This document shows positions 1 to 64,000 of a stretch of DNA of 64,000 nucleotides, in pieces; position 1 is the first letter of the stretch; each line of letters opens with the position of its first letter. The notes beneath the pieces are model-generated. The model was not told where the DNA came from and ran no database searches. It saw only the letters and a list, made by a program, of their open reading frames with translations. Source of the DNA: Amoebophrya sp. A120 (lineage: Eukaryota > Protista > Dinoflagellata); NCBI GenBank assembly GCA_905178155.1, contig CAJINV010000012.1, positions 2,258,166 to 2,322,165 on the forward strand, in the 5' to 3' direction. The translations under genes were made by a program, and so were the position numbers.

Positions 1-3000
1 TGGGATGTGGACCGCGCGGCTGTTGATGTACGCTTCTTAGCCGGTTTCTTCGCCGATGGCTCCTCTTTCTCGGATTGGGCAGTAGATTCTGCTGCGCTGG
101 TGGCATTGGTTTCTTCTGCTTCGATGTAGTCGTCCGAGAGTTCCTCGGCATCATCCTCTTCGTCCTCGTCCTCGGACGTTGTTGCTTCGACCTGATCAAA
201 GGGGACTTCTTTGCGCTGGTCCAGATGGATGGGATGGAGATCGTCGTAGTGCTGCATGGCCTGCATTTCGTTCTCCACCAGAAGTTTCCGGAGCAGGTCA
301 TTTTGTTTTGTGAACTCAGCGCCTGCTGGCTTGCAATGCTTCGGCTGGTAATACCTTTTTCGGTTGGTCTGCCCCAGGTGCACGGCCGCCCTGTGGAAGT
401 GCCTCGCGTGCTCCCTCATCGTCCGGCTGTTGAGATCCTTGTGTAGCGGCCATATGATGCGGCAGAATTCCAGCCAGTCGAGGTACATCAGGCACAAAGT
501 TGCTTCCAACTGCATGGGGCTTTCCGGAAATTGGTGGAGCTCATCAATGACGGCGCCTTGCATCGGCACTTGCGCATATCGCGCGAGGCGTCCCTCTATG
601 TGTTCTGCTAGCCAGTTCGGGACACATCCTGCTCGTTTTGCATGATGCCAGGCGTATCGTACTGAGTGGGCTGGGAGTTTGAGGTCTTTCGGTATCGCCG
701 TCATTAGCGTTAGTGACGTCTGGTCTCTCGCCGGGGCGGAAAAGCAAACTGCGTCGCTCAGTATGTCGCCGCGTGCCACGCTGTGATTAGTGTGTGATGG
801 TTGATATTGCAATAGTGTGCGCTCAGAGGTCTGTTCTCATTAGTGGCGTTCGCATGACACGGATCTGCATGACAGACAAAGAGGAGAGAGAGGGGAGGGG
901 GGGGATGTACCTTTTCCAGTATCGGTCGCTGCAATGCTTGCTCGTGAACGCGTGCTCAAGTGCGTCATCACCTGGGTGCTGTGGATAGGTGAAGTCGGGT
1001 CGTAGTGTCGCTCCTGTCAAAAGTGCTAATCCCGCATTCTTCGGATAGCATCTTACTCCCCAGTCCCCAGCGTCAAGGGACGCTGGGCACCTGTCTTTGT
1101 GGACGTTGATGAACAATTTGGATTGCAGGTCTCGGAGAGCCGACGCCGATGGTGCCCGGTCAAGTTGCACTTGTACTAATTCGAATCGACGCATTATTTC
1201 TTGGAACGGGAGTCCACTGCTAATTAAGTGTGATGCTATAGCCATCAGCTCCTTTTGGTACTCGTTCTTGCAGTCGGCCCCAGTAGTCCATGCGGTGGCT
1301 GTCGACGTAGACGTGCTGTGACCAGCTGAAACCTGTTGAGCTTCGATCGCCGACTGGGTCAATTTTCAACGGCGGGACCTTGAGGGGTTGCGTCGTCGGT
1401 TTGTCGGCTGCAATGGCGTTCTTCAGGATGCTTCGCGGGAGTACCTCCGCTGTTGTGCGCTCCTCCGCTTTCGGCACCGGTGGGAGTGCTGCCTCGGGTT
1501 GTGCGAAGACAGAGGATGTTGCTGGCTGTTTATCCGCTGGGGGAGCCGCATGCTTCTTCGGCCGTCCTCTGGCCTTCTTGGACGCGTCTTCTTGGTCCGA
1601 GCTTTTGCTGCGTGATCGCTTGTTGCCTGTGCTGGCTTTTTCTCCTGTGTCCGCCTTTTTGCTGCGAGCAGTTTTTTTCTTTTCGGTATTGGCCTTGCTT
1701 GTCGCTGGCTTGGCCTCCTCATCCTTGCCTTTTTGCTGGGAGGTACTGCTGGTCGCTGTGTTCTTTGCTGTGTGGTCGCTTTTGTTGCTGCTTTGTCTGC
1801 CGAACAGGTCGAGCTCGTCGTCCTGCGGCGCCAACGGGGAGCATTGATTGAAAGTCGTTCCTGGGCTGCTCCGGATTTGTTTTCCCAGATCGAATATGCT
1901 CGGCCGAACTTGTAGTCGGCGAGCGTCGAGGTGGCTCGGCGCGGCGAGGAGGATTTCTTGATTGGGGACGGGCCAAGGAAGAGCGCCGTAGCTGTTTTTT
2001 CCCTGTTGATGAAGTTTCCTAGTGCCGGGGGATGCGACTGATCAAATGGCACCGACGAGCTCTTGATACCGAAGAGAGAGGAGGAAGCAGCTTGCTGCTG
2101 TTTGGCTCTCTCCCGCGCACGCTCCTCCTGCTGTGCTTTGATTTTCTTCACTATGCTGTCCATCCTTTCTCGATCATGCGGTCCGATGGTCGTGGTTTGC
2201 TTCGGCGCCTCTGGTTCTGTCGGGGCGGGAAGCTTGTTCTTGGTGTCGCCTGAGGGCGGTAATGGGGGCACGCCAGCCTCGGTTTCTTGCGTTTCGGCTC
2301 GCGGCTGCTCATCTATGATACCTGCAAAAACAAGTGTTTGATATTATCACGCCATCATGTAGCAGGGTGCCACGTGGGCCCGCCATGGGAGGGGGGGGAT
2401 TGCATGACAGGCAAGGCGGGTTTCATTCTATGCGATACATCCTTGCTCGCATGCAAAAGTCGACTTTGATTAACACAGAGTCGATTTTTTATACCAGCTG
2501 TAGACGGCGAAGTGAGATTTACGCGGAGTCTCACTGTCTTCTTATCCTCGGTCTCCTTACCTATGGCGTCCTCGCTGTCGATCGCTTCCTGTAGCATCGC
2601 ATGGCCCATTGGATCAAATTGAACGCTGTGGCTAAGTTCGGACTCGGTGACTCTGAACTCAGACGGCGGGTCTGGGCTCGGATCCTTGGGGGGCACGAGG
2701 GCGACGCTCGTTCGCGGAGGGGTGCCCGGAACAGTGCGTCTTGGCAGGAGCGGGAGGTCAAATACGGGTGGTGGGCGTACGAGATGGAGAAGGCTGGTCG
2801 CCTTCGGTGACGACGGTGTAGGTGCGTCTCGGGCGAGAAGCGGGGCACCTGTCAGCTAATGCTCCGTCGCAAGCGCTCTGTGGACCGACAACGAGATTTG
2901 TTGCTTGACACTGTTTTTCACATCAGCTGTTGTTCGTCGACAGCAGTTGGTAGCTGGCGGGCGCGACGCGCCGTGATGTAGTGGACAAGACTAAGTCGAG

Positions 3001-3709
3001 ACAGCACAAACACAGGGCGGACAAGACACGCCAAAAACAAAAACAGCTCTCACTCACAAATCACTGCACTACGTCCCTATTTGTAAATGTTACCTGTCGC
3101 TGGGGCGTGGAATTGCGGGTGGTGTTGGTACAGAAATTCCTGGGCTCTCCTTAATGGCGGTAAGGCGTCCTTGTCGTTGGGTTGGGGATCGGTGCGAAGG
3201 GGGGCCAGGTGCGCGGCTGTGTCGACCACGGTGCGCACGGCTGTTTCCTTCTCGACGATCGCAGGCTGGCTTGTAGCAGCGGCATCGGTGTGCACGGCTG
3301 TTTCCTGAGATTTGTCGTTGTCCACGGCTTTTTCCTGAATTTTGGCGCTGTACACGGCTGTTTCGTCCGATACGGCCATGTGCTCGGCAGAGGGGGTTGT
3401 GGCAGGGGGGTCGTGCGCGGCCTTCTGGTCCGCTGGTGCTGGCTCGTCTACTCGGATCTCCTCTTGTAGCTGCAGCTTATCTTCTTTACCTGAAGGAAAG
3501 AGATTGATAAATTTTTTCTGACGCAAGTGGCTTGATCGTAAGGGGGAATCAATATTCCAGGACAGATTGCTTACAACAATTTTTTCTTTCTACAGGCACG
3601 CGCTGATCAGCGTGCAACAACAAACTGCTATAGAAAAAGCCATACAGTTTTTTCGTCTGCCGGCGGCGCCGGCTTTGGGTGTCGCGGTCGTGTTCTTGTT
3701 TTTGGCCAT
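1..3709 (-). CDS. Multi-exon hypothetical protein (Pro/Lys/acidic low complexity), 3' end beyond window
   Basis: ATG at 3709 (MAKNKNTT). Phase-compatible GT-AG introns at about 3490-3645, 2849-3093, 2322-2494 and 783-910 join the listed ORFs. Frame switches near 1850, 1360 and 350 are unresolved. Confidence 0.55.
3235..3370. repeat. Coding repeat, 4 copies of cacggct(g/t)tttc (E-T/K-A-V), last three at 30-bp period
   Basis: Copies near 3236, 3293, 3323, 3353 inside an exon. Confidence 0.75.
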
Positions 3710-4115
3710 CTTTGTTGACAATTTAACTTTGAGTTTGTGAGTAGTAGTTTGTTTCCCGTCAGAAACAGCCTAATTGGTAGGTGAGTTACGTGTAATTCGG
3801 GCCTGCACGCAATAACGCAAGCGACAAAGAAAGAACCGACTCAGTCCTGCTGTTTGATCCTGCTGCTTGATCCTGCCGAATCGCTGAAACATTGATCCTG
3901 CTGCTTGATCATCGCGGAACTTGTTTTTTGCGAGCTGCTGTGTCGCGATGAGATCTATTTCTTGTTGGGTGTGTGGCTGCATGGCAAGCTGCTGCGTTGC
4001 CGCATGGCCCGTGGTTGATCAATGTGGGACTGCGGGTGAACAGGGTGCGAGAGCAGTGGATCACAAAACAGGGGCAGCAGTGACGTACTGCACAACTGCA
4101 AAGTCCTATAATTAC

Positions 4116-5022
4116 TTAGTCCTCAGCGATCGCCGGGCGGAATCTGTATTCGCCTCGGTCGTACCGCACTGCAAAGCGATACTGACCAAAGTAATCCAAT
4201 TCGATGCTGCAAGAACGAGGCCTGTGTCCTGCCTTATGCATCAGAGCAACACGCTTCTCGATGCCTTCGCTCAGCTGCTCTAGCGGCACACTTGCTAGCT
4301 CTAAGGAATTTCTCGCTGCGAGCTCACTAAATCGATCGCTCCAAGCATTCACTTTCTCATCAAAATCGAGCTGGTTATAAAAACCAGAACTGCCAGCGCC
4401 AGAGATGCAATTCTGTAAGTCGCACTCCTGCTCGCTGGTTAGCTCGGGGGCGGCAGCGTGTGGCTTGTCGGAGGGTCCTCTCACCACGACGGAACTTCTG
4501 TGCAAAGTCTGTTTCTCGCCCGTATTTTGTTGCTCGAGTCGTCGCAAATTTTGGCTGCACAGGGCCAACGGTGGAGAGCGCGCCGGCGACTTCTTGTTGC
4601 GCTTCGCTTGGCGACTCGCAGTGTACCTGTAGCAGAAAATAAATGGCAATTTGCTTGTTAAAAATTTCCTGGCATGCCGAGCACAGCATCAACATGGCTT
4701 CACAGAAAGGGCTGAAGAAACACACAAGTGAGGGGCTTTTCGCACAAACGCGCCGTATTCTTTTGCGGCTAGGGCAGTAAGATTACCTTTCTGGCATGCT
4801 CCCGAACTCTCGGCCCAGGGCAGCGTCTGCGGCGGCGTCAACGAAGTCCTCGATAGACTCGGCGTCGAGCAAGTCGCTCATGAACCGATCGCGCTTCTCC
4901 TTGGTGTCGGTTCTGGTGTGGTGCTCCACTATGTACTGCCGCTGGGCCATATTGTGCAAGTCCATCTTGAATTGATGGGAAGGCATTACACAAATTCTCC
5001 TATGTTTTTGATGATTGTTCAT
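4116..5022 (-). CDS. Two-exon hypothetical protein
   Basis: ORF 4783-5055 joins ORF 4116-4649 via a phase-2 GT-AG intron at about 4627-4786 (GSMPER|YTASRQ). Confidence 0.45.
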
Positions 5023-5051
5023 TGTGCCGAGCGAGCGAGAAAAGGACAAGA

Positions 5052-5312
5052 TCACAGCGTGGCGGCCGGCATTGCCTTTTTGAGCGTGTCTATCAAGGCC
5101 TGGGCCGTCTCGGAGAGACGATTTTGCGCCGAACCGCCCTGGAACAACAGCGCTCCTGTAGTTCGGTAGTACGTGATCGTGACACGCTGGCCTGCGACCA
5201 CGTGCGCGGTCCGTAACGCATCACTTTCGATTCTTTCCCAGCATAGAGTCGACTGGCATGTAAGTTCCACGATCCTTACAGCGTTGTGCTCGCTGTGCAC
5301 CTTAATCGGCAT
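5052..5312 (-). CDS. Small ORF with VTITYYRTTGALLFQG motif (resembles TBP-like N-terminal domain of RNase HIII)
   Basis: 86-aa ATG-started ORF; motif resemblance by eye only. Confidence 0.35.
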   Translation of the reverse strand: MPIKVHSEHNAVRIVELTCQSTLCWERIESDALRTAHVVAGQRVTITYYRTTGALLFQGGSAQNRLSETAQALIDTLKKAMPAATL

Positions 5313-5849
5313 TTTTTGATGCTAAAGCAAGATGATCCTGCTCAAAATGTGGGAAAAAAGCGGACAGGGTGATCGCTATCCGCGCACGCTGCGCTGCAAG
5401 ATCCAGAACAACGGGCACACGACGTGCATTTTGGCGATGGTATGGAACAGATCGCAATCTTGCTGGTGCGCAAAGCAAACAAAAAGGGCAGAAAGATGAT
5501 CGTGATCTCAGTGTGGAAAAGGTGGAGCGAACATCAAGCTTTTTGCTTTCACAGGATCCAACGCGAGCATCGAGCTGTATGAGTAACCAAGCTCTTTCGT
5601 GCTGCTATTCGCTGCCTTGGTTGCGTATTGTAGTGCGCTGACAAGCGGACCTTGGGAGTGCTAGTCTCACTGTGCTCGGACAATACAAACGTGTAGCTGT
5701 GGTCGCTTCACGCAGTAGCGGTGTCCATGCCTGTGGTGTCTGTGCTCGGGCTGTGGTGCTGCATGTCACCTGATAGTCGATTGGTGTGGATCGTGAGGGA
5801 GTTAGCATTTTGATCACATGACGGCGTGTAAAAATGCATGACAAACATA

Positions 5850-7200
5850 TTGCACTATGCCTGTGCTTGTTCCAGCGCGGACGGGTGCAGGTCGTTCGCA
5901 GTGTTCTTCAGCGCGTGATGCGACGATGCCAGGTGTGTGCATGGTGGTGCCGCAGGTCTGCATATGCAACGGGAGGCAACGCCACCTGCTGTCACCGTGT
6001 GTGGTGCCAGCAGGTTGCTTGCCAGCTGCTCAGGTCGGCAGCCTGTAGCAGCTGATGGCCCGCAGCGGGCTGCGCTGCGCCACGACGTCGGGCGATCAAA
6101 CATCGTGTTGCAACGTGAGTGACAGCACATAGTGTCGGGGACGACACCTACGTGCTGCGCACGGGGGTTGTGCACCATGACTTGTGCTTGTTTGCGCCAC
6201 ATGGGACAGCGTGCACACACGTGCACGCGCGTGTGCGAGCGTGCTGGCCGATGCACGCGGTCGTGCGGGTGGGGACCCGTACGCGCCGCTGCACGCACAC
6301 TTGCAGCGTGCTGACACACACGGTTGCATGCGTACACACGCTGCGCTGGCGCCGGCGGGTGAAACCACCGTCGACCGCAGCGTGCCTGCCGGCAGGCGCG
6401 CATGCACGAGCGTGCGCATGCGCGCCGGCGGGCGCGTGCGTGCGCGTCGATGCGCACGCACATGTGGGTCAAGCAAGTGTGCACACGGTTGTGCTACCAC
6501 GTGAGCACGCCTGCGTGACGCGCGGGCCACGCAGGGCAGGACGGACGGGTCGTGCGAGTGCAACAAGACGTTGCCGCCGCAGCCCGGCCGTGCAGTGCAA
6601 GGGAGAGAGCGGCGCGTCACACCACATCGCAGTGGAGGGACACGCCGGTGCCACGGGTGGCATGAGAAGTGGACAGGGAGCGCTACGCGCGCCCCCCGGG
6701 AGGACGTCAGGATCGCAGGCGCACGAGCGGTGCGCTGGAACCACGACGCCACCCACGCCGCACTTGGATGTGCGGGCGGGAGGTCCATGCGCCCGACCTT
6801 CACCTACGAGGTCGCACGACGCACGGGCCTATGCACTTACACAACCCTATCTGGACCAGACGGGGAGGTGCAAGGCGGCGGGGGCGCGGCAGCTGCCAAA
6901 GCAGCGCCCCCTAGGCATGAAGTGTGAGTGCCGACACCGACGCGTGCACAGGTCTTCTAGCCTGCACACCGGTGGAGCATAACACACACGCCTTGCGGTG
7001 TCCAACCGCACGTTGCTCGGTCCCCCTCGGGGGAGCTGGCAACGTAAGAACGCGTGCTGCAGAGGCAGCACTGGGTGCGAAGGGGTGCTCGCGCACCACA
7101 GACGCGTGTCGTGAGGGACACATAGTCGCATCGACGCGACGGTGCTGCGTGAGGTGCAGCGCTGCGTGAGGTGCAGCGTGGCGCGAAGACGCAGCCACAG
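5850..7200. repeat. GC-rich alternating purine-pyrimidine island
   Basis: Dense gtgc/gcac/cgcg words; 29-nt uninterrupted RY run at 6209-6237; ORFs in all frames are Arg/Ala/Cys/His-rich and look spurious. Confidence 0.7.
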
Positions 7201-7214
7201 TGCCGACGGGCACA

Positions 7215-7550
7215 GATTCATCACAGATGAACCGATGGTGTACCAAGAGGTGGTAACTTTGTCATCCAGGACAAGAGAAGTTGACCTCTCCCCCGAGGTG
7301 GGACGGTCGTTTTGTACCCGAGACCCACCCCCAGTCGCACAGCGAAAGGAGGCAGGGTCGAGCACAAACGACCGGTGGCGAAGGCCACGAAGAGGCGGTG
7401 ACAGGTTGCCAGACAGGCAGCTGTCGCCGCGTGAGGGTCGAAACCGACACGACAACGAGTGCGGCTGAGCCACACAGTATGTCCAACCAATTCGTCGAGA
7501 CCGCTTACGCGCGTAAACATCCATCAGACCAAACAGCATGGGCGGCACCT
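7215..7550. ncRNA. Candidate structured non-coding element (run of hairpins), unassigned
   Basis: Stem-loops at 7217-7231, 7252-7286, 7305-7373, 7375-7388, 7395-7430, 7437-7448 and palindrome ttacgcgcgtaa at 7505-7516. Confidence 0.4.
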
Positions 7551-7568
7551 CAGTCTAGTTACCAAGTC

Positions 7569-8580
7569 CTAAAAAGCCAGCTATCCTCTGCAAAAGTATC
7601 GCACTGGTATAAATTATGCAAGTCTTGCATTACAAATCTTGCTCCCAGGAAAGCAAATCAGCATGACAAATTCCATTTCTCGCGCTGAGGAAATTTGTAA
7701 TGCAATTTATACTAGTGCGTTAGTTTTGCAGTTCATACCAGCGACGCCCCCGCATCCAGTCGCCCGACGACTTTTTTGAAACCTAGCTGCCCCAGAATCG
7801 CGTTCGTTTCCTCCAGGGATAAACCCTTCCGCATCGCTCTTCTGATCGCCAGTTTCCGGGGCAGATCTTGGTAGTACTTCATCTCTTTAAACGCCTCTTT
7901 CGCCTCAACAAGCGCGTTTGTGTCGCTGATTCCATTCTTCACGATTTTCGTGATCATGTGCTGTCTTTCCTTGACCCGCCTCTCCGACTTCCTCCGGAGG
8001 AACTCCGGGTGGGATTGCTGCAACTTTTCCATTATGAAATGCAAAAGCATCGTAGTCGTACTAGCAGCAATCGCATTACAAATTATTGGCTCAGCATCAC
8101 AAATGGAATCTCTCATGCTGACTTACTTTGAAAGAGCGATTTGCCATGCATAAACGCGATTACTTTTACGACGAGTACGATACTTTTGCACAGGATATCC
8201 ATGCAACCGCGCGAAGTTCCCAACCCGATTGCGAGGGAATTTCGGAGCGATTTCTTCACTTCCTGGTCGTCTAGCAACGTGCCGAATTGAAACGCGGTGG
8301 AGGAGAGCAGTCGGTTCGTCTGCGTTAGTGTCTCTTCCAAAGAGGACAGTCTTGGTGGCGGCTCGTAGTTGTTATTGGCATTGTAATCGTTTATCGTTGT
8401 GCTAGTACTTCGAGCAGCTCTGGGCGACGAGGGTGATCCGGCCAACTTCCCGAGCGCGACCGGGAGTTTCGGGACCACCTGGACTTCGTGGAGCTCCGGT
8501 GGGGTCCGCTCGCCGGTTTCCAAGCGCGGAGTCGACATGGCGTCATCGTCCTTGCCGGCGTCTAGTATCGAGGTGGACAT
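7569..8580 (-). CDS. Hypothetical coiled-coil protein, paralogous to the central part of gene 14432-19894; two introner insertions; start uncertain
   Basis: Removing 8033-8197 and 7582-7737 (each plus one repeat) gives ...TSRGCMEKLQQSHPEFLRRKSERRVKERQHMITKIVKNG...ASLAF*. Confidence 0.7.
7582..7737. mobile_element. Introner/MITE family A
   Basis: Ends tatcctctgcaaaagtatcgcact...agtgcgttagttttgcagttcata; 5-bp direct repeat ccagc. Confidence 0.92.
8033..8197. mobile_element. Introner/MITE family A (opposite orientation)
   Basis: Ends tatgaaatgcaaaagcatcg...cgatacttttgcacaggata; repeat tccat; removal restores C-M-E-K-L. Confidence 0.95.
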
Positions 8581-9686
8581 GGCAGAGGGACTTTGTAGGC
8601 TGAAGTTTGATAAAACAAGTTGAAGTTGTACGCCTGAAAAAGATAATAGCAACAGCTCCAAAACAAACACTGACTGGGGGTCCCAGTGGCGATCTACTGC
8701 CGGGGGTACCGGGTTGGGGCGAAGTATGTATTTGAATTTCGTGCTGAAAATCTTATTTAATTCTAGGAGTTGTACAGGCTATTGTGTTCTTTACAAATAG
8801 CCGTCGACCTGACGACGACATGTGGTGGTGAGGCTAGTATTTGATCATGGTGATCATTCTGTTAACTGAACTGCACGTCATCGGCCGTCACAGGACCAAC
8901 ATCTTCGATGACGACAATCAACACACATCTAACCGGCACGAATACATACGAATGTGTGCGACGCATACACTTGTTGGAACGAAACAAAGATTGGACGAGC
9001 GACAAATTCGGAACGACAATGGTCATGGAGTTTGCACGAAACAGGCACTAGAGAACCGAATCAGACTGTGTTTTTTGCTATGATTTTATCTTTATTTGAA
9101 GACTCGATGCCGCCCTGCTGCAGCACGCCACGCCCGGAGAATACCAGTTTTTGTTCTCCACCAAGTGCCATCCTGAGGCCGAGCACACTTGTGACGGTGG
9201 CAAGTAGAGCCATTCGAAGGGGATTGAGTTTGATACTTACAGTGTCGTCTTAATTTTCATTTGCGAGAGGATATTTGTATTTACTTGTTTATTTGTTCGC
9301 GTGCTTTATTCTTAATATTGGAGTAGTGCATCTTCGGTAGGGGTACTGCTCTTTCCTGAAGCTAAAAAGCGCGGCCGCGTCTGCAATTTCGAAGAAATAA
9401 CTACAACAGAGGAAACAACCCATGACAGGCGTTCCTCTGCGTCGCACGTGCTTTCGCAGCGATAGATGCGCATTTGTATTGCAACAAGTACTTGTGCGTG
9501 CGAACTAAGATGTTGAAAGGAGAATTGTGGTGCCGTGTCTTGATCTTGATGTCCCCATGAAAGTGTCGTCCGCATCATATTTGCTATTCGTGATCGTTCT
9601 TCAAAAAAAATAGCGCGCCATTGCCTCAATCAACCCTTAACCACCCGCACGAAAGGACGGGGCGGCACGGGGGTTCCGCCTCCTCG

Positions 9687-9947
9687 TATCAAACGCAAAA
9701 GTGTCTGGGTCTGGAAGCACGGGAGTTTGTCATGCTCAGCTAGCATGACTCTCAAGTCTGTCATGCAGCACGTTATCCAAGAAAAGCTGCGGCTTTCTGT
9801 CATGCAAAAACGCAGTTTGTCATGCTGAATAGACAACACGTAGCAAGTCAGAAACTTCTTGTCATGTTGAGCCGTCACTTGTGGCATCCTCATGATTCGC
9901 CACTCAGCATCACAAGTTTCTAGACCCAGACATTTTTGCAACCCATA
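9687..9947. mobile_element. Introner/MITE family B, outside any confidently called CDS
   Basis: Ends tatcaaacgcaaaagtgtctgggtctggaa...ttctagacccagacatttttgcaacccata; repeat cctcg/ccccg. Confidence 0.9.
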
Positions 9948-10197
9948 CCCCGCTGAAGAAAGCAAAAGCACGCGGCGCCGGGGGCACCGCTCTCTTCGCG
10001 GTAGTGTCCGACGCTCTTTAGCTCAGATTCAAAAAATATAAAAACAAATCAAATTTGATAGGAATACGAGACTTCTTTAAAATTGATTGAGTTTGGCGTG
10101 CTCGGAAAAAGACATTATAACTTTCATTCGACATTGACATAAGTGATTTACTCTATTCATATTCTTGAGAAGATTACATGCATTTGAAAAAAAAAGA

Positions 10198-11251
10198 TTA
10201 TAACCACGAATGCTGAGAGCGAGGAAGCGGTGGCTTAATTATTCGAGAGGTGATGAAAATATGCATTTTCTTTCTTCCACTTTTTTGTACTTTTGTCTCT
10301 TGTTCGGTTTTGCAATTGGGCACAACTTCAGATACACAATTAGAATTACCTTTATTTGCTGCGAAAAATAATGTGACGAGTATGTGTTCACTTACGAAGA
10401 ACTCCTGGGGGGAGACTTGACAAGCGGTAGCTGCGTCCGGGAAGAGCAAACTTCCAGTCTCGATCGGCGGCGATGGGGGTCGCTGTTTTGACATCAAAGT
10501 TTCGCGCACTTCTTCTCGGAATCCCGACTCTGCTGCTTTGTCCACCTGTAATTTTCCCAGTTTAGAAAGAACTTTCTTCATGTCAAGTACGGACATGGAT
10601 AGGGCGCCCAAGCCATTCACTCAGAATGCAGATGCGCAGCCACGCGGCTATTTTTTCTGTATAGGGCCCACAACTCCGCCACCGCTACGACTACGCCTTG
10701 AATCGAAACGGTACAGCCCCCGTCTTCATAAACCAAATAAATCGAGGTCGTGTCGAGCCAACAGCCCATGCAGAGTGCGACTGCAAAAAACGCGACGTGC
10801 CTTAGCATCTCTCGCAAAGAAAAAGTCATAGTTTTCGTATAGAACAGCGTACCTGTGTAAAGCGTCCATTCCTGCGCCTGCTGATAAACGACTAGGAGTG
10901 CAAAAGCGGGCGCGTGCCCTGGGTGTCTTCGTTTTCGGATGCGGAAGAGGCGGAGTGCTTCTCGCTCTCGTACACGAGCGCCCGAAGTTCCAGGGCTTTT
11001 TTCAAGTTCCGGTTTGCCCGGCTAAACAGATGCTCCTTTTTCTTGGCAGCTGCCGGCGCGGCCTTGGCTGCAGAAGGGTGGGCGGCATTCTTGGCCGCGG
11101 ACGAACCCGGGCTGGCTACTTCGTCATCCGCGGCCACAGGAGAGGATGCACTGGGGACGATTTCTTTGTCAGTGCTGGACCCTTCGTTTTCGTTGGTCGA
11201 CCCTGCATCAGTGTCGGTCGCTATCCACCTGTGCAAAACCACATTACCCAC
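10198..11251 (-). CDS. Possible exons of an unresolved gene (or 3' exons of the 11387-13609 gene)
   Basis: ORFs 10892-11251 and 10198-10620, with cacag-type acceptors near 11228 and 10853; no complete model built. Confidence 0.25.
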
Positions 11252-11386
11252 CCCACACTCAGACTCAAGATGGGAGGAACTCTACGATGAACAAGTCCGA
11301 TTGATTCACACATGAAGAATTTGGCTAGGCAGCGCAGTACTGCCGAGATAGCTAGAAGTTATCTCGTAGTTAATAGCACATGGCAA

Positions 11387-13609
11387 TCACATTTCAAAAA
11401 CTAACAAAAAATGTCTCCGCTGCGGAGCCGTGGGAGAGGTCGTGGCTTTCATTTGGCCATGCAAGCACATATGCACGACAAGTGTGGGGTGGGTGCGATT
11501 TTTACACAAGATAGTCGTCAGCAAGTTGCTCACGGTCGGGTTTTTAGATTTTGATTTTGTTTCAGAAACCGGGGCCGGGATAGGATCTTCTTCCGCGAGC
11601 TTCTTCTTGTTCTTCCCCCGCCAGCGAGAAAAACAACAAGACAGCGCGAGTAAGACCGCCGCCAGAACAAGTGCCAACAGCATGCTGAAAATCCATGACG
11701 CTTCGTCTACATCACGGGAAACCATTGCTGTACCCGGCAAGCCTTCCGTTTCTGCCAGAAGACGTGTGTCCCCGGGTCCTTTGACGATCGGGGCCGCATG
11801 TGGCTGAGTGCAGGGCAACACCGTGCATGGCTGGGCAGCTGTCGTCTGCTGTGATGTTTCGCTTGTACTAGTACTAGTGAGAACCTGCGATTGTGAAGCC
11901 TGGGACTGCTGAAATTCCTCTGCCGCAGACGTTTTCTTCGCGAGCGTGGTGCCTGCTGTTTCCGAGGAGAACGAATGTGCGCTGCTGGGTGTGTTCGCAG
12001 CACCATTGCTATCAGATGACTCCGGGAACGCGTCTGTCGTGCTTCCATTTGCGCCCGAGTCGCGTTTGTCCAGCTCACTTTGGGAGGCTTCTGACAAAAA
12101 CGACGTCGCATATTTTGGATGCGCAACATTTTCTCCAGCTTGCCAGGATATGGGCCGCGGATCCTGAGGTTTGCCGCTTCGCAGTTGATTCTCAACTTCA
12201 GAGGGGAGGTCACATTTTTTGCCGCTGCCACATCGGTTGCACCAGCCTTCCAGTGTAGTTGATATTGGAAGCGATTTTTGTCCTTGCATTTTTCTCGCCT
12301 GTTCGGAGAAACGAAATGCTTCCGCAACTGCTCCTTGCTGACGATTTGGAGAAGCCTCGCCCTGGCCATACACATAAATACGGACGCTCGAGAGTCTTTC
12401 AGGATCACCCAGCTTACCACGAAGAGGAGCAAACGCCACGCTCATTTCCGTTTTGATCAGCCCTTTCTCCTTTTCCGCAATTACCACGCAGCGATTGTTC
12501 AGTGCGTTCTTATCAAAAGACCAGTTACAGTCATTGGGCTTCGGCGTCTGTATCTGGTCATTTTCTTTTTTCCAAGAAATAACTGCAAAGGAGCCCCAGC
12601 CGGACCACATATCTTCTGCGCCATGGTTCGGTGGTGTATAGAATGGCGCAGAAAAAATATGATGCGTAGGAAGTTGTACAATTTTCGCTCGCCCTCGCGC
12701 TGTTAGTGTTTGTGTTTCTGTTTTGAAACTGATGGGAACGCGTTCTGCCACATGCCCTCTGAAACCACGTTGGATGTCCTCGACCGTTGCGTAATCCAAA
12801 GGCGTGATGTGAACACGGGGATGAGCAGGCGTCCCGTCAATCTGGGTTGACCCCGCCGCGTTGGCACTCACCAAAGCCTCGCCCATCACTACGGCACTTG
12901 GAGGAAGTGTGGGGAGTAACTTAGCGAGAAAGTAATCGGATATGATCTCGTCATCATATCCATCGGCAATGTCCGGATGATAACTATCTCCCATCGACTG
13001 GAGTCCGCTCCCGTCGCTCTTCCCGCGGAGCAAAAACACATCCTCCGGAAACTTCGCTCGTAGTAACTTCAGAAGCTGGATGGTGGGTAAACTCTGCTCT
13101 CCGCTGACAGCGTCTGATAATGTCCCATTATTTTCACCGAGGTCGTCGATAATGAAAATGATTTTGCTCGGTGCCCGTGGAGGGTGAGGTCCTGTGGTCG
13201 TCCATACGTTTCCTTCTACCGGCAGACTGCTGAGGATGCTCAGCGTGTCATCAAAAGCCGAAAGATTTTTTGCAACTACAACAACGTCCGCGCACGTGTT
13301 TTTTTGTTCATCTGGAGCATCAGCTTCTGTTTTTATTTCTGGCTCGGGGCTGGCGCAAAGGACAAGCGTGCTATCAGGTTGTACTGGATTTTGTTCTTGT
13401 GCCTGCGTGTAGAGGTTGTGGATAATTTCCATGTTATGCCTATTCTTTAACTGGTCTCGCAACTCTTTTGATTTTTGCCCACCATCTTGGAGAAGAAAAC
13501 CTGGGTCTGTCAGTGCGCCATTGAAATTTTTGACCAACTCGTCTGGAAGCGCCTTCGCCTGCGCCTCGTCTTCGCAAAATTCTTTCAATGCTGACCCCAC
13601 ACTTCCCAT
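11387..13609 (-). CDS. PPP-family (calcineurin-like) pseudo-phosphatase with Ser/Thr-rich stalk and C-terminal transmembrane helix
   Basis: Degenerate PPP motifs in the expected order: VVVVAKNLSAFDD, IIFIIDDLGENNG, SLPTIQLLKLLRAKFPEDVFLLRGKSD, HIFSAPFY. TM WIFSMLLALVLAAVLLALSCCF followed by basic residues. Both ends may be spliced further. Confidence 0.7.
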   Translation of the reverse strand: MGSVGSALKEFCEDEAQAKALPDELVKNFNGALTDPGFLLQDGGQKSKELRDQLKNRHNMEIIHNLYTQAQEQNPVQPDSTLVLCASPEPEIKTEADAPDEQKNTCADVVVVAKNLSAFDDTLSILSSLPVEGNVWTTTGPHPPRAPSKIIFIIDDLGENNGTLSDAVSGEQSLPTIQLLKLLRAKFPEDVFLLRGKSDGSGLQSMGDSYHPDIADGYDDEIISDYFLAKLLPTLPPSAVVMGEALVSANAAGSTQIDGTPAHPRVHITPLDYATVEDIQRGFRGHVAERVPISFKTETQTLTARGRAKIVQLPTHHIFSAPFYTPPNHGAEDMWSGWGSFAVISWKKENDQIQTPKPNDCNWSFDKNALNNRCVVIAEKEKGLIKTEMSVAFAPLRGKLGDPERLSSVRIYVYGQGEASPNRQQGAVAEAFRFSEQARKMQGQKSLPISTTLEGWCNRCGSGKKCDLPSEVENQLRSGKPQDPRPISWQAGENVAHPKYATSFLSEASQSELDKRDSGANGSTTDAFPESSDSNGAANTPSSAHSFSSETAGTTLAKKTSAAEEFQQSQASQSQVLTSTSTSETSQQTTAAQPCTVLPCTQPHAAPIVKGPGDTRLLAETEGLPGTAMVSRDVDEASWIFSMLLALVLAAVLLALSCCFSRWRGKNKKKLAEEDPIPAPVSETKSKSKNPTVSNLLTTILCKNRTHPTLVVHMCLHGQMKATTSPTAPQRRHFLLVFEM

Positions 13610-14431
13610 AATTTATGTCTCTGCTTCTCGAGTATAACAAAAACTATGGGCAACAGAGGTCTTGCTCTTGCGCCCACTGCCATAAAGAGATGTAAACAGA
13701 AACACTACGATGAAAAAAATGGAATAAACAAGCACAGCAAGAAAGTGACCATGAACATGATTTATTCCGAAACAGTTCAAACCCGCTAGTTCGGCTAGTG
13801 CATTTCAGAAACACGTTTCTTCAATGTCTCAATGTCATAGCTGATAAAAATCTGAATATAATAGTCCAAAGAATCAATAAATCCTTCGGGAATCAATGGG
13901 CAACAACTAGAGGATGCGTCCGACTGTCGTCCTGTACTTTGACCAAAAGCAAAGCCAGGGTAGAGCAGATGAGAAGCTGAAAATATAGGGTCATGATTCA
14001 TGTCCGGCACACCAGCTGGAGAACGACATTACGCTTACGCGAGACGAACGACGATGTAATATAGTCACGAGTATAACGAGGCAGCGCGACGTGAACGAAG
14101 CAGGATTGGAAACCGAGCCCTTTCTGTTCAACCCGATGCAGTCAGATTCAGAGAATGGACACTACTACTACCACAACGACAACTACCTCTACAGACACTG
14201 ACATCCAAAGCTAGCGTTTTCGACGTGAGCATATATTCAGAAATGTATCTACCATCATCCTATCCACGAGAACCAGGAGGTACGGTTTGAGGATTGAAAA
14301 ATGCGGAGAAACACGGCTGTAGGAAATGTTAGCACAACGACCACGATTCGGTGGACATCGCTTTCGATACTCATCGCGCAAGTTCAATTTAATACTGCCC
14401 AAACAGATAGAAAAACCAGCGACAAATGATC

Positions 14432-17400
14432 CTATCTGCCCCCATCAAGAAACGGGTTCACTTCCACCTGAACCTGTGCGCTGTCTAGCTCATCCTCGGC
14501 GTAGTGGTCTAAACCCCGTCGGCGTCTATCGTTATACTTGTTTGGATTATCGCCACTATTGTTCACGCCCAACACCAACCTCTTTTTGCTACTGCTACTA
14601 CCCAGCAACTTCTTCTCTTTAATACCGGCGCTCGAGGTTTGAAGATTGTCAGCACCCGCGCCGCCAGACTTGCTTTGCATCCTTTTATACAGCTTGTCGT
14701 ACGTCATTTCCAGCAATTTCACCATCGCCAACGACTCCTTTCCTGAGCCTTTTGACGAGTTCTTGCCGCCACGACCATACTTGCTTCTTCGCTTGTTTTC
14801 CCCATTATGTCCAAACTCTTTTTCCACTTTCATCGCGATTTTCTTTTTCATCTTCTCCGCCTGGGCCGCTTTTTTCCGCTCGAGTTTTAACTTCTGTTCA
14901 ACTTTCGTCAACTTCTCCTCGAAGAATTGCTTCTGGTCCTCGATCTCCTGTTGGAGCAAAAGTTTCTCCTTATCGTGATCGCTGACAGATTTCGTGTTCT
15001 GGTAACTCTTATCAAGTGCAAATATTTCTGGGTCTAAAAACTTCTGATGCTGGGTGGCGTATCATGAGGAGGCCACAAGTCCTGGCTCAACATGGCAAGT
15101 TTCTGAGCTGCTTCTAGGTGTTGCGTATTCTGCACGACAAACTGTGTCTCTGCCTGACAAAATATTGGAGCTCTTGGGTCATGTGCATGAGAGATTTCAG
15201 AGTCATGCCAGACAAGCATGACAAACATGCATTTTTCCAGCCCCAGACATATTTGCACTTGATAACTCTCCTCCGCTAGCTCTTCCTGTTCGCGGAGAAA
15301 TCTTTCCCGCTCCTCTAACTCCTCTTCCAAACCCCGCTTGAAAACAATCTCCTTCTGGATCTCCCTGTCAATCTCATCCTGCCGGGATTCGAAGGTCCTG
15401 TCTACTTTGATGTCATGCGGTTTTTCTAGATCATCATCGAGAGCATCCTGATTATGTGCAGCCAAGAGATGAAGATGATGTCGGCTTTCTTGCACATTTG
15501 TCGTCACCATGAGCTCCTGGAGTTCCAATCTCTGCTTCAAAATTTCCTCTTCCAACTTCCGACTGACAGCCCGCTTTTCTTCCAGAAGCTCCTTATCCTT
15601 CTGCGCAATCTGGATCTTCTCCAGCAGTTTCCCGGTTTCCACCTTCCCTCTTTCAATCGTCTCATTCAAGTCGTTCGTCAGCTTGGACGCTTTCGCGGAC
15701 GCTATTGGAGAGAGGACGGAGGCGGCGGGGGAGAGAGGTTTATTTTCACCAACTTGAACAAGAACTTGTTCGGGGGCTCCTCCTGCGGTAAAATTTTCAT
15801 CTTCGGGTAAAATCATCTTCGTGTTGTTATCTTTCGAAGTTAGCACCACACTGCTCGCACTGTCCGCCCCAGACAGGATATCAAAGTCGTTGTAGTAGGC
15901 CACAGCACTCTTTCCTCCTCCTCTTGGACTCGGGGCTCCGCCGATCTTCTTCGGCCCTCCACTGGGAGATGATGACGTCATCGGAGACATCCCGCTATTC
16001 AACCCAACGTTCCCGGTCTGCCCGGTTGTTCTTAATTGTCTCCTTCGCGCCAATTCCGCGTCTAATTTCGAGTTGTACTTGTCCCACTTATCGGTTTCTT
16101 TCGCCGCTACAATTGCGCTCGCGTCCTCGATGCCCTGTTTCACCATGCTCGTGATCGCCGCCTGTCTCTCGATCGACCGGCTCGTCTATCCTGAGTAAAA
16201 ACGTCCCCACACCAGAGTTGTCATGCAAATGTGCAATGACAGGGACATTTGTATCGCGCAGCTCCATGAGAGGAATTTCCAATCGTCGTGCTTTGGAATC
16301 TGTCATGCTGCAAACAGGATGCGAAAGTGGCTTTCTTATGCGCCTTCTCTTGCTAATCAGCACTACGCTGCAGAGGGGAAGAACTTGTCATGCACAGCTC
16401 CCAAAGCTTGGAGATTTGTGTTGCTAGATTCCCAACTTGACTATGGGGTCGTGGGGACGTTTTTACAAACGATATCGTCGCTTTCTGTTGCAACGAACTC
16501 GGGTGCGTCCGTTGCAACTGCTCCATGGCACCGCGGGCGCCTAGAGAAACGGAGAGACTTTCCCTCGCTTCCCGTAGCAACTTGTCCAGCCCCCGGAAGT
16601 TCCGGTCCTTCGCCTGGTCGCGCGCCTCGTGGCGCCGGATCACTTCTAAAGCGGTGACGAGCGGCTTGAAAGCGGACACCGTGTCCGTTTTCGCGAAGTG
16701 CTCGTCGAACAGCACCCTGTTCAACTTCCCCAAAATTTCCAGCGCGGACAAGTCGTGCGGGTCCATCCTGTTGTCGATAATGGACTGCTGGATCGCCGGG
16801 TTGTTCTGGTAGCTGTCCAGAAACCCGTAGGCCTGATTAGACAGCTTCCCCAGACCCGGCACGGCTCGCGCGTCCGCGCTCAAGGGCAGCTGCGGTGCTT
16901 GTCCAGCCTATCCTGAGGAAAAATGTCCCCACACCAGATTCAAGGTGGGAAATTTGCTAGACAAATCAACCAGCTTTGGCTGTTTCGCATGACAAGTCCT
17001 CTACCCTCGTAGTGTAATCCTGTTTAGCTAGTTCGGAAGCTGCATCACAGATCTAGCATATCATGCTGATTCTACCATCACAAATTTCAAAACACGAAGA
17101 GAGCATGTCTCAGATGGGGCTCCGCATGAGAAACTTTTCTGGCATACAGATTTGCATGACAACTCTGGGGTGGGGACGTTTTTACTCAGAATACAGCCTG
17201 TAGATTCATCATTCCCGGTTGCATCATCTGCGCCGTCTGCCCAACCGTCGTTAGCCGCATCTTCGACCCCGCGACACTAGCCGCCCATTTCGACGGCAAT
17301 CTCCGCGACAACCTGCTCGCGACGGAGTTCGCGCACGACCGCACCATCTCCGGCATGCTCGGGGTTCTTCGGACCAAAAAGTAAATCGGCTTGCTGACCT

Positions 17401-19894
17401 CGTTGTTCATGATTTTCTGGCCCAATTTGTCCGCGTTTTCGGCCGTGACTAACACGTCTTTGATCGCCACAATCCTATCCCCTACCCCGAGAAAGCAATC
17501 CGAGCCCCAGCTGCCCTGCGTGACGGACTTGATTTCCAGATTCCCGGAGGAACCGGAAAGCTGCAAGCCTAGTTGCTTCGACGTGTTGTACTCCAACTGT
17601 GCGTACTGTCTTTCGTACCTCTCCCGGAAGAAGACAAACCTGGCCGAGGGCTCTCCCGATTGCCGCTTGGCCATCGTGTCTTGGATTTTCTTGATGATCG
17701 CGTCGTCGGGGGATTCCTTCGAGAACGTCTCCCACTGCTGCACTGCGGTGATCCTATCCTTGTAAATCTGCACCAAAATGTCGTTCATCTGCACGCCCGC
17801 GGCCGTCGACCGGTTTTCCGTGGAACTGTCCACGTTGATCACCCGCACAAAAGGAAACGCCGTCCAGTCGAGCTGAAACCCAAACAACCGGTGCAGCTTT
17901 TCCCGTGAGTTCAGCGTCGAGCTGTTCAAAATTTGCGCATCCAGGGATCGTTGCTCCCAACCAGTCAACCCTAATTCCTTGACATCCTTCGCGGAAGCGA
18001 GGTAGGGAATTTGGAACGGGATACTAGAACTGCCTGAACCACTGCCAGATGCCTTGTTTCCACCGGGCGCACCACTTCCACCTTCCTCCGGCTTGCCCCG
18101 GGCACTGGACGGACGATCGGCTCCGCTCCGCGCACTGGACGGGCGGTCGTTGCGACCGGGAGATGGAGTAGGTGATTTATTACTACCCCCAGCGGGTTGG
18201 TCCGGGATTTTTGCGTGGTCGGACGCTGGTGATTTCGAGTCGTCCACTTTCCTTCTCCATTTCTCCGGCAAATCGCGCTTCACATCCGTCATCCGGGAAA
18301 ACGTCAGTTGGTCGAACTCCTTCGCGCGTCTGACCAAGTAATGCTGGTTGGCTTTCGGTTTCTTACACAATTCTTCTATTTTCTCCGGCTCCTTCTCTGC
18401 CAGAATGTCGTTCAAAAGCACAATGCTGTCCCCCTTTTGCAGCCCTCTTCTGTCCGCCCAGCCGTTGGGTTTTACATCCAGGATTTTCTTCCCGGAAACG
18501 CTCATATCCAGCTCGGGCACGTCGGATTTTAGCTGCACGTAGAAATTCGCGTACTTCGCCCGGAGGAAGAAAAAACTCGCGATTACCTTTTCCTTCTTCA
18601 TCACCCGTCGGCCAATTTTCGCGATCACGGCGTCATTCGGCGAGTCTTCTGAGGGGGCTTCCCAACTGGCGACCTGGGTGATCCTTTCCCCACAGATGGA
18701 GAGAATCATGTCCCCGACCACCACTTTGGCCTTGGCCGTTCGTGTATCAAATGCAAATATGTCTGGGTCTGGAAGGATGCGAACTTGTGATGCGTGGTGC
18801 GGATCATACAAAAATCTGTGGTGCATGACTTGCAAAAGGTCCCCATTTCTAGCCATGCCGAAGGGGCATTTCTCATGCAGAATAGGCATCACCAAGGGGC
18901 TGCAGAACCTGTGATGCTAAGCCCTGCATTCGAGACTTGGCGGAGCTTGGAAAAACTGCATGACAAATCTCAGAATCTTCCAGACCCAGACATTTTTGCA
19001 TTTGATATCGTGACGGCTGCCCGTCGTCGTTGGTGTCTCGAGCCTCCGCGTATCCACAGTAAATTTCCCGTACACGTACAAATGCGGTCTCTGCATGACA
19101 AAACTGGGCTTCGATCCTAGTCTAGCATGACAAGTTTTACGCTCCAATTTGGTGGAGTTTGTGATGCATGTTGTACATGTACGGGAAATTTGTATTGCAT
19201 ACCGCGACGTAAACCTTCGGGAAAGCCGTCCAGTCCAGCTTCATCCCGAACAATTTGAGAAATTTTTTGTCGGAGGGGATCGCTTTGTCCTTCAGCGTAT
19301 CGAAATCGATGGAGCCCTGCTCCCACCCGGTCCCCTATGCGTTGCAAATACGTCTGGGTCTGGAAGGTTGCAACTTGTGATGCTGTCTTTGGATTCCAAA
19401 AAGATCTGCATTGCATGACCAGCATGAGGAGTAGGCTTTGTGCTCCGCGGAGAAGGCGTTTGTCATGCGGAAGAGGAATGAGGAAGCGCTCTATCTGTGA
19501 GTGATGCTAGACCATGCATCACAGGCATCATGGATCACGCAACATATGCATGACAAATCTTGCAATCTCGCAGACCCAGACATATTTGCATTTGATATCC
19601 CCCCATACTCGGCGATGTTCTTCACGCCGGTCAGGTAGGAGTATAACGGTGCACAACTCCCCCTCCCCCTCATTTGTATAGCCTGAACGGCAATACAAGC
19701 ATCAGCAAGAATGCCGGTTTTGCACGACAAATTTGCACTGGAGTATAGTGCTATTGGGGCTACCAGAACTTGTCATGCAAACAGTGCCACGAAACAAAGG
19801 GTGGATTGGGTGTTTTGCATGACAAATGAGGGGAAGGGGAACTTGTGCACTGTCATAAGGAGGGCAGGTACGGGGGTGGGGCGGATTTGGACAT
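14432..19894 (-). CDS. Large protein with internally duplicated PDZ-like N-terminal unit and C-terminal coiled coil; 7 introner insertions
   Basis: ATG 19894 (MSKSAPPPYLPSYLTGVKNIAEYGGTGWEQ). All 7 element removals are in frame. PDZ-like segments DVKPNGWADRRGLQKGDSIVLLND and SVTQGSWGSDCFLGVGDRIVAIKD. Confidence 0.85.
15010..15264. mobile_element. Introner/MITE family B
   Basis: Ends tatcaagtgcaaatat...atatttgcacttgata; repeat actct; removal restores E-E-S-Y-Q-N. Confidence 0.95.
16187..16474. mobile_element. Introner/MITE family G
   Basis: Ends tatcctgagtaaaaacgtccccac...gtggggacgtttttacaaacgata; repeat tcgtc. Confidence 0.95.
16909..17193. mobile_element. Introner/MITE family G
   Basis: Ends tatcctgaggaaaaatgtccccac...gtggggacgtttttactcagaata; repeat cagcc. 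Confidence 0.95.
18745..19007. mobile_element. Introner/MITE family B
   Basis: Ends tatcaaatgcaaatatgtctgggtctggaag...cttccagacccagacatttttgcatttgata; repeat tcgtg. Confidence 0.95.
19051..19201. mobile_element. Introner/MITE family C
   Basis: Ends tatccacagtaaatttcccgtaca...tgtacgggaaatttgtattgcata; repeat ccgcg. Confidence 0.93.
19336..19597. mobile_element. Introner/MITE family B
   Basis: Ends tatgcgttgcaaatacgtctgggtctg...cagacccagacatatttgcatttgata; repeat tcccc. Confidence 0.95.
19642..19857. mobile_element. Introner/MITE family F
   Basis: Ends tataacggtgcacaactccccctcccc...ggggaaggggaacttgtgcactgtcata; repeat aggag. Confidence 0.93.
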
Positions 19895-20997
19895 GATGGT
19901 CGTGATAGATTATCAAGCGACGTTGACGTTGGGATTGGACTAAAGGTCGTGGAGTTAGATCATGCTAAGTAAAGGCACCATACAAATCTAGTGAAGTGAA
20001 AACAAAAAGGAAATACATGCTTGCCGGGAAGGGTATCATGGGTTGTACAACAAATGCAGCACATATTGTAGACTACTAGAACTAGACAAAGAAACTACGA
20101 AGAAATATCTTGGCGGGTAAGGGTATTGCTGAAACATGGTCGTGAGGTCCTGGTGAAAAAAGTTTCAACAAGGCAGACGCAATTAAAAACTTAGACGTAC
20201 ACTTTTCTGATAAACAAATCATACGAGTCCTCGGTTCGTTCGACCTGCACTTTATCAAACGGAAGATGGACGTGGTGTCGTGTACGATTGAAGACGAGGA
20301 CTGGACGAGTCGAGCAGTATTAACGACGCATGAATAAAAGCACAACTTTTACGACCGATGGATTCTGTACTGCTACGCGTTTTCGCGACGACTATATCAA
20401 GAACCGAAACTCGTGTGTGGTTTGATTTCAAAACACCGACCGGAGCAGCGCAGCTTTAATACGCACGAAAACGTCAGCGTATGATATGCTGTTTTGCAAA
20501 ACAGTAACGAGACAGATTCGAAATCGCACGGAGGCAAGTGTGTGGTGCCTATGCGTATCCGAAAATAGCCGTATGTGCGCAGCTTGGAAGCAAGTTGTTG
20601 GCTCGATTTTCATCTTGCTATCGCCATTCGTTCTAATCTCCTGGCGTTTCTGAAGAAACAGCGCACAACAAGCAGGTCCTGGAGTTTTAATAGCACTTGT
20701 CCGATATTGAAATTTCAAACCCGTCAAAAATCGTACATATTTATTGGTATTTTTGAGAATCCAAGAACTTGCATGTCAAGCTGTATTCTCTAGGAGACTA
20801 AAGAGGTCAGATCACATACAAGCAGTGAAAAGTTTTTACAAAGTATCTGGAATACAAGTACAAGTAGTCGATAGGGGTGGTCCTGGTCTCCCGGCGGAGG
20901 TTGGCGCACAGAGCAGGTGGCAGTACTAGTTTCATCAGTCTTCACAACCAGAACTTATGACCACAACCTCTTTATTGGTTTTGGTGCTCGATGATCA

Positions 20998-21846
20998 TTA
21001 GTACCTCGCTAAATGTACGTAGTTCGGGTCTCTCGCCCTCTCAATGTCGTACATGGTACCGAGCTCGCCGCTCCACGTTCTTGTATCCGTCATATTTTGC
21101 AAGTCCAGCGCCCGGTAGTTGGGTAACCGATTGTGGCCCAGGAGGGAACTCTGCCCCGCGCCGCTGACGTGATATGACCTGCTCAAACGTTACAATCTCA
21201 AACGTTACAATCTCAAACGTTACAATCTAGACAGAGTTTGGATATCTGTGATGCACGAAGTGCATGATCTAGCCAAGTCTCATAGGACTGCGCATGACAA
21301 GTTCCGGAGTCCCAAACCGCACTACAATCTGCGGAAATTTGTGTTGCAGAAAGTGGAATGGTCTGCGAGTCTGTCATGCTCATTATGCAAGACAAATCCC
21401 AGATTCTATTGTAACATTTGAGAAGATTGTAACGCTTGAGCAGGTCATACGTGAGTCACTTGTTTTCTCGTCCTCTTTTGGAAGTAGTGGTAGACAATAT
21501 CCGGGGTGCAATAGAGGACCATGCAATAGGCGAAGGGGAGTATAGCTGTAGAGATTTTGTTTTGCTTTGTTTTTGTGCTGAGGCTGGGAGTTCAACTTAT
21601 AGCTTTGCATGACCAGAAGAATTATACATACGTACTTAAAGTGCGCCGTTCCATAAAATTAAAAACTTGAATTTGATGCTTCGAAAGTAGAACAAAAACT
21701 GTACCGAATCCAATCAACGCAAACAGCATGACCATCGCCCGGTCGGGGCTGTCTTTGAGTTGAAACCCAGCCCACGCGGATTGGACGGACTCCCAAAAGG
21801 AATTGAACCCCATGGCGGCGAGAAAGCCAGTGCTTACGACCACCAT
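20998..21846 (-). CDS. Small hypothetical membrane protein
   Basis: GT-AG intron 21546-21635 plus introner 21173-21449 give a continuous frame; hydrophobic segments AMVMLFALIGFGTVFVLL and ILPFAYCMVLYC. Confidence 0.75.
21173..21449. mobile_element. Introner/MITE family H with subterminal 15-bp tandem repeats
   Basis: Ends tatgacctgctcaa...ttgagcaggtcata; repeat cgtga; ctcaaacgttacaat x3 at about 21182-21226. Confidence 0.95.
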
Positions 21847-23278
21847 GATTTTTTAACGACCTGTATATGATAAAGCAATCGATATCCTTTATTGCAGTAC
21901 AACTACAAAGACAAATTACTGTATTTTCTACAGTAAAACTGTCTTTCTAGATTGATAGTACCTCAACCGTAAGAGGGCACCAGACGTAACTGAGCGCTTT
22001 CGCTTTATACGACGACGAAGGCATGCGTCTCTTTATTTTCGATGACCTTCCCTTGCAGAAAGTGAAAGTTCTTGCAAGTTACGATTGCTAACGAAGGAGG
22101 TAACGCGCTTGAAGCGATATCACGACGAGTAGTTCACAAGTGTAGTTGGAGAGTAGAGCGAGCGCTACAACCTCAACAAATGCATCCAACGAAGTACGTG
22201 GTAACACCGTCTTCAACTACAAATAAATCTACCTTGGGGGCGCGGTCGCTCCACGCTCTGCGGCTCAATTGCTTAAATAGTGGACATTTCGTTTACGACG
22301 AGAACGAGCAGAGACGATATCGATGCTCAGTGCGACACAAGCATGAAACACGAGGACTGGTACCGGAGATAAGAACATGGAGAAAACCATCTCGGACAGC
22401 TCACCGAGCGAGAGGAGCTGCAAGTGCAACTCTACCTGCATTCACTTTTATTAGGCATCCCACGATCGACTTTTCCTTATTCAGGATTATCCGGAAGATC
22501 GTGTCAGACAGTGCAGCTGTATTATTCTCGAAAAGTTGAAATTCGGCTGTTGGTACAAACGGGTGACAATATTAACTCGTCTACGCTCACCGAAAAATCC
22601 ACCAGCAAATCAAAATTTCCAAAAATTGAGCAGGAGTAAAGGAAATAAAATAGAGTGCAATACTATCTTCGCTTCATCGAGCCCACTCAAGGACAACTAT
22701 TTTGCAAGGATAACGTATTTCAAATAAGGTTTCAAATAACAAGGCATTTACCAGACCACAAGCTCTAAAATAGAGTTGTCAAAATTTTCAATCTACAGTT
22801 TTACTTTTTTCTTCACAAACGTGTTTGATTTTGCAGTTTCTCAGCAATGCATTTGCTTGGACCAACTTAAAGATATTCGCGATAGTCACGAAGATTCGTT
22901 TCTTGCAGTGAAGACAAGAAAACAAGACAATTTTGTTTGATTCGTCAATTATGATGATAAAAATTTCCGGCAGCTCGTCGTGTTGATTTCGGAGTCTCGC
23001 CGGCAATGATAAAGTCATTATTTGCGACGGTTTCAGTTTGCAATTTTTTTGTCGCGTTCAACTTGGTACAACTGATTTTTGCCTATAGGATGAAACAGTG
23101 ACACACAGTGCTGAAAGCTAGTACTTAAAAAAGAAAGCTCTGCTTCTGTCTTGCGATCAGAAGTCCTCGATAGCGCAGGGAGCTATCGCGAAGATTCCAG
23201 TTCTCGTTTGGATCAAGTGAAAGCGTTAGACGAATTCCGAATACAACAGCTTGAGCTTGTACTCTCGACCCTATCTTA

Positions 23279-26200
23279 TCACGCATTTATCGGCGGGTGG
23301 TTGTCTGTGTATTCTTCCTGCTCGCCCGGACGGGAAGACGTGGAGAGCTGCATGATATGATCATCGTCGTCCGCCCCTATAACTCGATCAGCACTCTCAT
23401 TTTCTAAGTGGGTAATGTCATTCAAGGCGTCCAGCGCAGAGACGTTCCCTGCTGCCATCGTATAATTCCGACCGAAGGAAAAAGACGACCCGCTTGCATT
23501 TTTCGCACAAGAGCTGGACCACCTGCGCAATCTCAAACTCACTTCGTGCAGGAATTCGGGACTCGCGATGGTGAGATCCCTGCTCGGCGGCTGGGGCTTT
23601 ATTTTGTTGTCATAAGTTTGACGTCGATCACCCTGCCGCGATTTTGACTGGTTTTGATTTCTATCTGCGTATATTTCCCTTCTAGTGTTCGCGGTGGACC
23701 AGGACCGAAACAGCCCTGCTTCAGCCGGTGCAGGAGCTGATTGACCACGGTCGTCGTTGTAGCAGTTGCTGTCATGTGGTGGATCTTCCCGATGGCCATC
23801 AGTGGTTGATGTTTCGCCGCCGGCGCGGTCCACCAAGTCATCTTGTGCACCTCCTGTTTTAACACTCACCGTCGGCCGGCGGAACTGTTGCAACAGTACC
23901 CCATCGGACGAGGCCCTCGGCGGAAGATCTTCATGCAATCCAGATTCTGGATCCAAGGCGACAGTCCCAGTCGTTCCATCCTGCTCTTCCGGCATCAAAC
24001 TCGGAGACGGTCGCGGGTTGATCAGTTTTGCCCGTCGGGTTGGAGGTCTAGCCGTGGACAAATGTTGTTGTTGACTGTTTGAGGATGTCTCAGGGAAAAG
24101 GATCCCCCCGCCGGGTGTCCTGCTCGCGTTGCTGGCTGACGTCGTATAATCCGGCGACCTGTCGTCTGGTGTGTCTTCCCTTTATCCAAGAAAAAACACC
24201 AATTCCCATCCAATTCTTTGTCATGCAAAACATGCAGCATACGCTGCATGAGTCATGCTGAACTAGGTGGGGATAGGTTGATTTTTTCTGTGAATACGCT
24301 TACAGTGTAGTGGTCCACATGGTGATCATCGTGTTGTAGTTGGTCTCTTGCGGGGCTAGGGCTGATGCTGGTTCCACGTATTTTCTCAATAAGATCTCTA
24401 CTCGACGAGAGTGCAGCGGCCTCGTGGAGAATCTTCATAGAACTGGTCGCAGCACCAGTACTGCTAGCCGAACGAGTCTCGTTTTCTTGGGTCCGTGGCG
24501 GAGGAACAACATCAGAAGTAGCCACATGACCCCTACTACTAGCTGCACCTACCCCCCCTTCCGGCGGCGGTGGACTCGCAACACCAGCTACAGACGCCGA
24601 CTCCTGCCGCGGCTGGAAAGGGACACTATGATCTCCCAGCGGTGTGAGAAAGCCCGGTTTGTTAGTGCCAAGAGGTGCATGTCCTTCATGTTCTTGGTCG
24701 TTCTCGCCTTCCTCGCGAGGCAGCGGATTTGTTTCCGCTCTATCACCGGCGTCAGGCGATGCCGTCATGGAGAGAAAATCGGTGCCGGATTCGACATCTT
24801 CTGCAGCCCCCGGTGAGGGGGATGGCGAAGCGGATATACTGCGACTCGTCGGGGGCTGAGCTCTACCACCACCTTCAATATTACCACTTGCCAGATAATT
24901 GCCGGGAGACGCACGACCATCTGCGACTGGGGATCCAGAAGGTTCCCTCCGGTTCCGGTTGCTGCGACCTCCTGGTGCTGCCGAATTCGTACTTGCTTCG
25001 GGTGCGGTCCTCGTTCTTTGTAATTGGCCAGCGGTGGGCGCTTTCTCGGGAAAAATGTTACCTGCGGGCGCAGTGAGCCACCGCTCTAGTGAAGTTAGAC
25101 TGTTCACACGAGGATTTCTTGGCCCAGTCGAAGATGCGCCGTCACCAGGAAGATCCGCGCGAACGCCATGCTCCGGAGTGTGGTGATTATTGACGCCGTT
25201 CCGTTGTTCTTTGCGGTCGTGGTGTTTATTGCGAGGCAAGTTGCGCTGTTGCTGTTGCTGCTGCTTTGAAGCTGCACTACTGGAAGATCCAGCAATTGCA
25301 GGTATCGGAAGCGTCAAGGTAGACGTCGGCGACAGAGAAACGGCTTTCGGTGGTCGACCGTGCTTGTTCGACGACGTGGTCCCGATTTTCTTCTGACTCT
25401 GATTTTTACCAGATGAACCTGCATGCGGCAGGAGAACAATTTGACCGCTACCCGCGCCCAGCTGCGTAGAAGTTGCGCTGCGCCCGCTTAGATGTATGCC
25501 CTTGCCATGATTCCCATTGCCTGTTCCTGAATGGACAGAAGTCGTAGATTGATGCACAGAGTTTCTGTCGTGTGCAGTCATCCGCATCCTTTCGCGCTCA
25601 ACAAGAACGACCTGATCGCTGTCGTTACTACCAGCACTACTAGAGGCCGCTGCCGTGCCCGAATTTGCAGCTCCTCCTGCAGCACTAGAGCCACCACCAC
25701 CACCACCAGCCGCTGCCACGCCGCCTTTAATACCTTGTTGAAGAGTAGATCCGCTACCACCATTCGATCCAGCATTCTGCTCCCGAATTAGAGTTGTACT
25801 ACCGCCCCCGCCTAGATTCAGCAACGCCGTGGTTTTCGTGGTCAAGTACTGGAAGACAAACACCGTGTGCGGCGCCAACACGATCAACAACGCCAGAACC
25901 AGCGCTATCGCTGCAAGGGTTAGGAGAAAGTAAATCAGCCGCTTCTTCATGGCGTAGTGTTTCGTGTGATGGTGCGCTGGTGACGTAGTTGTTCCGGTGA
26001 AGGGCGAACCCGAATTGTTCAGGTTAGCTTTGATGTTCGCAATCGTAGTTGATGTCACGCCTTGTGATGTTGTAGTTAGTACTACACCGTGTTTAATATT
26101 TTTCATCTTGATCAACATGCGCTGCGGTGTGGATTTCGAAACACCAGGTGAAGTAGATGACTGCTGCTCTCCAAACTGCCGTCTGCGGTTCTTTGGCAAG

Positions 26201-29065
26201 CGGAACTTCTTCTGGACCAACTTTTCATTGACAATCTTCATCCGGTTCGCCGGGGTTAGGTTCGGGCTGGTGTTGGTGTGCAGGTAACTCGTCGTGGTGG
26301 AAGACGAACAAGTGCGAATGCCGATTTCCTCGTCAATTTGGTGCTGCTGTTGATGTCCACCGTCTTCTCCAGTGTGGGTCGTCGCGCCCGGCGGGGCGTT
26401 GTCGTCGTGAAGCATAATTTCGTCGTGGTGGAGATGATTATCGTGCTGCCCCTGCTCAGGAGAACATCCCCCCTCAGAGGACAGAAACTCGTCTTCAACT
26501 AGAAGGGAATCATCTTCCTCCTCGTCCTCCTCGTCTCTGTCTAATATCTCGTCCACCGCGGGGCCGCTGCAACTCTGGAGACTGGACATACTCGGCGGCG
26601 CGGGTGCTGAAGAAGGGTTTTTTCGGTGCATATGATTTTGTTCCTGCCACTTGTTGTTTCTGCTTACACCCACCTGCCCACGAAGCTGTGGCTGCGCGCT
26701 GTGTTGCAGCGCAGTAGTAGCTCCGCGGAGATGATGAATCTTCGTCGGGACGAATGAATTCTGGTGTTGCAACTGCAGCTCTCGGCCGCGGGGGTTCTTA
26801 CTGCTCATCTGCAAAAGATTCATTTGATGCAACGGCTGTCCTGATATAGTAACCGAAGACGCGCTGTTCGTCTGTGTCTGGAGCTGAGTATGTTTCGCGG
26901 TTGTGCTTGTTACAACTGCTTCTCCAGAAGCGCAAGATGCACACGACACATTTCCGCAGGTGCTGGGCGAGCCTGTCACGTTCGCATTGTTTCGATAGTT
27001 CGAACTCTTGCTCTCCGACAAGTAAGGCTTGCTCGCCAGCAGTGGCTTCGAAAACAAGCGGGGGCCCGCCCCAGTTCTCGCAGCGGTTTGGCCACTTAGA
27101 TGACCAGTGAGCGCTGCGCTGGAGCCAGGTCGTAACAAGCTCCCTTGATGTATGGGAGTGTCAGGATTTAAATCGTCAGAGTTGAAATAGTTTGTGATGC
27201 ATAAAATGCAAGACACAAAGTGCTTGTCTTGCTGAGTAAGCAAGGGAGGCAGATTGTAAGCCTGTTGAGGGGTAGAAACTGAGCTGCTGAAGTAGCATGA
27301 CAAAAGGCGTATGCCTTACCCAAAAAGCATGACCAACTGGATTTCGGCTCTACCCAAATTTGTCATGCGCCACTTGGAAAATGGGTTACAGCTTTGTTTC
27401 ATCCATTTTATGCATGACAAGTTATCTCAACTTTGTCGATTTCAATCCTGACACATCCATATGATGATGGTAATGCGTAGTTCTAGGCGGGTCGCAGGAC
27501 CGAGACAGGCAGTCGGTGAAATGAGAAGGAGAGCTACAACTTCCGCGCCGGAGGTCATTAACTACATGAGGATAGTTGTGCACCACGACCTGCTCCTGCT
27601 GCCCGTCGTGATGTAATCCTTTATTGTGGGGGTCCAGATCTGCTCCGTAGAGCTGCCTCTGGTGCAGGTCATGATGCTGCAAAAAGTTCGTGTGACCTTG
27701 ACCGGGTCCAACACCTCCAAACGTGGCTAGTACCCGCGACTCTTCCGATAGAAATTCTTCGCGAAAAGATTCCTCCCCAATGAACCTGGTCTCGTCCTGA
27801 TGCACTGCGCGTGGAATAAAGCTGCGTTTGGTGGCGGACGAGGAGGAAGAGTACGTTCTTCTGCCCATAATCCCCCCTGGTACTACGCTGTTTTTCGACA
27901 ACTGTGGCGACGAATGGGTCGGAAGAAAAATCCGGTCGCAGCTGCGACTAAGCCTCGGAATTTGATGTTGCGTTGTTCGTGGAACAGAAGTACTAATATC
28001 CAAGGCCGCGGGCGGAGAAATGCCGCCGTCGGTTTCGCTGTCGGTGGGAAATAAATGAGGCTGGTGGTGGCTTGGGGCACGTGGTTCTCGTTGATGCCCG
28101 GCGGGGGCTCCTCTAGTACCGTCCTGAAGATGCGAGGCACCACGCTCCAATCGGCTAAGCTTCGTGTGACCACGCCGCTGATGTTGATCAGAGGGAGCTG
28201 CTCCTTCTTCCGCATCACGCGGTGCAACATCTTCTTCGTCCCCAGCGTGGCTCCGCGTTCTTCGGTGTTTTTGTTTTCTGCTGCTTGTTCTTTTCAGCGA
28301 CAGCGCCACAGCTCTACTTCGGTCAACCACGTGGTGGCCCTTGCCTCCAGCATGATCCTCTGTGTTCTCGAGATTCTGCTCATTTTCGTTTTCCCCCGCT
28401 GGTAGAGAGGAAGAAAATAACGAACTCGAGCTTGTCGCTCTCGATAAGTGCAAGGCGTCTTCCAGGTTCTCCAAAAGCGACAAGACCGTCTCATCTTCTG
28501 GCTTGCAACCCCCATGTTGACCTGCGCCAGAAGTACTAGCGCCCGAATTGTTGTTCCCAAAATTCAGGTCCTGCTCGGAATATGGCGGGGAAATGATCTG
28601 CGACACAAACGCGCTGGTGTTAGCACTAGTATTTATTCCGGTTACCAGGTTCACAGGAGTGGATTGGTTCAGCTTCGCCGTTTGTCTCCCGTGCTTCGTC
28701 GCACTCTGGACACTCGTGGTCCTACGAAGGGAACAAGAAGCAGACGGCGCTGTAGCTGCAGCAACGCTGCTGTTCGCATGCGGAAGAGAACGAGCGTGGT
28801 CGAGTGGATCGAGGTTCTCCTTCTGCTCCTCCGCTTCGGGTAGGGAGTGCAACCTTGGTAATAAAACCGGATCCCGGGCCATTTTAATGTTCTTTGCGGA
28901 GCAGGTCTGCGGCGGCTGCGGGCGGTGGGGAAGTGATCCTCCTTGCAGTTGATCGTCCTGCTCTGGGGGCAAGTAGGAGGTATTGCGGAATGAATTCTGG
29001 GCAATGACGTTCTCATGGTCGTGTGGCTCGCCGATCATTGCCATTACAAGGAGCTGTACCTGCAC
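23279..29065 (-). CDS. Very large low-complexity (S/G/Q/H-rich) protein with one transmembrane helix; start uncertain
   Basis: ORFs 27422-29065 and 24253-27303 join in frame on removing 27151-27461 (YHH|QGSLL). A probable further intron at about 24180-24305 (boundaries unresolved) leads to ORF 23279-24061. TM LIYFLLTLAAIALVLALLIVLA. Confidence 0.7.
27151..27461. mobile_element. Introner/MITE family E
   Basis: Ends tatgggagtgtcaggatt...aatcctgacacatccata; repeat tgatg; closely similar to 57308-57614. Confidence 0.95.
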
Positions 29066-29725
29066 CAGCGAGGTGGCTGCTCCCGCGGGGAAGAAAACAA
29101 AACAAGAACGACGCGATGCTGAGAGGACGAAGTCGATGTTCGTTCCTCAGAAGACTCATTTTAGTGTGGTTTCAACAGACAAAATAAAGAGGAAGCAGTG
29201 CTGTAATTCCCGGCCAAGAAGGACAACATTTACAACGTGATACTCACATACAAGCACAAATTGTAAGAAATGACCTGCTGGCTCCCTTCGGGATAAAAAG
29301 CTACGACCTAGAAACGAATTGTTAAAAACGATTCTGACAAAAATAATGCGTGTACCATGTACAAATTCGTATACCATGTACAAGAACTTTTGTGTTTTTT
29401 TGAAAGCGACGGCAAGGTCTCTCGAGCAGGGGGAGGGGCAAGCGAACAAAACCTTACGGGGGAATACTACCCTCAAAACCATCCTGGTGCATCATCTCTA
29501 ATCCATGAACAAGAAACGTAAAACGTGGTTATCGGAACCAATGTAGTTTTGTTTGATTGTGTTTTGTCGTGGTAACAGGATGAAATTGAAATTTATTCCC
29601 TGATATAATACCAGAAACACAGCGGAAAAGATGTCGCTTGTGGTTGGTGCCGAAAGAGTAGAGTTCTTGCCGTTGGAAAAACGTATAGAAGCGCCGCAAG
29701 CAGGACTTGTTGTCGTCGTATTCTT

Positions 29726-31923
29726 TTACTTCATCCTTTTCCAGTAGAAATTCCAATCCAGCAATTTTCCCAACTCAAGTTCCCGTTCGATGAACAGATT
29801 GGGGTCAAATTTCTTAAATTCATCGGCCCACTCATCGTCCAGTTCCCAGATGTCGATCAACTCCAATTCCCACAGCTTGCCCGCCATGAGCACACAGTAC
29901 AACGCGTCCCATTTGCTGTTCCACTTGAATCCGTTTTCTCCATCTAAAGCCTCGAGCTGTCCGCAGAACGCTTCCGCGGTATCGCGGGTTTTACTCCCGA
30001 ATTCGATTATCTCCGTCCACTGCTTGCAGAGGTTGCGGGACTCGAGGGAGCATTGTTTGATCGCCGTTGGGGCGCTGAGAAACTCCGGCTTCGAATTATC
30101 TTTGTCTACGCTAGCTGCTTCTCCTTCTGCTGCTGCATTTTCTTGGCTTATTATCTTTGCCTGCACCAATAGTGGTTTCAGAATTTCTATTGCGTCGCTA
30201 CATCGAAATCTGTTTTCCATTTTTTCCTCCAATAGCCCGCTCATTAAGGTCGTAAATGGTGTGCCCGGCTTTAATTTTTGCTTAAACTCCGCCAACTCCT
30301 TGAATGCGTCTCTGTCCCGCTCCGCTTGTATCGTTTTTTTCTGCAGAATCTCGGAGAAGATCACACCCATGGACCACATATCCGCCCGTTCGTCGTAGTC
30401 CTGTCGGCCCTGAACCACCTCGGGTGCGATGTACGTACTTGTGCCGACCTATCAACCGCAAATATGTCTGGGTCTGGAAGAGTGCAAGGCTTGTCATGCA
30501 TGTTTTCCATGACCCATAACGCCTGTAATGCATGACCTAGCCTCACAGAGTTTTACAAGGCTTCCTGATGCCTATTCCGCATGTCAAATGCCCTCCCCGC
30601 GTAGCACAAACTGGAGCTGGACTCCTCTTGATGGTCATGCAATACAAATCTCTTTCGAATCCAAACACAGCATCACAAGTTCCATCCGTCCAGGCCCAGA
30701 CACATTTGCAATGCATACGACCTCTGCGGTGAGCTTCTGCTTGTTCCCCTCGGCGTTTTTGTTCTGCTTCTTCCCTTATCAAATGTAAAAATGTCTGGGT
30801 CTGGAAGAATTCATGTTTGTCATGCTTGTCTGGCATGACTCTTAAATCTGTCATGCACGTTACCCAAGAGCTCCGTTTTTCTGTGATGCAGAAGCGCAGT
30901 TTGTCATGCAGAATAGGCAACACCTAGGAGCTCAGAAACTTGTCATGCTGAGCCAGCATTTGTAGCCTCATCATGAGACGCCACCCAGCATCACAATTTT
31001 CCAGACCCAGACATTTTTACATTTGATATCTCGTGTTTTTCCTTCCGTTTTTGAGAAGCGGATTTCTTGGATTTTCTCACATTTTTATCTTCTTTGTGGT
31101 CGGAGAAAACGGGATCCTTGCCGAAGAACTTGCACAGGGAGAAGTCGATTAAAACGGGTTTCAGCATCGTGGTTGGTTTACTAGAAGATGTTGCTGGAGT
31201 TTTATTCCCATTCCCGGATGAAGCAGTTGTTGGTGCCGCACCAGCTCCAGCGACTTCTTCGTCGTAAACCATGATGTTGTCCGACTTCAGGTCTCGGTGC
31301 ATGATCCCCAAATCGTGGAGGAATTTTAACGCGAGAAGGCTGTAGTACATGATGGAGAGAGAGTCCTTCTGCTTCGTTAGCTGCATGTATGAGAGTGCAC
31401 AACTCCTCCTTCTCCCCCTCATTTGTATAGCATGACCAGCAAAAATACAAACACCAGCTCCAGCACACGTGTATTTGTGCATGACAAGTAGCTTATGCAC
31501 GGATTGTAGTGCTGTTCTTTGAGCTTCCAGCATTTGTCATGCAAACAGGGGAGGGGGACGAGTTGTGCACTGTCATAGCTTGTTCTCGATCAAGTGGTAA
31601 AGATCTGACTTAAACTTGGGCATGATCATGCACAGCCCGCCCTCTTCGATCGTCGTGATGTCCAAGCACGGGATAATTTCCCGCGGGTAGTCCCTTATCT
31701 GGCTCAGCAGCCGCAGCATGGCGATCTCACGGAGCACGGCGGAATCGATGTCACCTTCGTCGGACTCCTCGAAGCGTTTGGCGGCAAATTCCTCCCCGTC
31801 CTCGTTGTACACCACCATAACGGAGCCGAAGGACCCCTCGCCGAGCGCGTTGGTTCGGAAGTAGGCGCCATGTTGGAGGGGCTTGATTTTTGCTGGCGGT
31901 GTCAGTACCACGGGGGTCGTCAT
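29726..31923 (-). CDS. CDK-like Ser/Thr kinase fused to a C-terminal cyclin-box-like domain; 3 introner insertions
   Basis: LGEGSFGSV, AAK, DSAVLREIAMLR, HRDLKSDN, DFS, GTSTYIAPE, ADMWSMG; C-terminal LYCVLMAGKLWE...FIERELELGKLLDWNF. Confidence 0.9.
30450..30717. mobile_element. Introner/MITE family B
   Basis: Ends tatcaaccgcaaatatgtctggg...cccagacacatttgcaatgcata; repeat cgacc; removal restores AEVGTSTYIAPE. Confidence 0.95.
30777..31028. mobile_element. Introner/MITE family B
   Basis: Perfect long TIR tatcaaatgtaaaaatgtctgggtctggaa; flanking repeat degenerate (tccct/tctcg); frame still restored. Confidence 0.92.
31388..31577. mobile_element. Introner/MITE family F
   Basis: Ends tatgagagtgcacaactc...gagttgtgcactgtcata; repeat gcatg/gcttg. 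Confidence 0.93.
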
Positions 31924-32424
31924 TTTGGTGTGCGAGGGCGGTCGGTGTCGCGGCTTATTGTTATTTCAAGTCCAACATGCGAAAACAAAATTAAAATATG
32001 AAGATGAACTGTAATCTCAGTTGCCTTAGATACCGCATAGGTTCGGTTCCGCTGTCTTGTGAGTGCTAGACTGATCAAGAAAATTTAGAGCCTGAGCAAG
32101 AGCCTGTGGGATCTTGACTACCTTCAGCTTCATGATCACGTACTTTACTATACATCCACAGCAAAGTAGTGGCCCATCACCTCTGAAATCTGGCTCCTGA
32201 GCAAAAGATGCACAGCGCACCAGCTTGCACTCAAAAGCATTTAGTGAAGAACTTGCACATTTATCGTCGTAATTTCGTATACATGTCCTGAACAAGGAGT
32301 CGGTGCCGCAGCACTGAAAAGGCCGCTGCGGGAGCTGTGGCAAGCCAGAGGAAGACTGGCAAATAAATCGCGCCAACAATTTCGCTGCTTCATTCGTCGC
32401 TACTTCAATACTTATCCACTTCAT

Positions 32425-34749
32425 TTACAGTTTCACAAATCGAAATTCGTGCAGTCCCTGTTTCCGGATATCCTCTACCAGCAGCGCAACGGCCGCTTCC
32501 GACCACTGCTGGTTGCAGCAGAAGAAAATTCTCCCCCCAACCGCCGCGATCACTGGCTTCCCAGCATATTTCTCTTCTCCAACTGTCGTTCGAAACAAAG
32601 TTTCCTTCCGTCTGTTCCACTGATCCGCGACTTGCTGGGCGAAGAAGGCAGGGAAAGAATCGGGCGATTTTCCTGTGCGGTTGAAAAAGTCAACATCTGG
32701 CTCGAGCGGCTTTGTTCGGTCATAAGGGAAGAGAGTACGGACGCGGATGGAGAAAGAGACAAGAGAATTTTTCCTTTCAGAGGATGTGCCTGCTGATGGA
32801 GTTGCGACGGCAGCCTCTTGCGCCAGCAGGTCGTCTTCAACACTCGCTACCTCTCGTAACCGCTCCAATACCTTTGAACTGCTCTGCGGTGCTGCATTTG
32901 CTGAAGATGCCGCGCAGCTTGCAGGCCCCTCTAACTCCTCCGCAATCTCCTCTTCACTCACGCCTGCTCTGTCCAAATTGGTCCCGATCAACGTCAGTTT
33001 TGAGTAGGGCGTGATCCCGTTTTCCCAATCTTCCACGGTCAAATCCATCCGGTAATCCCCGCTCAAATTCCACACCCACTTCTGCTTTCCCACATGCAGC
33101 ACACCCTTGGCGCGCCATATTGAGATGGTGGTACTCGTCGTCGTCGCTGCGTGAGAATTCCCGTCCAGTTTGGTGCTGGTGAATCTCGCCGACAACCCGC
33201 TGAGGAACCGCAAGACGTTCCCTATTTCCAACGAGGTCAAGGACTTGTTGTAGTCCAAGGTTCCAAATTGCGGTATCAAATGGTCTAGCGCGACCTCGTT
33301 TTCTTCACGGCGTTTTTCGCGCTTTATTTTCTTCGATGAAATTGATGCTGTATTTGTCGCTGCTAGATTTCCATCGCCTGCGGCTCCGGTGAAATCGCCA
33401 GCAGCATGATCATCCTCATCCTCATCATCGCTCGGTTCCTCATTCAAATACGGATCTAACACTTTCAGCGTCTCGCTCTGTTCGTGTGACACCACTCTAG
33501 CGCCGGTGTGATCGGAATTCGTGCTGGTAACCGCGAGAATTTTGGAAATCGCCACGTCCCGCATCATGGCCCCTGCGATGGTGATTGGCAGAGAGGTGGG
33601 AGAGGATGATAGATTTTTCCCCGAAGATGTTGCAATGTTGAGTTTCTTCAAAATCCTCTCGACCAATTCGTCTCTTCTCCTTTCCTCTTCTTCTGGCGAG
33701 ACAATCTCCTCGCAGATGAAAAACGACCCGTCTTCCGGAGAGCTGTCGGTGCTAGCGGGGCCAACAGGCTCAAGGGCACTGTCTCCGCCTTCTGTCGGAC
33801 GACTCGTCCTTTTATCACAACTTCCCGCCCCAGCCCCATAAACCTCCTCCAGCAAAAACTCCAGTTTGTTCAAAACCAGCGAATCAGCGTTTTCCAGCTG
33901 CCGGAAGACCAGCTCCATTTTCGCTTCATCATACTCCAACACTTCTGAGCAGTCGATGACGCAAACCACTTGGTCTAATCGCACCCGGTACAGGCTCCCA
34001 AAGCTTTTGTTCATCATGTCGCAGACGCGAAATGGGTCCTCCGCCCCGGACAATTCCAGCAAAACGTAGTCGAGATTCCCCTCATCGATCCCCTCGGTCA
34101 AAAAAATCTTCAACGTGCTCGTCAGCGAAGATTCATAATTCGCGCGGTCGCACCCGCAGCAGCCGCCGCCGTGCAAGGGGATGACCCACCCCTGGTGCTT
34201 AATCTGCGCGAAAAGGCCGTGGTCGGATTTATCCTTGAAAAAACCGTTCAGAGAGCGGCCGGAAATTGCGAAGTCATGGTTGCTGGTCGTATAGTTGGTC
34301 CCTTGTTGGCCGCCGTGGCGGTGGACACCAAGAGTTTTATTTGTGTCGTTTTGATAGTTTTTGTCCTCCTCGACGTCGTCGTCCGGCGTTTTGCAAATAT
34401 TCCCGTCCTCTTCGCGAAGATTTGAAACACCTTCATTTTTTCTCGCCTTGTCCCCTGCGATTAAATGTGAATCAATGTTCACCGTGGCCGCCTCGTGGAC
34501 ACAGGTCGCAAGGCGTAAATTCAACCGATTGTTGCAGACATGGCGAAGCAAAGTGGTTTTTCCGCTACCGAGAAAACCGGTTACCACGACGATTGGCAGG
34601 GCCTTTTTGCGCTTTTTCGCGAAAATCGCGTAGTGCTCCTCCCGTTTTAAGCTTTGGAGTTCACGGAGAATGGTGGCGTCGGACAGAGGATTTGTCGGGT
34701 GACTCGCAACTCCATTTTGATGGGGACGGCTTTGGGGGGCCATGACCAT
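32425..34749 (-). CDS. COG0523/CobW (ZNG1/CBWD-like) G3E P-loop GTPase metallochaperone, intronless
   Basis: VVTGFLGSGKTT, Cys cluster GCCGC, ELSGAEDP, LVLNK, C-terminal WRAKG and SKLTLIG. Confidence 0.9.
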   Translation of the reverse strand: MVMAPQSRPHQNGVASHPTNPLSDATILRELQSLKREEHYAIFAKKRKKALPIVVVTGFLGSGKTTLLRHVCNNRLNLRLATCVHEAATVNIDSHLIAGDKARKNEGVSNLREEDGNICKTPDDDVEEDKNYQNDTNKTLGVHRHGGQQGTNYTTSNHDFAISGRSLNGFFKDKSDHGLFAQIKHQGWVIPLHGGGCCGCDRANYESSLTSTLKIFLTEGIDEGNLDYVLLELSGAEDPFRVCDMMNKSFGSLYRVRLDQVVCVIDCSEVLEYDEAKMELVFRQLENADSLVLNKLEFLLEEVYGAGAGSCDKRTSRPTEGGDSALEPVGPASTDSSPEDGSFFICEEIVSPEEEERRRDELVERILKKLNIATSSGKNLSSSPTSLPITIAGAMMRDVAISKILAVTSTNSDHTGARVVSHEQSETLKVLDPYLNEEPSDDEDEDDHAAGDFTGAAGDGNLAATNTASISSKKIKREKRREENEVALDHLIPQFGTLDYNKSLTSLEIGNVLRFLSGLSARFTSTKLDGNSHAATTTSTTISIWRAKGVLHVGKQKWVWNLSGDYRMDLTVEDWENGITPYSKLTLIGTNLDRAGVSEEEIAEELEGPASCAASSANAAPQSSSKVLERLREVASVEDDLLAQEAAVATPSAGTSSERKNSLVSFSIRVRTLFPYDRTKPLEPDVDFFNRTGKSPDSFPAFFAQQVADQWNRRKETLFRTTVGEEKYAGKPVIAAVGGRIFFCCNQQWSEAAVALLVEDIRKQGLHEFRFVKL

Positions 34750-35866
34750 GGTGTGCGGGTTTCTTTGGGGCTGCTGCGGAAACCAAATTAGTTCTTGCTT
34801 CAGGAAATAAAACTGAAGATCAAATCGATGAATAGCAGCTGAAATAGTTGGAGTCGTGGGGGGTGATGAAAACTACTCGCTTATTGGAAGTCGCATTTTC
34901 AGAAACTTGGAGGTCGTGTGGGTCAAGAAAAGTGTCATGGTGTTGAGCTTCACCTTGTGGGGGACAGAAAGTAATCCAGATAAAAAGATAAGAACCTGCA
35001 CTGAAAGCGGTGAAATAGAAAAACACGACGGTTAGAAATGGTTTCGAGTCCACTTCTTCGTGGAAGTCATATGTCCTTCACCACAACGTAGTAGACCGAG
35101 TTTGCTTTTCTACTTTTCAGGTTAAAAATTGATCCTCTTGATGCTCGTCTTGAGAAAGTGCCTGGAAGATGGTGAGCTGGCCTGCTCCATTTGGTAGCAG
35201 CAATAAAGGAAGATCTTGTACTAAGCAAAGACAGATCTTGTACAAGCGCAACCCCAACCCTTTTTTTTTGCTATATTTGAATGAGAAGTTATGATTCTCC
35301 TGCTGCAATTGATTTTGCTCTTCTTGAACAAGTATTCACACATATCAGGGTTCGTCACCGACAAAAAAAACACATCCACTCTACCCACGTACTCACACAC
35401 AAAGCCTGCTCCTACAACACACAAAAAAAGACGGAACAATGCCGAAAGCTGTGCGGCGAAACGCACTGTTATCGAGGAGCGCCAACGCTCCTAAAACAGC
35501 GTCGGTCTCCGGATCATTAACGCGTTTGAAGTGACGGACCCAAAATGTTGTTGAAACGATTGAAATTCTATCTTTATTGCGTTTGGCAGACAAGCAGAAA
35601 CAAGTTTGCATTTTAACAGACAAACAGATTGCAGAGCACAAAAAGATTGATTTGTCTTGTGAATTAGTTGCGATTCGCAGACCGAAATTTTTCTTATTTA
35701 TTGTTCATTGATACAACTTCAAGTACCAGAGCAAAAACTTAAGTATCCATCGAAACTCCGAACTGAGATGAGATTAAGCTCTCAGCTGCGTCAGAATGTC
35801 ATCTTCACAACAATGTGCAAGAAGAAAAACTACCTCCACATAAACCATACCCCTCTCGAGGCCCCT

Positions 35867-38800
35867 TCACAGCGGCCCCGTCGCATGCCTTCCGACGTTT
35901 CCCATATTCCCCACATGCGCGCCGTCATTTTCATCCCTGCCACTGAACATGTGCGCCAGACTGTTACCCCACCTTGCGAACCGGTGAATCCAACTTGGGA
36001 TCGCCATACTTGTCATCCCTAACAAAACCTGTGCAAACTCGTCGGAAAACGTGCAGCAGTTGCGGCTCAGCAAGTCGTACGAATTGCCCTGCCACGCCCG
36101 CTCCATTGCCCCGACGATGTTCCCCAATTCTTCCACCGACAGGTACGTGTAGCCGAGAAAAATCGACTCGCGGTACTTGTGGGTGTGGTGCTTTATCCTG
36201 TGCAAAAGTATCGTACTCGTAGTAATTGCAATCATGCATATACAAATTTCTTTCTCAAGTCCAATCCGCATTACAAATTTCATTTCTCATGCTGAAGAAA
36301 TTTGTAATGCATTTATACGAGTACGATACTTTTGCAGTGCATATGCTTCTTCGGCGCGTGGGTCTCCACCCCGGTGCCGTGGGGAGTGTACCCGAAGGAA
36401 AATTCTCGGTTGTGCACCTCGATCCCCGCGTGGAAAACGCCGCCGAATTTCAGCATTTTGTTGGAAAAAACAAAGTTCAGATTCTTGATTTTCTCCGCCG
36501 CGTCTTCGTTCATCGGAGGGTCCAGGTCGTAGACGTTGACGTAGACCGGGACTTGCCGCCAGTTCAGCGGGTTGAGCTCGAGTTTCTGGTGCCTTTGCTG
36601 AAGGGCTGATGTTATGAACTGGAAAAGTATCGCACTCGTATAAATGCATTACAAATTTCCTCAGCATGAGAAAAAAAATTTGCAATGCTGCTTTACCTTA
36701 GGGAAAAGATTTGTAATGCATGATTGCAAGAATACGAGTACGATACTTTTGCACGGGATAGATGTCGGCGCGACGTCAGGCTGGATTAGAGGGGTGTAGT
36801 AGCGGCTGGACATGGAAGCTTGTTCTACCGGCGCACCTTGGGCTCCTGCCGCTGCTGCTGCACCCATATGATGTTCTCGCCAGGCGATGTAGTCCACTCG
36901 GGCGGTCTGCGCACCAGACGAGCCACCAGATGGTTGGTTCGTAACAGAAATTACCGGCTGGTGCATAACGTGACTTGCAGGATTTTTGATGTTCAACACA
37001 TGTTGATGTCCTCCAGCAAACACCAAATTCGATTGCTGCATTTGGTTCGGCCCGTTCGCTTGTGCTGTGCAAAAGCATCGTACTCGTAGTAATCGCAGTC
37101 ATGCATTACAAATTTCCTTCTTAACCTAAATCCGCATTACAAACTCCATTTTTCATGCTGAGGGAATTTGTCATGCGATTTCTACTAGTACGATGCTTTT
37201 GCATTTCATATCGCCCGGAAGCAATCTCGCACCCAGGGCGACATCATCATTCCCGTCTCCCGGTTGACAAAAACTGAGGAGAAACTGAGCCTGTACCCGG
37301 CTAGAACACCCCCAGATCCACCGCCTTTCTCAAACTCGAACTCGAATTTTTGTGGTGCGCCGTATTTACTAGTTTGATGTTGGCCATTCAGATTCATTTG
37401 CGATTGCATTTCCACCAACCGTTTCGTCAGCTCCGAGTCATAACTCCGAAACTTCGCAGTGCTGAAATAGGTGTCGGGAGGTATCCTGTGCAAAAGTATC
37501 GCACTCGTAGTAATCGCAGTGATGAATGACAAATCCTCTATCTTAGGGAAATCAGCATTACAAGCTCCACTTTCCTTCTTGGCAAAATTTGTCATGCAGT
37601 TTATACTAGTACGATGCTTTTGCAATGCATAGGAGGCGTGCCGAACCCAATGTGATTTAAGCGGTAGGAAACCGTGTTCGGGTAGTTTTCGCTGTTTCTG
37701 GTCACAAACACCGGCTGGAAGGAAAGGAGCAATTCTTTCTTATGCATTGCAAAAGCATCGTACTAGTAGAAATCGCATGACAAATTCGCTCAGCATGACA
37801 AATGGAATTTGTCATGCTGTTTTCCCTTGGGATGGAAGTTTGTAATGCATGATTGCGATTACTACGAGTACGATACTTTTGCCCAGCATATTTCTTCGAA
37901 AACGCCAATTGGTTTGCTTCCGAGCTGGAACTGCCGGAGTTAGTCGTGTAAAAGTGAGCTAGTTCCCGATCCACCGCCTCACCACCGTTCTTAATCATGT
38001 CCTTCGACACTAAAAGCTTCGTCCGGCGGGTCTCTGTTTGGTCAAAAACGAAAAATTTCAAGTCGCGGAGACCGTAGAAGTTGCCATCATGATTCGTCTG
38101 GGCGTGGTTCATCTTGTGCTGCTGGTTATTGTTGTTCCCGTTGTAGCTGTTCACAGCCTTCTGCCACTTCTGCTCCCGGTCGTGATTGATCAAAGCAAGC
38201 TTCTGCTGAATTTCACCGCACTGGTAGCAAATTTCTAATCTTTGGCTCTTGCAATAAGGGTTCTTGTTGTTCATCGAGCTAGAAGCCGCGCGTGCTGTCG
38301 CAGGCGCCGACGCACCATTGGTATTGTCGCTGGTAGACGTCCCAACAAACACAAAGCCGTTCGTGAAGAGTTTCTCGACCATTTGCCTTTCCACATTGTC
38401 GATGGTTTGTTGGATTGCGATCTGCCGAGGATCTACTTGCTGCTGCTGTTGTCCTCGTACTCCACTTCGATCGGTCACCGCACCGGAAAACGCCATTTTG
38501 CCAGGAGCAGCTCCAGGCAACACTTTGCCTATTACCCTTTCCGCTTTACTCTTGTCGAAGAAATTCTCGTAAAAATCCTCCTCATCCAGGTTTTCCAGAG
38601 TGGATGCACTAGCTTATCCACAAGAAATAATTTCCCGCACATGTACAACTACAAATGCAGTCGCTGCATGACAAAACTTGCCTTCAGTCCTAGTCTAGCA
38701 TGACAAGTTGGACACTGCAAGTTAGGGAAATTGCTCATGCATTTTGTACATGTACGGGAAATTTGTCTTGCATATACCTGAACCTGATCCAGCCCCTCCC

Positions 38801-40632
38801 CCGCCGGCGAAAAAGCTCCACAGATCTTCCTCGTAGTCCTGATTGGAAGTTTGCTTGTAATCCATAGTTCGCAAGTAGTCCAACGTCCTGCCGCGCTCGT
38901 TGGGGGCGTGTTCCGGAAAGTTCTGCATGTAGTCATCCACGCGACCGCCGCGGCGGTTGTTGGCTTGGGGTATAACGTTGTGGACTGTGCTAGTACTAGC
39001 AGTGATGTCCGCGGCTTCTAGAGCACCACTATCCTCACCGGAGGAGGAACTACCTGACCTTTTCTGCATGAATTTCTTGAAATACCGCCTCGCCGACGGG
39101 GTTTCGAACTTGTCAACCCGCTGCAACATTTGTTCGTCGTGGTAGTTCTTACTGTTTTCATCAACATTGTTGCTGTCCAACGTCGGAAACAATTCGCTGA
39201 CGTTTTGATCCACAAGCGCGATATTCCTGCCTGGAACTACGGCCCCGTTTTGCAGCGGAGTCACTTTCTCTTCCCATTCTACCTTGTTCAATCGCTTCAT
39301 CTCCCGGAACCGTGCTCTATTCTGTGTGTTGTGATTCGCATTCATCCGCCCAGTTGTACTGCTATCATCTATCCCGGATAATCCGAGAAACAAGCTGGGC
39401 ACGTTGATCCGCTCGTCGTTTACCAGAATTAAGAATCTCGAGTCGGGCTTCAAGAGCAGGCTGTTCTTCAAAATTTTCTCCCTCCGCTTAAACAATTGCT
39501 GTAGTTGCAACCTGTTCTTAAACATCGTTTGCGTGTAATCGTAGGAAAAGGTCGCCATCGGGTCAACTCGGATGTCGAAGTCCTTTACTGCGTCGAGGAT
39601 TTCGGAATTTGACTTCGCATTCATCAGCTCCGGAGTGATCATGAAATTCGCTCTTGGGAGGTGTTTATTTTGCGGAGGTGCCGCATTGACATTGACATTG
39701 AGTTGCGGTGTGGTCCTCCTTGCGGTTCTTCCGCCCGTAATTATAGGCCGCGAAGATGATGAAGCTGCGTTTACTTCATGGTCTTCTACTGTAGTCGTGG
39801 TGCCCGTGTGCGGTCGCCATCCGGGCTGCTGCGGCTGTCCTTCTTTTGTGGTCCTCGGCCCACCTCGCACGCCATACTGCTGCATATGGCGTTCTCAAAC
39901 GTTACATTCTCAACTGTTACATGGTTTGTCATGCAAAATTGCCTTCAGAAGCGACACCATCAAGTTGCTTCGCATGACAAATTCTCAGAGGGCCAAATAG
40001 GGTGATAATCGGCGCCAAGTCTGTCACGCAAGACGCGCAAGATCGCCCCTATCACTTTTGCCATTCTTGCATCACAAATTCATGTAACGGTTGAGAATGT
40101 AACAGTTGAGAACGCCATACTGCACCGACGTGTAATGTACCGCTTCGTCCAGAGACGGCGTAGTTCCTCGGTCAGCATTATTTTCGTATGGATTTCTTCC
40201 CGGCTTTTGGACCGCATGATGAGATGAAAATCTATTCCCGCTGTCCGAAAAGGGTGCAAACTGATACGCGGAAAATTCCCGGCCCCAATCGTCGATTGGC
40301 TGCGGTGGAGCTGCGACTGGCGGTGCGGTATCTTCCTCTTTCACCTGCGGAATCACCTCTGTCTGCTCCTGCACGAATTTCGTGTTGCGCCCGAGGAAGA
40401 GCTCAGGAAGGGGAAGAACGGAAGTTCTTGATGATGGGCTCCCCGTTCTTGTCCCCCGATTAATATGCAAGCGTTGTAGTTCATCAAAATCATGCTGGTG
40501 GTGCCCGCGGCCGAAAGAGCCAGGTAGTGGGCGATCCGCGAGGGCGAAAGGAGCAAAGAGCGGGTGAAATGAAACCGTAACGAAAGGAACCAGGAAAAAA
40601 GGAGAGTGAGCGAGCCACATCTTATTCAGCAT
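35867..40632 (-). CDS. Long protein with signal-peptide-like N-terminus and C-terminal PPPDE/DeSI peptidase domain; 7 introner insertions; start could be 41016
   Basis: All seven removals keep one frame. VYVNVYDL, GGVFHAGIEV (catalytic His), YDLLSRNCCTF (catalytic Cys), IPSWIHR. Confidence 0.85.
36194..36343. mobile_element. Introner/MITE family A
   Basis: Ends tatcctgtgcaaaagtatcgtactcgta...tacgagtacgatacttttgcagtgcata; repeat tgctt; lies between the catalytic His and Cys codons. Confidence 0.95.
36613..36760. mobile_element. Introner/MITE family A (opposite orientation)
   Basis: Ends tatgaactggaaaagtatcg...cgatacttttgcacgggata; repeat gatgt. Confidence 0.95.
37061..37210. mobile_element. 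Introner/MITE family A (left end TGT)
   Basis: Ends tgtgctgtgcaaaagcatcgtact...agtacgatgcttttgcatttcata; repeat tcgct/tcgcc. Confidence 0.93.
37482..37631. mobile_element. Introner/MITE family A
   Basis: Ends tatcctgtgcaaaagtatcg...cgatgcttttgcaatgcata; repeat ggagg. Confidence 0.95.
37741..37890. mobile_element. Introner/MITE family A (opposite orientation)
   Basis: Ends tatgcattgcaaaagcatcgtact...agtacgatacttttgcccagcata; repeat tttct. Confidence 0.95.
38615..38774. mobile_element. Introner/MITE family C
   Basis: Similar to 19051-19201; repeat tagct/tacct, which on the sense strand gives AG|GT...AG boundaries. Confidence 0.92.
39885..40119. mobile_element. Introner/MITE family H
   Basis: Ends tatggcgttctcaaacgttacattctcaac...gttgagaatgtaacagttgagaacgccata; repeat ctgca. 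Confidence 0.95.
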
Positions 40633-41204
40633 TTTCAGAGATAAAGAACTGAGACTGACGAGGACAGCGACTACACTTCTCAAGCATGCTACTTTGAAAT
40701 ACGCACTTATGGGCTCAATCGTCTGAGTCAGAAATTTACTTATTTCACAGCATGATGGACCTAATGGCAAACCAAAGTAGCAAAACGACAGGGAACAACA
40801 AAGCACATTTTTCGTCACCGATGGCGCACAGCCCGCACGCAGCCACGGTAGCCTTCTTGACGAACGGAACGCACAACACGCGCTCAACGTCACGGCAAGC
40901 AGCAAAATAAACGAACACAAAGTGAAAGCGCCGAGCTCCCGGACACAGGCACTAGCCAATAGGCACAATGAATCAAGCACACCCGTGTCACTGGTTCGGT
41001 TATGCCCTTCTTTCATAATTTTGATCTGAAGTGGTTATGTGCATTGTCGCTGCATTTTTCGTCGATAGAAAGGAGGATATTGGCGTCGTAAAAAATAGCT
41101 CCGGAAGAACAGCTGTCGCTTGTTTGCTAGCGCTCGTTCTCGTCCGTTATGAGTTAGCAATCAACGTAAAAATCACCGTGGTACTAGTCGCAGTTTCAGC
41201 TCCT

Positions 41205-43535
41205 TCAAAGAAAATCCTCCTCCTCCTCGTAGCTGTTTTTCCTCCTTTTCGCACTGTTCATCTCTGCCGCAGCCTCTGCAGCTTCGAACAGGCCGCGGCC
41301 GCTTTTGATCCCAAATTTTGCCCGCGCGGCTCTCTCCGCTTTCCGCTCCTGTTCCTCCTCCAAAGCAAGTAGCCGGTCGAGTTCGGAGAGCGCTGCTTTT
41401 GCAGAGGAGGGGAGATTCACCTGTGGTTCTTGAGCGGCGCCGATGTTTTGTACGTTGTTCATACTGCTCGAACTTTTCCCAGCTGCAGAAGATCCTGAAG
41501 AACAGCCGGTGCTTTGAAACAACGGTGCGCTGGGGCCTTGATGTTCATCATCGTTAGCATCCTCCATGCTGTCGATGTCCATTCCCGTAGCTGCTCCTGT
41601 TCCAGTCACACCTCCAGACATCACAGCCAGGCTTCCATTTTTTCCCTTCCCACCTGTGCCGTACTTTTGTCGGTCCGTCAACATCCGGTCGCTTCTCGTC
41701 TCAAGTCTAGGAGTAGAGGAACCCGCGGGCGTATTTCTCGTAGTCGTATTGTTTTGCTCCTGTTCTCGACGTTCCGGAGGAGTTGTACTACTAGTACCCT
41801 TTGTAATTAGCAGCTGTTCATGCAGTTCTGCACCAGGAGCAGGAGAGGGCGACTCGCAGGTCTCTGGGCTTTGCAGGTCAGCACCAAGTTGCCCCTCCTG
41901 TTGCAAGTTACTACCAGTACTCTCGTCAAAATCTACGTCCATGCTGTCATCGCCAAAATTGTCCAGGAGCTGCAGATTTTCCAACTGCGCAAAATCGTCC
42001 TCGTCCATCGCCGCGTAGGCCGCTTCCTCCTCTTTCTCCCGCTCTTCCAAAGATTGCAGAAGGTTTTTCGTCTCGGTGGAAGAACAGGTGGTGGTGGTGG
42101 AAGAGTTATTTGGTGCTGATGCGATTGCACAACCGGAACCGGCACGAGAGGACACCGACACCTGCGCTCGTCCAGCAGCACCCGTGTCACTTGTTTCTTG
42201 AACAGGAACATGATTCGGTATCAACGGCATTTGGTAATTCGAGTTTGGATTTCTGCTGCTCCCAATCGGACTGGGTTTCATCTTGAACAAGTCGGGTGAG
42301 GCCCCCGCGTTTGGATTGTTCGGGCGGGGATAAGTTCTCGGCGGGCTGTTCGGTACTAGCTGTAACATCCCATGACCACCTCCTCTCAAAGACGACGATG
42401 AACCTGAGCCTGAACTCATCTTGTCCTGTCCAGACGAAAACCCGCAGGCGTGGAGCGATTTCAACAGTGCGTGCTGACCCCGGAGAAGATCCGCTGCGGA
42501 AGATGTAGATGTAGTGCTGGTTGTATCAAGGTTGTCCACGCCTTGACGAGGAGGAGCTACTACTACATTTTGGCTAGTGTTTCTGTTTTCCCCAACTGTA
42601 TTCGGCGCTTTCGACGGAAGCTTTGTGACCGGAGTGCCCGTTACTCTCGTCGCGGTTGAGGTCTCAGGCACGTTTGTCCACTGGCGGGGGTTGGTGGAAT
42701 TTCTCGTGCTCGTAGAAGATGAGGAAGAAGCATTGGAACTGCTACTTCCGCTTCCATTTTGGCCAAAAGAAGAACTACTTGAAGATCCGAAAAAGGAATA
42801 GAAGTTGCCAAACGCACCAGAAGCGCCAGTAGTTCCCCGCGAGGAGGTTGAGGAGGAAAAACCACCTTGCTGCGACGATGAACCAGCACCATCACCCCGA
42901 CTTTTCGGTTGCTGCAAACTGGAAGTTTGGTTCCGAAAAATCGTACCACATTGTCGGTGCACCAAATGCCCCTCTGGCGCGGTGACCACTTCATTTTCGT
43001 CCTCTTTGATGACAATTTGGTTGCACCGGTCACACTTCAAGGTCGTGAAATCTTTTTTACCGGAGGACAGAAGCTTGGACACGGTTAAGGGTTTAGGATT
43101 TTGCTTGCTTGTTCCGGCATTTTTCGTTGCATCTGTTTTCAGTTTGCTCGACCCACAAGCAGAACTCGCTAACGGAATCGGCTGACCGTTGCTGTCTTGC
43201 GTCAAGTACTTGACCGGTGGGTATGCCGGGGGAGCCATGGGGAAGCGACGGGAGGTGTGGGGAGGGCCTGTGGGAGGGGCAGTAGAATTGGATCTACCAC
43301 TAGAAGTCCGGCTAGAATTCGAAGACGAAATGAGTGCTCCGTTTTGGAGGTTGTTCGAAGCGAGGCGTGCGGAGGAGCTTCTTGAGGAGGAAGATGATGC
43401 TCCACCTGTCGCTCTTCCGTAAGATGAGCCACTGCTACCACGGCTGGAAGAACTTCTACTGGACGAGGCTCCTTGCTGGTACCCGTAGGGCGGGTGGCGC
43501 GGGTTCAGGTATTTCACTGAGGAGGACGCGGCCAT
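41205..43535 (-). CDS. Ser-rich low-complexity protein with a single LIM-like zinc knuckle, intronless
   Basis: 776-aa ORF; CDRC...HRQC; C-terminal KRRK. Confidence 0.75.
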   Translation of the reverse strand: MAASSSVKYLNPRHPPYGYQQGASSSRSSSSRGSSGSSYGRATGGASSSSSRSSSARLASNNLQNGALISSSNSSRTSSGRSNSTAPPTGPPHTSRRFPMAPPAYPPVKYLTQDSNGQPIPLASSACGSSKLKTDATKNAGTSKQNPKPLTVSKLLSSGKKDFTTLKCDRCNQIVIKEDENEVVTAPEGHLVHRQCGTIFRNQTSSLQQPKSRGDGAGSSSQQGGFSSSTSSRGTTGASGAFGNFYSFFGSSSSSSFGQNGSGSSSSNASSSSSTSTRNSTNPRQWTNVPETSTATRVTGTPVTKLPSKAPNTVGENRNTSQNVVVAPPRQGVDNLDTTSTTSTSSAADLLRGQHALLKSLHACGFSSGQDKMSSGSGSSSSLRGGGHGMLQLVPNSPPRTYPRPNNPNAGASPDLFKMKPSPIGSSRNPNSNYQMPLIPNHVPVQETSDTGAAGRAQVSVSSRAGSGCAIASAPNNSSTTTTCSSTETKNLLQSLEEREKEEEAAYAAMDEDDFAQLENLQLLDNFGDDSMDVDFDESTGSNLQQEGQLGADLQSPETCESPSPAPGAELHEQLLITKGTSSTTPPERREQEQNNTTTRNTPAGSSTPRLETRSDRMLTDRQKYGTGGKGKNGSLAVMSGGVTGTGAATGMDIDSMEDANDDEHQGPSAPLFQSTGCSSGSSAAGKSSSSMNNVQNIGAAQEPQVNLPSSAKAALSELDRLLALEEEQERKAERAARAKFGIKSGRGLFEAAEAAAEMNSAKRRKNSYEEEEDFL

Positions 43536-44312
43536 GGCTTAGAAGCACAATGATGTCGTTGATGCGAGCTGTGTATGTCTTCAAGGTCGTGAATCTGTAG
43601 AAAGAGGTCGAATACAAGTCGCTACAAGATGAAATGTAAGGAGCGGTGGTTTCAACACTCGTGAAAGAAGTGACAGAACTGGCTAGGAAGTCGCGTGAGT
43701 TTGTTCTAACTATGACGCGATCTTCGCGTTCAATCATTTTCCAGTACTAGAGAGGTATCAGTACGACATCACAAAAAACGCGCGGCCGTGCCCTGCCAAA
43801 TTGAAAAGGTTTCTCATCTTGGTATGTCGACCTCAATAGTATTTGAGAGCGGGTGAATGACTCCACACAGAAGCGACGTCCAGATATGCGCGCTAGGCCG
43901 CAGCCGCAAGAGAGTAAGTTTCTTGTGAAGAAAGCGCTCGAGGTCGTCTCGTTCTGACATTTTCATCGCACAACAAGGGTACACAGCACGTCACGGAAGA
44001 TCCTCCTCAATACAGATTTCTCGTCCTTCGATCAGGTACAAAATAGGGGAGCATTGATGGCGCCTTCATTTTCTGTATCGGAACAGGATTCACCAGTGAT
44101 TCATTCCATCCTCTCTTTTAGAGCGTGCAGAGCGTAACCATATCGATCATTTTGTTCACTTCTCCAGTAGCATCTTCACATTTTTGCGCTACTTACAGCA
44201 AAGTGACACAATGTCGCGAATATCTTCAGGACCACTATGGTTAGGGACATTGGGGCTGTACGTGCGAAGATCAGAGAAATTTCGGTACACAACATCATCG
44301 GTGAAAGGATTT

Positions 44313-46177
44313 TTATGCCCCCTCCAACCGGTACCGTCTTTCCGCCTCCCTCTTGTACTGAATCAACTCGTCCCCCTTCTGCACTACCATGCCATCTATC
44401 GCCGAGTCCGGGAATTTCGCGAGCTCTTCATTCGTCAAAACCTGCTCCTTGTCGTCTTTGGACTTCTGTTTCGGAACTTCCTTTTCTAAAAATTTCTGCC
44501 ACACGCCCGGCTCACTCGCGGCGCCGGGAATCGGCGGTCCGATCTTCTCGAGGGAGTCGGAACCTGAGGGTTGTGGTAAGATCGTTTTCTATTTGACAAC
44601 GCATGAGAAAAGTGCATCATCCTTCAGATCACGCATGACAAAGTTAAGTGGCGCAAAGTTCGTATCTTTATTACCTGCCGGAATGCACAGCGGTTTGGTC
44701 ATGTCGAGACAGGGTTTTGCCGTCGGTGGCGTGTTAAAGAGCAGGCCCTTCAGGATACCTGTTTATTTTCGCATGATTAAGTTTGAGTATGTGCTGCAGG
44801 CAGCATTGCACGAGAAATTGATCTACTCTATCTGCTCTTAATCCTGTTTCTAAGTTACGGGCTTCCGCACCTCGTCCTAATTCATTGAGCAACTCTCTCT
44901 GCATCACAAACACTCACCCTGAAAGAACAAGTTCGTATTATACCTCGATAATTATTCATGCTCGTTTTCTCCTGCACTGCGGTCGTGACGAAGTGTCCAC
45001 ACAAAATGTGTGCGAAAAACCGCAGTCCCCGAATCAGCACTTTCCGCAGCTCCGCGTCCATTCTTCCAATCATCAGATCGTACTATGCATTGCAAAACTA
45101 TCGTACTAGTATAAATTGCATTACAAATTTTCCCAAGAGCAAAAATGTAATTTGTCATGCTATTTCAGGTAGAAAGTTGGATCTGTCATGCATAGATATC
45201 TGCAATTAGTACGAGTACGATACTTTTGCACAGGATACGTACTTCGCAACCACGATTAACAGCGGCACCGGGAAGGGCCGTAGCTGCTCCTTGTTCGGGA
45301 ATTTCTCAAACACCTCTGCTGGCTGTAAGTCCGGTCTTGTATCAAGTGCAAAAATGTCTGGGTCTGGAAGAATTCATGTTTGTCATGCTTGTCTGGCATG
45401 ACTCGGGAATGTGTGTTGCATAGGCACGAAAAAGCCCTCTTGTGATGCAGCGACGCAGTTTGCCATGCGGAATACGTTGTAAGACATGGCAGCCAAAAAA
45501 TTTGTCATGCGTAACTGCGTATTGCAGTGCGTCTATCATTCATTTTTAGCATTACAAGTTTCCAGACCCAGACATTTTTGCATTTCACATCTTGTACTCG
45601 CGGACAAATTCGGATTTGCCGCGGCGATTTTCGAACGGAGTAGGCTCGTCCATTCAAGGAATGACTGCAGGATGTTCCCAGGTTCCGACCCGTCTAGAAC
45701 GACACAACATAACATGTTATTTGATGATGTGGAGGATGAGGATGTTGTAGTAGAAGTGCTTGTGCTTGAAGAGGAGGAGGAGGAACTACTTGCAGCTGTC
45801 GTTTTCACGACTAGATCCGCAAAGACGTCCAGCCCGCTGTCGTACAAGTGCGCGACGTTTTTCCCGCTGCCCACCGCCGCATCCGTGCGGACGAATTTGT
45901 AGTCCAACGCGACGGTGGACTTCGGAAAGTCTTCCTTCGATGGGTTGATGAAACGCTCCACTAGTGTTGTCTTCCCGCACTTCTTTTTCCCGACAAAGAG
46001 ACAGGTCGTGTTGACGGACTGGGACTGGTTGGAGGTTAGGAGACTGTTTTCATCTGCTCCATTGTTTTCGTTCTCTTTCTCGATTAGCTTCGCCGAGGCC
46101 GGCGTGCCGAGCTTGTCCCATACCGGCACGAATTCGCTCTTGGAAGAGCTTTTTGTGCGGGTGGAGGAGGAACGCAT
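44313..46177 (-). CDS. DYNC2LI1: Cytoplasmic dynein-2 light intermediate chain 1
   Basis: P-loop GKKKCGKTT, PKSTVALDY, RPFPVPLLIVVAKYD, LRFFAH, DMTKPLCIPAGSDSLEKIG; introners 45340-45589 and 45084-45237; GT-AG introns 44759-44943 and 44564-44674. Confidence 0.9.
45084..45237. mobile_element. Introner/MITE family A (opposite orientation)
   Basis: Ends tatgcattgcaaaactatcgtact...agtacgatacttttgcacaggata; repeat cgtac; removal restores the conserved K-Y-D. Confidence 0.95.
45340..45589. mobile_element. Introner/MITE family B (right end ACA)
   Basis: Ends tatcaagtgcaaaaatgtctgggtctggaa...ttccagacccagacatttttgcatttcaca; repeat tcttg. Confidence 0.95.
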
Positions 46178-47305
46178 GGGTAGAAAGTGGTAATGAACGA
46201 GGTGTGAAAGTGAACTACTAGTACACGGTCGCCGTTGAAGATACTTGTAACGCTAGGCTCAAAATATAATCTTTATTTGCGCCGTCACTAAGGCAATGGC
46301 AATGCAGATCTTCTTGTCAGAGCCCTTATCTCGTCGCCGCGTCCTCTCTCCATGTCCATAGTACGTATCTGTTGCAATACTCTCTCCACCTACCCTCGCG
46401 GAATCACCAAGCGTTGCGCGCTGGCTCACAAAAATAAAAAAGCGCACAGACATTACCGCATCACTAGGAGCAGAAACTACAAGAGCAAGACGCAACGAAG
46501 ATGAAACGCCGCTCCGCGGCTTCTTTGATTACCAGCCCCATGGACCATCGAAGCACAACCGCGGTCCCCAGGTCGTGCTTAAACTCCTTTTATTTCGTTT
46601 TCGAAAATCAGACTCCATCTGAGTCTATCATTTTCGTGGTGCATTTTTCGGTTCATTTTACTTCTAGATGTGCCCCGTCCATTGTAGCTGCAGATTGTTG
46701 AAATTCTGTAATCTAGTTGTAGCCTTATATGCGAGCTACACCTTACAAGAGATTCTAGAAAAGTTGAAGTTTTAAGTTCTTGTCGAATGGAGGTGCATGC
46801 TTCTCAAAACTAGCAAGTTCTCTGACGAAGAAAATTTGGTTACGTAAAAACATAAAATAGCGCTACGTGGTTTTTGAAAAGTTGTGAGGATTTGTTGAGT
46901 TCAAAATTGACGACAGAGCCACTGTGATTCTCTGTCGTCGCCATTGTTGATGCCGGTCTGTTACAGCAAAATATTGCTGCTGTAACGATGTAGTTTCTTG
47001 AAGACAAATAGAGTAGAAAAGTTCGCTATTAGAATGGAAATATCCTTGCCGTGCAGTAAACGTTCCACCAGGCAGCTGGTAGAACAAGAAGAAGATAACA
47101 AGTCACTGCTCATTTGTCATTCGTCACTAATTGAAAATGCCATACGTGGTAAGTAAATAAATAAGCGTGCTTGGAGCTGCTGCCAGCACCAGCTCCACCT
47201 CGTCCTGATAATAATCTACTTTTCATCAACATGATCATCAATTTCATGCATAACAAACTTCTGGTTCTGCCATACTGCATTACTCTCAGTCCAAGACAAA
47301 GAAGA

Positions 47306-48309
47306 TCACGCACAGTAGACCCACTCTCCGTTCAAATACACGCGGGAAAGCAGCTTTCCCCGGCCGTCTTGGGTCACCATGGTCATGCGCTTGAAGCGGT
47401 TTTGGGTCAGGTAGCGTTCCGCATTCGGCTTTTATCAAAAGAAAAAACCCCTCCTCCCCATATCGAAGCGGAAATCTGTGATACGGGATCTGTGTACACA
47501 AATCGGCTCTGTCTTGCAGTAGAGGACTGCAGGCAGATACAGAGCGGGAGTAGGGGCCTTTTGGTGTAGGCGTCAAGCAGGGCAGGCATATCCTCCGCAG
47601 GCCCTAAAGCATTACAATGGGCATGCAGGACACGGCAAGCTTTTTGGATTTGCGTTCTTGCAATACAGAGACGATTTGTGGTCTCCTATCAGCATCACAA
47701 ATTTTCAAAAGTATCCTGGTTTGGTATGGAGAGGGGGGATTTTTCCTCCCAATAGCTTTTCCGGCCAGGCCTCCGGGGCCGGTTTCAACGCAGTACCGGA
47801 TTGGGTGCGGAGGAGGGTGGCTTGGCTGTGGTAAATGTAAATGATGTATACAACATAGTGTGGACTAACATGAACGAAGGAAAGAAAGTTTGTTTCCTCT
47901 ATCAAGCTAGGAGATCAGGAGTTCGAGTTTGTAGTGGGAAAACAGCATGACAATGAAATACGTGTGATTGGAAAACCAAAACAGCATGACAAATAATAAA
48001 TACGTGTGATTCTGTTGCTTCTCGATGAGCTCCGCATATTTCTTCTCCGCTATCCTGTGCAAAAGTATCGCACTCGTAGTAATTGCATTCATGCATTACA
48101 AATCTTTCATTTGAGGTAAATCCGCATTGCAAATTTTGTTTCTCATGCTGAGAAAGTTTGTAATGCATTTATACGAGTACGATACTTTTGCAATGCATAT
48201 CCGCGGACTGTCGACACTTCTTCTCCTTGGTAAACATGTACTTCCGCCAGGCGTCGTCTAAAAGCCAATTCTCGACCAAAGGCCCTTTGTTCGGACGCGG
48301 GACGGGCAT
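47306..48309 (-). CDS. Small hypothetical protein, 4 exons
   Basis: MPVPRPNKGPLVENWLLDDAWRKY...EWVYCA*; introners 48051-48199 and 47433-47754; GT-AG intron 47826-48003. Confidence 0.8.
47433..47754. mobile_element. Introner/MITE family D
   Basis: Ends tatcaaaagaaaaaacccctcctccccata...tatggagaggggggatttttcctcccaata; repeat gcttt. Confidence 0.92.
48051..48199. mobile_element. Introner/MITE family A
   Basis: Ends tatcctgtgcaaaagtatcg...cgatacttttgcaatgcata; repeat tccgc. Confidence 0.95.
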
Positions 48310-49129
48310 TTTTTATTTCTGGTGCCGCACGTGATGATGATCAAGTTCAACAAGCACAAGCTGAAACTGAAAATAACCACTACTTAGAGAGGACACGCAA
48401 GAAGTAGACCTGGAGAGGCAGTCCTCACACTCACTCTGCTTTGTTTGGGAAAGCGAACCACCAAAAGAGGACGAATAAATTCGAAGTTCCAATTACGATT
48501 TTCATTTTTCTAGAATCTCAGTCTCTGTCCCATTTCCATTGAAGTCATCATGTTCTGTCTCACACTCATCTTGTTCCTGTCACTCTAATGCCTACCGAAA
48601 TTCGAGACGACAAAAACCCGGCTCCGCAACGAAACGAGCATCACGGAACAGGAGAACGGCAATTGGTGACTCCGACCATGGTCAAAAAGACACCCAATGA
48701 AGGTCTAGTACGTATTTCTGGAGCGGTCTCCGTTACTACTTTCTTACTGTTTGTTCTCAGTGTCGTGTTTTGCATACTTACTGTCAACCGAAGAACTAGA
48801 GTGCGCTACTGCAAGAAAATTATACTATCTTTTCTTGTGGTTTTACGATTTCCTGCTTCTACTTATCATGAGAAAAGCCCATTTGAAAAAGCAAACTGTT
48901 ATCCAACTTAGACTCGAAAGAGGCTGGCTCTTTGTTTCTTTCAAACTTCAACACTTTTCGCTTTGGTTCGTCTTGGTAAACTTTGTCTAGAAGTACTCTG
49001 AATATCTAATAATCGTTTTGGTTTTGGAAGTTCCATCGAGTTGTACTGAAGCGCAGACGGGGCGAGTAAAGCTTAGTGAGGTCGACGAGATTCGTCATTC
49101 TCTTACTTTGTTTTCAGCACATCGCCTTG

Positions 49130-49980
49130 CTACTCCGCTACCCGGTCTAAATTTCCGCTACTGCCCAGCTGCCCGTTCTTGGTCCACCTCCTTTCCTGCC
49201 CGTCTTCGTCCAGTTCGAATGATAAACCCGAATTCAGCCTGCCGATTGTTTTCCCCGTGGCGCTACTTATTGCTACGGACTCGGATTTTTGTCTGCTTAT
49301 TGACATGGAGGGCGAGATCTGTCCCTCGCCGGGCACCATCTTTCTCCAGATCTGGATGATTTTTTATGTGAGAAGAACTGGGTTTTTTGTCATAAAAGAC
49401 CTGGGTTGAAAAAATGGTTCTCATTCTGTCATCATGCGTAATGCAACTACACAAGGCACTGTTGAAACCAATAGTACAGTTGTAGAAACAACAAAATACG
49501 TCGCCGTCTGCCCATATGATTGTCGTCATGTCGCCGTCTATCTGAAAGGTCCCACCAAAACTCTCCGCGTCGGTGTCTGACGCCGCGCCGGTTTGCTTGA
49601 CATCTGATAATTTGTCATGTCGGATTGGATTTGAAAACACCACTTCTTGCGAACAAGAAAAGCGAGCATGACACACTCATGACAAGAAAATCAGCATCAT
49701 GCACAACATGATCATGTTCCATCGGATGCGTCACAACAAAAACGTCTTTATCAGTACTGAAATTCACGTGTATTCTCCCGTCGTCCGTTTTGTCTGCGCT
49801 TAAATTTCCGTATATTGCTGTTTCCCCGAGAAACCAAACCTGATCCGCTTCTACTACGAGGAAGTCCTGGTCCGAGGTTTGCCATCTGCCCTGCAACAAG
49901 TCCATACAATCGTCGTCGTCGACATCCTGCGTTACGGCGAGGGACTGATCGGGCCCGGGGGGCACCGGGAGAGTGGACAT
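49130..49980 (-). CDS. Hypothetical protein, about 3 exons with conventional introns
   Basis: LQGRWQT... then ...TTIIWADGD|IWRKM joined by a GT-AG intron at about 49333-49499; first intron donor unresolved. Confidence 0.6.
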
Positions 49981-51070
49981 GAGAAGTGGGCAACAAAATA
50001 CGAAATCCGATTTTCAAAGAAAAAAAAATATTCAACTTGCCTTCTCGGAAATTAAATCAATGACGCGCCCTTCTTTTCCTCCAATTTCTTTTGCTGCAAA
50101 GATCGTAGTGCCACTACTTCATGAAAGACGGACGACACAAAAAAATCAGGATAAAAACGCAAAGCTTTCCTATGATGCATGCTACCAGAAGTTGAAGCGA
50201 ACTACATAGCGATAGGCCCCCTCGCCAATAATATTTTTGTGCAGAATTAAGCCACACTCAGACCGACTGGAGGTGATTGAAACAAAAAAGAAAGCCTCGT
50301 ACGGCAAAAAAGAAGAAAGAACCGAAATTATTGGAGCTGTTGGGTGTGATAGACTTGATATTGTTGTCCACGGGACATCAGGCTTCAGCACACAAAAAGA
50401 ACCCCTAGTTGCGTCACATTAGTGAATGCCGACATGCCGACATTCTCATTCTTCCGAGGCGATCTGCACCAACGAGAACCAAGGTTACAAGCTATCTACT
50501 ACATGGTAAAACAAGAGTGTTGAACATGCGCAAACAAGATGTTAATGTTGTGTTTCATTCCATCCCATCAATGAGCGCCAATCGTTTGCTGTTCGCCTCT
50601 ACTTAGGGCAAACAAGTAAAAATTGTTGACAGTCAAAACTTACTCTTACATAAAAAATCCGTAAAGATCTAGATGACCATGAAGGTGAAGCGCGCTATGC
50701 CTCCCATTAACGATAATGGAGAGTACGTACTGAAGAAGTGCAGAAGTGTTTGTGTTTAGAGAAAATGCATTCCTATAAGGACTTACCGTGAGAAAGATGC
50801 GGAAGCGATACGACGAATAGAAGAACATAAACATAACATTGAACGTGAACGGTCGTGAGTACGTAAAAGTGGATTTCTTGATAAGTATAAAGCCCTAAAA
50901 TAACCTGAACGTGAACGTCTAACGAACACTTCCGGGCACCCTGAAGCGGCGGCGCTAGCTATCAAAAACCTGGGAAAAAAATGCTTGGTGCCAGTTGAGC
51001 CCGGGGGCGGTCGTGAGTACCTAAAAAAAAACAAAAAGCGAAGCCGCTTTCTTTGCGGCCCCCGGTAGTA

Positions 51071-54000
51071 TCACTTGCTCTCGGTCTTGTCGTCAAGAAG
51101 ATCAGGAGTACTAAATCTCTGTTCGGCGGGTAGTCCGAAGTTCTTTACCAACAGTGTGTACGTCGGGTCATCAGACTTAATCTCTTTCTCGACCCAACCT
51201 GCGGTGTCTCGTTTTTTTTTTGTGCCCCCATCCACCCCTTCCATGTGCTTATGTTTACCGCATTCGAATTTCGTTTTTAGCCAGACTTCTCGCTGTACTT
51301 GTCTAGGGTCCGACCAAGCCAAATCGGACTCCGCCATAGAGAGTTTCACTTCCTGAGCCACCTTGTCGTCGTCCTTTATCGCCTTTACCGGCTGAGCAAG
51401 TCTTTGCACGAAGAGCTGCAGGTCGTCGATCTTCTCACGGCGCGTTTCCCCATCCATCGTGTGACCATCTTTTCCTGTAGCTGTACCTACTTTCGCCTTC
51501 AATCGGTGTTCACTCAACTCGTTTTCAAAATTGCTGAGCGCGCCTCGTGCAGAGTTCTTGACCTCTACCTTGCCGTAGTCCGCGCTCCCCTTTTTGGCCT
51601 TCACAGGCACCATGAACTCATCCCAAAACTTTTCGAGAAACACGAGGCACTGGTCCGGATTCCTTTGGAGGAGAAGGTCAACATCGTGGACGCCCAGGTC
51701 TGCGCTTCGCAGCGCATCAAGAAGTCTGGCCAAATACCTAGCCGGGCGATCTCGGCCACGCGAAGAAAAAGCATCGCTGTCCGCTTCCATCTCCTCCACC
51801 AAATATTCCGGGTTTGTTTTGGGCTTTTTTCCATCGCTAAAGGCTCTTTGAACCAACATCTTGATGTGCTGTTTTATATCTTGTGGCCCCTCACTGCTTC
51901 GCCCCAAACGCGGCATTGTAAAAAGAGGCGGAGTTGGGTCTTTACAATTCTCGCATCCGCCTAACACTTCGCGCAACCACGCGGCAGCGGTCGTAGGATT
52001 CCCGGGTTTGGGTTCAAGAATCTTTGGCAGAGGAATCCGGTGATTACCTCCAAAACCGTCGCAAAGAGGCTCCAATCGGAGCTCGCCTGTCCTACAATTC
52101 GTCAGCGCATCTAGGTAAGCTGTTATCTGGTGCGCCTTTCTGTGACCATCCTTGCCCGTCGCGACATCCGTGAGAACCTTCTCCATGAAGTTGGTTAAAA
52201 CATTGTTGCTCGGAAGCTCCTGCAGCCTGTCTCTTTCCGGATCGTAACGAGCCATGTTCCAAGCAATGCTCTCCAACATCTCCTTCCCGTATTCTGCATC
52301 CACGGACGATTTCAATGGCGAACTCAGTAGAGATTTGATTTTGTCTCGGGCTGTGGAGTCGTCCGCTGTGCCCGGCAGCATTACCTTCGCGCCCCCGTCA
52401 AGGGTGAATGGTACAAGATAGTCGGACAACACTCCCGCAAGGGCGCGCTTCCGCTTCTCCTTCAGTGTCACTGATGCGTCGGCCTCGGTACCCGCTGCCC
52501 CTGCGTTCTGGTGCATTAGCGAAAGGGCTACCAGCTCCTTGCCGAGAGTATCCTGTCGCTTCCGTGGACTACTCCTGCTCACAGCATCAGCACCATCAAG
52601 ATCAAGGTCACCTCGTCCAAACCCCGTTTCCATCGTCAGAAAAGCGATCAGCTGCTCATGGGTTGCAAACGCGGATTCTGGTGCAGCTGCGGGTGCTCCA
52701 GAGGTGCTCGTCGTGCCGTAGCCCACCTCGTAGGCGAAAAGCTTCGGCGCCAGAAATTGCAGAAAGTCTCCCGGCGTGTTCCGGGCGTTCCCGGCAATTG
52801 CATTGGTTTTAACCCACGATAACAGAGGGAAACTTTCGGTCGCGGAGTTCTCAGCCGTGGACCCGATGGAGCGAAGCAGAGCAAGGCAAGAATTGTGCTC
52901 GTGCCGCAAATCAGAAATCTTTGGATCTTGGGAGCAAACCGACTTTACAACATCCTTTACGTTAATGAGCATGGCTTTCGCGGTGTCTTTCTCCTCTGGT
53001 ACTGGCCGTGGCAGTGGTTCTCGCGCGGGGTCGACCTCCGGGGCTTGTGGTAGGTCTTCGGTATCGGGAGCTAGAAGATGATCCGGTAAGCTGCTTTTGG
53101 ACGCACCAGGAGCCGCGCCTAGTATCGCCGGTAAGGTCGCGGCCCTACGCGGCGGCTGGCGCTGGGGCTCTCCCTCTGCTGGGTCTGCCTTTGCTGGTGG
53201 TGGTGGAGGGGGCGCGTCCGGTGGAGGTAGTGGTGGTCGTTCTCGTTGTAAGGGTTCCTCGCCGCGACCGGACGATGCTTTCTTAAGCTTTGCTTCTTCG
53301 GGACGATCATGCTCTGTTTCTTCGGCATCACCAGCTGGTGCAGACGCCACAGCCACGTTCTCTCGTCCTTCCTCGCGTGGTGGAGGATCACTACCTGCTT
53401 GTGTGGTGGAAGCGCCAGCATCTGGAACGGTCACGGTAGAACCAGGACCCGCACCGGGAGCACCGCTGTCATCTCCAATGCCCCCTTCAGCAATTGCTCC
53501 TGATCTCGCAAGTTGCGTCTCCAAAAACGCTAGGCGTTTGTGTATCTTGTCAATCCCCGCGGCAATGTGCAACTGGAGAACGGCAGAGGCAGTTGACGCA
53601 ACATCCACGTCCTCCACACCACTGCCTGTCGCCCCCGATTCCGCCTTAACATCACCCTCCGTTGACTTCTTCTTGTTTTTTCGAGAACTCGAACCAAAAT
53701 CCGCATCGCTTTCCGACGACTTCTTCTTGTTTTTGCGACGCGACGACCGGCGCTTCTTGCTTCCACCCCCGCCCTTCAGTTTCGTCTTCGACTTCTGTTC
53801 GTCTACTTGTTTCTCGCCGCCACCTGGCCCATCAGCAGGTTCGTTCTTACTTCCACTTTTTTCTAGCATCGTCGCCCGTTTGTACGCCGCCACGACCTCC
53901 TTATCCAACTGGTCGTCCTCGTCTTTCAAGAAGGCGTACTGGTTATGCATTGCAAACATGTCTGGGTCTGGAGGAGTGCAAGGTTTGCCATGCTTGTCTG

Positions 54001-54300
54001 GCATGAGTACGGAGTTTGTGATGCGTGTCTAAGAAAAGACGCTTTCGCTTGTCATGCAAAGTCATGCGAAAAACGCAACACAAAGCCTCCCAAATATTTC
54101 TCATGCTTGGCTGTGCATTAGAGATACAGAGCATTGGTGTTCCCGATTCACAGCCCAGCATAAGCATTACAAGTTTCCAGTCCCAGACACATTTGCATTT
54201 GATACTGATCCTCAGTCGCCGTGGCGGCGACCAGCACGGGCGGTGATAGCAGGCAAGAGGTGCTCCCGGCGACCCGTACGAAAGTTTTGGTACGAGGCAT
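51071..54300 (-). CDS. About 990-aa hypothetical protein with weak signal-like N-terminus, basic NLS-like repeats and Pro-rich linker
   Basis: ATG 54300 (MPRTKTFVRVAGSTSCLLSPPVLVAATATEDQ|YAFLK) after removing 53944-54204; remainder is one ORF. Confidence 0.8.
53944..54204. mobile_element. Introner/MITE family B
   Basis: Ends tatgcattgcaaacatgtctggg...cccagacacatttgcatttgata; repeat ctggt/ctgat. Confidence 0.93.
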
Positions 54301-55209
54301 GTTGTCGAAGGCGGTGTAGTTGACGCGGTTCGTTCTTTTTTTTTACTGGTTATTTCCAGAACAAATATCTTTTACCAGGGCGTCAAGATCAAGAATGAGA
54401 ATGTCCGAGAGGACGATTCCAGACTGCAGCGTGTTCTTCGCTGTCTTGCGTTGTTTGTCGGAGTTGCTGTTTGTGTCGTCTAAACGTCGAAAAACGGAAA
54501 TGGATGAGCAGCTACTTCTACTTCGCCTGATCGTGAGCTCTGCTGGTTTGAGATGAGAGTGGTAGACAGCTGCGAGTGGTGCGTTTATATGTCGAAAATG
54601 GAAAATGAGTGAGTACTCGTTCTTCAAACAACAGGTTTTTTGGGTAAGGTTAAATGAAAATTGTGGGATGTCGTAATTTGTGAAAGAATTCCTCATCGGG
54701 AAACTGTGTCGTTAGTTGCAAACGAAGATAAGAAATACGAGCACCAGGCCGGAGAAAACAACATCAACCCTTTGCTCGCCTCTTATGGCCTGCGAGTGAC
54801 TGTCTGACATATACAGAAAACATATGGGGTCGTCAACGTTGTATTTGCCTCAGACCGTAAAAAAAATTCTGCGCGCATTTTTTCGCGGCGCAAAGCTAGT
54901 AAACCTGTGCACGCTAGTGAGGGGCTGACTTGAACGCGGTTTGTTTTACCTAGCTTGTCAGCAACACTGCTCCAGTAGGTAAGTGAGTATTGACGCGAAG
55001 GGGGGCGGGGCGCTGGGGGTTCTTCTGTGGCTGATGTTTCCACCTAGAAAACGCCGGGCGCGCGCAATATTTTTCTCATTTTTCCGGATTGCTCTCTCCG
55101 TGCAGCTATTTGCCGCTATGGCCTGGGTCAGCGTGTGAGGCTGGAAACGCCCCGCGAGATGTCTACACAGGCCCTGGCCTCGTCGTCTCTAGCAGGCACC
55201 ACGCACACA

Positions 55210-55420
55210 TGTTGGCCGCGAAGGCCTTTCCGGAGCCCTTCCAAAAAGGGGGAGCCGGAGGGGTGCCCGGAACCCTAAAAAAAGCCTATTGCTTTTTCTT
55301 CGAATCACGATGGTGCTACCCCTCCCCAAAAGGGGTCCCGGAACCCCTCTGGGAACCCTTCCCGAAAGGCTCTCGGGCTTTTCGCATTTTGCCGAAAAAG
55401 CCGCAAAGGCAAAATGCGCG
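55210..55420. repeat. Unclassified GC-rich repeat/hairpin block
   Basis: Recurrent ggaaccc and aaaagggg words; perfect 11-bp stem cgcattttgcc (55383-55393) / ggcaaaatgcg (55408-55418). Confidence 0.5.
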
Positions 55421-56579
55421 CGCGCCTGCCGGTACACGCGTGCACAGCTGCGCGACATTAGAAACAAGGGGAGGCGCAGCCGCGGCCGATTCCGTTTGCG
55501 CCCTCGACTCCGACCGACTTGCACAGATTGAGGCCCATTGTCTAGCGGCTGGACTGCAAGAGGACCTGCTGCAGCACCTCCTGGCTGCAGGGGCGCTCCG
55601 AGGCAAGTCCGTGGAGCAGCAGCGCCGGATAGCTCCGTCTTTAGCCACTGAGAAGCGCTGCGAATAGGCTAGCGATTTCATTAGGTGTGCAACATAGTGG
55701 GGGGCTATACGTGTGCAACATGATGGATATCAAATACAAAAAAAGGCGCGCGGAAAATTTTTTACAGCTTGAGGCAAATACAAGTTTGACGACGCCATAA
55801 AACAACATCAAGATTGATACGACGACGCTTACTTGCTTTTCAACGCACGAGACCGAAACTTGCACGTTTATTTTGGGGTGCAGTTCACGACGGACAAACA
55901 TTTTTAAACGCAGTACGACAAAATGAATACGACAAGATTTGTTCTGGCTCACTTACTTACGAACGGGAACGAAAGCGACACTGGACGAGATACAAATTAC
56001 GGTCCACCGACTAAGCAGCCCTTGAAGTTGGACCAAAAAGGTAGAGTCCACTACTGCTCCATGTTACCGACACCGAGACGATATGGGTATGAGAAAAGCG
56101 AACGTACTTACTTTGGCTTTGCTCAATAACAATAACAAGCACGATGAGGCTCCATGAAACGGAGCAGACGCAGACCGAACGGCTACTTACACGCGAAGGT
56201 GACGAAGCAATTCGCTAGAAAAGAGCGGGTCCGCCCTGCTTTGCTGCTGGTACAGCTTCTACTTGAAGAGTTCTTCTCGATGTTGTCGCTTTTTGCGTTC
56301 GCTGCGATAATTCTTCGAAACTGAATGTTGGAGTTGCGGTCTTTATTGTTCACAGGCTAGTAGAAGCGCGGCTTTGAACTTTTATGACAATCGCTGCAAG
56401 GGCTGCTTCTTCCTTTCAAAGCAAAAAATCTATGTTTTGCTCCTGCTTTAAGGATTTTTGCGGCACATCATCTGGCGGCGTAAGTAGGATGCTCATGAAC
56501 GAACCTCACCTCGTCCCTCTCCCTGAGCAATTACCACTTCACTCGTGGTGAAAGCCAGCACGACCTGCTCACCCAAAAC

Positions 56580-58506
56580 TCACATCATATCATCCCCTGG
56601 CATGTCGAACTTTCCAATGTTGTCAATATCGGACTGCTTCGGCCCGCCCGGCTGGTACGCTTTTGACATTGCCTCGCCGATGATGCGTTTCATGCTGTCG
56701 TCACCCTCATCGTACATGTCTTTCATCATGCTCATGATCCCGCCCGTTGCATCCGCCGCTTTCCCCTTGTTCGCCTGTTTTTCGTCCTCTCGCTTTCGCC
56801 GCCCCCCGACGTCCGTCCAGGTCTCGTAGCTGATAGTGTTTTTGTAGTTGTACTTTTGCATGACAAGATTTACAGCTCCCCCTCTTTGTGCACCATGCCA
56901 CAGCAGATAAACGTGCTGAGTAAAAGTAAATTCCCTTGCAGCTATAGAATTATTCTATCATAGTCTTTCGAGTTCGAAGTACAACTCAAATAGGAGATGC
57001 ATCAAAGAAAAAATCCTTTACTTACCCCATCGTTCCTCCCTCCACCTTCTGCATGGTGATGAGCACGTGATTTTTCTTCACCGAGTGCGACGATTTTGCC
57101 GCCACGATGTCGTTATGAAATGCAAAAGAATCGTACTAGTATAAATTGCATTACAAATTCACGTAGCATTACAAATCAAATTTGTAATGCGGATTTGCCT
57201 TAGTAAAGAGATTTGTAATGCATAAACGCAATTGGTACGAGTACGATACTTTTGCACTCGATAGTCGTGCTGCAACGCGGTTCTTCTGAACCGGTAGTTT
57301 ACCCTGTTATGGGTGTGTCAGGATTGAAATCGACAAAGTTGAAATAGTTTGCGATGCATAAAATGCAACGCAGAAATTGTCTCTATTGCAAACGATGCAA
57401 GGGAGGCAGATTACAAGCCTGCTGTGGGGTAGAAATAGAGCTGCTAAAGTAGCATGACAAAAGGCGTCGTCCTTACCCAAACAGCATGACAAACTGGATT
57501 TAGGCTCTACCCAAGTTTGTCATGCGCCACTTGGAAACTGGGCTTCAACTGGCATCCATTTTATGCATGGCAAATTATTTCAACTTTGACGATTTCAAAC
57601 CTGACGCTTCCATACCCGTCCAGGTTTTTCACTTTCACATCCAAACTCATCCGGGTGAACTCCGTTGTGATGTTATCAAAATGAAAAATCCCCCCACCCC
57701 ATACGCGAACTTGAAATTTGTGATGCAGATTTGTGGCCCTGGCCACAAATCTTCAGCTTTGTCATGCTAGAAGGGAAAAGATGCGGACTGTAGTGCTGGT
57801 TGGCGTGGGCAAGCCTTGCATCTTCAGCATGACATGGGGTAGCTGGGAGTGGGAAACAGCATGACAAATTGCCTGCAAATGAGGCCACAGCTGCGTCTCT
57901 TGGCCTTCTAGCATTACAAGTCGACTTGTGTACTCAAATACAGCATCACAAATTTCGTTTTCGATATGGGGAGGGGGGATTTTTCATTCTGATAGATGTT
58001 TTCGGCTGGCAGATTTTCCACGCCTTTGAGCCGCAAGTCCACGACGACCTCCTTGTCGTTGTACCCACCGCCCTTTTTCATCTCGTAGATGCTCACCTCG
58101 GTCCACCTGAGAGATTTTTAGGAGTTTGTTTGTATGTAGGGAGTTTGGTATGCAAAATCAAAATGAGCCGTTCCTCTTCCTCGTTACATCAGGAGATCAT
58201 GGTGGTCATCTTCAAGACACTACTTACATATTAATATTTCCAAGTAGAAGAGGCCACTACTTACTTCAAATTCGCGTCCGATGAGGCGCTGGCGCCAGCT
58301 GGCGCTGCACTCGCCTCGCCGTGGGTCTTCAATACGTCCATCGCACCCGTATCGTCGTCCAACACCACCGGTTTCGGCCGGGTTTTCTCGATCTGCGCCT
58401 TGCTCTGCTGGATTTGGCTGGTTAAGAAGTCTTTTACCAGTGGTCTCTTCGCGTGTTCCACGAGCTGCTCGAGCTCGGCGACATCGAGTTCCGAAAGGCC
58501 GCCCAT
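56580..58506 (-). CDS. CACYBP: Calcyclin-binding protein / Siah-interacting protein (CS and SGS domains)
   Basis: DVAELEQLVEHAKRPLVKDFL, SLDVKVKNLDGVNYRF, GIMSMMKDMYDEGDDSMKRIIGEA; three introners plus GT-AG introns at about 58107-58264 and 56830-57025. Confidence 0.92.
57114..57263. mobile_element. Introner/MITE family A (opposite orientation)
   Basis: Ends tatgaaatgcaaaagaatcgtact...agtacgatacttttgcactcgata; repeat gtcgt. Confidence 0.95.
57308..57614. mobile_element. Introner/MITE family E
   Basis: Ends tatgggtgtgtcagg...cctgacgcttccata; repeat cctgt/cccgt; removal restores LDGVNYRF. Confidence 0.95.
57674..57994. mobile_element. Introner/MITE family D
   Basis: Ends tatcaaaatgaaaaatccccccaccccata...tatggggaggggggatttttcattctgata; repeat gatgt. 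Confidence 0.95.
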
Positions 58507-60443
58507 TTTCGTATAAAATTTGTGGCTGACGCTCTATGTCTATTGGTACTTATGCGGACTTCGAAAAACCAGTATGGCCTAGTGCTGGTAGACGATCAAC
58601 GCTACAGAATCAAGAAACTAGGGATGCAACTAGTGAGTCGTATGTCTACTTCGGAACAACTACAGAACAGATCCTGCTTGCAAAACCAGTGACTGAGTAC
58701 AAGAGAAAGATCAGCTCAAAAAGACCGTAGAAAAGGTGGAAATGGAAGATCAGATGTGTCGCAGGGTCCTTCAGTTGGCCTCGATGCAGAAGTTGTGAGG
58801 TGTGTGATTGAAGATCCAAGAATCGCTTGAAAGATGAGGACCAGGTGAACCTGGTCCAAGAGCAAAAGAAATGCTGCCAGTCGTCTTCAAAAAATGAAGG
58901 ACGATGAGGTACAGACTGGAACATTTTTCTCTGGCCCCCTGCACAGAGACAACAACTCGACTAGTGGAAGGTCGGAGTTTTGGTTCAACACTTTTTTTCC
59001 ATTTCAATTCCTTTATGCTGATGATCATACGATGAATCACACATGTACTAGCCGAATCCTTTCTCGGCCTTCCGGGGAATATGTTCTTTGCTTACTCGCC
59101 TTATTTCAACTTGTTCGCAGCATTTTTCTAGTCATTTGCAAGAAAAAGCTGTAGTAGGAATTTTCTATACCCGTGATAATTAAAACAACGCGTAGGGGTG
59201 GATAGTTTATGACCTTAAATTTCATAAACTACTTCTATCTCCACCTAAAAACACACACACACACACAAAATCTTTCTTTGCCTACGGTCCCCGATTTTTA
59301 TTGTGAATAGTTTTGGAATCTAAGTAAAATTTTGCGGCTTTTCTTGTTACCCTTTGAATCAAGTTGTACTTCTGCATATGTGATAAAGGATTAAAAAGTC
59401 TGTCTGTAGTACTTCCCTTTGCTTGTAAAATTGAACATACATAAAGGTACGAGGAGCTTCACAGAGCTTCTCCATCGTGATTACAATTTGTACTAAAATT
59501 TGAAATTATCGTAAATAGAAACGCATTCATCTTGTAGGAGTCTACTTTGCATTCCTCCTTGCTTACACTCACAGGGAGCTTGAAGGAAGCAAGAGACTTA
59601 CAGATGACCCAAGTAATATTTGTTGAAAACGAGGATTGATGATGTGAAGTTGAAGTTCTTCTCTTCTAGTTGTCCTTAGAGAGCGTGACAATTTTAGATT
59701 TCTGAAACCGGTGTTTATTTAGGAGTTTTTGTCTACTGCCATCACACAACGACGACATCAACTGAGCTGCAAGGTCGACGTCAACAAGAAGATTTCCCAC
59801 CAACTAGAAGGATTTTTTCTTGAGCCAACGATCTCCAGGCAAGACAGTTTTAGTGTCGCAGGTGGAAGGCATAGGAGCAGATCACGTTTTAGGCTTACTC
59901 TGCAAGATTGTTTTTGCTAGTATCATGCAATTAAATCTGAAACTTGTTTACTAGGCTTATCGTCAACATAGGCTCTGATTACAGAAATCGGAAAATTCAT
60001 AGTAGTGATGAAGCAGAGTAGACATTTTCTGCCTCAACAAGAAAGCTACCGTGTGTCGAGGTGTCAGAAACTTTTTTTTCCGAAAGAACCGTCCCATTTC
60101 GTCGTGATATTTTGAGTTTCGTGATGCGTGGACGGTTCCCCTTTCCTGCTCGGCTCCAGACATCGTCGTTTTGGAGCGCTTTTCGACGTCATAATTCTCC
60201 AGTTCCTGCTCTGACACATCATCTGCTTTTCGTTCTCTCGGTCGTAAACCGATTTTTATACTTGTTGTTCTAGAAGAATTCAAAACCGTCGAAAGGAAAA
60301 CTCGAACCAAATTCCAAAATAAGTATCTGAACTTCAACCTCCGAACGAGATGAAAATTAAGAAACGTGATTCTTGTCGTAACATTTTTCTTGTAGATAAC
60401 ACAATTTCACGATGTTCCTACTTCATTTCTCGTGCTTTCTCCC

Positions 60444-63400
60444 TTAACCACAGAGGGACTGGGCCACGAGCGCGATCGGCATAGCCAGCAAGGTATGAAT
60501 TGCAAAGGCGTCGCACAAGTAGTAATTGCAATACAAATTCGCGCAGCATGACAAATGGAATCTGTAATGCTAATTGACCTTGGGAGCGAGCAGATTTGTA
60601 ATGCATGGCTGCAATTACTACGAGTATGATACTTTTGCAGTGGATACAAGGCAATCGGAGTGAAGATCATCATCGGGATGCAGTGCAGCTCGCCCTTCCT
60701 GACCGCGGGACCGTCCGCCTTCGCGGCCGGCTTGGCCGCGGCCGCACCACCGGCGGTGGCGGCCGCCGCCTTCGGCTTACCGTCATCCAGCACCCCGATC
60801 ACCGCGTCCGGGGCGTACTTTCCAATCACATCCGGGGGGTGGATCATGTTAAACTCCTCGGTTGCGTCCTTACCCGCGAAGGTCAGGATCGCCAGCGCAC
60901 CACCGGGGTGGTCCGGGAGAAACTTGGTCACATCCAGGACCTGGCCGTTCACCACGACCCAGCAGTCTGTTTTTAGTTGTTTTGATCATTTTGTAAGTAT
61001 GTCGTCAGCGATCTCGTCAATATATTGTGGTCCAGCAACATCATGCTCATGCACTTGCACGGCGGATTCCGCAACAAAAATTTAAGTTTAACTCGTGGTG
61101 TGCATCTTCGATTTACATTGCAGAGTTTGTACCACGAAGCAAACAATCTATCACTATCATGCATGAAAATCGATGTTATATATTACCCTGCTCCGTAGTG
61201 TGCTTGGCGACTTCCGCCAGGGTGTAGCCACCGCTTCCCGCACCCGCGGCCGCCGGAGCACCCTTGTTCGGCTCGTCCTCGTAAGAACCACCGGACAGGG
61301 CGGACTTCTCGGTACCGCCGCCGGAGATACCGCCACCAGAAAGCTCGCGCAACGAGGTAGCCTTCAACGACGAACCGAGCATATACTGGGCGCAGCTGTT
61401 GTTGAGGTGGTTTTTGATTCAGGATCTTTCTTGATCTTGTCATGCTAAACAGAAGTGCGGCACACTTTGCCTCCCCCTTTGTAAACGGCCGCAGATGGCT
61501 GTCACGCAGGGAATGTAGGTCAGGCGATCGTTGCACTAAAGAGCGAAAGCGTCATGTCAATCATGCATGAGAAACATCAAAAAATATGCTCTAAAAGTAT
61601 ACGCCTTTCCCGCGACGCGACCGTAGACCACGCAGTCCAGCAACGAGTTGCCGCCCAACCGGTTGTTTCCGTGGACGCCACCCATCACCTCACCCGCCGC
61701 GTACAGACCCGGAATGACTTTTCCGCCCGCGCCAACCACCTCGGAGCTGGTGGTGATTTCCAAACCGCCCATGCAGTAGTGGATAATCGGGGTGATGATC
61801 GCGACGTAAAACGGCTCGGAGGCGAACTGGGAGCCCGGGATGATGTTGTGGAAGAACTTCTTTCCCGACCCGGTCTTGCCGGACGGCTCGTCCCAGGTCT
61901 TGCCGCTGGGGTAGGCCGGGAACGGGCCACCATCCGGATCCTTCTCCATCTTCATCGCAGCCTGGTAGTGGGCCTCGTGGGCGGCAGCCATGCGCTCCAC
62001 CGGAACACCGAGGTCCTTTGCGAGAGCGGCACCAGACTCGTAGAACTTCATCACGCCACGCCCGGTGTAGTGCTTGCAGTGCCAGATGATTTCTTCGGAG
62101 GCAGCCTGAGGTTTTAGGTGGAGGTGGTTATGATGTTGACTACGCTTGTTTTTTTGGAGAGAGATGTTCAAGCGTGATGGCATTTTTCTGACTGTTACTG
62201 GAGAGGCACTGATCATGCATGCCCGCAAATTGCACATAAAATGTATTTACAGTTTTACCTTGTTCAAGCACAGACGGAAGGGTCCCTTGTTCTTCCACAT
62301 CTCCCCGGTGACGTAGTCGCGGCGACCCAACTCGTTGGCGAACCGGTTGCCATCGGCATCGAAGATCAAACCACCGACACCGCGCAGCGCCTCGGCGGCC
62401 AAAAACTTCACCTTCGCATCGGGGTCCTTGGGGTTCACCAAACCGGTCGGGTGGACCTGCACCCACTCCAGATCGATGGTCCGCGCACCAATGGCTTCAC
62501 CCATCTTGATACCGTCACCTGCGGATTTGATGGTATTGTTTTCATTCTACTGTGATGAGCAGTAGATGAACACGACCCATCTTCAAAAATAACGATCATC
62601 ATTCTCTTAAGGTTGTACAGCAGACGAGCTGGAAATTTAAACTACCGGTGCAGTGCTCGCCATTCGAGGTGGGCAAGTGCATCAAGTCCGGGCGGTACTT
62701 GGCTAGCAGAGAGTCCTGGGAAAAGTCGGCGCCGAACCCGCCAGTGGCGATGATGACCGGTCCCATTTCCTTCAGCATGGAGCCACCCTTTTCGTAGTTG
62801 ACCCCGACGACCTTGCCTCCCTGGAAGATCAAGCTGGTGGCCTTCGCCTTGGTGACGACCTTTGCCACGGACCCGTTGGTCTTCTCGGCGATCTTCTCCA
62901 CCATCTGGATCAAGGCGTAGGTGATGGTCATACCCGGGAAGCGCTCCTTACCACGGTGGGTACGCGGGGCGGAGTGACCACCCAGACGGGCGACCAGAGA
63001 GAGGTCCAGACCGAACACGTCCATCAACCAGTCGCAATCCGGACCAGAATTTTCGGCGAGGACCTTTTTTTGTATTGCAGAATTTTGCATGATGCGTTGT
63101 CGTAGCTGTTCTGTAAAAGTTCAAGTTTGGAATGCATATGACTAATGAGAGCTCAAAGTTGTATTGCAAAAGTCACATATTATACCTTGACCAACTCCGG
63201 CTTCTTCGCACCACCCTTCAAGCAATCGTTGGTAAACAGCTCCACGGAATCCTCAATTCCATTGGCGCGTTGGGTCTGTAGTGGTATTGGTAAGTGGTTT
63301 AGGCATGACAGACTTGATCCATCATCTTGGTTTCACATCTTAAATTGCAAGCGTAAGCTTGCAGTTTGAATGAGACATGCAAATTCCCGAACAAAATCCA

Positions 63401-63589
63401 AGTGAATAAATCCCAAGTGTGTTGTATTAATACCTTGGTGTTAGCCCCGTTGATTCCACTGGTGGCCTTGGTCGAGTTACCACCGCAGAACGCGGACTTG
63501 TCCAGCAGCACAACCTTGCCGCCGTTTTCCATAACGGTATTGGCCGCAGCCATACCGGACAAACCACCTCCGAGAACGATAGCAGTCAT
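60444..63589 (-). CDS. Flavocytochrome-c/Osm1-type fumarate reductase flavoprotein fused to a cytochrome b5 domain and hydrophobic C-terminal tail
   Basis: [61 protein letters not shown]; b5 motifs DCWVVVNG and HPGG; six GT-AG introns and one introner. Confidence 0.93.
60494..60646. mobile_element. Introner/MITE family A (opposite orientation)
   Basis: Ends tatgaattgcaaaggcgtcgcac...atgatacttttgcagtggata; repeat caagg; removal restores [10 protein letters not shown]. Confidence 0.93.
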
Positions 63590-64000
63590 TTTCGGTTGTT
63601 ACGTTTTCAGAAAAAACGCAAAAAAAAAAGACGAGAGTTTCTTTGTGGAACTCAAAAAGCTTAGAAACACAACTAAAGAGATTTCGATTTTGTACGTTGA
63701 TTGGTTTTTTTGCAAGAGGTCTATGCGATCTCTTAGGGTTGTTGAAAAGTTTTTGACAAGTCCTCTGGTATGTACACTTACATACACAGCAAGACGTTAC
63801 TTAGTTGTGATTGATTTATTTCGGGTAACTTTGTTTACAAGTAGAGCAGCACTTTTGCTCGTTACTTCGGTCAAAGTGCAACAAGAGGTGGAAAACAGAA
63901 TAACACAGTGTGTTGAGTTTAAGGTTTGGTATTCAAAAGCTCGGTATACTTACCAAGGGTAGCACAAGGTTACTTCTTGTAGTTTGGAGGTAGTTGCTTT

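Follow-up and report, generated by a model that had tools for sequence, protein, structure and literature searches.

A regularly spaced internal motif shared by introners and some ordinary introns of Amoebophrya sp. A120

In the 64-kb stretch of Amoebophrya sp. A120 DNA that we analyzed (the window), we detected 34 elements with TAT...ATA ends. A perfect 5-bp TSD flanks 25 of them, another 8 match at four of the five bases, and 1 matches at three; the 5-bp register also emerged from a TSD-free search. These elements resemble the introners of A120 (Farhat et al. 2021; Gozashti et al. 2025), which are about 150–320 bp long, start with TAT, about seven variable bases, and then a run of A, and have inverted repeats, short direct repeats, and non-canonical splice ends (PMC7789003, PMC12130899). 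In the window, too, the TAT ends are followed by about 7 variable bases and then at least three A, direct repeats lie at the boundaries, the elements are repeated in the genome, and introners are removed from the mRNA with non-canonical ends. RNA contigs jump 47428–47754 and 60489–60646, and 53937–54202 is absent from an RNA contig; for the remaining elements, ORF continuity points to removal. Bins that contain elements had a DNA contig depth of about 1,200–92,000, whereas bins of unique sequence had about 27, and the introner families have 2–203 members. The consensus of the element ends, the family lengths, and dinoflagellate-like protein matches also point to A120. The elements are listed below, without strand, with their copies of the motif that we describe next.

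7582..7737, introner, family 1, 3 exact copies
8033..8197, introner, family 1, 2 exact
9687..9947, element of family 2 outside predicted CDS, 3 exact
11222..11513, introner resembling family 3, decayed; one near copy, located 32 bp from the end
15010..15264, introner, family 2, 1 exact
16187..16474, introner, family 3, every copy RNA-sense
16909..17193, introner, family 3, reversed orientation, every copy RNA-antisense
18745..19007, introner, family 2, 2 exact
19051..19201, introner, family 4, 3 exact
19336..19597, introner, family 2, 3 exact
19642..19857, introner, family 5, 2 exact
21173..21449, introner, family 6, 1 exact
24183..24296, introner of a 114-bp family (8 members including this one), 1 exact (site 24218)
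27151..27461, introner, family 7, 4 exact
30450..30717, introner, family 2, 2 exact
30777..31028, introner, family 2, 4 exact
31388..31577, introner, family 5, 2 exact
36194..36343, introner, family 1, 2 exact
36613..36760, introner, family 1, 2 exact
37061..37210, introner, family 1, 3 exact
37482..37631, introner, family 1, 2 exact
37741..37890, introner, family 1, 4 exact
38615..38774, introner, family 4, 2 exact
39885..40119, introner, family 6, 3 exact
45084..45237, introner, family 1, 2 exact
45340..45589, introner, family 2, 4 exact
47433..47754, introner, family 8, 2 exact; RNA contigs skip it
48051..48199, introner, family 1, 2 exact
53944..54204, introner, family 2, 3 exact; missing from RNA contig
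54823..55799, multi-copy intergenic TAT...ATA element of 977 bp with a 5-bp TSD; a control that lacks the motif
57114..57263, introner, family 1, 4 exact
57308..57614, introner, family 7, 3 exact
57674..57994, introner, family 8, 5 exact
60494..60646, introner, family 1, 2 exact; RNA contigs skip it

The window also contains 19 GT-AG or GC-AG introns that are TIR-less. Joints in RNA contigs show six of these, four fit the pieces or lengths of contigs, and nine have support from the reading frame only (as do the introns within 1–44000). TIR-less introns with copies of the motif are as follows.

781..910, minus, GT-AG, near copies at 852 and 867; frame only
2322..2494, minus, GT-AG, near copy at 2402; frame only
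5770..5860, minus, GC-AG, exact copy at 5836; frame only
21546..21635, minus, GT-AG, near copy at 21607; frame only
44564..44674, minus, GT-AG, two copies (44601 and 44633) at a 32-bp spacing; RNA contig size
44759..44943, minus, GT-AG, exact copy at 44901; RNA contig size
47826..48003, minus, GT-AG, exact copies at 47945 and 47984, tandem duplication; frame only
49604..49757, minus, GT-AG, four near copies; frame only
56830..57025, minus, GT-AG, exact copy at 56858; contig piece stops at 56829
61396..61602, minus, GT-AG, in a fumarate-reductase-like gene, one exact (61437) and one near (61565) copy; RNA-verified
63064..63185, minus, GT-AG, GCAATACAA variants; RNA-verified
63276..63433, minus, GT-AG, near copy at 63303; RNA-verified

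Among nine ORFs of the window, Pfam matched the CobW and FAD_binding_2 families only, and no transposase.

The motif, GCATNACAA, occurs exactly 90 times in 64 kb (51 on the plus strand and 39 on the minus strand), with G (51), T (23), C (15), or A (1) at the N position, and GCATGACAA is the most frequent 9-mer of the window. We found 82 exact copies within the TAT...ATA elements (8,193 bp), 7 within the 19 TIR-less introns (2,915 bp), none within CDS (35,142 bp), and 1, of the rare form GCATAACAA, in the window's other 17,750 bp. We also looked for enrichment in the intergenic DNA of the window and saw none. A preliminary description of this DNA had stated that the motif recurs inside elements of all of the dissimilar families and is scarce in exons, and both statements held up: 32 of the 34 elements have one or more exact copies, the decayed introner at 11222 has a near copy, and the 977-bp element has none.

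When the TIR-less introns of the window are shuffled by dinucleotides, they have a mean of 0.28 exact copies (maximum 2 in 400 shuffles) versus the actual 7. A de novo count of k-mers in these 19 introns alone puts TCATGC first (16 copies in 13 introns, 1.5 expected), and GTCATGC was also at the top (11 copies in 9 introns, 0.24 expected). The 13 coordinates given in the preliminary description all show a full or near copy (those at 852, 867, 2402, 49611, and 63303 have one mismatch), but site 24218 belongs to an introner, and sites 5836 and 21607 had been missed. Sites 47945 and 47984 are one 39-bp tandem duplication, so they are not independent.

Our second data set was 512 kb from another assembly, with 447 elements and 50 predicted GT-AG introns. 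The exact motif was present in 419 of the 447 elements (445 if up to one mismatch is allowed), and the 50 introns contained 7 exact motifs versus 0.64 expected, which confirms that the motif is enriched in both introners and TIR-less introns. TAT termini and 5-bp TSDs are common to all families; across 894 element ends, the terminal consensus is T (887), A (883), T (876), with A-rich positions 11–14. However, the motif is not universal in introns. At PWM ≥ 10, no match was found in 7 of the 19 TIR-less introns of the window, and over both data sets 23 of 69 such GT-AG/GC-AG introns had a site and 46 did not. The proposal that the motif is an intron-definition signal therefore cannot be general, and there was no extra retention in coding contexts either.

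Copies of the motif are regularly spaced. There are 3–6 of them per element, in either orientation, on a lattice of ~16 bp (16, 32, 48, and 65 bp), and 32 bp is the dominant spacing. If spacings are collapsed by family, their peaks have a period of 16–16.5 bp (R 0.61, nominal p 4e-7), and the peak at 30–34 bp is seen in 11 of 12 families. With one random copy per family, 64% of adjacent spacings are on the lattice; randomly placed copies give 26%. The TIR-less introns share it: 10 of 15 spacings are on the lattice (period 16.3), and 12 of 15 are near multiples of 16 (p 0.001). The outer copies lie mostly 31–33 or 39–44 bp from the element ends, and these offsets recur across families. Distances to element ends are more tightly fixed than distances to GT-AG splice sites, of which 10 fell in the ranges seen in introners versus 8.3 expected (p 0.31). 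In cargo-bearing variants of 815 and 1,104 bp, we saw by inspection that the motif copies are only towards the ends. Motif sites and their spacing persist between copies of a family while the spacers turn over, and motif conservation (0.72–0.95) exceeds that of the flanks (0.47–0.83). The motif thus passes both tests proposed in the preliminary description, this one and enrichment in TIR-less introns over a composition-matched background. In the window, pairs of the same orientation showed a 10.5-bp helical phasing (p 0.002), which weakened as families were added and was gone once orientations were pooled (R 0.02); the ~16-bp lattice took its place. The lattice is new here, and together with the fixed end distances it is the best clue to mechanism. 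The published descriptions of A120 introners, in their searchable text and supplements, give terminal IR/DR features only, with no cross-family internal motif, lattice, or motif in TIR-less GT-AG introns; IR/DR are already reported for 15% of canonical introns (PMC7789003, PMC12130899).

One could imagine that the array serves as a signal for chromatin positioning or DNA modification (phasing of nucleosomes or DVNP, or adenine methylation) and contributes nothing to copying or splicing themselves. VATB-type 6mA contexts avoid A at the position that corresponds to the N of the motif, which avoids it as well. Also, 32 bp is three helical turns, and in 10 of 13 families the median length is 0–2 modulo 10 (nominal p 0.011). 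But the pooled spacings have a 16-bp period and not a 10.5-bp one (R 0.02), the motif is a specific 9-mer rather than a dinucleotide pattern, and it is absent from CDS and intergenic DNA. We consider a chromatin signal to be highly improbable.

Among 190 elements in coding frames, 14 have sense copies only and 15 have antisense copies only, and 20 of these 29 would shift the frame if they were retained. Because single-orientation elements of both kinds occur in coding frames, the signal is probably read on DNA. A strand-specific RNA motif was hinted at by the GT-AG introns of the window (14 antisense versus 3 sense) but failed to replicate in the second set, where the bias was reversed (5 versus 11); the orientation independence that had been suggested is thus supported. 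A preference for "outward" orientation by intron half was not significant in GT-AG introns (Fisher p 0.17). A splicing signal at the RNA level might be the site of an RNA-binding protein or a stem formed by sense and antisense copies. The RNA of the window's GT-AG introns does read UGUCAUGC 11 times versus 1 for the reverse, and convergent copies that are 16 nt apart can form small hairpins. Besides the flipped bias and the 14/15 split, this explanation is opposed by the dominant spacing, which joins same-orientation copies that are incapable of pairing; by the folding of intron 61396–61602, which is no better than for shuffles (z -0.57); and by a search of the window against Rfam, which gave 0 matches. 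An RNA signal is very unlikely.

A conserved, regularly spaced array is common to all of the short TAT...ATA introner families that we examined. As the best explanation, we propose that it is a candidate binding array of a mobilizing protein and that some GT-AG introns are converted introners, which we give an even chance of being correct. The array would be the double-stranded-DNA binding site of a protein (a transposase or a cofactor) that copies introners. Subunits of this protein might load on the array and draw the two TAT ends together, and the copy might then be inserted with a 5-bp duplication. If the array is needed for copying, then only elements with intact arrays would keep founding copies. 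The absence of a strand requirement and the end offsets that recur across families favor such a binding array.

Ac/Ds and En/Spm have subterminal repeated motifs that are bound by their transposases. In the Emigrant/Lemi1 MITEs (PMC1636448), short subterminal sites are repeated at both ends and in both orientations and are common to otherwise dissimilar elements, and cooperative binding of transposase to such repeats is a precedent for our proposal. The elements here likewise have repeated sites at fixed distances from both ends (31–33 and 39–44 bp). Unlike those MITEs, they are spliced introns, their 16-bp lattice extends across 12–13 families, ordinary introns carry the same sites, and the binding protein is putative. 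The TAT...ATA termini recall the TA..TA termini of IS3EU/GingerRoot and the TSDs recall the 4–5-bp TSDs of Ginger2, but the TSDs of IS3EU/GingerRoot are usually 6 bp instead of 5 bp (PMC10045372), and we found no transposase gene here. Among A120 introners, one family is reported to carry a Copia-integrase-like ORF between its TIRs (PMC12130899).

Several observations weigh against a binding array. The 977-bp element is multi-copy and has the same ends and TSD but lacks the motif, and no transposase was found in A120 (Farhat et al. 2021, PMC7789003). We found no autonomous partner element in 576 kb and no autonomous element sharing the sites in viral contigs, where two TIR patterns gave 0 matches. 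The paired motif did have 87 matches in viral contigs (79 of them at a spacing of 30 or 33), but these had no BLAST similarity to the elements. Also, the motif-positive TIR-less introns have no excess of TIR-arm remnants, although their motifs look only ~10% decayed (an exact/near ratio of 0.57 and a mismatch spectrum like that of intact elements).

If the binding array explanation is correct, GT-AG introns that bear the motif would derive from introners in which ordinary splice sites took the place of the original ends. Conversion is shown for a few introns and inferred for the rest. Over 92 bp, starting at the motif, the RNA-verified intron at 61396–61602 is 83% identical to a variant of family 3 (E 1e-17), and 3 of 56 predicted GT-AG introns (L022, L055, and L047) have clear introner remnants. 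These cases bear out the earlier suggestion that canonical introns are decayed introners, but passive decay of the present families fails for most motif-positive introns. The TIR-arm remnant score has a median of 11.0 in the 23 motif-positive TIR-less introns and 10.7 in the 46 negatives; just 1 of the 23 is above threshold, and end-to-end alignment found TIR remnants in 0 of the 19 window introns. Among simulated relics, an arm is visible in 97% at 15% decay and in 20–32% at 30–35% decay. At the N position, G is more common in TIR-less introns (23 of 30) than otherwise (257 of 493, p 0.013). GTAT donors, considered as a sign of introner origin, were not associated with the motif (11/19 versus 25/46).

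Because these 23 introns lack TIR remnants above background though their motifs look young, we also considered that the array is bound by a DNA-binding protein, either of the host or domesticated from a transposase, that marks introns at the DNA level. The bound protein might help the spliceosome or the polymerase to handle introns co-transcriptionally; with an array, introners would be tolerated within exons and so could spread, and selection would lead some of the ordinary introns to keep or gain one. This would fit the excess of motifs in the TIR-less introns of both data sets, their retained lattice, the slight homology of their flanks (only 5 of 33 sites reach p ≤ 0.05) and absence of TIR remnants, and the lack of intergenic enrichment in the window. 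Furthermore, a site at PWM ≥ 10 is missing from 0 of 266 elements in confidently coding contexts, the motif-free 977-bp element is intergenic, and no U1 snRNA was detected in either A120 or A25 (PMC7789003). On the other hand, 46 of 69 ordinary introns lack the motif, 4 of the 266 coding copies lack a site at PWM ≥ 12, and the array is fixed relative to element ends more than to splice sites. Coding copies retain no more motifs than non-coding copies do (0.98 versus 1.08 relative), and a comparison of confident contexts, with only 13 non-coding copies, agreed. Also in favor of the binding array, the mismatch in the motif core between nearest-neighbor copies is near 2%, of the same order as TSD mismatch, which can build up only when an element is already in place; individual copies thus seem free to decay from then on. 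A host mark is possible, but we lean against it.

Overall, the earlier interpretation is partly supported. Both of its sides could be joined if one DNA-binding protein, perhaps a domesticated transposase, reads the 16-bp-lattice array for two purposes, the copying of introners and the marking of introns that are to be removed. Intron identity would then be partly written in DNA, and GT-AG introns would keep the array under selection after losing other transposon traces. We consider this combination to be unlikely.

The motif bears on two questions that the published studies leave (PMC7789003, PMC12130899): what moves the tens of thousands of introners in Amoebophrya, and by what means they are spliced, given their non-canonical ends and the lack of detectable U1 snRNA. 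One lattice motif across all of the families examined argues for a single mobilizing protein, which runs against the published doubt about transposase-mediated mobilization. The motif is a ready bait for isolating that protein and, with an RNA-verified example, a tracer of the conversion of introners to ordinary introns. If selection maintains the motif in ordinary introns, it would mark introns at the level of DNA.

One motif, GCATNACAA in either orientation, occurs on a 16-bp lattice in every short element family that we examined, as well as in roughly one third of the ordinary introns. The window has a GC content of 50%, and every recognised gene lies on the minus strand; dinoflagellate-type relatives were found for one window protein. 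The window contains 34 TAT...ATA elements with 5-bp target duplications (TSDs), whose ends fit the A120 introner end pattern in the available passages of PMC7789003 and whose family lengths are similar to those of A120 introner families (among the 19 of 58 rows compared). RNA contigs skip three of these elements and six GT-AG introns (44001-64000), and the DNA-run depth is ~27 on unique sequence versus thousands on elements.

There are 90 exact copies of the motif in the window: 82 in elements (10.0 per kb), seven in the 19 introns without TIRs (2.4 per kb; 0.28 copies in shuffles), none in 35 kb of coding sequence, and one in 17.8 kb of other DNA. Ten of these introns have RNA support (six directly) and nine were identified by reading frame alone, including two (at 5770 and 21546) that were recognised only after a motif hit. 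The motif core is the top 6-mer and 7-mer within the 19 introns alone, so the intron signal is independent of the prior motif search. Features of individual window genes are:

47940-48010, a 39-bp tandem duplication over a 5' splice site, so that both the candidate donor and the motif are present twice
5770-5860, a probable GC-AG intron between open frames of 212 and 100 amino acids; the upstream frame has no Pfam match
900-2300, two frame changes with no obvious intron, due to frameshifts, errors in the assembly or introns that were not recognised
60489-60646, a spliced introner with GT...AG ends on the non-coding strand but not on the coding strand, which is a trap for intron callers that are blind to strand

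For a second data set, the family-1 end pattern was used to find 141 loci in one assembly in metagenome_contigs (512 kb once merged). The longest similarities between the loci and the window were elements in every case. (One contig, L068/L069, is self-mirrored over ~12 kb, which probably reflects an inverted duplication introduced during assembly.) We called 447 elements; on 179 kb of shuffled sequence, the same caller made three false calls. The motif is present in 445 of the elements with at most one mismatch and in 419 exactly. Introns were predicted with a motif-blind gene model and splice-site matrices trained on the window introns. This model found 17 of the 18 window GT-AG introns, which is an inflated figure. 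Filters reduced 154 predictions to 56, and removing six with a TIR or similarity to elements left 50. These predicted introns, which have no RNA support, contain seven exact motifs (0.64 expected) and 14 strong PWM hits (1.2 expected) spread over 10 introns, and their top de novo words are GCATGA and GCATGAC, as for the window core. At the same threshold, motif-bearing introns are rarer than in the window (10/50 versus 9/19). Across both sets, GT-AG donors are mostly GTAT (36 of 65, although the donor matrix may inflate this share); acceptors are nearly always CAG, preceded by an A/C-rich tail instead of a pyrimidine tract. The occurrence in ordinary introns and the scarcity in exons that were claimed in the preliminary description are confirmed. 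Its site at 24218 is within an introner, not a conventional intron, and its sites at 47945 and 47984 both carry the motif but represent one duplication rather than separate sites.

In most families, outward-pointing copies cluster at distances of 31-33 or 39-44 bp from the end of the element; inward-pointing copies occur in families 1 and 4, at 33-34 and 42. Spacings between copies group at 16, 31-34, 47-50, 64-69 and ~82 bp, and the 30-34 peak is present in 11 of 12 families. The family-collapsed peaks have a period of 16-16.5 bp (nominal p 4e-7; different peaks of one family are not independent of each other) and do not fit a period of 10.5 bp. When each family was represented by a single randomly chosen copy, 64% of adjacent spacings fell on the lattice, versus 26% at random. 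Using the period from the elements, and leaving out the duplicated intron, 10 of 15 adjacent spacings in TIR-less introns are on the lattice (5/10 in the window and 5/5 in the loci); by an alternative count, 12 of 15 are near multiples of 16 (p 0.001). Family median lengths are 0-2 modulo 10 in 10 of 13 cases (150, 151, 162, 171, 211, 222, 242, 262, 282, 322; nominal p 0.011, uncorrected for the periods tried).

The proposal that the signal is independent of orientation is supported. In GT-AG introns, the antisense:sense ratio is 14:3 in the window versus 5:11 in the second set. Among 190 confident coding-frame elements, 14 are sense-only and 15 are antisense-only (one gene contains one of each, 16187 and 16909), and 20 of these 29 would shift the frame if unspliced. 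Because single-orientation elements occur both ways and same-orientation spacing is dominant, recognition of double-stranded DNA is a simpler reading than recognition of RNA.

Are the motif-bearing GT-AG introns old introners? The RNA-verified intron 61396-61602 is 83% identical over 92 bp to a family-3 variant. The match begins at the motif, and an ordinary acceptor region stands where the TIR would be; which way the sequence moved is unproven, because these 92 bp are themselves an insert within the variant. Three predicted GT-AG introns (L022:378, L055:4389 and L047:8496) have introner remnants inside normal splice sites, and the remaining three of the six removed predictions resemble decayed introners that had escaped detection. 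Judged by sequence similarity, then, some motif-bearing GT-AG introns are related to introners, as the decayed-introner idea had it, but most have no other trace of one. None of the 19 window introns has complementary ends, motif-positive introns have no excess of TIR arms, and flank similarity to elements is slight (5 of 33 sites). When passive decay was simulated up to the motif quality that we observed (~10-15%; simple mutation model, library of 481 elements), BLAST would still detect 95-98% of relics and the arm profile 97-98%. Thus, either these introns have had their ends removed and descend from source lineages that died out or were not sampled, or selection keeps the motif in them.

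Such selection would be expected if the motif marks introns for the host, a serious rival that we consider possible but somewhat doubtful. Enrichment in TIR-less introns favors the intron-definition signal that was suggested earlier, but 46 of 69 lack the motif. Motif number does not differ between coding and non-coding copies (only 13 are confidently non-coding). Between family copies, the comparison with flanking sequence that had been proposed shows higher identity at the eight fixed motif bases (0.72-0.95) than at other interior bases (0.47-0.83) in alignments. Over 383 nearest-neighbour pairs, divergence at the motif is 0.2-0.3 of that in the interior; neutrality would predict ~0.5, because sites were defined in one partner only. 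In close pairs, the motif core has ~2% mismatches, and TSD mismatch is of the same order (roughly one element in five has a single mismatch among the five positions). This conservation is consistent with selection while elements are being copied, after which single copies decay almost neutrally; weak host selection would be masked by motif redundancy.

Not every TAT element requires the motif: a 977-bp intergenic TAT...ATA element (54823-55799), with a perfect 5-bp TSD and multi-copy by DNA depth (13-19x unique), has the same ends but no GCATNACAA. It has its own A-tract and GCGCGC pattern close to both ends, and its longest ORF has no Pfam match. In the window and the loci, the first nine bases of element termini come from a small common pool (TATGCATTG, TATCAAATG, TATGAAATG, TATCCTGTG), mixed across ends and families; the terminus TATGCATTGCAA itself includes, at position 4, a motif copy with one mismatch, and the next copy is 31 bp away. 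Insertions are strongly biased to coding sequence (266 confident, versus 13 confident non-coding and 90 ambiguous), although ~40% of the sequence is non-coding. Two long variants from different families (L022:6184-6998 and L010:1420-1876) share an unrelated captured segment, and a 1.1-kb variant (L006:505-1608) carries GC-rich cargo; none of the three has a transposase-length ORF.

The available passages of PMC7789003 report no transposase and no U1 snRNA in A120; "gcatg" is absent from its text and the motif words from its supplement text. The motif is also absent from the passages and searchable supplement text of PMC12130899. Our text-based literature search, which also covered PMC9860276, PMC12005148, PMC11282704, PMC10045372 and PMC1636448 (abstract), listed no paper that describes it. 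The motif is a real, replicated and apparently undescribed feature of a known introner system. The most likely reading, to which we give an even chance, is that it is the binding array of the mobilising protein: the protein would bind the array, and selection would act when elements are copied.

Follow-up and report, generated by a model that had tools for sequence, protein, structure and literature searches.

Joints of Amoebophrya introner elements in likely transcripts fall at the element ends and point to a likely shape-guided mRNA splicing route

Introduction

Introner elements bounded by inverted repeats (IR) and direct repeats (DR) have been described from the algal parasite Amoebophrya sp. 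A120 itself, and both the elements and their sequence-free removal have been in print since 2021 (Farhat et al. 2021, PMC7789003). As far as its main text and Fig. S19 legend go, that paper reports inverted repeats of TAT, about 7 variable nt and AAA, direct repeats of 3-5 nt (5 bp in the Fig. S19 legend), hairpins, many families, co-oriented genes, no splice-site signature, RNA-supported removal and an open mechanism. There the splice position relative to the hairpin is variable or unknown, and the main text reports neither the retained repeat copy, nor element orientation, nor a reverse transcriptase (RT) control. An integrase-like family of introners with terminal inverted repeats (TIRs) has also been reported in A120 (PMC12130899).

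Similar elements occur elsewhere. Introners of Polarella, Symbiodinium, Aureococcus and Micromonas (bioRxiv 10.1101/2020.10.14.339549; PMC9860276) likewise combine TIRs with target site duplications (TSDs) and leave the mRNA with no net change, and some classes work in both orientations. Such spliceosomal introners carry or recruit GT/GC/GA and AG, so that their target sites are sequence-restricted. The nonconventional introns of euglenids (PMC12501133; review PMC11282704) are MITE-like, lack GT-AG ends, coexist with ordinary introns, have a TIR stem set off from the cuts by spacers of which the 3' one is longer, and are removed by unknown machinery. Among transposons, IS3EU/GingerRoot has TA..TA termini, occasionally TG..CA, and a 6-bp TSD, and Ginger2 has a TSD of 4-5 bp (PMC10045372).

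We analysed a window, meaning the whole stretch of 64,000 nucleotides of A120 DNA. Compared with the main text of Farhat et al., its elements show no difference in kind from the published ones: the identity proposed in the initial annotation holds for A120-type TIRs, repeats, families and transcript-supported removal alike. The removal mechanism is still open in the literature we found. What we did not find there is the retention of the upstream repeat copy, an available but unused GT-AG pair, removal in both orientations, and repeats of background composition.

Results

A strict search of the window (TAT or TGT start, ATA or ACA end, exact 5-bp direct repeat, TIR match of at least 12/20) returned 25 elements between 7582 and 60646, against 0-3 per shuffle (mean 1.0, 20 shuffles). 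A terminus scan added seven whose repeats differ at one or two of five bases (9687, 30777, 31388, 37061, 38615, 53944 and 57308). The total is 32 TAT...ATA elements in nine families, eight of them multi-copy and one a 977-bp singleton. A more lenient TIR search of the window was largely noise. Minus-strand open reading frames (ORFs) contain 30 of the 32; no ORF was found across the elements at 9687 and 54823. In the list, repeats are read in sense and a skip is the length in nt omitted at the transcript joint.

7582..7737, minus: F1 (about 150 bp), GCTGG/GCTGG, two codons before the ORF end
8033..8197, minus: F1, ATGGA/ATGGA
9687..9947, no strand assigned: F2 (about 255 bp), CGGGG/CGAGG read on minus, imperfect
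15010..15264, minus: F2, AGAGT/AGAGT
16187..16474, minus: F3 (about 286 bp), GACGA/GACGA
16909..17193, minus: F3, GGCTG/GGCTG, orientation opposite to the 16187 copy
18745..19007, minus: F2, CACGA/CACGA
19051..19201, minus: F4, CGCGG/CGCGG
19336..19597, minus: F2, GGGGA/GGGGA
19642..19857, minus: F5, repeat CTCCT, G-free
21173..21449, minus: F6, TCACG/TCACG
27151..27461, minus: F7, repeat CATCA, G-free, skip 316 = 311+5 (X1, X2)
30450..30717, minus: F2, within kinase GTSTYIAPE, skip 273 = 268+5
30777..31028, minus: F2, CGAGA/AGGGA (2 mismatches), skip 257 = 252+5, upstream copy retained
31388..31577, minus: F5, CAAGC/CATGC, skip 195 = 190+5, upstream copy retained
36194..36343, minus: F1, within PPPDE domain, skip 155
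36613..36760, minus: F1, repeat ACATC, G-free, skip 153
37061..37210, minus: F1, sense 3' end ACA, GGCGA/AGCGA, skip 155, upstream copy retained
37482..37631, minus: F1, repeat CCTCC, G-free, skip 155
37741..37890, minus: F1, orientation opposite to the 37061 copy in the same transcript, skip 155
38615..38774, minus: F4, 3-nt bulge in 3' arm, AGGTA/AGCTA, skip 165, upstream copy retained
39885..40119, minus: F6, TGCAG/TGCAG, skip 240 (X1-X3)
45084..45237, minus: F1, within KYD, GTACG/GTACG
45340..45589, minus: F2, sense 5' end TGT, CAAGA/CAAGA
47433..47754, minus: F8 (about 321 bp), AAAGC/AAAGC
48051..48199, minus: F1, GCGGA/GCGGA
53944..54204, minus: F2, ATCAG/ACCAG
54823..55799, no strand assigned: F9, 977-bp singleton, upstream of the 51074-54342 ORF
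57114..57263, minus: F1, ACGAC/ACGAC
57308..57614, minus: F7, within LDGVNYRF, ACGGG/ACAGG, GT-AG possible one base before TAT
57674..57994, minus: F8, repeat ACATC, G-free
60494..60646, minus: F1, CCTTG/CCTTG, close to where the FAD-binding/cytochrome b5 gene ends

The initial annotation, which had 31 elements in eight families, was right that multi-copy TIR elements are real and low in its count, and the 5-bp direct repeat that it assigned to every copy is exact in 25 and imperfect in seven. Its description of the termini (TAT on both strands, TGT at one end in two copies) stands: over the 64 ends T1 and T3 are invariant (64 each), with A2 in 62 and G in 2. So does its observation of G-free sense repeats (CTCCT, CATCA, ACATC twice, CCTCC). 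Its phrase "unrelated families" was too strong, for TAT[CG]-n-AAA ends are common to all nine families, with A at end positions 11-13 in 50, 54 and 60 of the 64 ends, and an internal TGT[ACG]ATGC motif occurs in eight of nine (95 matches in 7.8 kb of element, 16 in 56 kb outside). Apart from this motif the family interiors are dissimilar. The proposed pairing of TAT...ATA ends survives in part: folding predicts a reliable stem at element positions 8-24 (mean pair probability 0.8-0.96), with positions 4-7 frequently mismatched and the terminal three pairs marginal (0.5-0.6, and at most 0.3 in five RNA-covered copies). This marginal prediction for the terminal TAT/ATA pairs counts against the end-pairing view and also against the structure-guided reading discussed below. 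A search of viral contigs with the F2 end gave no matches.

Four host genes are used below.

14435..19909, minus: PDZ-domain ORF, 1240 codons, 7 elements, known from sequence only
29729..31965, minus: protein-kinase ORF, 504 codons, 3 elements, one spliced contig each in X1, X2 and X4
35870..41034, minus: ORF of 1329 codons between stops with C-terminal PPPDE (PF05903), 7 elements, poly(T) at the loose end (35513) of its spliced contig
60447..63589, minus: FAD-binding and cytochrome b5 gene, 1 element, 6 inferred ordinary introns (5 GT-AG, 1 GC-AG)

The host genes look intact, as first proposed: GTSTYIAPE, KYD and LDGVNYRF are rebuilt across the junctions, and the exon pieces are collinear with the Pkinase (profile 4-89, 98-133, 160-258) and PPPDE (2-64, 68-138) profiles. 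Ordinary introns inferred in the window end in AG in 12/12 cases and have a GTA donor in 11/12, four of them GTAT; position-conserved A120 introns are 98.6% canonical (PMC7789003). By inspection, the element 3' ends are unlike the A/C-rich host acceptors.

Reading frame alone gives the removed length only modulo 3, because removal of the element plus 2, 5 or 8 nt preserves it alike. The claim that deleting the element plus one repeat restores the frame of the 30 in-gene copies is therefore correct as to frame, and +2 or +8 would fit equally. The length itself comes from contigs assembled from runs X1-X4 of one sample in one study, presumed to be RNA and able to lose minor forms, whose listed joints cover 11 of the 32 elements, all within 26500-41500. 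At 11/11 the transcript skips exactly the element plus 5 nt with no other letters, each joint being present in two to four of the four runs, and one contig of the PPPDE-gene transcript is without all seven elements. The window itself contains no T run at 35513, and the poly(T) end found there is consistent with an mRNA from the minus strand. These 11 elements are thus missing from what is likely mRNA as element plus 5 nt, as was predicted from the sequence. The further prediction, removal that does not need GT/GC/GA-AG ends, is borne out at these 11 joints, 10 of which cannot be GT/GC/GA-AG. Use of nearby cryptic GT-AG pairs had been named as grounds for abandoning it; every one of the 11 sites has such in-frame pairs no more than 30 nt away, none of which gives the assembled form. 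Two raw RNA runs with the same species label (X8, X9) contributed 95 and 4 reads; every one fell on an element and no exon was hit.

The imperfect repeats serve as natural markers: they locate the cuts, speak against an artefact of cDNA synthesis and show that a GT-AG register can be bypassed. At all four covered imperfect sites the upstream copy is retained ('both' values of 2, 2, 4 and 2), which leaves a window of 0-2 nt before TAT for the 5' cut and of 3-5 nt after ATA for the 3' cut. Because the upstream copy is retained at 38615, an equal-length GT-AG register present there is not used; among the covered sites, 30450 alone has a GT-AG register that is compatible with the product as well. 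Neither the 3-nt arm bulge at 38615 nor the two-mismatch repeat at 30777 shifts the cut, and a fixed ruler from the inner stem is disfavoured by that bulge.

A second assembly (JACKZZ01) has contigs with the same families, and genes on them match A120 proteins at 100% and 92%. It yielded 227 candidates in 165 loci, 201 of them with TAT/TGT/CAT ends and at least 3/5 repeat matches; 110 of those 201 are confidently oriented. Among 219 five-mer repeats 168 are exact and 29 have one mismatch, with 4- and 6-mers at chance. The elements share TA..TA termini with IS3EU/GingerRoot, whose 6-bp TSD differs from the 5 bp here; a length of 5 bp falls within the TSD range of Ginger2. At the plus-strand locus L043 the Gly of the upstream copy is found in 16/16 homologues covering the site, with no indel; the junction residue is not shown in its PDB alignment. 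At L005 the residue in the A120 orthologue is, for repeat position 5, the one that the downstream copy encodes; this would weakly favour a cut 1-2 nt before TAT. An orthologue search at L055, for placing the cut at position 4, found nothing.

Orientation appears to be free. One transcript loses F1 copies of both orientations (37061 and 37741), and F2 in the second assembly, with 79 copies of which 53 are clearly oriented, is split 22 versus 31. Our orientation model assigned minus to each of the 30 in-ORF elements of the window and plus to the two outside ORFs. Composition over 21 positions at the 110 oriented sites equals the coding background (lowest p 0.046); neither G before TAT (39 observed, 34.3 expected) nor AG after ATA is favoured. 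GT/GC/GA-AG ends, the rule of Polarella- and Aureococcus-type introners, occur in 19/142 copies in any of six registers and in 9/142 in the allowed three; together with the absence of base bias and the unused pair at 38615 this separates the present elements from that type, whose targets are restricted where these are at background.

Discussion

The joint pattern likely points to a second, shape-guided mRNA splicing route. Our main reading is a structure-guided, probably non-spliceosomal cut-and-join removal of MITE-like insertions from pre-mRNA, to which we give a probability of about 0.5. A DDE transposase acting in trans would insert the element and duplicate 5 bp; the TIRs are predicted to pair at positions 8-24 in either orientation and so bring the ends close to each other; the RNA would be cut within the limits set by the imperfect repeats, at positions that track the very ends of the element and depend neither on the identity of exon bases nor on a perfect repeat; and the exons would be joined, restoring the pre-insertion sequence seen in the product. 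An endonuclease and an RNA ligase may be responsible, with release of a linear or circular intron, and a single excision machinery would presumably serve all families. Ordinary introns that stay strict beside elements that do not suggest two systems, as argued for Euglena (PMC12501133).

More tentatively, and at slightly less than even odds, we speculate that Amoebophrya has a second way of splicing mRNA that works without the spliceosome and evolved convergently with the euglenid one, with staggered cuts measured 1-2 nt before and 3-4 nt after the TAT...ATA hairpin and with exon sequence and even a ready GT-AG ignored. Transposons of this clan could then insert anywhere, and either way round, without harm. 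The likeness to euglenid introns has limits: the euglenid code N3CDG...CH'GN5-6|R is absent here (by inspection, CDG at +4 to +6 in 1/32 sense ends in any allowed register), circular excised products are reported there while the elements here are known from contigs only, and the lineages are unrelated.

A modified U2-type spliceosome working without U1 is unlikely, though it is a serious contender. The TIR stem would bridge the ends, N|TAT would stand in for the host GTA donor, with any base accepted in first place, and distance (4 nt after ATA), not AG, would define the acceptor. A120 has retained U2, U4, U5 and U6 along with most proteins of the spliceosome, no U1 was detected, and IR/DR occur in 15% of its canonical introns (PMC7789003); non-GT/AG introners of tunicates are reported to be spliceosomal (PMC11282704); host donors are GTA in 11/12 inferred introns; and the N|TAT register is allowed by the joints and weakly favoured by L005. 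Against this stand the missing G and AG biases, the strict GT-AG of old introns beside the pair ignored at 38615, and 3' ends that differ from host acceptors, their last ~25 nt being predicted in the stem. As a separate observation against a non-spliceosomal route, reading from one base ahead of TAT gives N-T-A-T, which resembles the host GTA donors, in a register inside the allowed window. GT-AG in that register is found at 4/28 imperfect repeats against 5/114 (p 0.075), and this slight excess and the N-T-A-T likeness fit a relaxed spliceosome. Whether the agent is such a spliceosome or a new cut-and-join enzyme, either would explain how tens of thousands of coding insertions are tolerated, and a scarless, site-independent intron would be a useful tool.

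Self-removing RNA (a small ribozyme) and ribosome hopping between matching repeat codons are improbable. One whole in-frame codon always lies within the 5-nt repeat, and the internal motif recurs in eight families; a ribozyme sits poorly with dissimilar interiors, removal of either strand and no Rfam match in the window, and hopping with contigs that lack the elements and with an in-frame codon that differs between the copies at 3/4 covered imperfect sites.

Excision of internal eliminated sequences from DNA is known from ciliates. Its counterpart here, removal in an expressed nucleus or stage with mRNA copied from clean DNA, would suit an alveolate host, TA-starting ends, transposon anatomy and orientation independence, but is very improbable. 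The DNA side is one DNA-like run (X5) with part of its joints listed; 8/8 X5 contigs among the matches listed run from exon into element at flat single-copy depth (41-46), the joined form is not among the joints or pieces listed for that run, and more than 200 copies are in place in the second assembly. Moreover, the kept copy follows the direction of transcription at four minus-strand sites and one plus-strand site, which microhomology repair would not be expected to predict.

Hardly credible are falsitrons, in which reverse transcriptase slips across a repeat-flanked hairpin and the RNA itself keeps the elements: short direct repeats on either side of a hairpin, as here, are their published signature, found in as many as 70% of cDNA reads (PMC8240250), the RNA evidence is presumably cDNA-based throughout, and 'template switch' and 'artifact' do not occur in the main text of Farhat et al., but RT should keep the downstream copy, because the downstream repeat is copied first, and the upstream copy is kept at 4/4 imperfect sites, three with only 2 nt of usable homology; the CD19 falsitron is abolished by disrupting one repeat (PMC8240250) while a two-mismatch site is skipped here; and seven elements are absent from one contig. 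Retention of elements would be expected to break conserved kinase and PPPDE domains.

Three further candidates were set aside. By inspection, F1 and F2 carry the shared GCAT[GTC]ACA motif, considered as a branch site, at different places and on different strands with respect to the 3' end. A U12 donor resembles N-TATCC, but about half of the ends read TATG and the minor spliceosome is reported absent. The impression from the window that repeat positions 4-5 are never mismatched (0/8) was refuted for position 4 by six second-assembly cases; a mismatch at position 5 is rare, accounting for 1/32 mismatches when only confidently oriented copies are counted (post hoc p 0.007) and for 5/45 when weakly oriented ones are included, and serves as a lead only.

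Elements and host genes

A strict scan of the window found 25 elements between 7582 and 60646, each with TAT/TGT...ATA/ACA ends, a terminal inverted repeat and an exact 5-bp direct repeat; 20 shuffled controls gave 0-3 elements under the same criteria. A scan with the known termini added 7 elements whose repeats carry 1-2 mismatches, for a window total of 32.

Element families in the window
F1, ~150 bp: 11 copies
F2, ~255 bp: 8 copies
Two-copy families: six
Singleton family: one element, 977 bp (54823-55799)

The interior of the 977-bp element is GC-rich and lacks the shared internal motif, and its longest stop-free frame is 210 codons. The feature is genuine and was known before. The available text of Farhat et al. 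2021 (PMC7789003) describes A120 elements with TAT-starting inverted repeats and direct repeats of 3-5 nt; it counts 29,850 members, grouped into 1,954 families, gives 65% of introns as non-canonical and reports that U1 was not found. As far as that text goes, the removal mechanism is left open.

The host ORFs of the window are all on the minus strand, and deletion of each element plus 5 bp produces long ORFs bearing 7, 7, 3, 3, 2 and 2 elements and several bearing one. At 21173, 47433 and 48051 (elements are named by start position) the full ORF requires an inferred ordinary intron, and no ORF was found across 9687 or 54823. Conserved motifs that the initial annotation described as rebuilt by such deletion are confirmed: GTSTYIAPE, KYD and LDGVNYRF span the junctions, and the kinase and PPPDE Pfam pieces are collinear across exons (21 exon/ORF pieces scanned, 10 with matches). 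Removal of +2, +5 or +8 is indistinguishable from sequence alone.

Over 7572-63589 the elements are concentrated in coding sequence (30 of the 32), though roughly half of the window, elements excluded, is estimated to be coding, and some exons between elements are just 38-54 nt. Three long minus-strand ORFs (32428-34872, 41208-43538 and 11390-13612) are element-free; one encodes a CobW-type GTPase (PF02492, PF07683) and the other two have no Pfam matches. Positions 1-7500 are element-free and GC-richer, with open frames overlapping on both strands near 5800-7500.

Transcript joints and cut position

The transcript data are four runs of one sample (X1-X4), RNA by guess, in which ~60% of the words of 32000-41900 are present. 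Aligned to 26500-41500 at 99% likeness, they gave exactly 11 joints, one per element there, all skipping the element plus 5 with zero extra letters (316, 273, 257, 195, 155, 153, 155, 155, 155, 165 and 240); nine appear in all four runs, one in three and one in two. The proposed rule, that an element is removed with one repeat copy and without need of GT-AG ends, was thus borne out at 11 of 11 sites tested by joints in probable RNA contigs. These joints represent assembled forms only, and retention rates are not readable from them because contigs hide minor forms. A loose poly(T) end was seen at 35513; the window itself carries no run of T there, which is consistent with polyadenylated minus-strand mRNA.

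Imperfect repeats show which copy is kept.

Transcript-covered elements with imperfect repeats (differing sense positions; copy kept; ambiguous letters)
30777: positions 1 and 3; upstream; 2
31388: position 3; upstream; 2
37061: position 1; upstream; 4
38615: position 3; upstream; 2

The upstream copy is kept in four of four, which places the 5' cut 0-2 nt before TAT and the 3' cut 3-5 nt after ATA. Each of the 11 elements has 1-13 in-frame GT-AG pairs within 30 nt; the assembled form matches none of them except at 30450, where the GT-AG and exact products coincide. At 38615 an equal-length GT-AG register three bases before TAT would yield AGCTA; the contigs show AGGTA. Both orientations of F1 (36613 and 37741 versus 36194, 37061 and 37482) are removed from one transcript, and removal stays precise at 38615 with its 3-nt bulge in an arm, at 37061 with its ACA end and at 30777 with its 3/5 repeat. 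We regard the product and the cut window as demonstrated, and likewise that removal depends on neither orientation, exon sequence nor an exact repeat.

The raw RNA run X8 has no exon coverage at 30777-31028, yet holds reads 95-99% like both ends of the F2 copy; the family is therefore common to another strain or organism in X8.

Copies in a second assembly

Across the 12 of 64 parts of the metagenome collection scanned, one F2 terminus pattern gave 165 loci, all in assembly JACKZZ01, which contains relatives of all 8 multi-copy window families. JACKZZ01 is a close relative and not an independent lineage; one of its loci, L043, has an exon with 100% identity to a protein of Amoebophrya sp. A120. 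Among 219 elements with TAT-like ends the 5-bp repeat is exact in 168 and has one mismatch in 29, and matches of 4 or 6 bp occur at chance frequency. A coding model, itself tested on the window, gave an orientation to 110 copies. Among these both orientations are present, the bases in and around the repeat have the composition of coding background, and 14 copies have a canonical pair in any register.

At L043, in a plus-strand gene, the Gly of the upstream copy is found in all 16 homologues covering the site (22 matches in total), with no indel. The A120 match to L005 (85-92% identity) carries, at repeat position 5, the residue that the downstream copy encodes. This would weakly favour a cut 1-2 nt before TAT; the support is weak because the gene evolves fast and a coding change is also possible.

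Of the 110 oriented copies, 60 have a repeat that begins at codon position 3 (p 6e-6), as do 13 of 28 in the window by hand count. This phase bias comes without recruited splice-site bases, single-base composition matching background after correction for phase. In L005 2011-2229 and L048 475-802, an otherwise exact repeat is separated from TAT by three additional bases (TTA, TAA).

Mechanism of removal

Structure prediction for 31 sense elements, all but the 977-bp one, gives a stem over positions 8-24 (mean pair probability 0.8-0.96); positions 4-7 are often mismatched, and the three terminal bases are predicted to pair only marginally. The families are probably one transposon clan, because TAT[CG]-n-AAA ends are common to all and 8 of 9 contain the internal motif TGT[ACG]ATGC. 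According to the available part of PMC10045372, IS3EU/GingerRoot elements likewise have TA..TA ends but make 6-bp TSDs, and the TSD of Ginger2 is 4-5 bp.

We favour, at a probability of about 0.5, removal by a separate structure-guided cut-and-join system, and infer all that concerns its catalyst. The serious rival, possible but less probable, is a relaxed, U1-less spliceosome: N|TAT resembles the GTA donor of host introns, and a GT-AG in that register is found slightly more often next to imperfect repeats (p 0.075). This reading would place TA at intron positions +2/+3 in the A25 elements too, whose ends are TTA. The element borders, however, show no drift to G or AG and a ready GT-AG is bypassed, whereas ordinary introns are strict. 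Self-splicing or ribosome hopping seems improbable to us, and DNA excision marginally more so: in X5, a DNA-like run of unrecorded type, depth is flat and the 8 contigs listed all pass from exon into element ends (1352 further joints lie outside the listing), and the polarity is linked to transcription. Very unlikely is RT slippage, which the element anatomy fits (PMC8240250, in part) but which predicts the downstream copy where the upstream is observed.

Titles and abstract openings, with most subscription journals outside their scope, gave no report of the mechanism; Farhat figures S19-S25 may bear on cut position. Comparison literature, consulted as partial texts, comprises PMC11282704, PMC12130899, PMC9860276, PMC12501133, bioRxiv 10.1101/2020.10.14.339549 and bioRxiv 10.1101/2025.08.15.670264. 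What is added here are constraints by which the mechanism could be tested on raw reads that already exist.

Ordinary introns

All 12 inferred ordinary introns in the window (e.g., 47826-48003, 61362-61604, 63276-63433 and 44564-44674) end in AG; conserved introns are given as 98.6% canonical in the available text of PMC7789003. Four of the 12 start GTAT, and 10, as an uncorrected raw count, hold a relaxed version of the motif found inside the elements (TCATGC/GCATGA and related forms); such introns may be decayed elements turned canonical. An imperfect repeat creates GT-AG one base before TAT at window 9687-9947 and 57308-57614, L026 282-591 and L058 1063-1220, and in L056 and L058 400-663 the AG at that place is in the upstream copy only; these six cases are possible conversion intermediates.

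Follow-up and report, generated by a model that had tools for sequence, protein, structure and literature searches.

Short transposon-like elements inside genes of Amoebophrya sp. A120 are missing from RNA-like contigs whichever way they face, and where the two copies of the flanking 5-bp duplication can be told apart, the transcript keeps the upstream one. The best reading of these results is likely a symmetric element that is removed by asymmetric, hairpin-guided splicing of pre-mRNA. The analysis was centered on 64,000 nt of contig CAJINV010000012.1 (the window, to which all positions refer).

The PPPDE host gene and the orientation of family A elements

The host gene (35867..40632, minus strand) contains seven elements and encodes 1195 aa with a PPPDE (Peptidase_C97) domain at the C-terminus. 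Pfam family PF05903 was matched at positions 2-64 and 68-138 on the two exons flanking the element at 36194, that is, as consecutive parts of one domain. A search with one exon found the public protein P0001 (1195 aa, labelled Amoebophrya sp. A120) with 100% identity to the exon query, and the translation of the host gene spliced in silico with all seven elements removed is identical to P0001; the public A120 gene model already removes all seven. Two homologs align over the 36194 and 37741 junctions with zero extra residues. A single open frame runs across the five family A copies of this gene (36194-37890) once each element and one repeat are removed, and it is broken if both repeats or the elements themselves are kept. 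Five such continuations would be expected by chance at about (1/3)^5 = 0.4%.

Repeat search and anchor scanning gave 11 copies of family A in the window, each of about 150 bp. Every copy has TAT...ATA ends except the one at 37061, which starts with TGT; a stem of about 21 bp (positions 8-28) lies within the element and a site-specific 5-bp direct repeat outside it. In the PPPDE gene, the copies at 36194..36343 (duplication TGCTT/TGCTT, within the PPPDE domain), 37061..37210 (TCGCT/TCGCC) and 37482..37631 (GGAGG/GGAGG) are in orientation 1, and those at 36613..36760 (GATGT/GATGT) and 37741..37890 (TTTCT/TTTCT) are in orientation 2. The duplication is perfect in 4/5 of these, with one mismatch at 37061. 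Outside the gene, alignment placed the copies at 7582..7737 and 48051..48199 in orientation 1 and those at 8033..8197, 45084..45237, 57114..57263 and 60494..60646 in orientation 2. A preliminary description of this DNA had given the same five coordinates, the three-to-two split in the gene and a five-to-six split over the window, and both counts are borne out by pairwise alignment of whole elements and by the interiors alone (35 nt cut off each end), which reproduce the orientation of 11/11 copies. It had told the orientations apart by end type (tatcctg versus tatgaa/tatgcat); the orientations are right and the labels only a tendency, as the 37061 copy starts with TGTGCTG and the supposed tatcctg-type end of the 37741 copy is TATGCTG. 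Its statement that all copies restore the frame also holds: the six copies outside the PPPDE gene, which lie outside the stretches compared with RNA-like runs, gave minus-strand read-through in silico, the 7582 copy being a weak test because a stop lies just a few codons away. The same description had set the elements against the polarity of spliceosomal introns, and canonical splice sites are indeed unused: a U2-type GT/GC donor with an AG acceptor is offered by 0/11 family A copies in any of six registers.

Orientation was then counted in a second set of sequences. The exact family A end pattern was found at 153 metagenome-contig loci, 152 of them from one assembly; the other (L087) is a chance match without an element and was rejected. 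The 152 loci, from an assembly that may differ from the strain of the window, carry 272 elements, 140 of family A, and a reversed-sequence control gave 1 element versus 116 in 40 loci. Host strands in this set were predicted by a codon model, with the window as training sequence, and not from RNA; 27/28 of the model's confident window calls were minus. Among the 60/140 family A copies passing strict filters, orientation relative to the host strand was 32:28 (p=0.70), so a count against the transcript, of the kind that had been suggested as a check, shows no bias. Of 13 loci having at least two copies on one strand, 6 contain both orientations. Removal of the element plus 5 nt opens the frame in 48/91 long-flank copies, compared with 17-28 for other lengths and 1 for the retained element. 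Hairpins are predicted to fold on both strands (z -2.4 to -11.6). In viral contigs the family A end pattern had 0 matches. At five loci (L005, L021, L034, L042 and L080) the flanks of the family A copy are without a clear 5-bp duplication; if these copies are still spliced, the protein would be altered at the junction.

Family A is one of at least nine families among 33 TAT...ATA elements with 5-bp duplications in the window (7582-60646), of which a stricter detection script recovered 30 with no extras. Their removal opens long minus-strand frames. A GT/GC-AG register of any kind is available in 5/33 window elements and in 10/115 elements of the second assembly, where the 5-bp repeat is perfect in 214/272 elements (up to two mismatches were allowed in detection). 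The elements have the hallmarks of MITEs, i.e., terminal inverted repeats, a fixed-length duplication, small size, no coding content and many copies. The PPPDE gene also harbors an element of a different family at 38615..38774 (mismatched duplication TAGCT/TACCT) and one of a third family, family F, at 39885..40119 (CTGCA/CTGCA). The family F ends (TATGGCG) resemble a Euplotes IES end consensus, and in an RNA run from another strain (X9) 2 of 3.3 million reads were placed, both at the end of this element and too few to be informative.

Several further features of the window were recorded. A 977-nt element (54823-55799) has the same TAT/ATA ends and a perfect duplication, and its three longest ORFs were without a Pfam match. 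Short internal TGTCATGC-like repeats are common to many elements across families and are possibly binding sites of one mobilising protein; copies of this motif outside the catalogued elements (852, 44633, 47945-47984, 56858, 61438 and 63303) may be decayed elements or pieces of ordinary introns. Judged by eye, the minus-strand frames around 60494 and 57114 presumably encode a cytochrome b5-like protein and a CS-domain protein, and 29729-31965 presumably a protein kinase-like product. Rfam gave 0 matches within the window.

Skipping of the elements in RNA-like contigs

Transcripts were represented by four of 11 listed runs (X3-X6) that consist of contigs with one shared sample code, so that rare forms and levels are invisible in them, and whose RNA status is our guess, as it is not on record. 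In X3 and X6 the depth is zero over 34755-35416, where a DNA-like run (X1) has a depth of 43-45, and a canonical GT-AG intron (21546-21704) is skipped in 4/4 RNA-like runs. A 97-nt exon separates this intron from an element at 21173, and both are skipped in the same runs.

All seven elements of the PPPDE gene are skipped in the RNA-like contigs (X3 record 11, X6 record 14), each as the element plus 5 nt. The junctions at 38615 (X3 and X6) and 39885 (X3) are directly contiguous, and the five family A junctions were deduced from two gaps in the records, 264 and 370 nt long, which equal the exons expected after removal of the element plus 5 nt. The five family A copies are therefore missing from the contigs irrespective of direction, which agrees with the earlier proposal of excision in either orientation. 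Between 14400 and 34300, an exact joint of this kind was found in RNA-like runs for 8/13 catalogued elements. These include a family B pair in opposite orientation (15010-15264 and 30777..31028), both joined out. For the elements at 16909, 18745, 19051, 19336 and 19642 the RNA-like runs gave no joint, their host gene being thinly covered. The minus-strand frame at 14435-19909 has 1240 codons and seven elements, with RNA joints only at 15010 and 16187, and the family C copies at 16187 and 16909 are in opposite orientation within it.

At every such joint both TAT/ATA ends leave with the element and the variable outer 5-mer remains once. The preliminary description had the segment bounded by TA with its repeat left behind; the retained repeat is instead the outer 5-mer, and a TA...TA reading in which one TA is left was ruled out by the junction lengths.

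Junction polarity and routes of removal

Eight window elements have mismatched duplications, five of them in stretches compared with RNA-like runs, and these show which copy stays. The transcript retained the upstream copy for 5/5 elements and in 16/16 run-by-element observations. The upstream base was kept at position 4 of the duplication for the element at 24183..24296 (joint 24177-24297), at positions 1 and 3 for 30777..31028 and at position 3 for 31388..31577, each in 4/4 runs, and, from piece coordinates, at position 3 for 38615 and position 1 for 37061, in 2/2 runs each. For 37061 the upstream copy was deduced, as the piece ends at 37055 and no difference is listed at 37215 in X3 and X6. 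At the 24183 joint one letter fits both sides, which leaves only the final one or two registers for the junction. A single register shared by all elements would therefore be register 4 or 5, in which 0-1 nt is removed before TAT and 4-5 nt after ATA; the two are indistinguishable because the window elements are without a mismatch at position 5. The element at 38615 has an available GT-AG register that would give the other base, and it is unused. The upstream-copy rule was seen on minus-strand genes, and it is confounded with the elements' own polarity; since the minus strand encodes every host gene of the window, the upstream copy is also always the right-hand copy. The duplication itself has no base preference (115 elements of the second assembly), and its mismatches are evenly spread over the five positions (10, 12, 11, 11 and 10 in 48 elements).

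Three positions of the inverted repeat (1, 3 and 21) vary with the direction of the transcript. In a set of 254 elements, variants of the terminal T number 0 on the 5' arm and 7 on the 3' arm, and those of the third base 5 and 0, respectively (Fisher p=0.0013; p=0.029 in a strict set of 168; the counts are small). At family A position 21, 30 copies combine a 5'-arm T with a 3'-arm C (read inward) and 3 copies have the opposite arrangement (p=1.4e-6), with 15:1 in the strict set and 4:0 in the window, where the 36613 and 37482 elements both have T on the transcript 5' arm opposite G on the 3' arm. This polarity is present in all four strand-by-orientation classes, 0/300 permutations were as extreme, and the apposition in the transcript is U-G rather than C-A. 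Strand-biased mutation was rejected as the source, as A>G and T>C changes were 54/2052 versus 49/2061 in the repeats and 180/3162 versus 181/3130 inside. A general wobble-pair signature was rejected too: G-U and A-C counts were 37 versus 34 in the stems minus position 21 and 50 versus 65 in other families, and the stems thus do not show broad selection on RNA pairing. A U12-like RTATCC donor was likewise discarded; a purine precedes TAT in 24/33 window elements and in only 65/115 of the second assembly.

We hold it probable that these transposon-like introner elements are removed at the RNA level, in a polar and hairpin-guided manner, although intermediates of splicing were not observed. A DNA transposase or integrase would have inserted the element with a 5-bp stagger, and the predicted hairpin, whose stem (positions 8-28) measures about 21 bp, would fold in the pre-mRNA. 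Because the ends are inverted repeats, an element in either orientation begins with TAT and ends with ATA on the transcript. The 5' cut would fall at TAT or one base earlier, and the 3' cut 4-5 bases beyond ATA, presumably placed by distance without a sequence cue. On a speculative view, the intron would start with N-T-A/G in register 4, resembling a GT-A/G donor whose first base is relaxed, and the branch nucleotide might be the A at -7, which is the constrained one in the 3' ATA. The Amoebophrya spliceosome is reported as nearly complete, with U2, U4, U5 and U6 found for A120 and U1 undetected in these genomes (PMC7789003). The non-canonical pairs published there begin with NT in 9/9 cases for A120 and with TT in 9/9 for A25; this table fits a T at +2, the pairs depending on where the aligner placed the junction within the repeat.

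A broader claim is that Amoebophrya has a general RNA-level eraser of transposons, which would remove any TAT...ATA hairpin in either orientation and from any target, the downstream duplication included. We regard it as tentative, with a chance not far short of even. Such an eraser would be a structure-and-ruler splice without an acceptor sequence that reads few polar bases (the T at the 5' end, the A located 7 or 8 bases ahead of the 3' cut, and family A position 21), and it may branch at that A. If true, it would add a third code for nuclear splicing to GT-AG and that of Euglena, and it would account for the tolerance of tens of thousands of exon insertions.

Within the hairpin-guided RNA-level reading, the cutting agent could be a relaxed spliceosome or a separate enzyme, and the spliceosome is slightly favoured. 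A separate non-spliceosomal machine acting on the same RNA geometry, as proposed for Euglena, is possible, with a chance plainly below even. The acceptor sequence is absent altogether and the GT-AG register at 38615 is passed over, as such a machine would allow; Euglena introns likewise pair a motif, with a 5' spacer of 3 nt and a 3' spacer of 5-6 nt (PMC12501133), and have been reported to leave as circles (PMC11282704). However, the invariant T at the would-be intron +2 and the purine at +3 look donor-like, the four snRNAs are reported for A120, and in tunicates MITE-derived non-canonical introns are reportedly removed by the spliceosome.

Programmed DNA elimination in the style of ciliate IESs would have the element cut out in some life stage and transcripts made from the trimmed DNA. 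No split between germline and soma nuclei is known for the Amoebophrya lineage, which we counted against this route. The precise, orientation-neutral loss that leaves one direct repeat and the transposon-like ends are what it would produce, and an unrepaired reverse-integration joint might likewise show the upstream copy in transcripts. Yet in the DNA-like run the elements are present at the depth of single-copy sequence: X1 contigs cross 12/14 flank-element junctions of the PPPDE gene at a depth of 39-44, that of unique DNA, four of them by at least 31 letters, X1 being a single sample of contigs that may be the source sample of the window and whose life stage is not on record. An empty-site joint was absent from the 15 joints listed for X1 (316 more lie beyond those). 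In addition, one copy was kept in 16/16 observations with no mixture, identity of the repeats is not needed, and the bases that vary with direction are polar to the transcript. The IES parallel drawn in the preliminary description is accordingly weak, its sound part being the precise loss with one repeat left, and we consider DNA elimination very unlikely.

Comparably slim is the chance that the junctions are reverse-transcriptase template switches over the hairpin and direct repeats, with the mRNA retaining the element. All junctions come from cDNA-derived contigs, and hairpins accompanied by direct repeats are known to give rise to false non-canonical introns (PMC4176328). Against this, reverse transcriptase would reach the downstream copy first and be expected to keep that one, whereas the upstream copy was kept, even at position 4; a duplication with 2/5 mismatches was skipped exactly in 4/4 runs; and contigs with a retained element were not evident at interior positions of the PPPDE gene in X3 or X6, in a type of data that drops rare forms. 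The template-switch reading would also require ribosomal bypassing between matching codons, of which any 5-mer holds one in frame.

The preliminary description had favored a symmetric signal, which is in line with the neutral orientation counts and with hairpins predicted to fold on either strand, but a wholly symmetric signal in the RNA, with cuts placed evenly on both sides of the hairpin axis, is the least probable route of all, as the base constraints at positions 1, 3 and 21 are polar and, if one register holds, register 4 or 5 (0-1 nt on the 5' side, 4-5 nt on the 3' side) contradicts a symmetric cut.

Comparison with known systems

The element class is known, since the ends match the published description of A120 introner elements and P0001 equals the in-silico splice. 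Farhat et al. (2021, PMC7789003) described inverted repeats of TAT, seven variable bases and at least three A, direct repeats of 3-5 nt (5 bp in the legend of Fig. S19), non-canonical junctions supported by RNA-seq, and 1,954 families; the border position is called unknown in the Fig. 3 legend. The window elements share the end pattern, direct repeats, repeated families, non-canonical junctions and absence from transcripts, and the published portions consulted indicate no difference in the element itself. The orientation neutrality and the polar junction rules are apparently unreported. The text and supplement text of PMC7789003, figures aside, contain no statement on orientation, junction register or DNA-level excision; orientation independence or the junction register of Amoebophrya introners was not found in the accessible portions of PMC12130899, PMC9860276, PMC11282704 and PMC11453091, nor were these rules found in openly licensed papers and preprints, although the 2021 figures may show part of them.

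The literature has left the removal mode of Amoebophrya introners open since 2021. Orientation neutrality combined with a polar junction speaks against DNA elimination and a cDNA artefact and leads to predictions for the ends of the excised RNA, a possible branch base and three key bases. Mismatched duplications allow a purely computational, genome-wide test of polar removal.

In Polarella glacialis and Aureococcus anophagefferens, introners with TIRs and TSDs also form introns in either direction (bioRxiv 10.1101/2020.10.14.339549, with Huff et al., 2016, cited therein). The splice sites of these introners are GT/GC/GA and AG, supplied by the element or the duplication, and there is a bias for one orientation, whereas Amoebophrya family A is without a canonical register (0/11; elsewhere 10/115) and without orientation bias.

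The nonconventional introns of Euglena are alike in terminal pairing, a proposed MITE-like origin, the lack of GT-AG and a 5' spacer shorter than the 3' one (Nomura et al., 2025, PMC12501133). Their reported signature is N3-CDG / CHG-N5-6 with a purine opening the next exon. The Amoebophrya elements depart from it, having TAT/ATA ends, spacers of 0-1 and 4-5 nt and no purine preference after the junction.

The TA-IESs of Paramecium and Euplotes share with the elements described here a short length, a transposon origin and precise, orientation-free loss from coding sequence, and they are cut from the DNA of the somatic nucleus with one TA left (PMC3464196). In Amoebophrya, by contrast, both TAs are removed, a variable 5-mer is left, and the elements are present in the DNA-like run.
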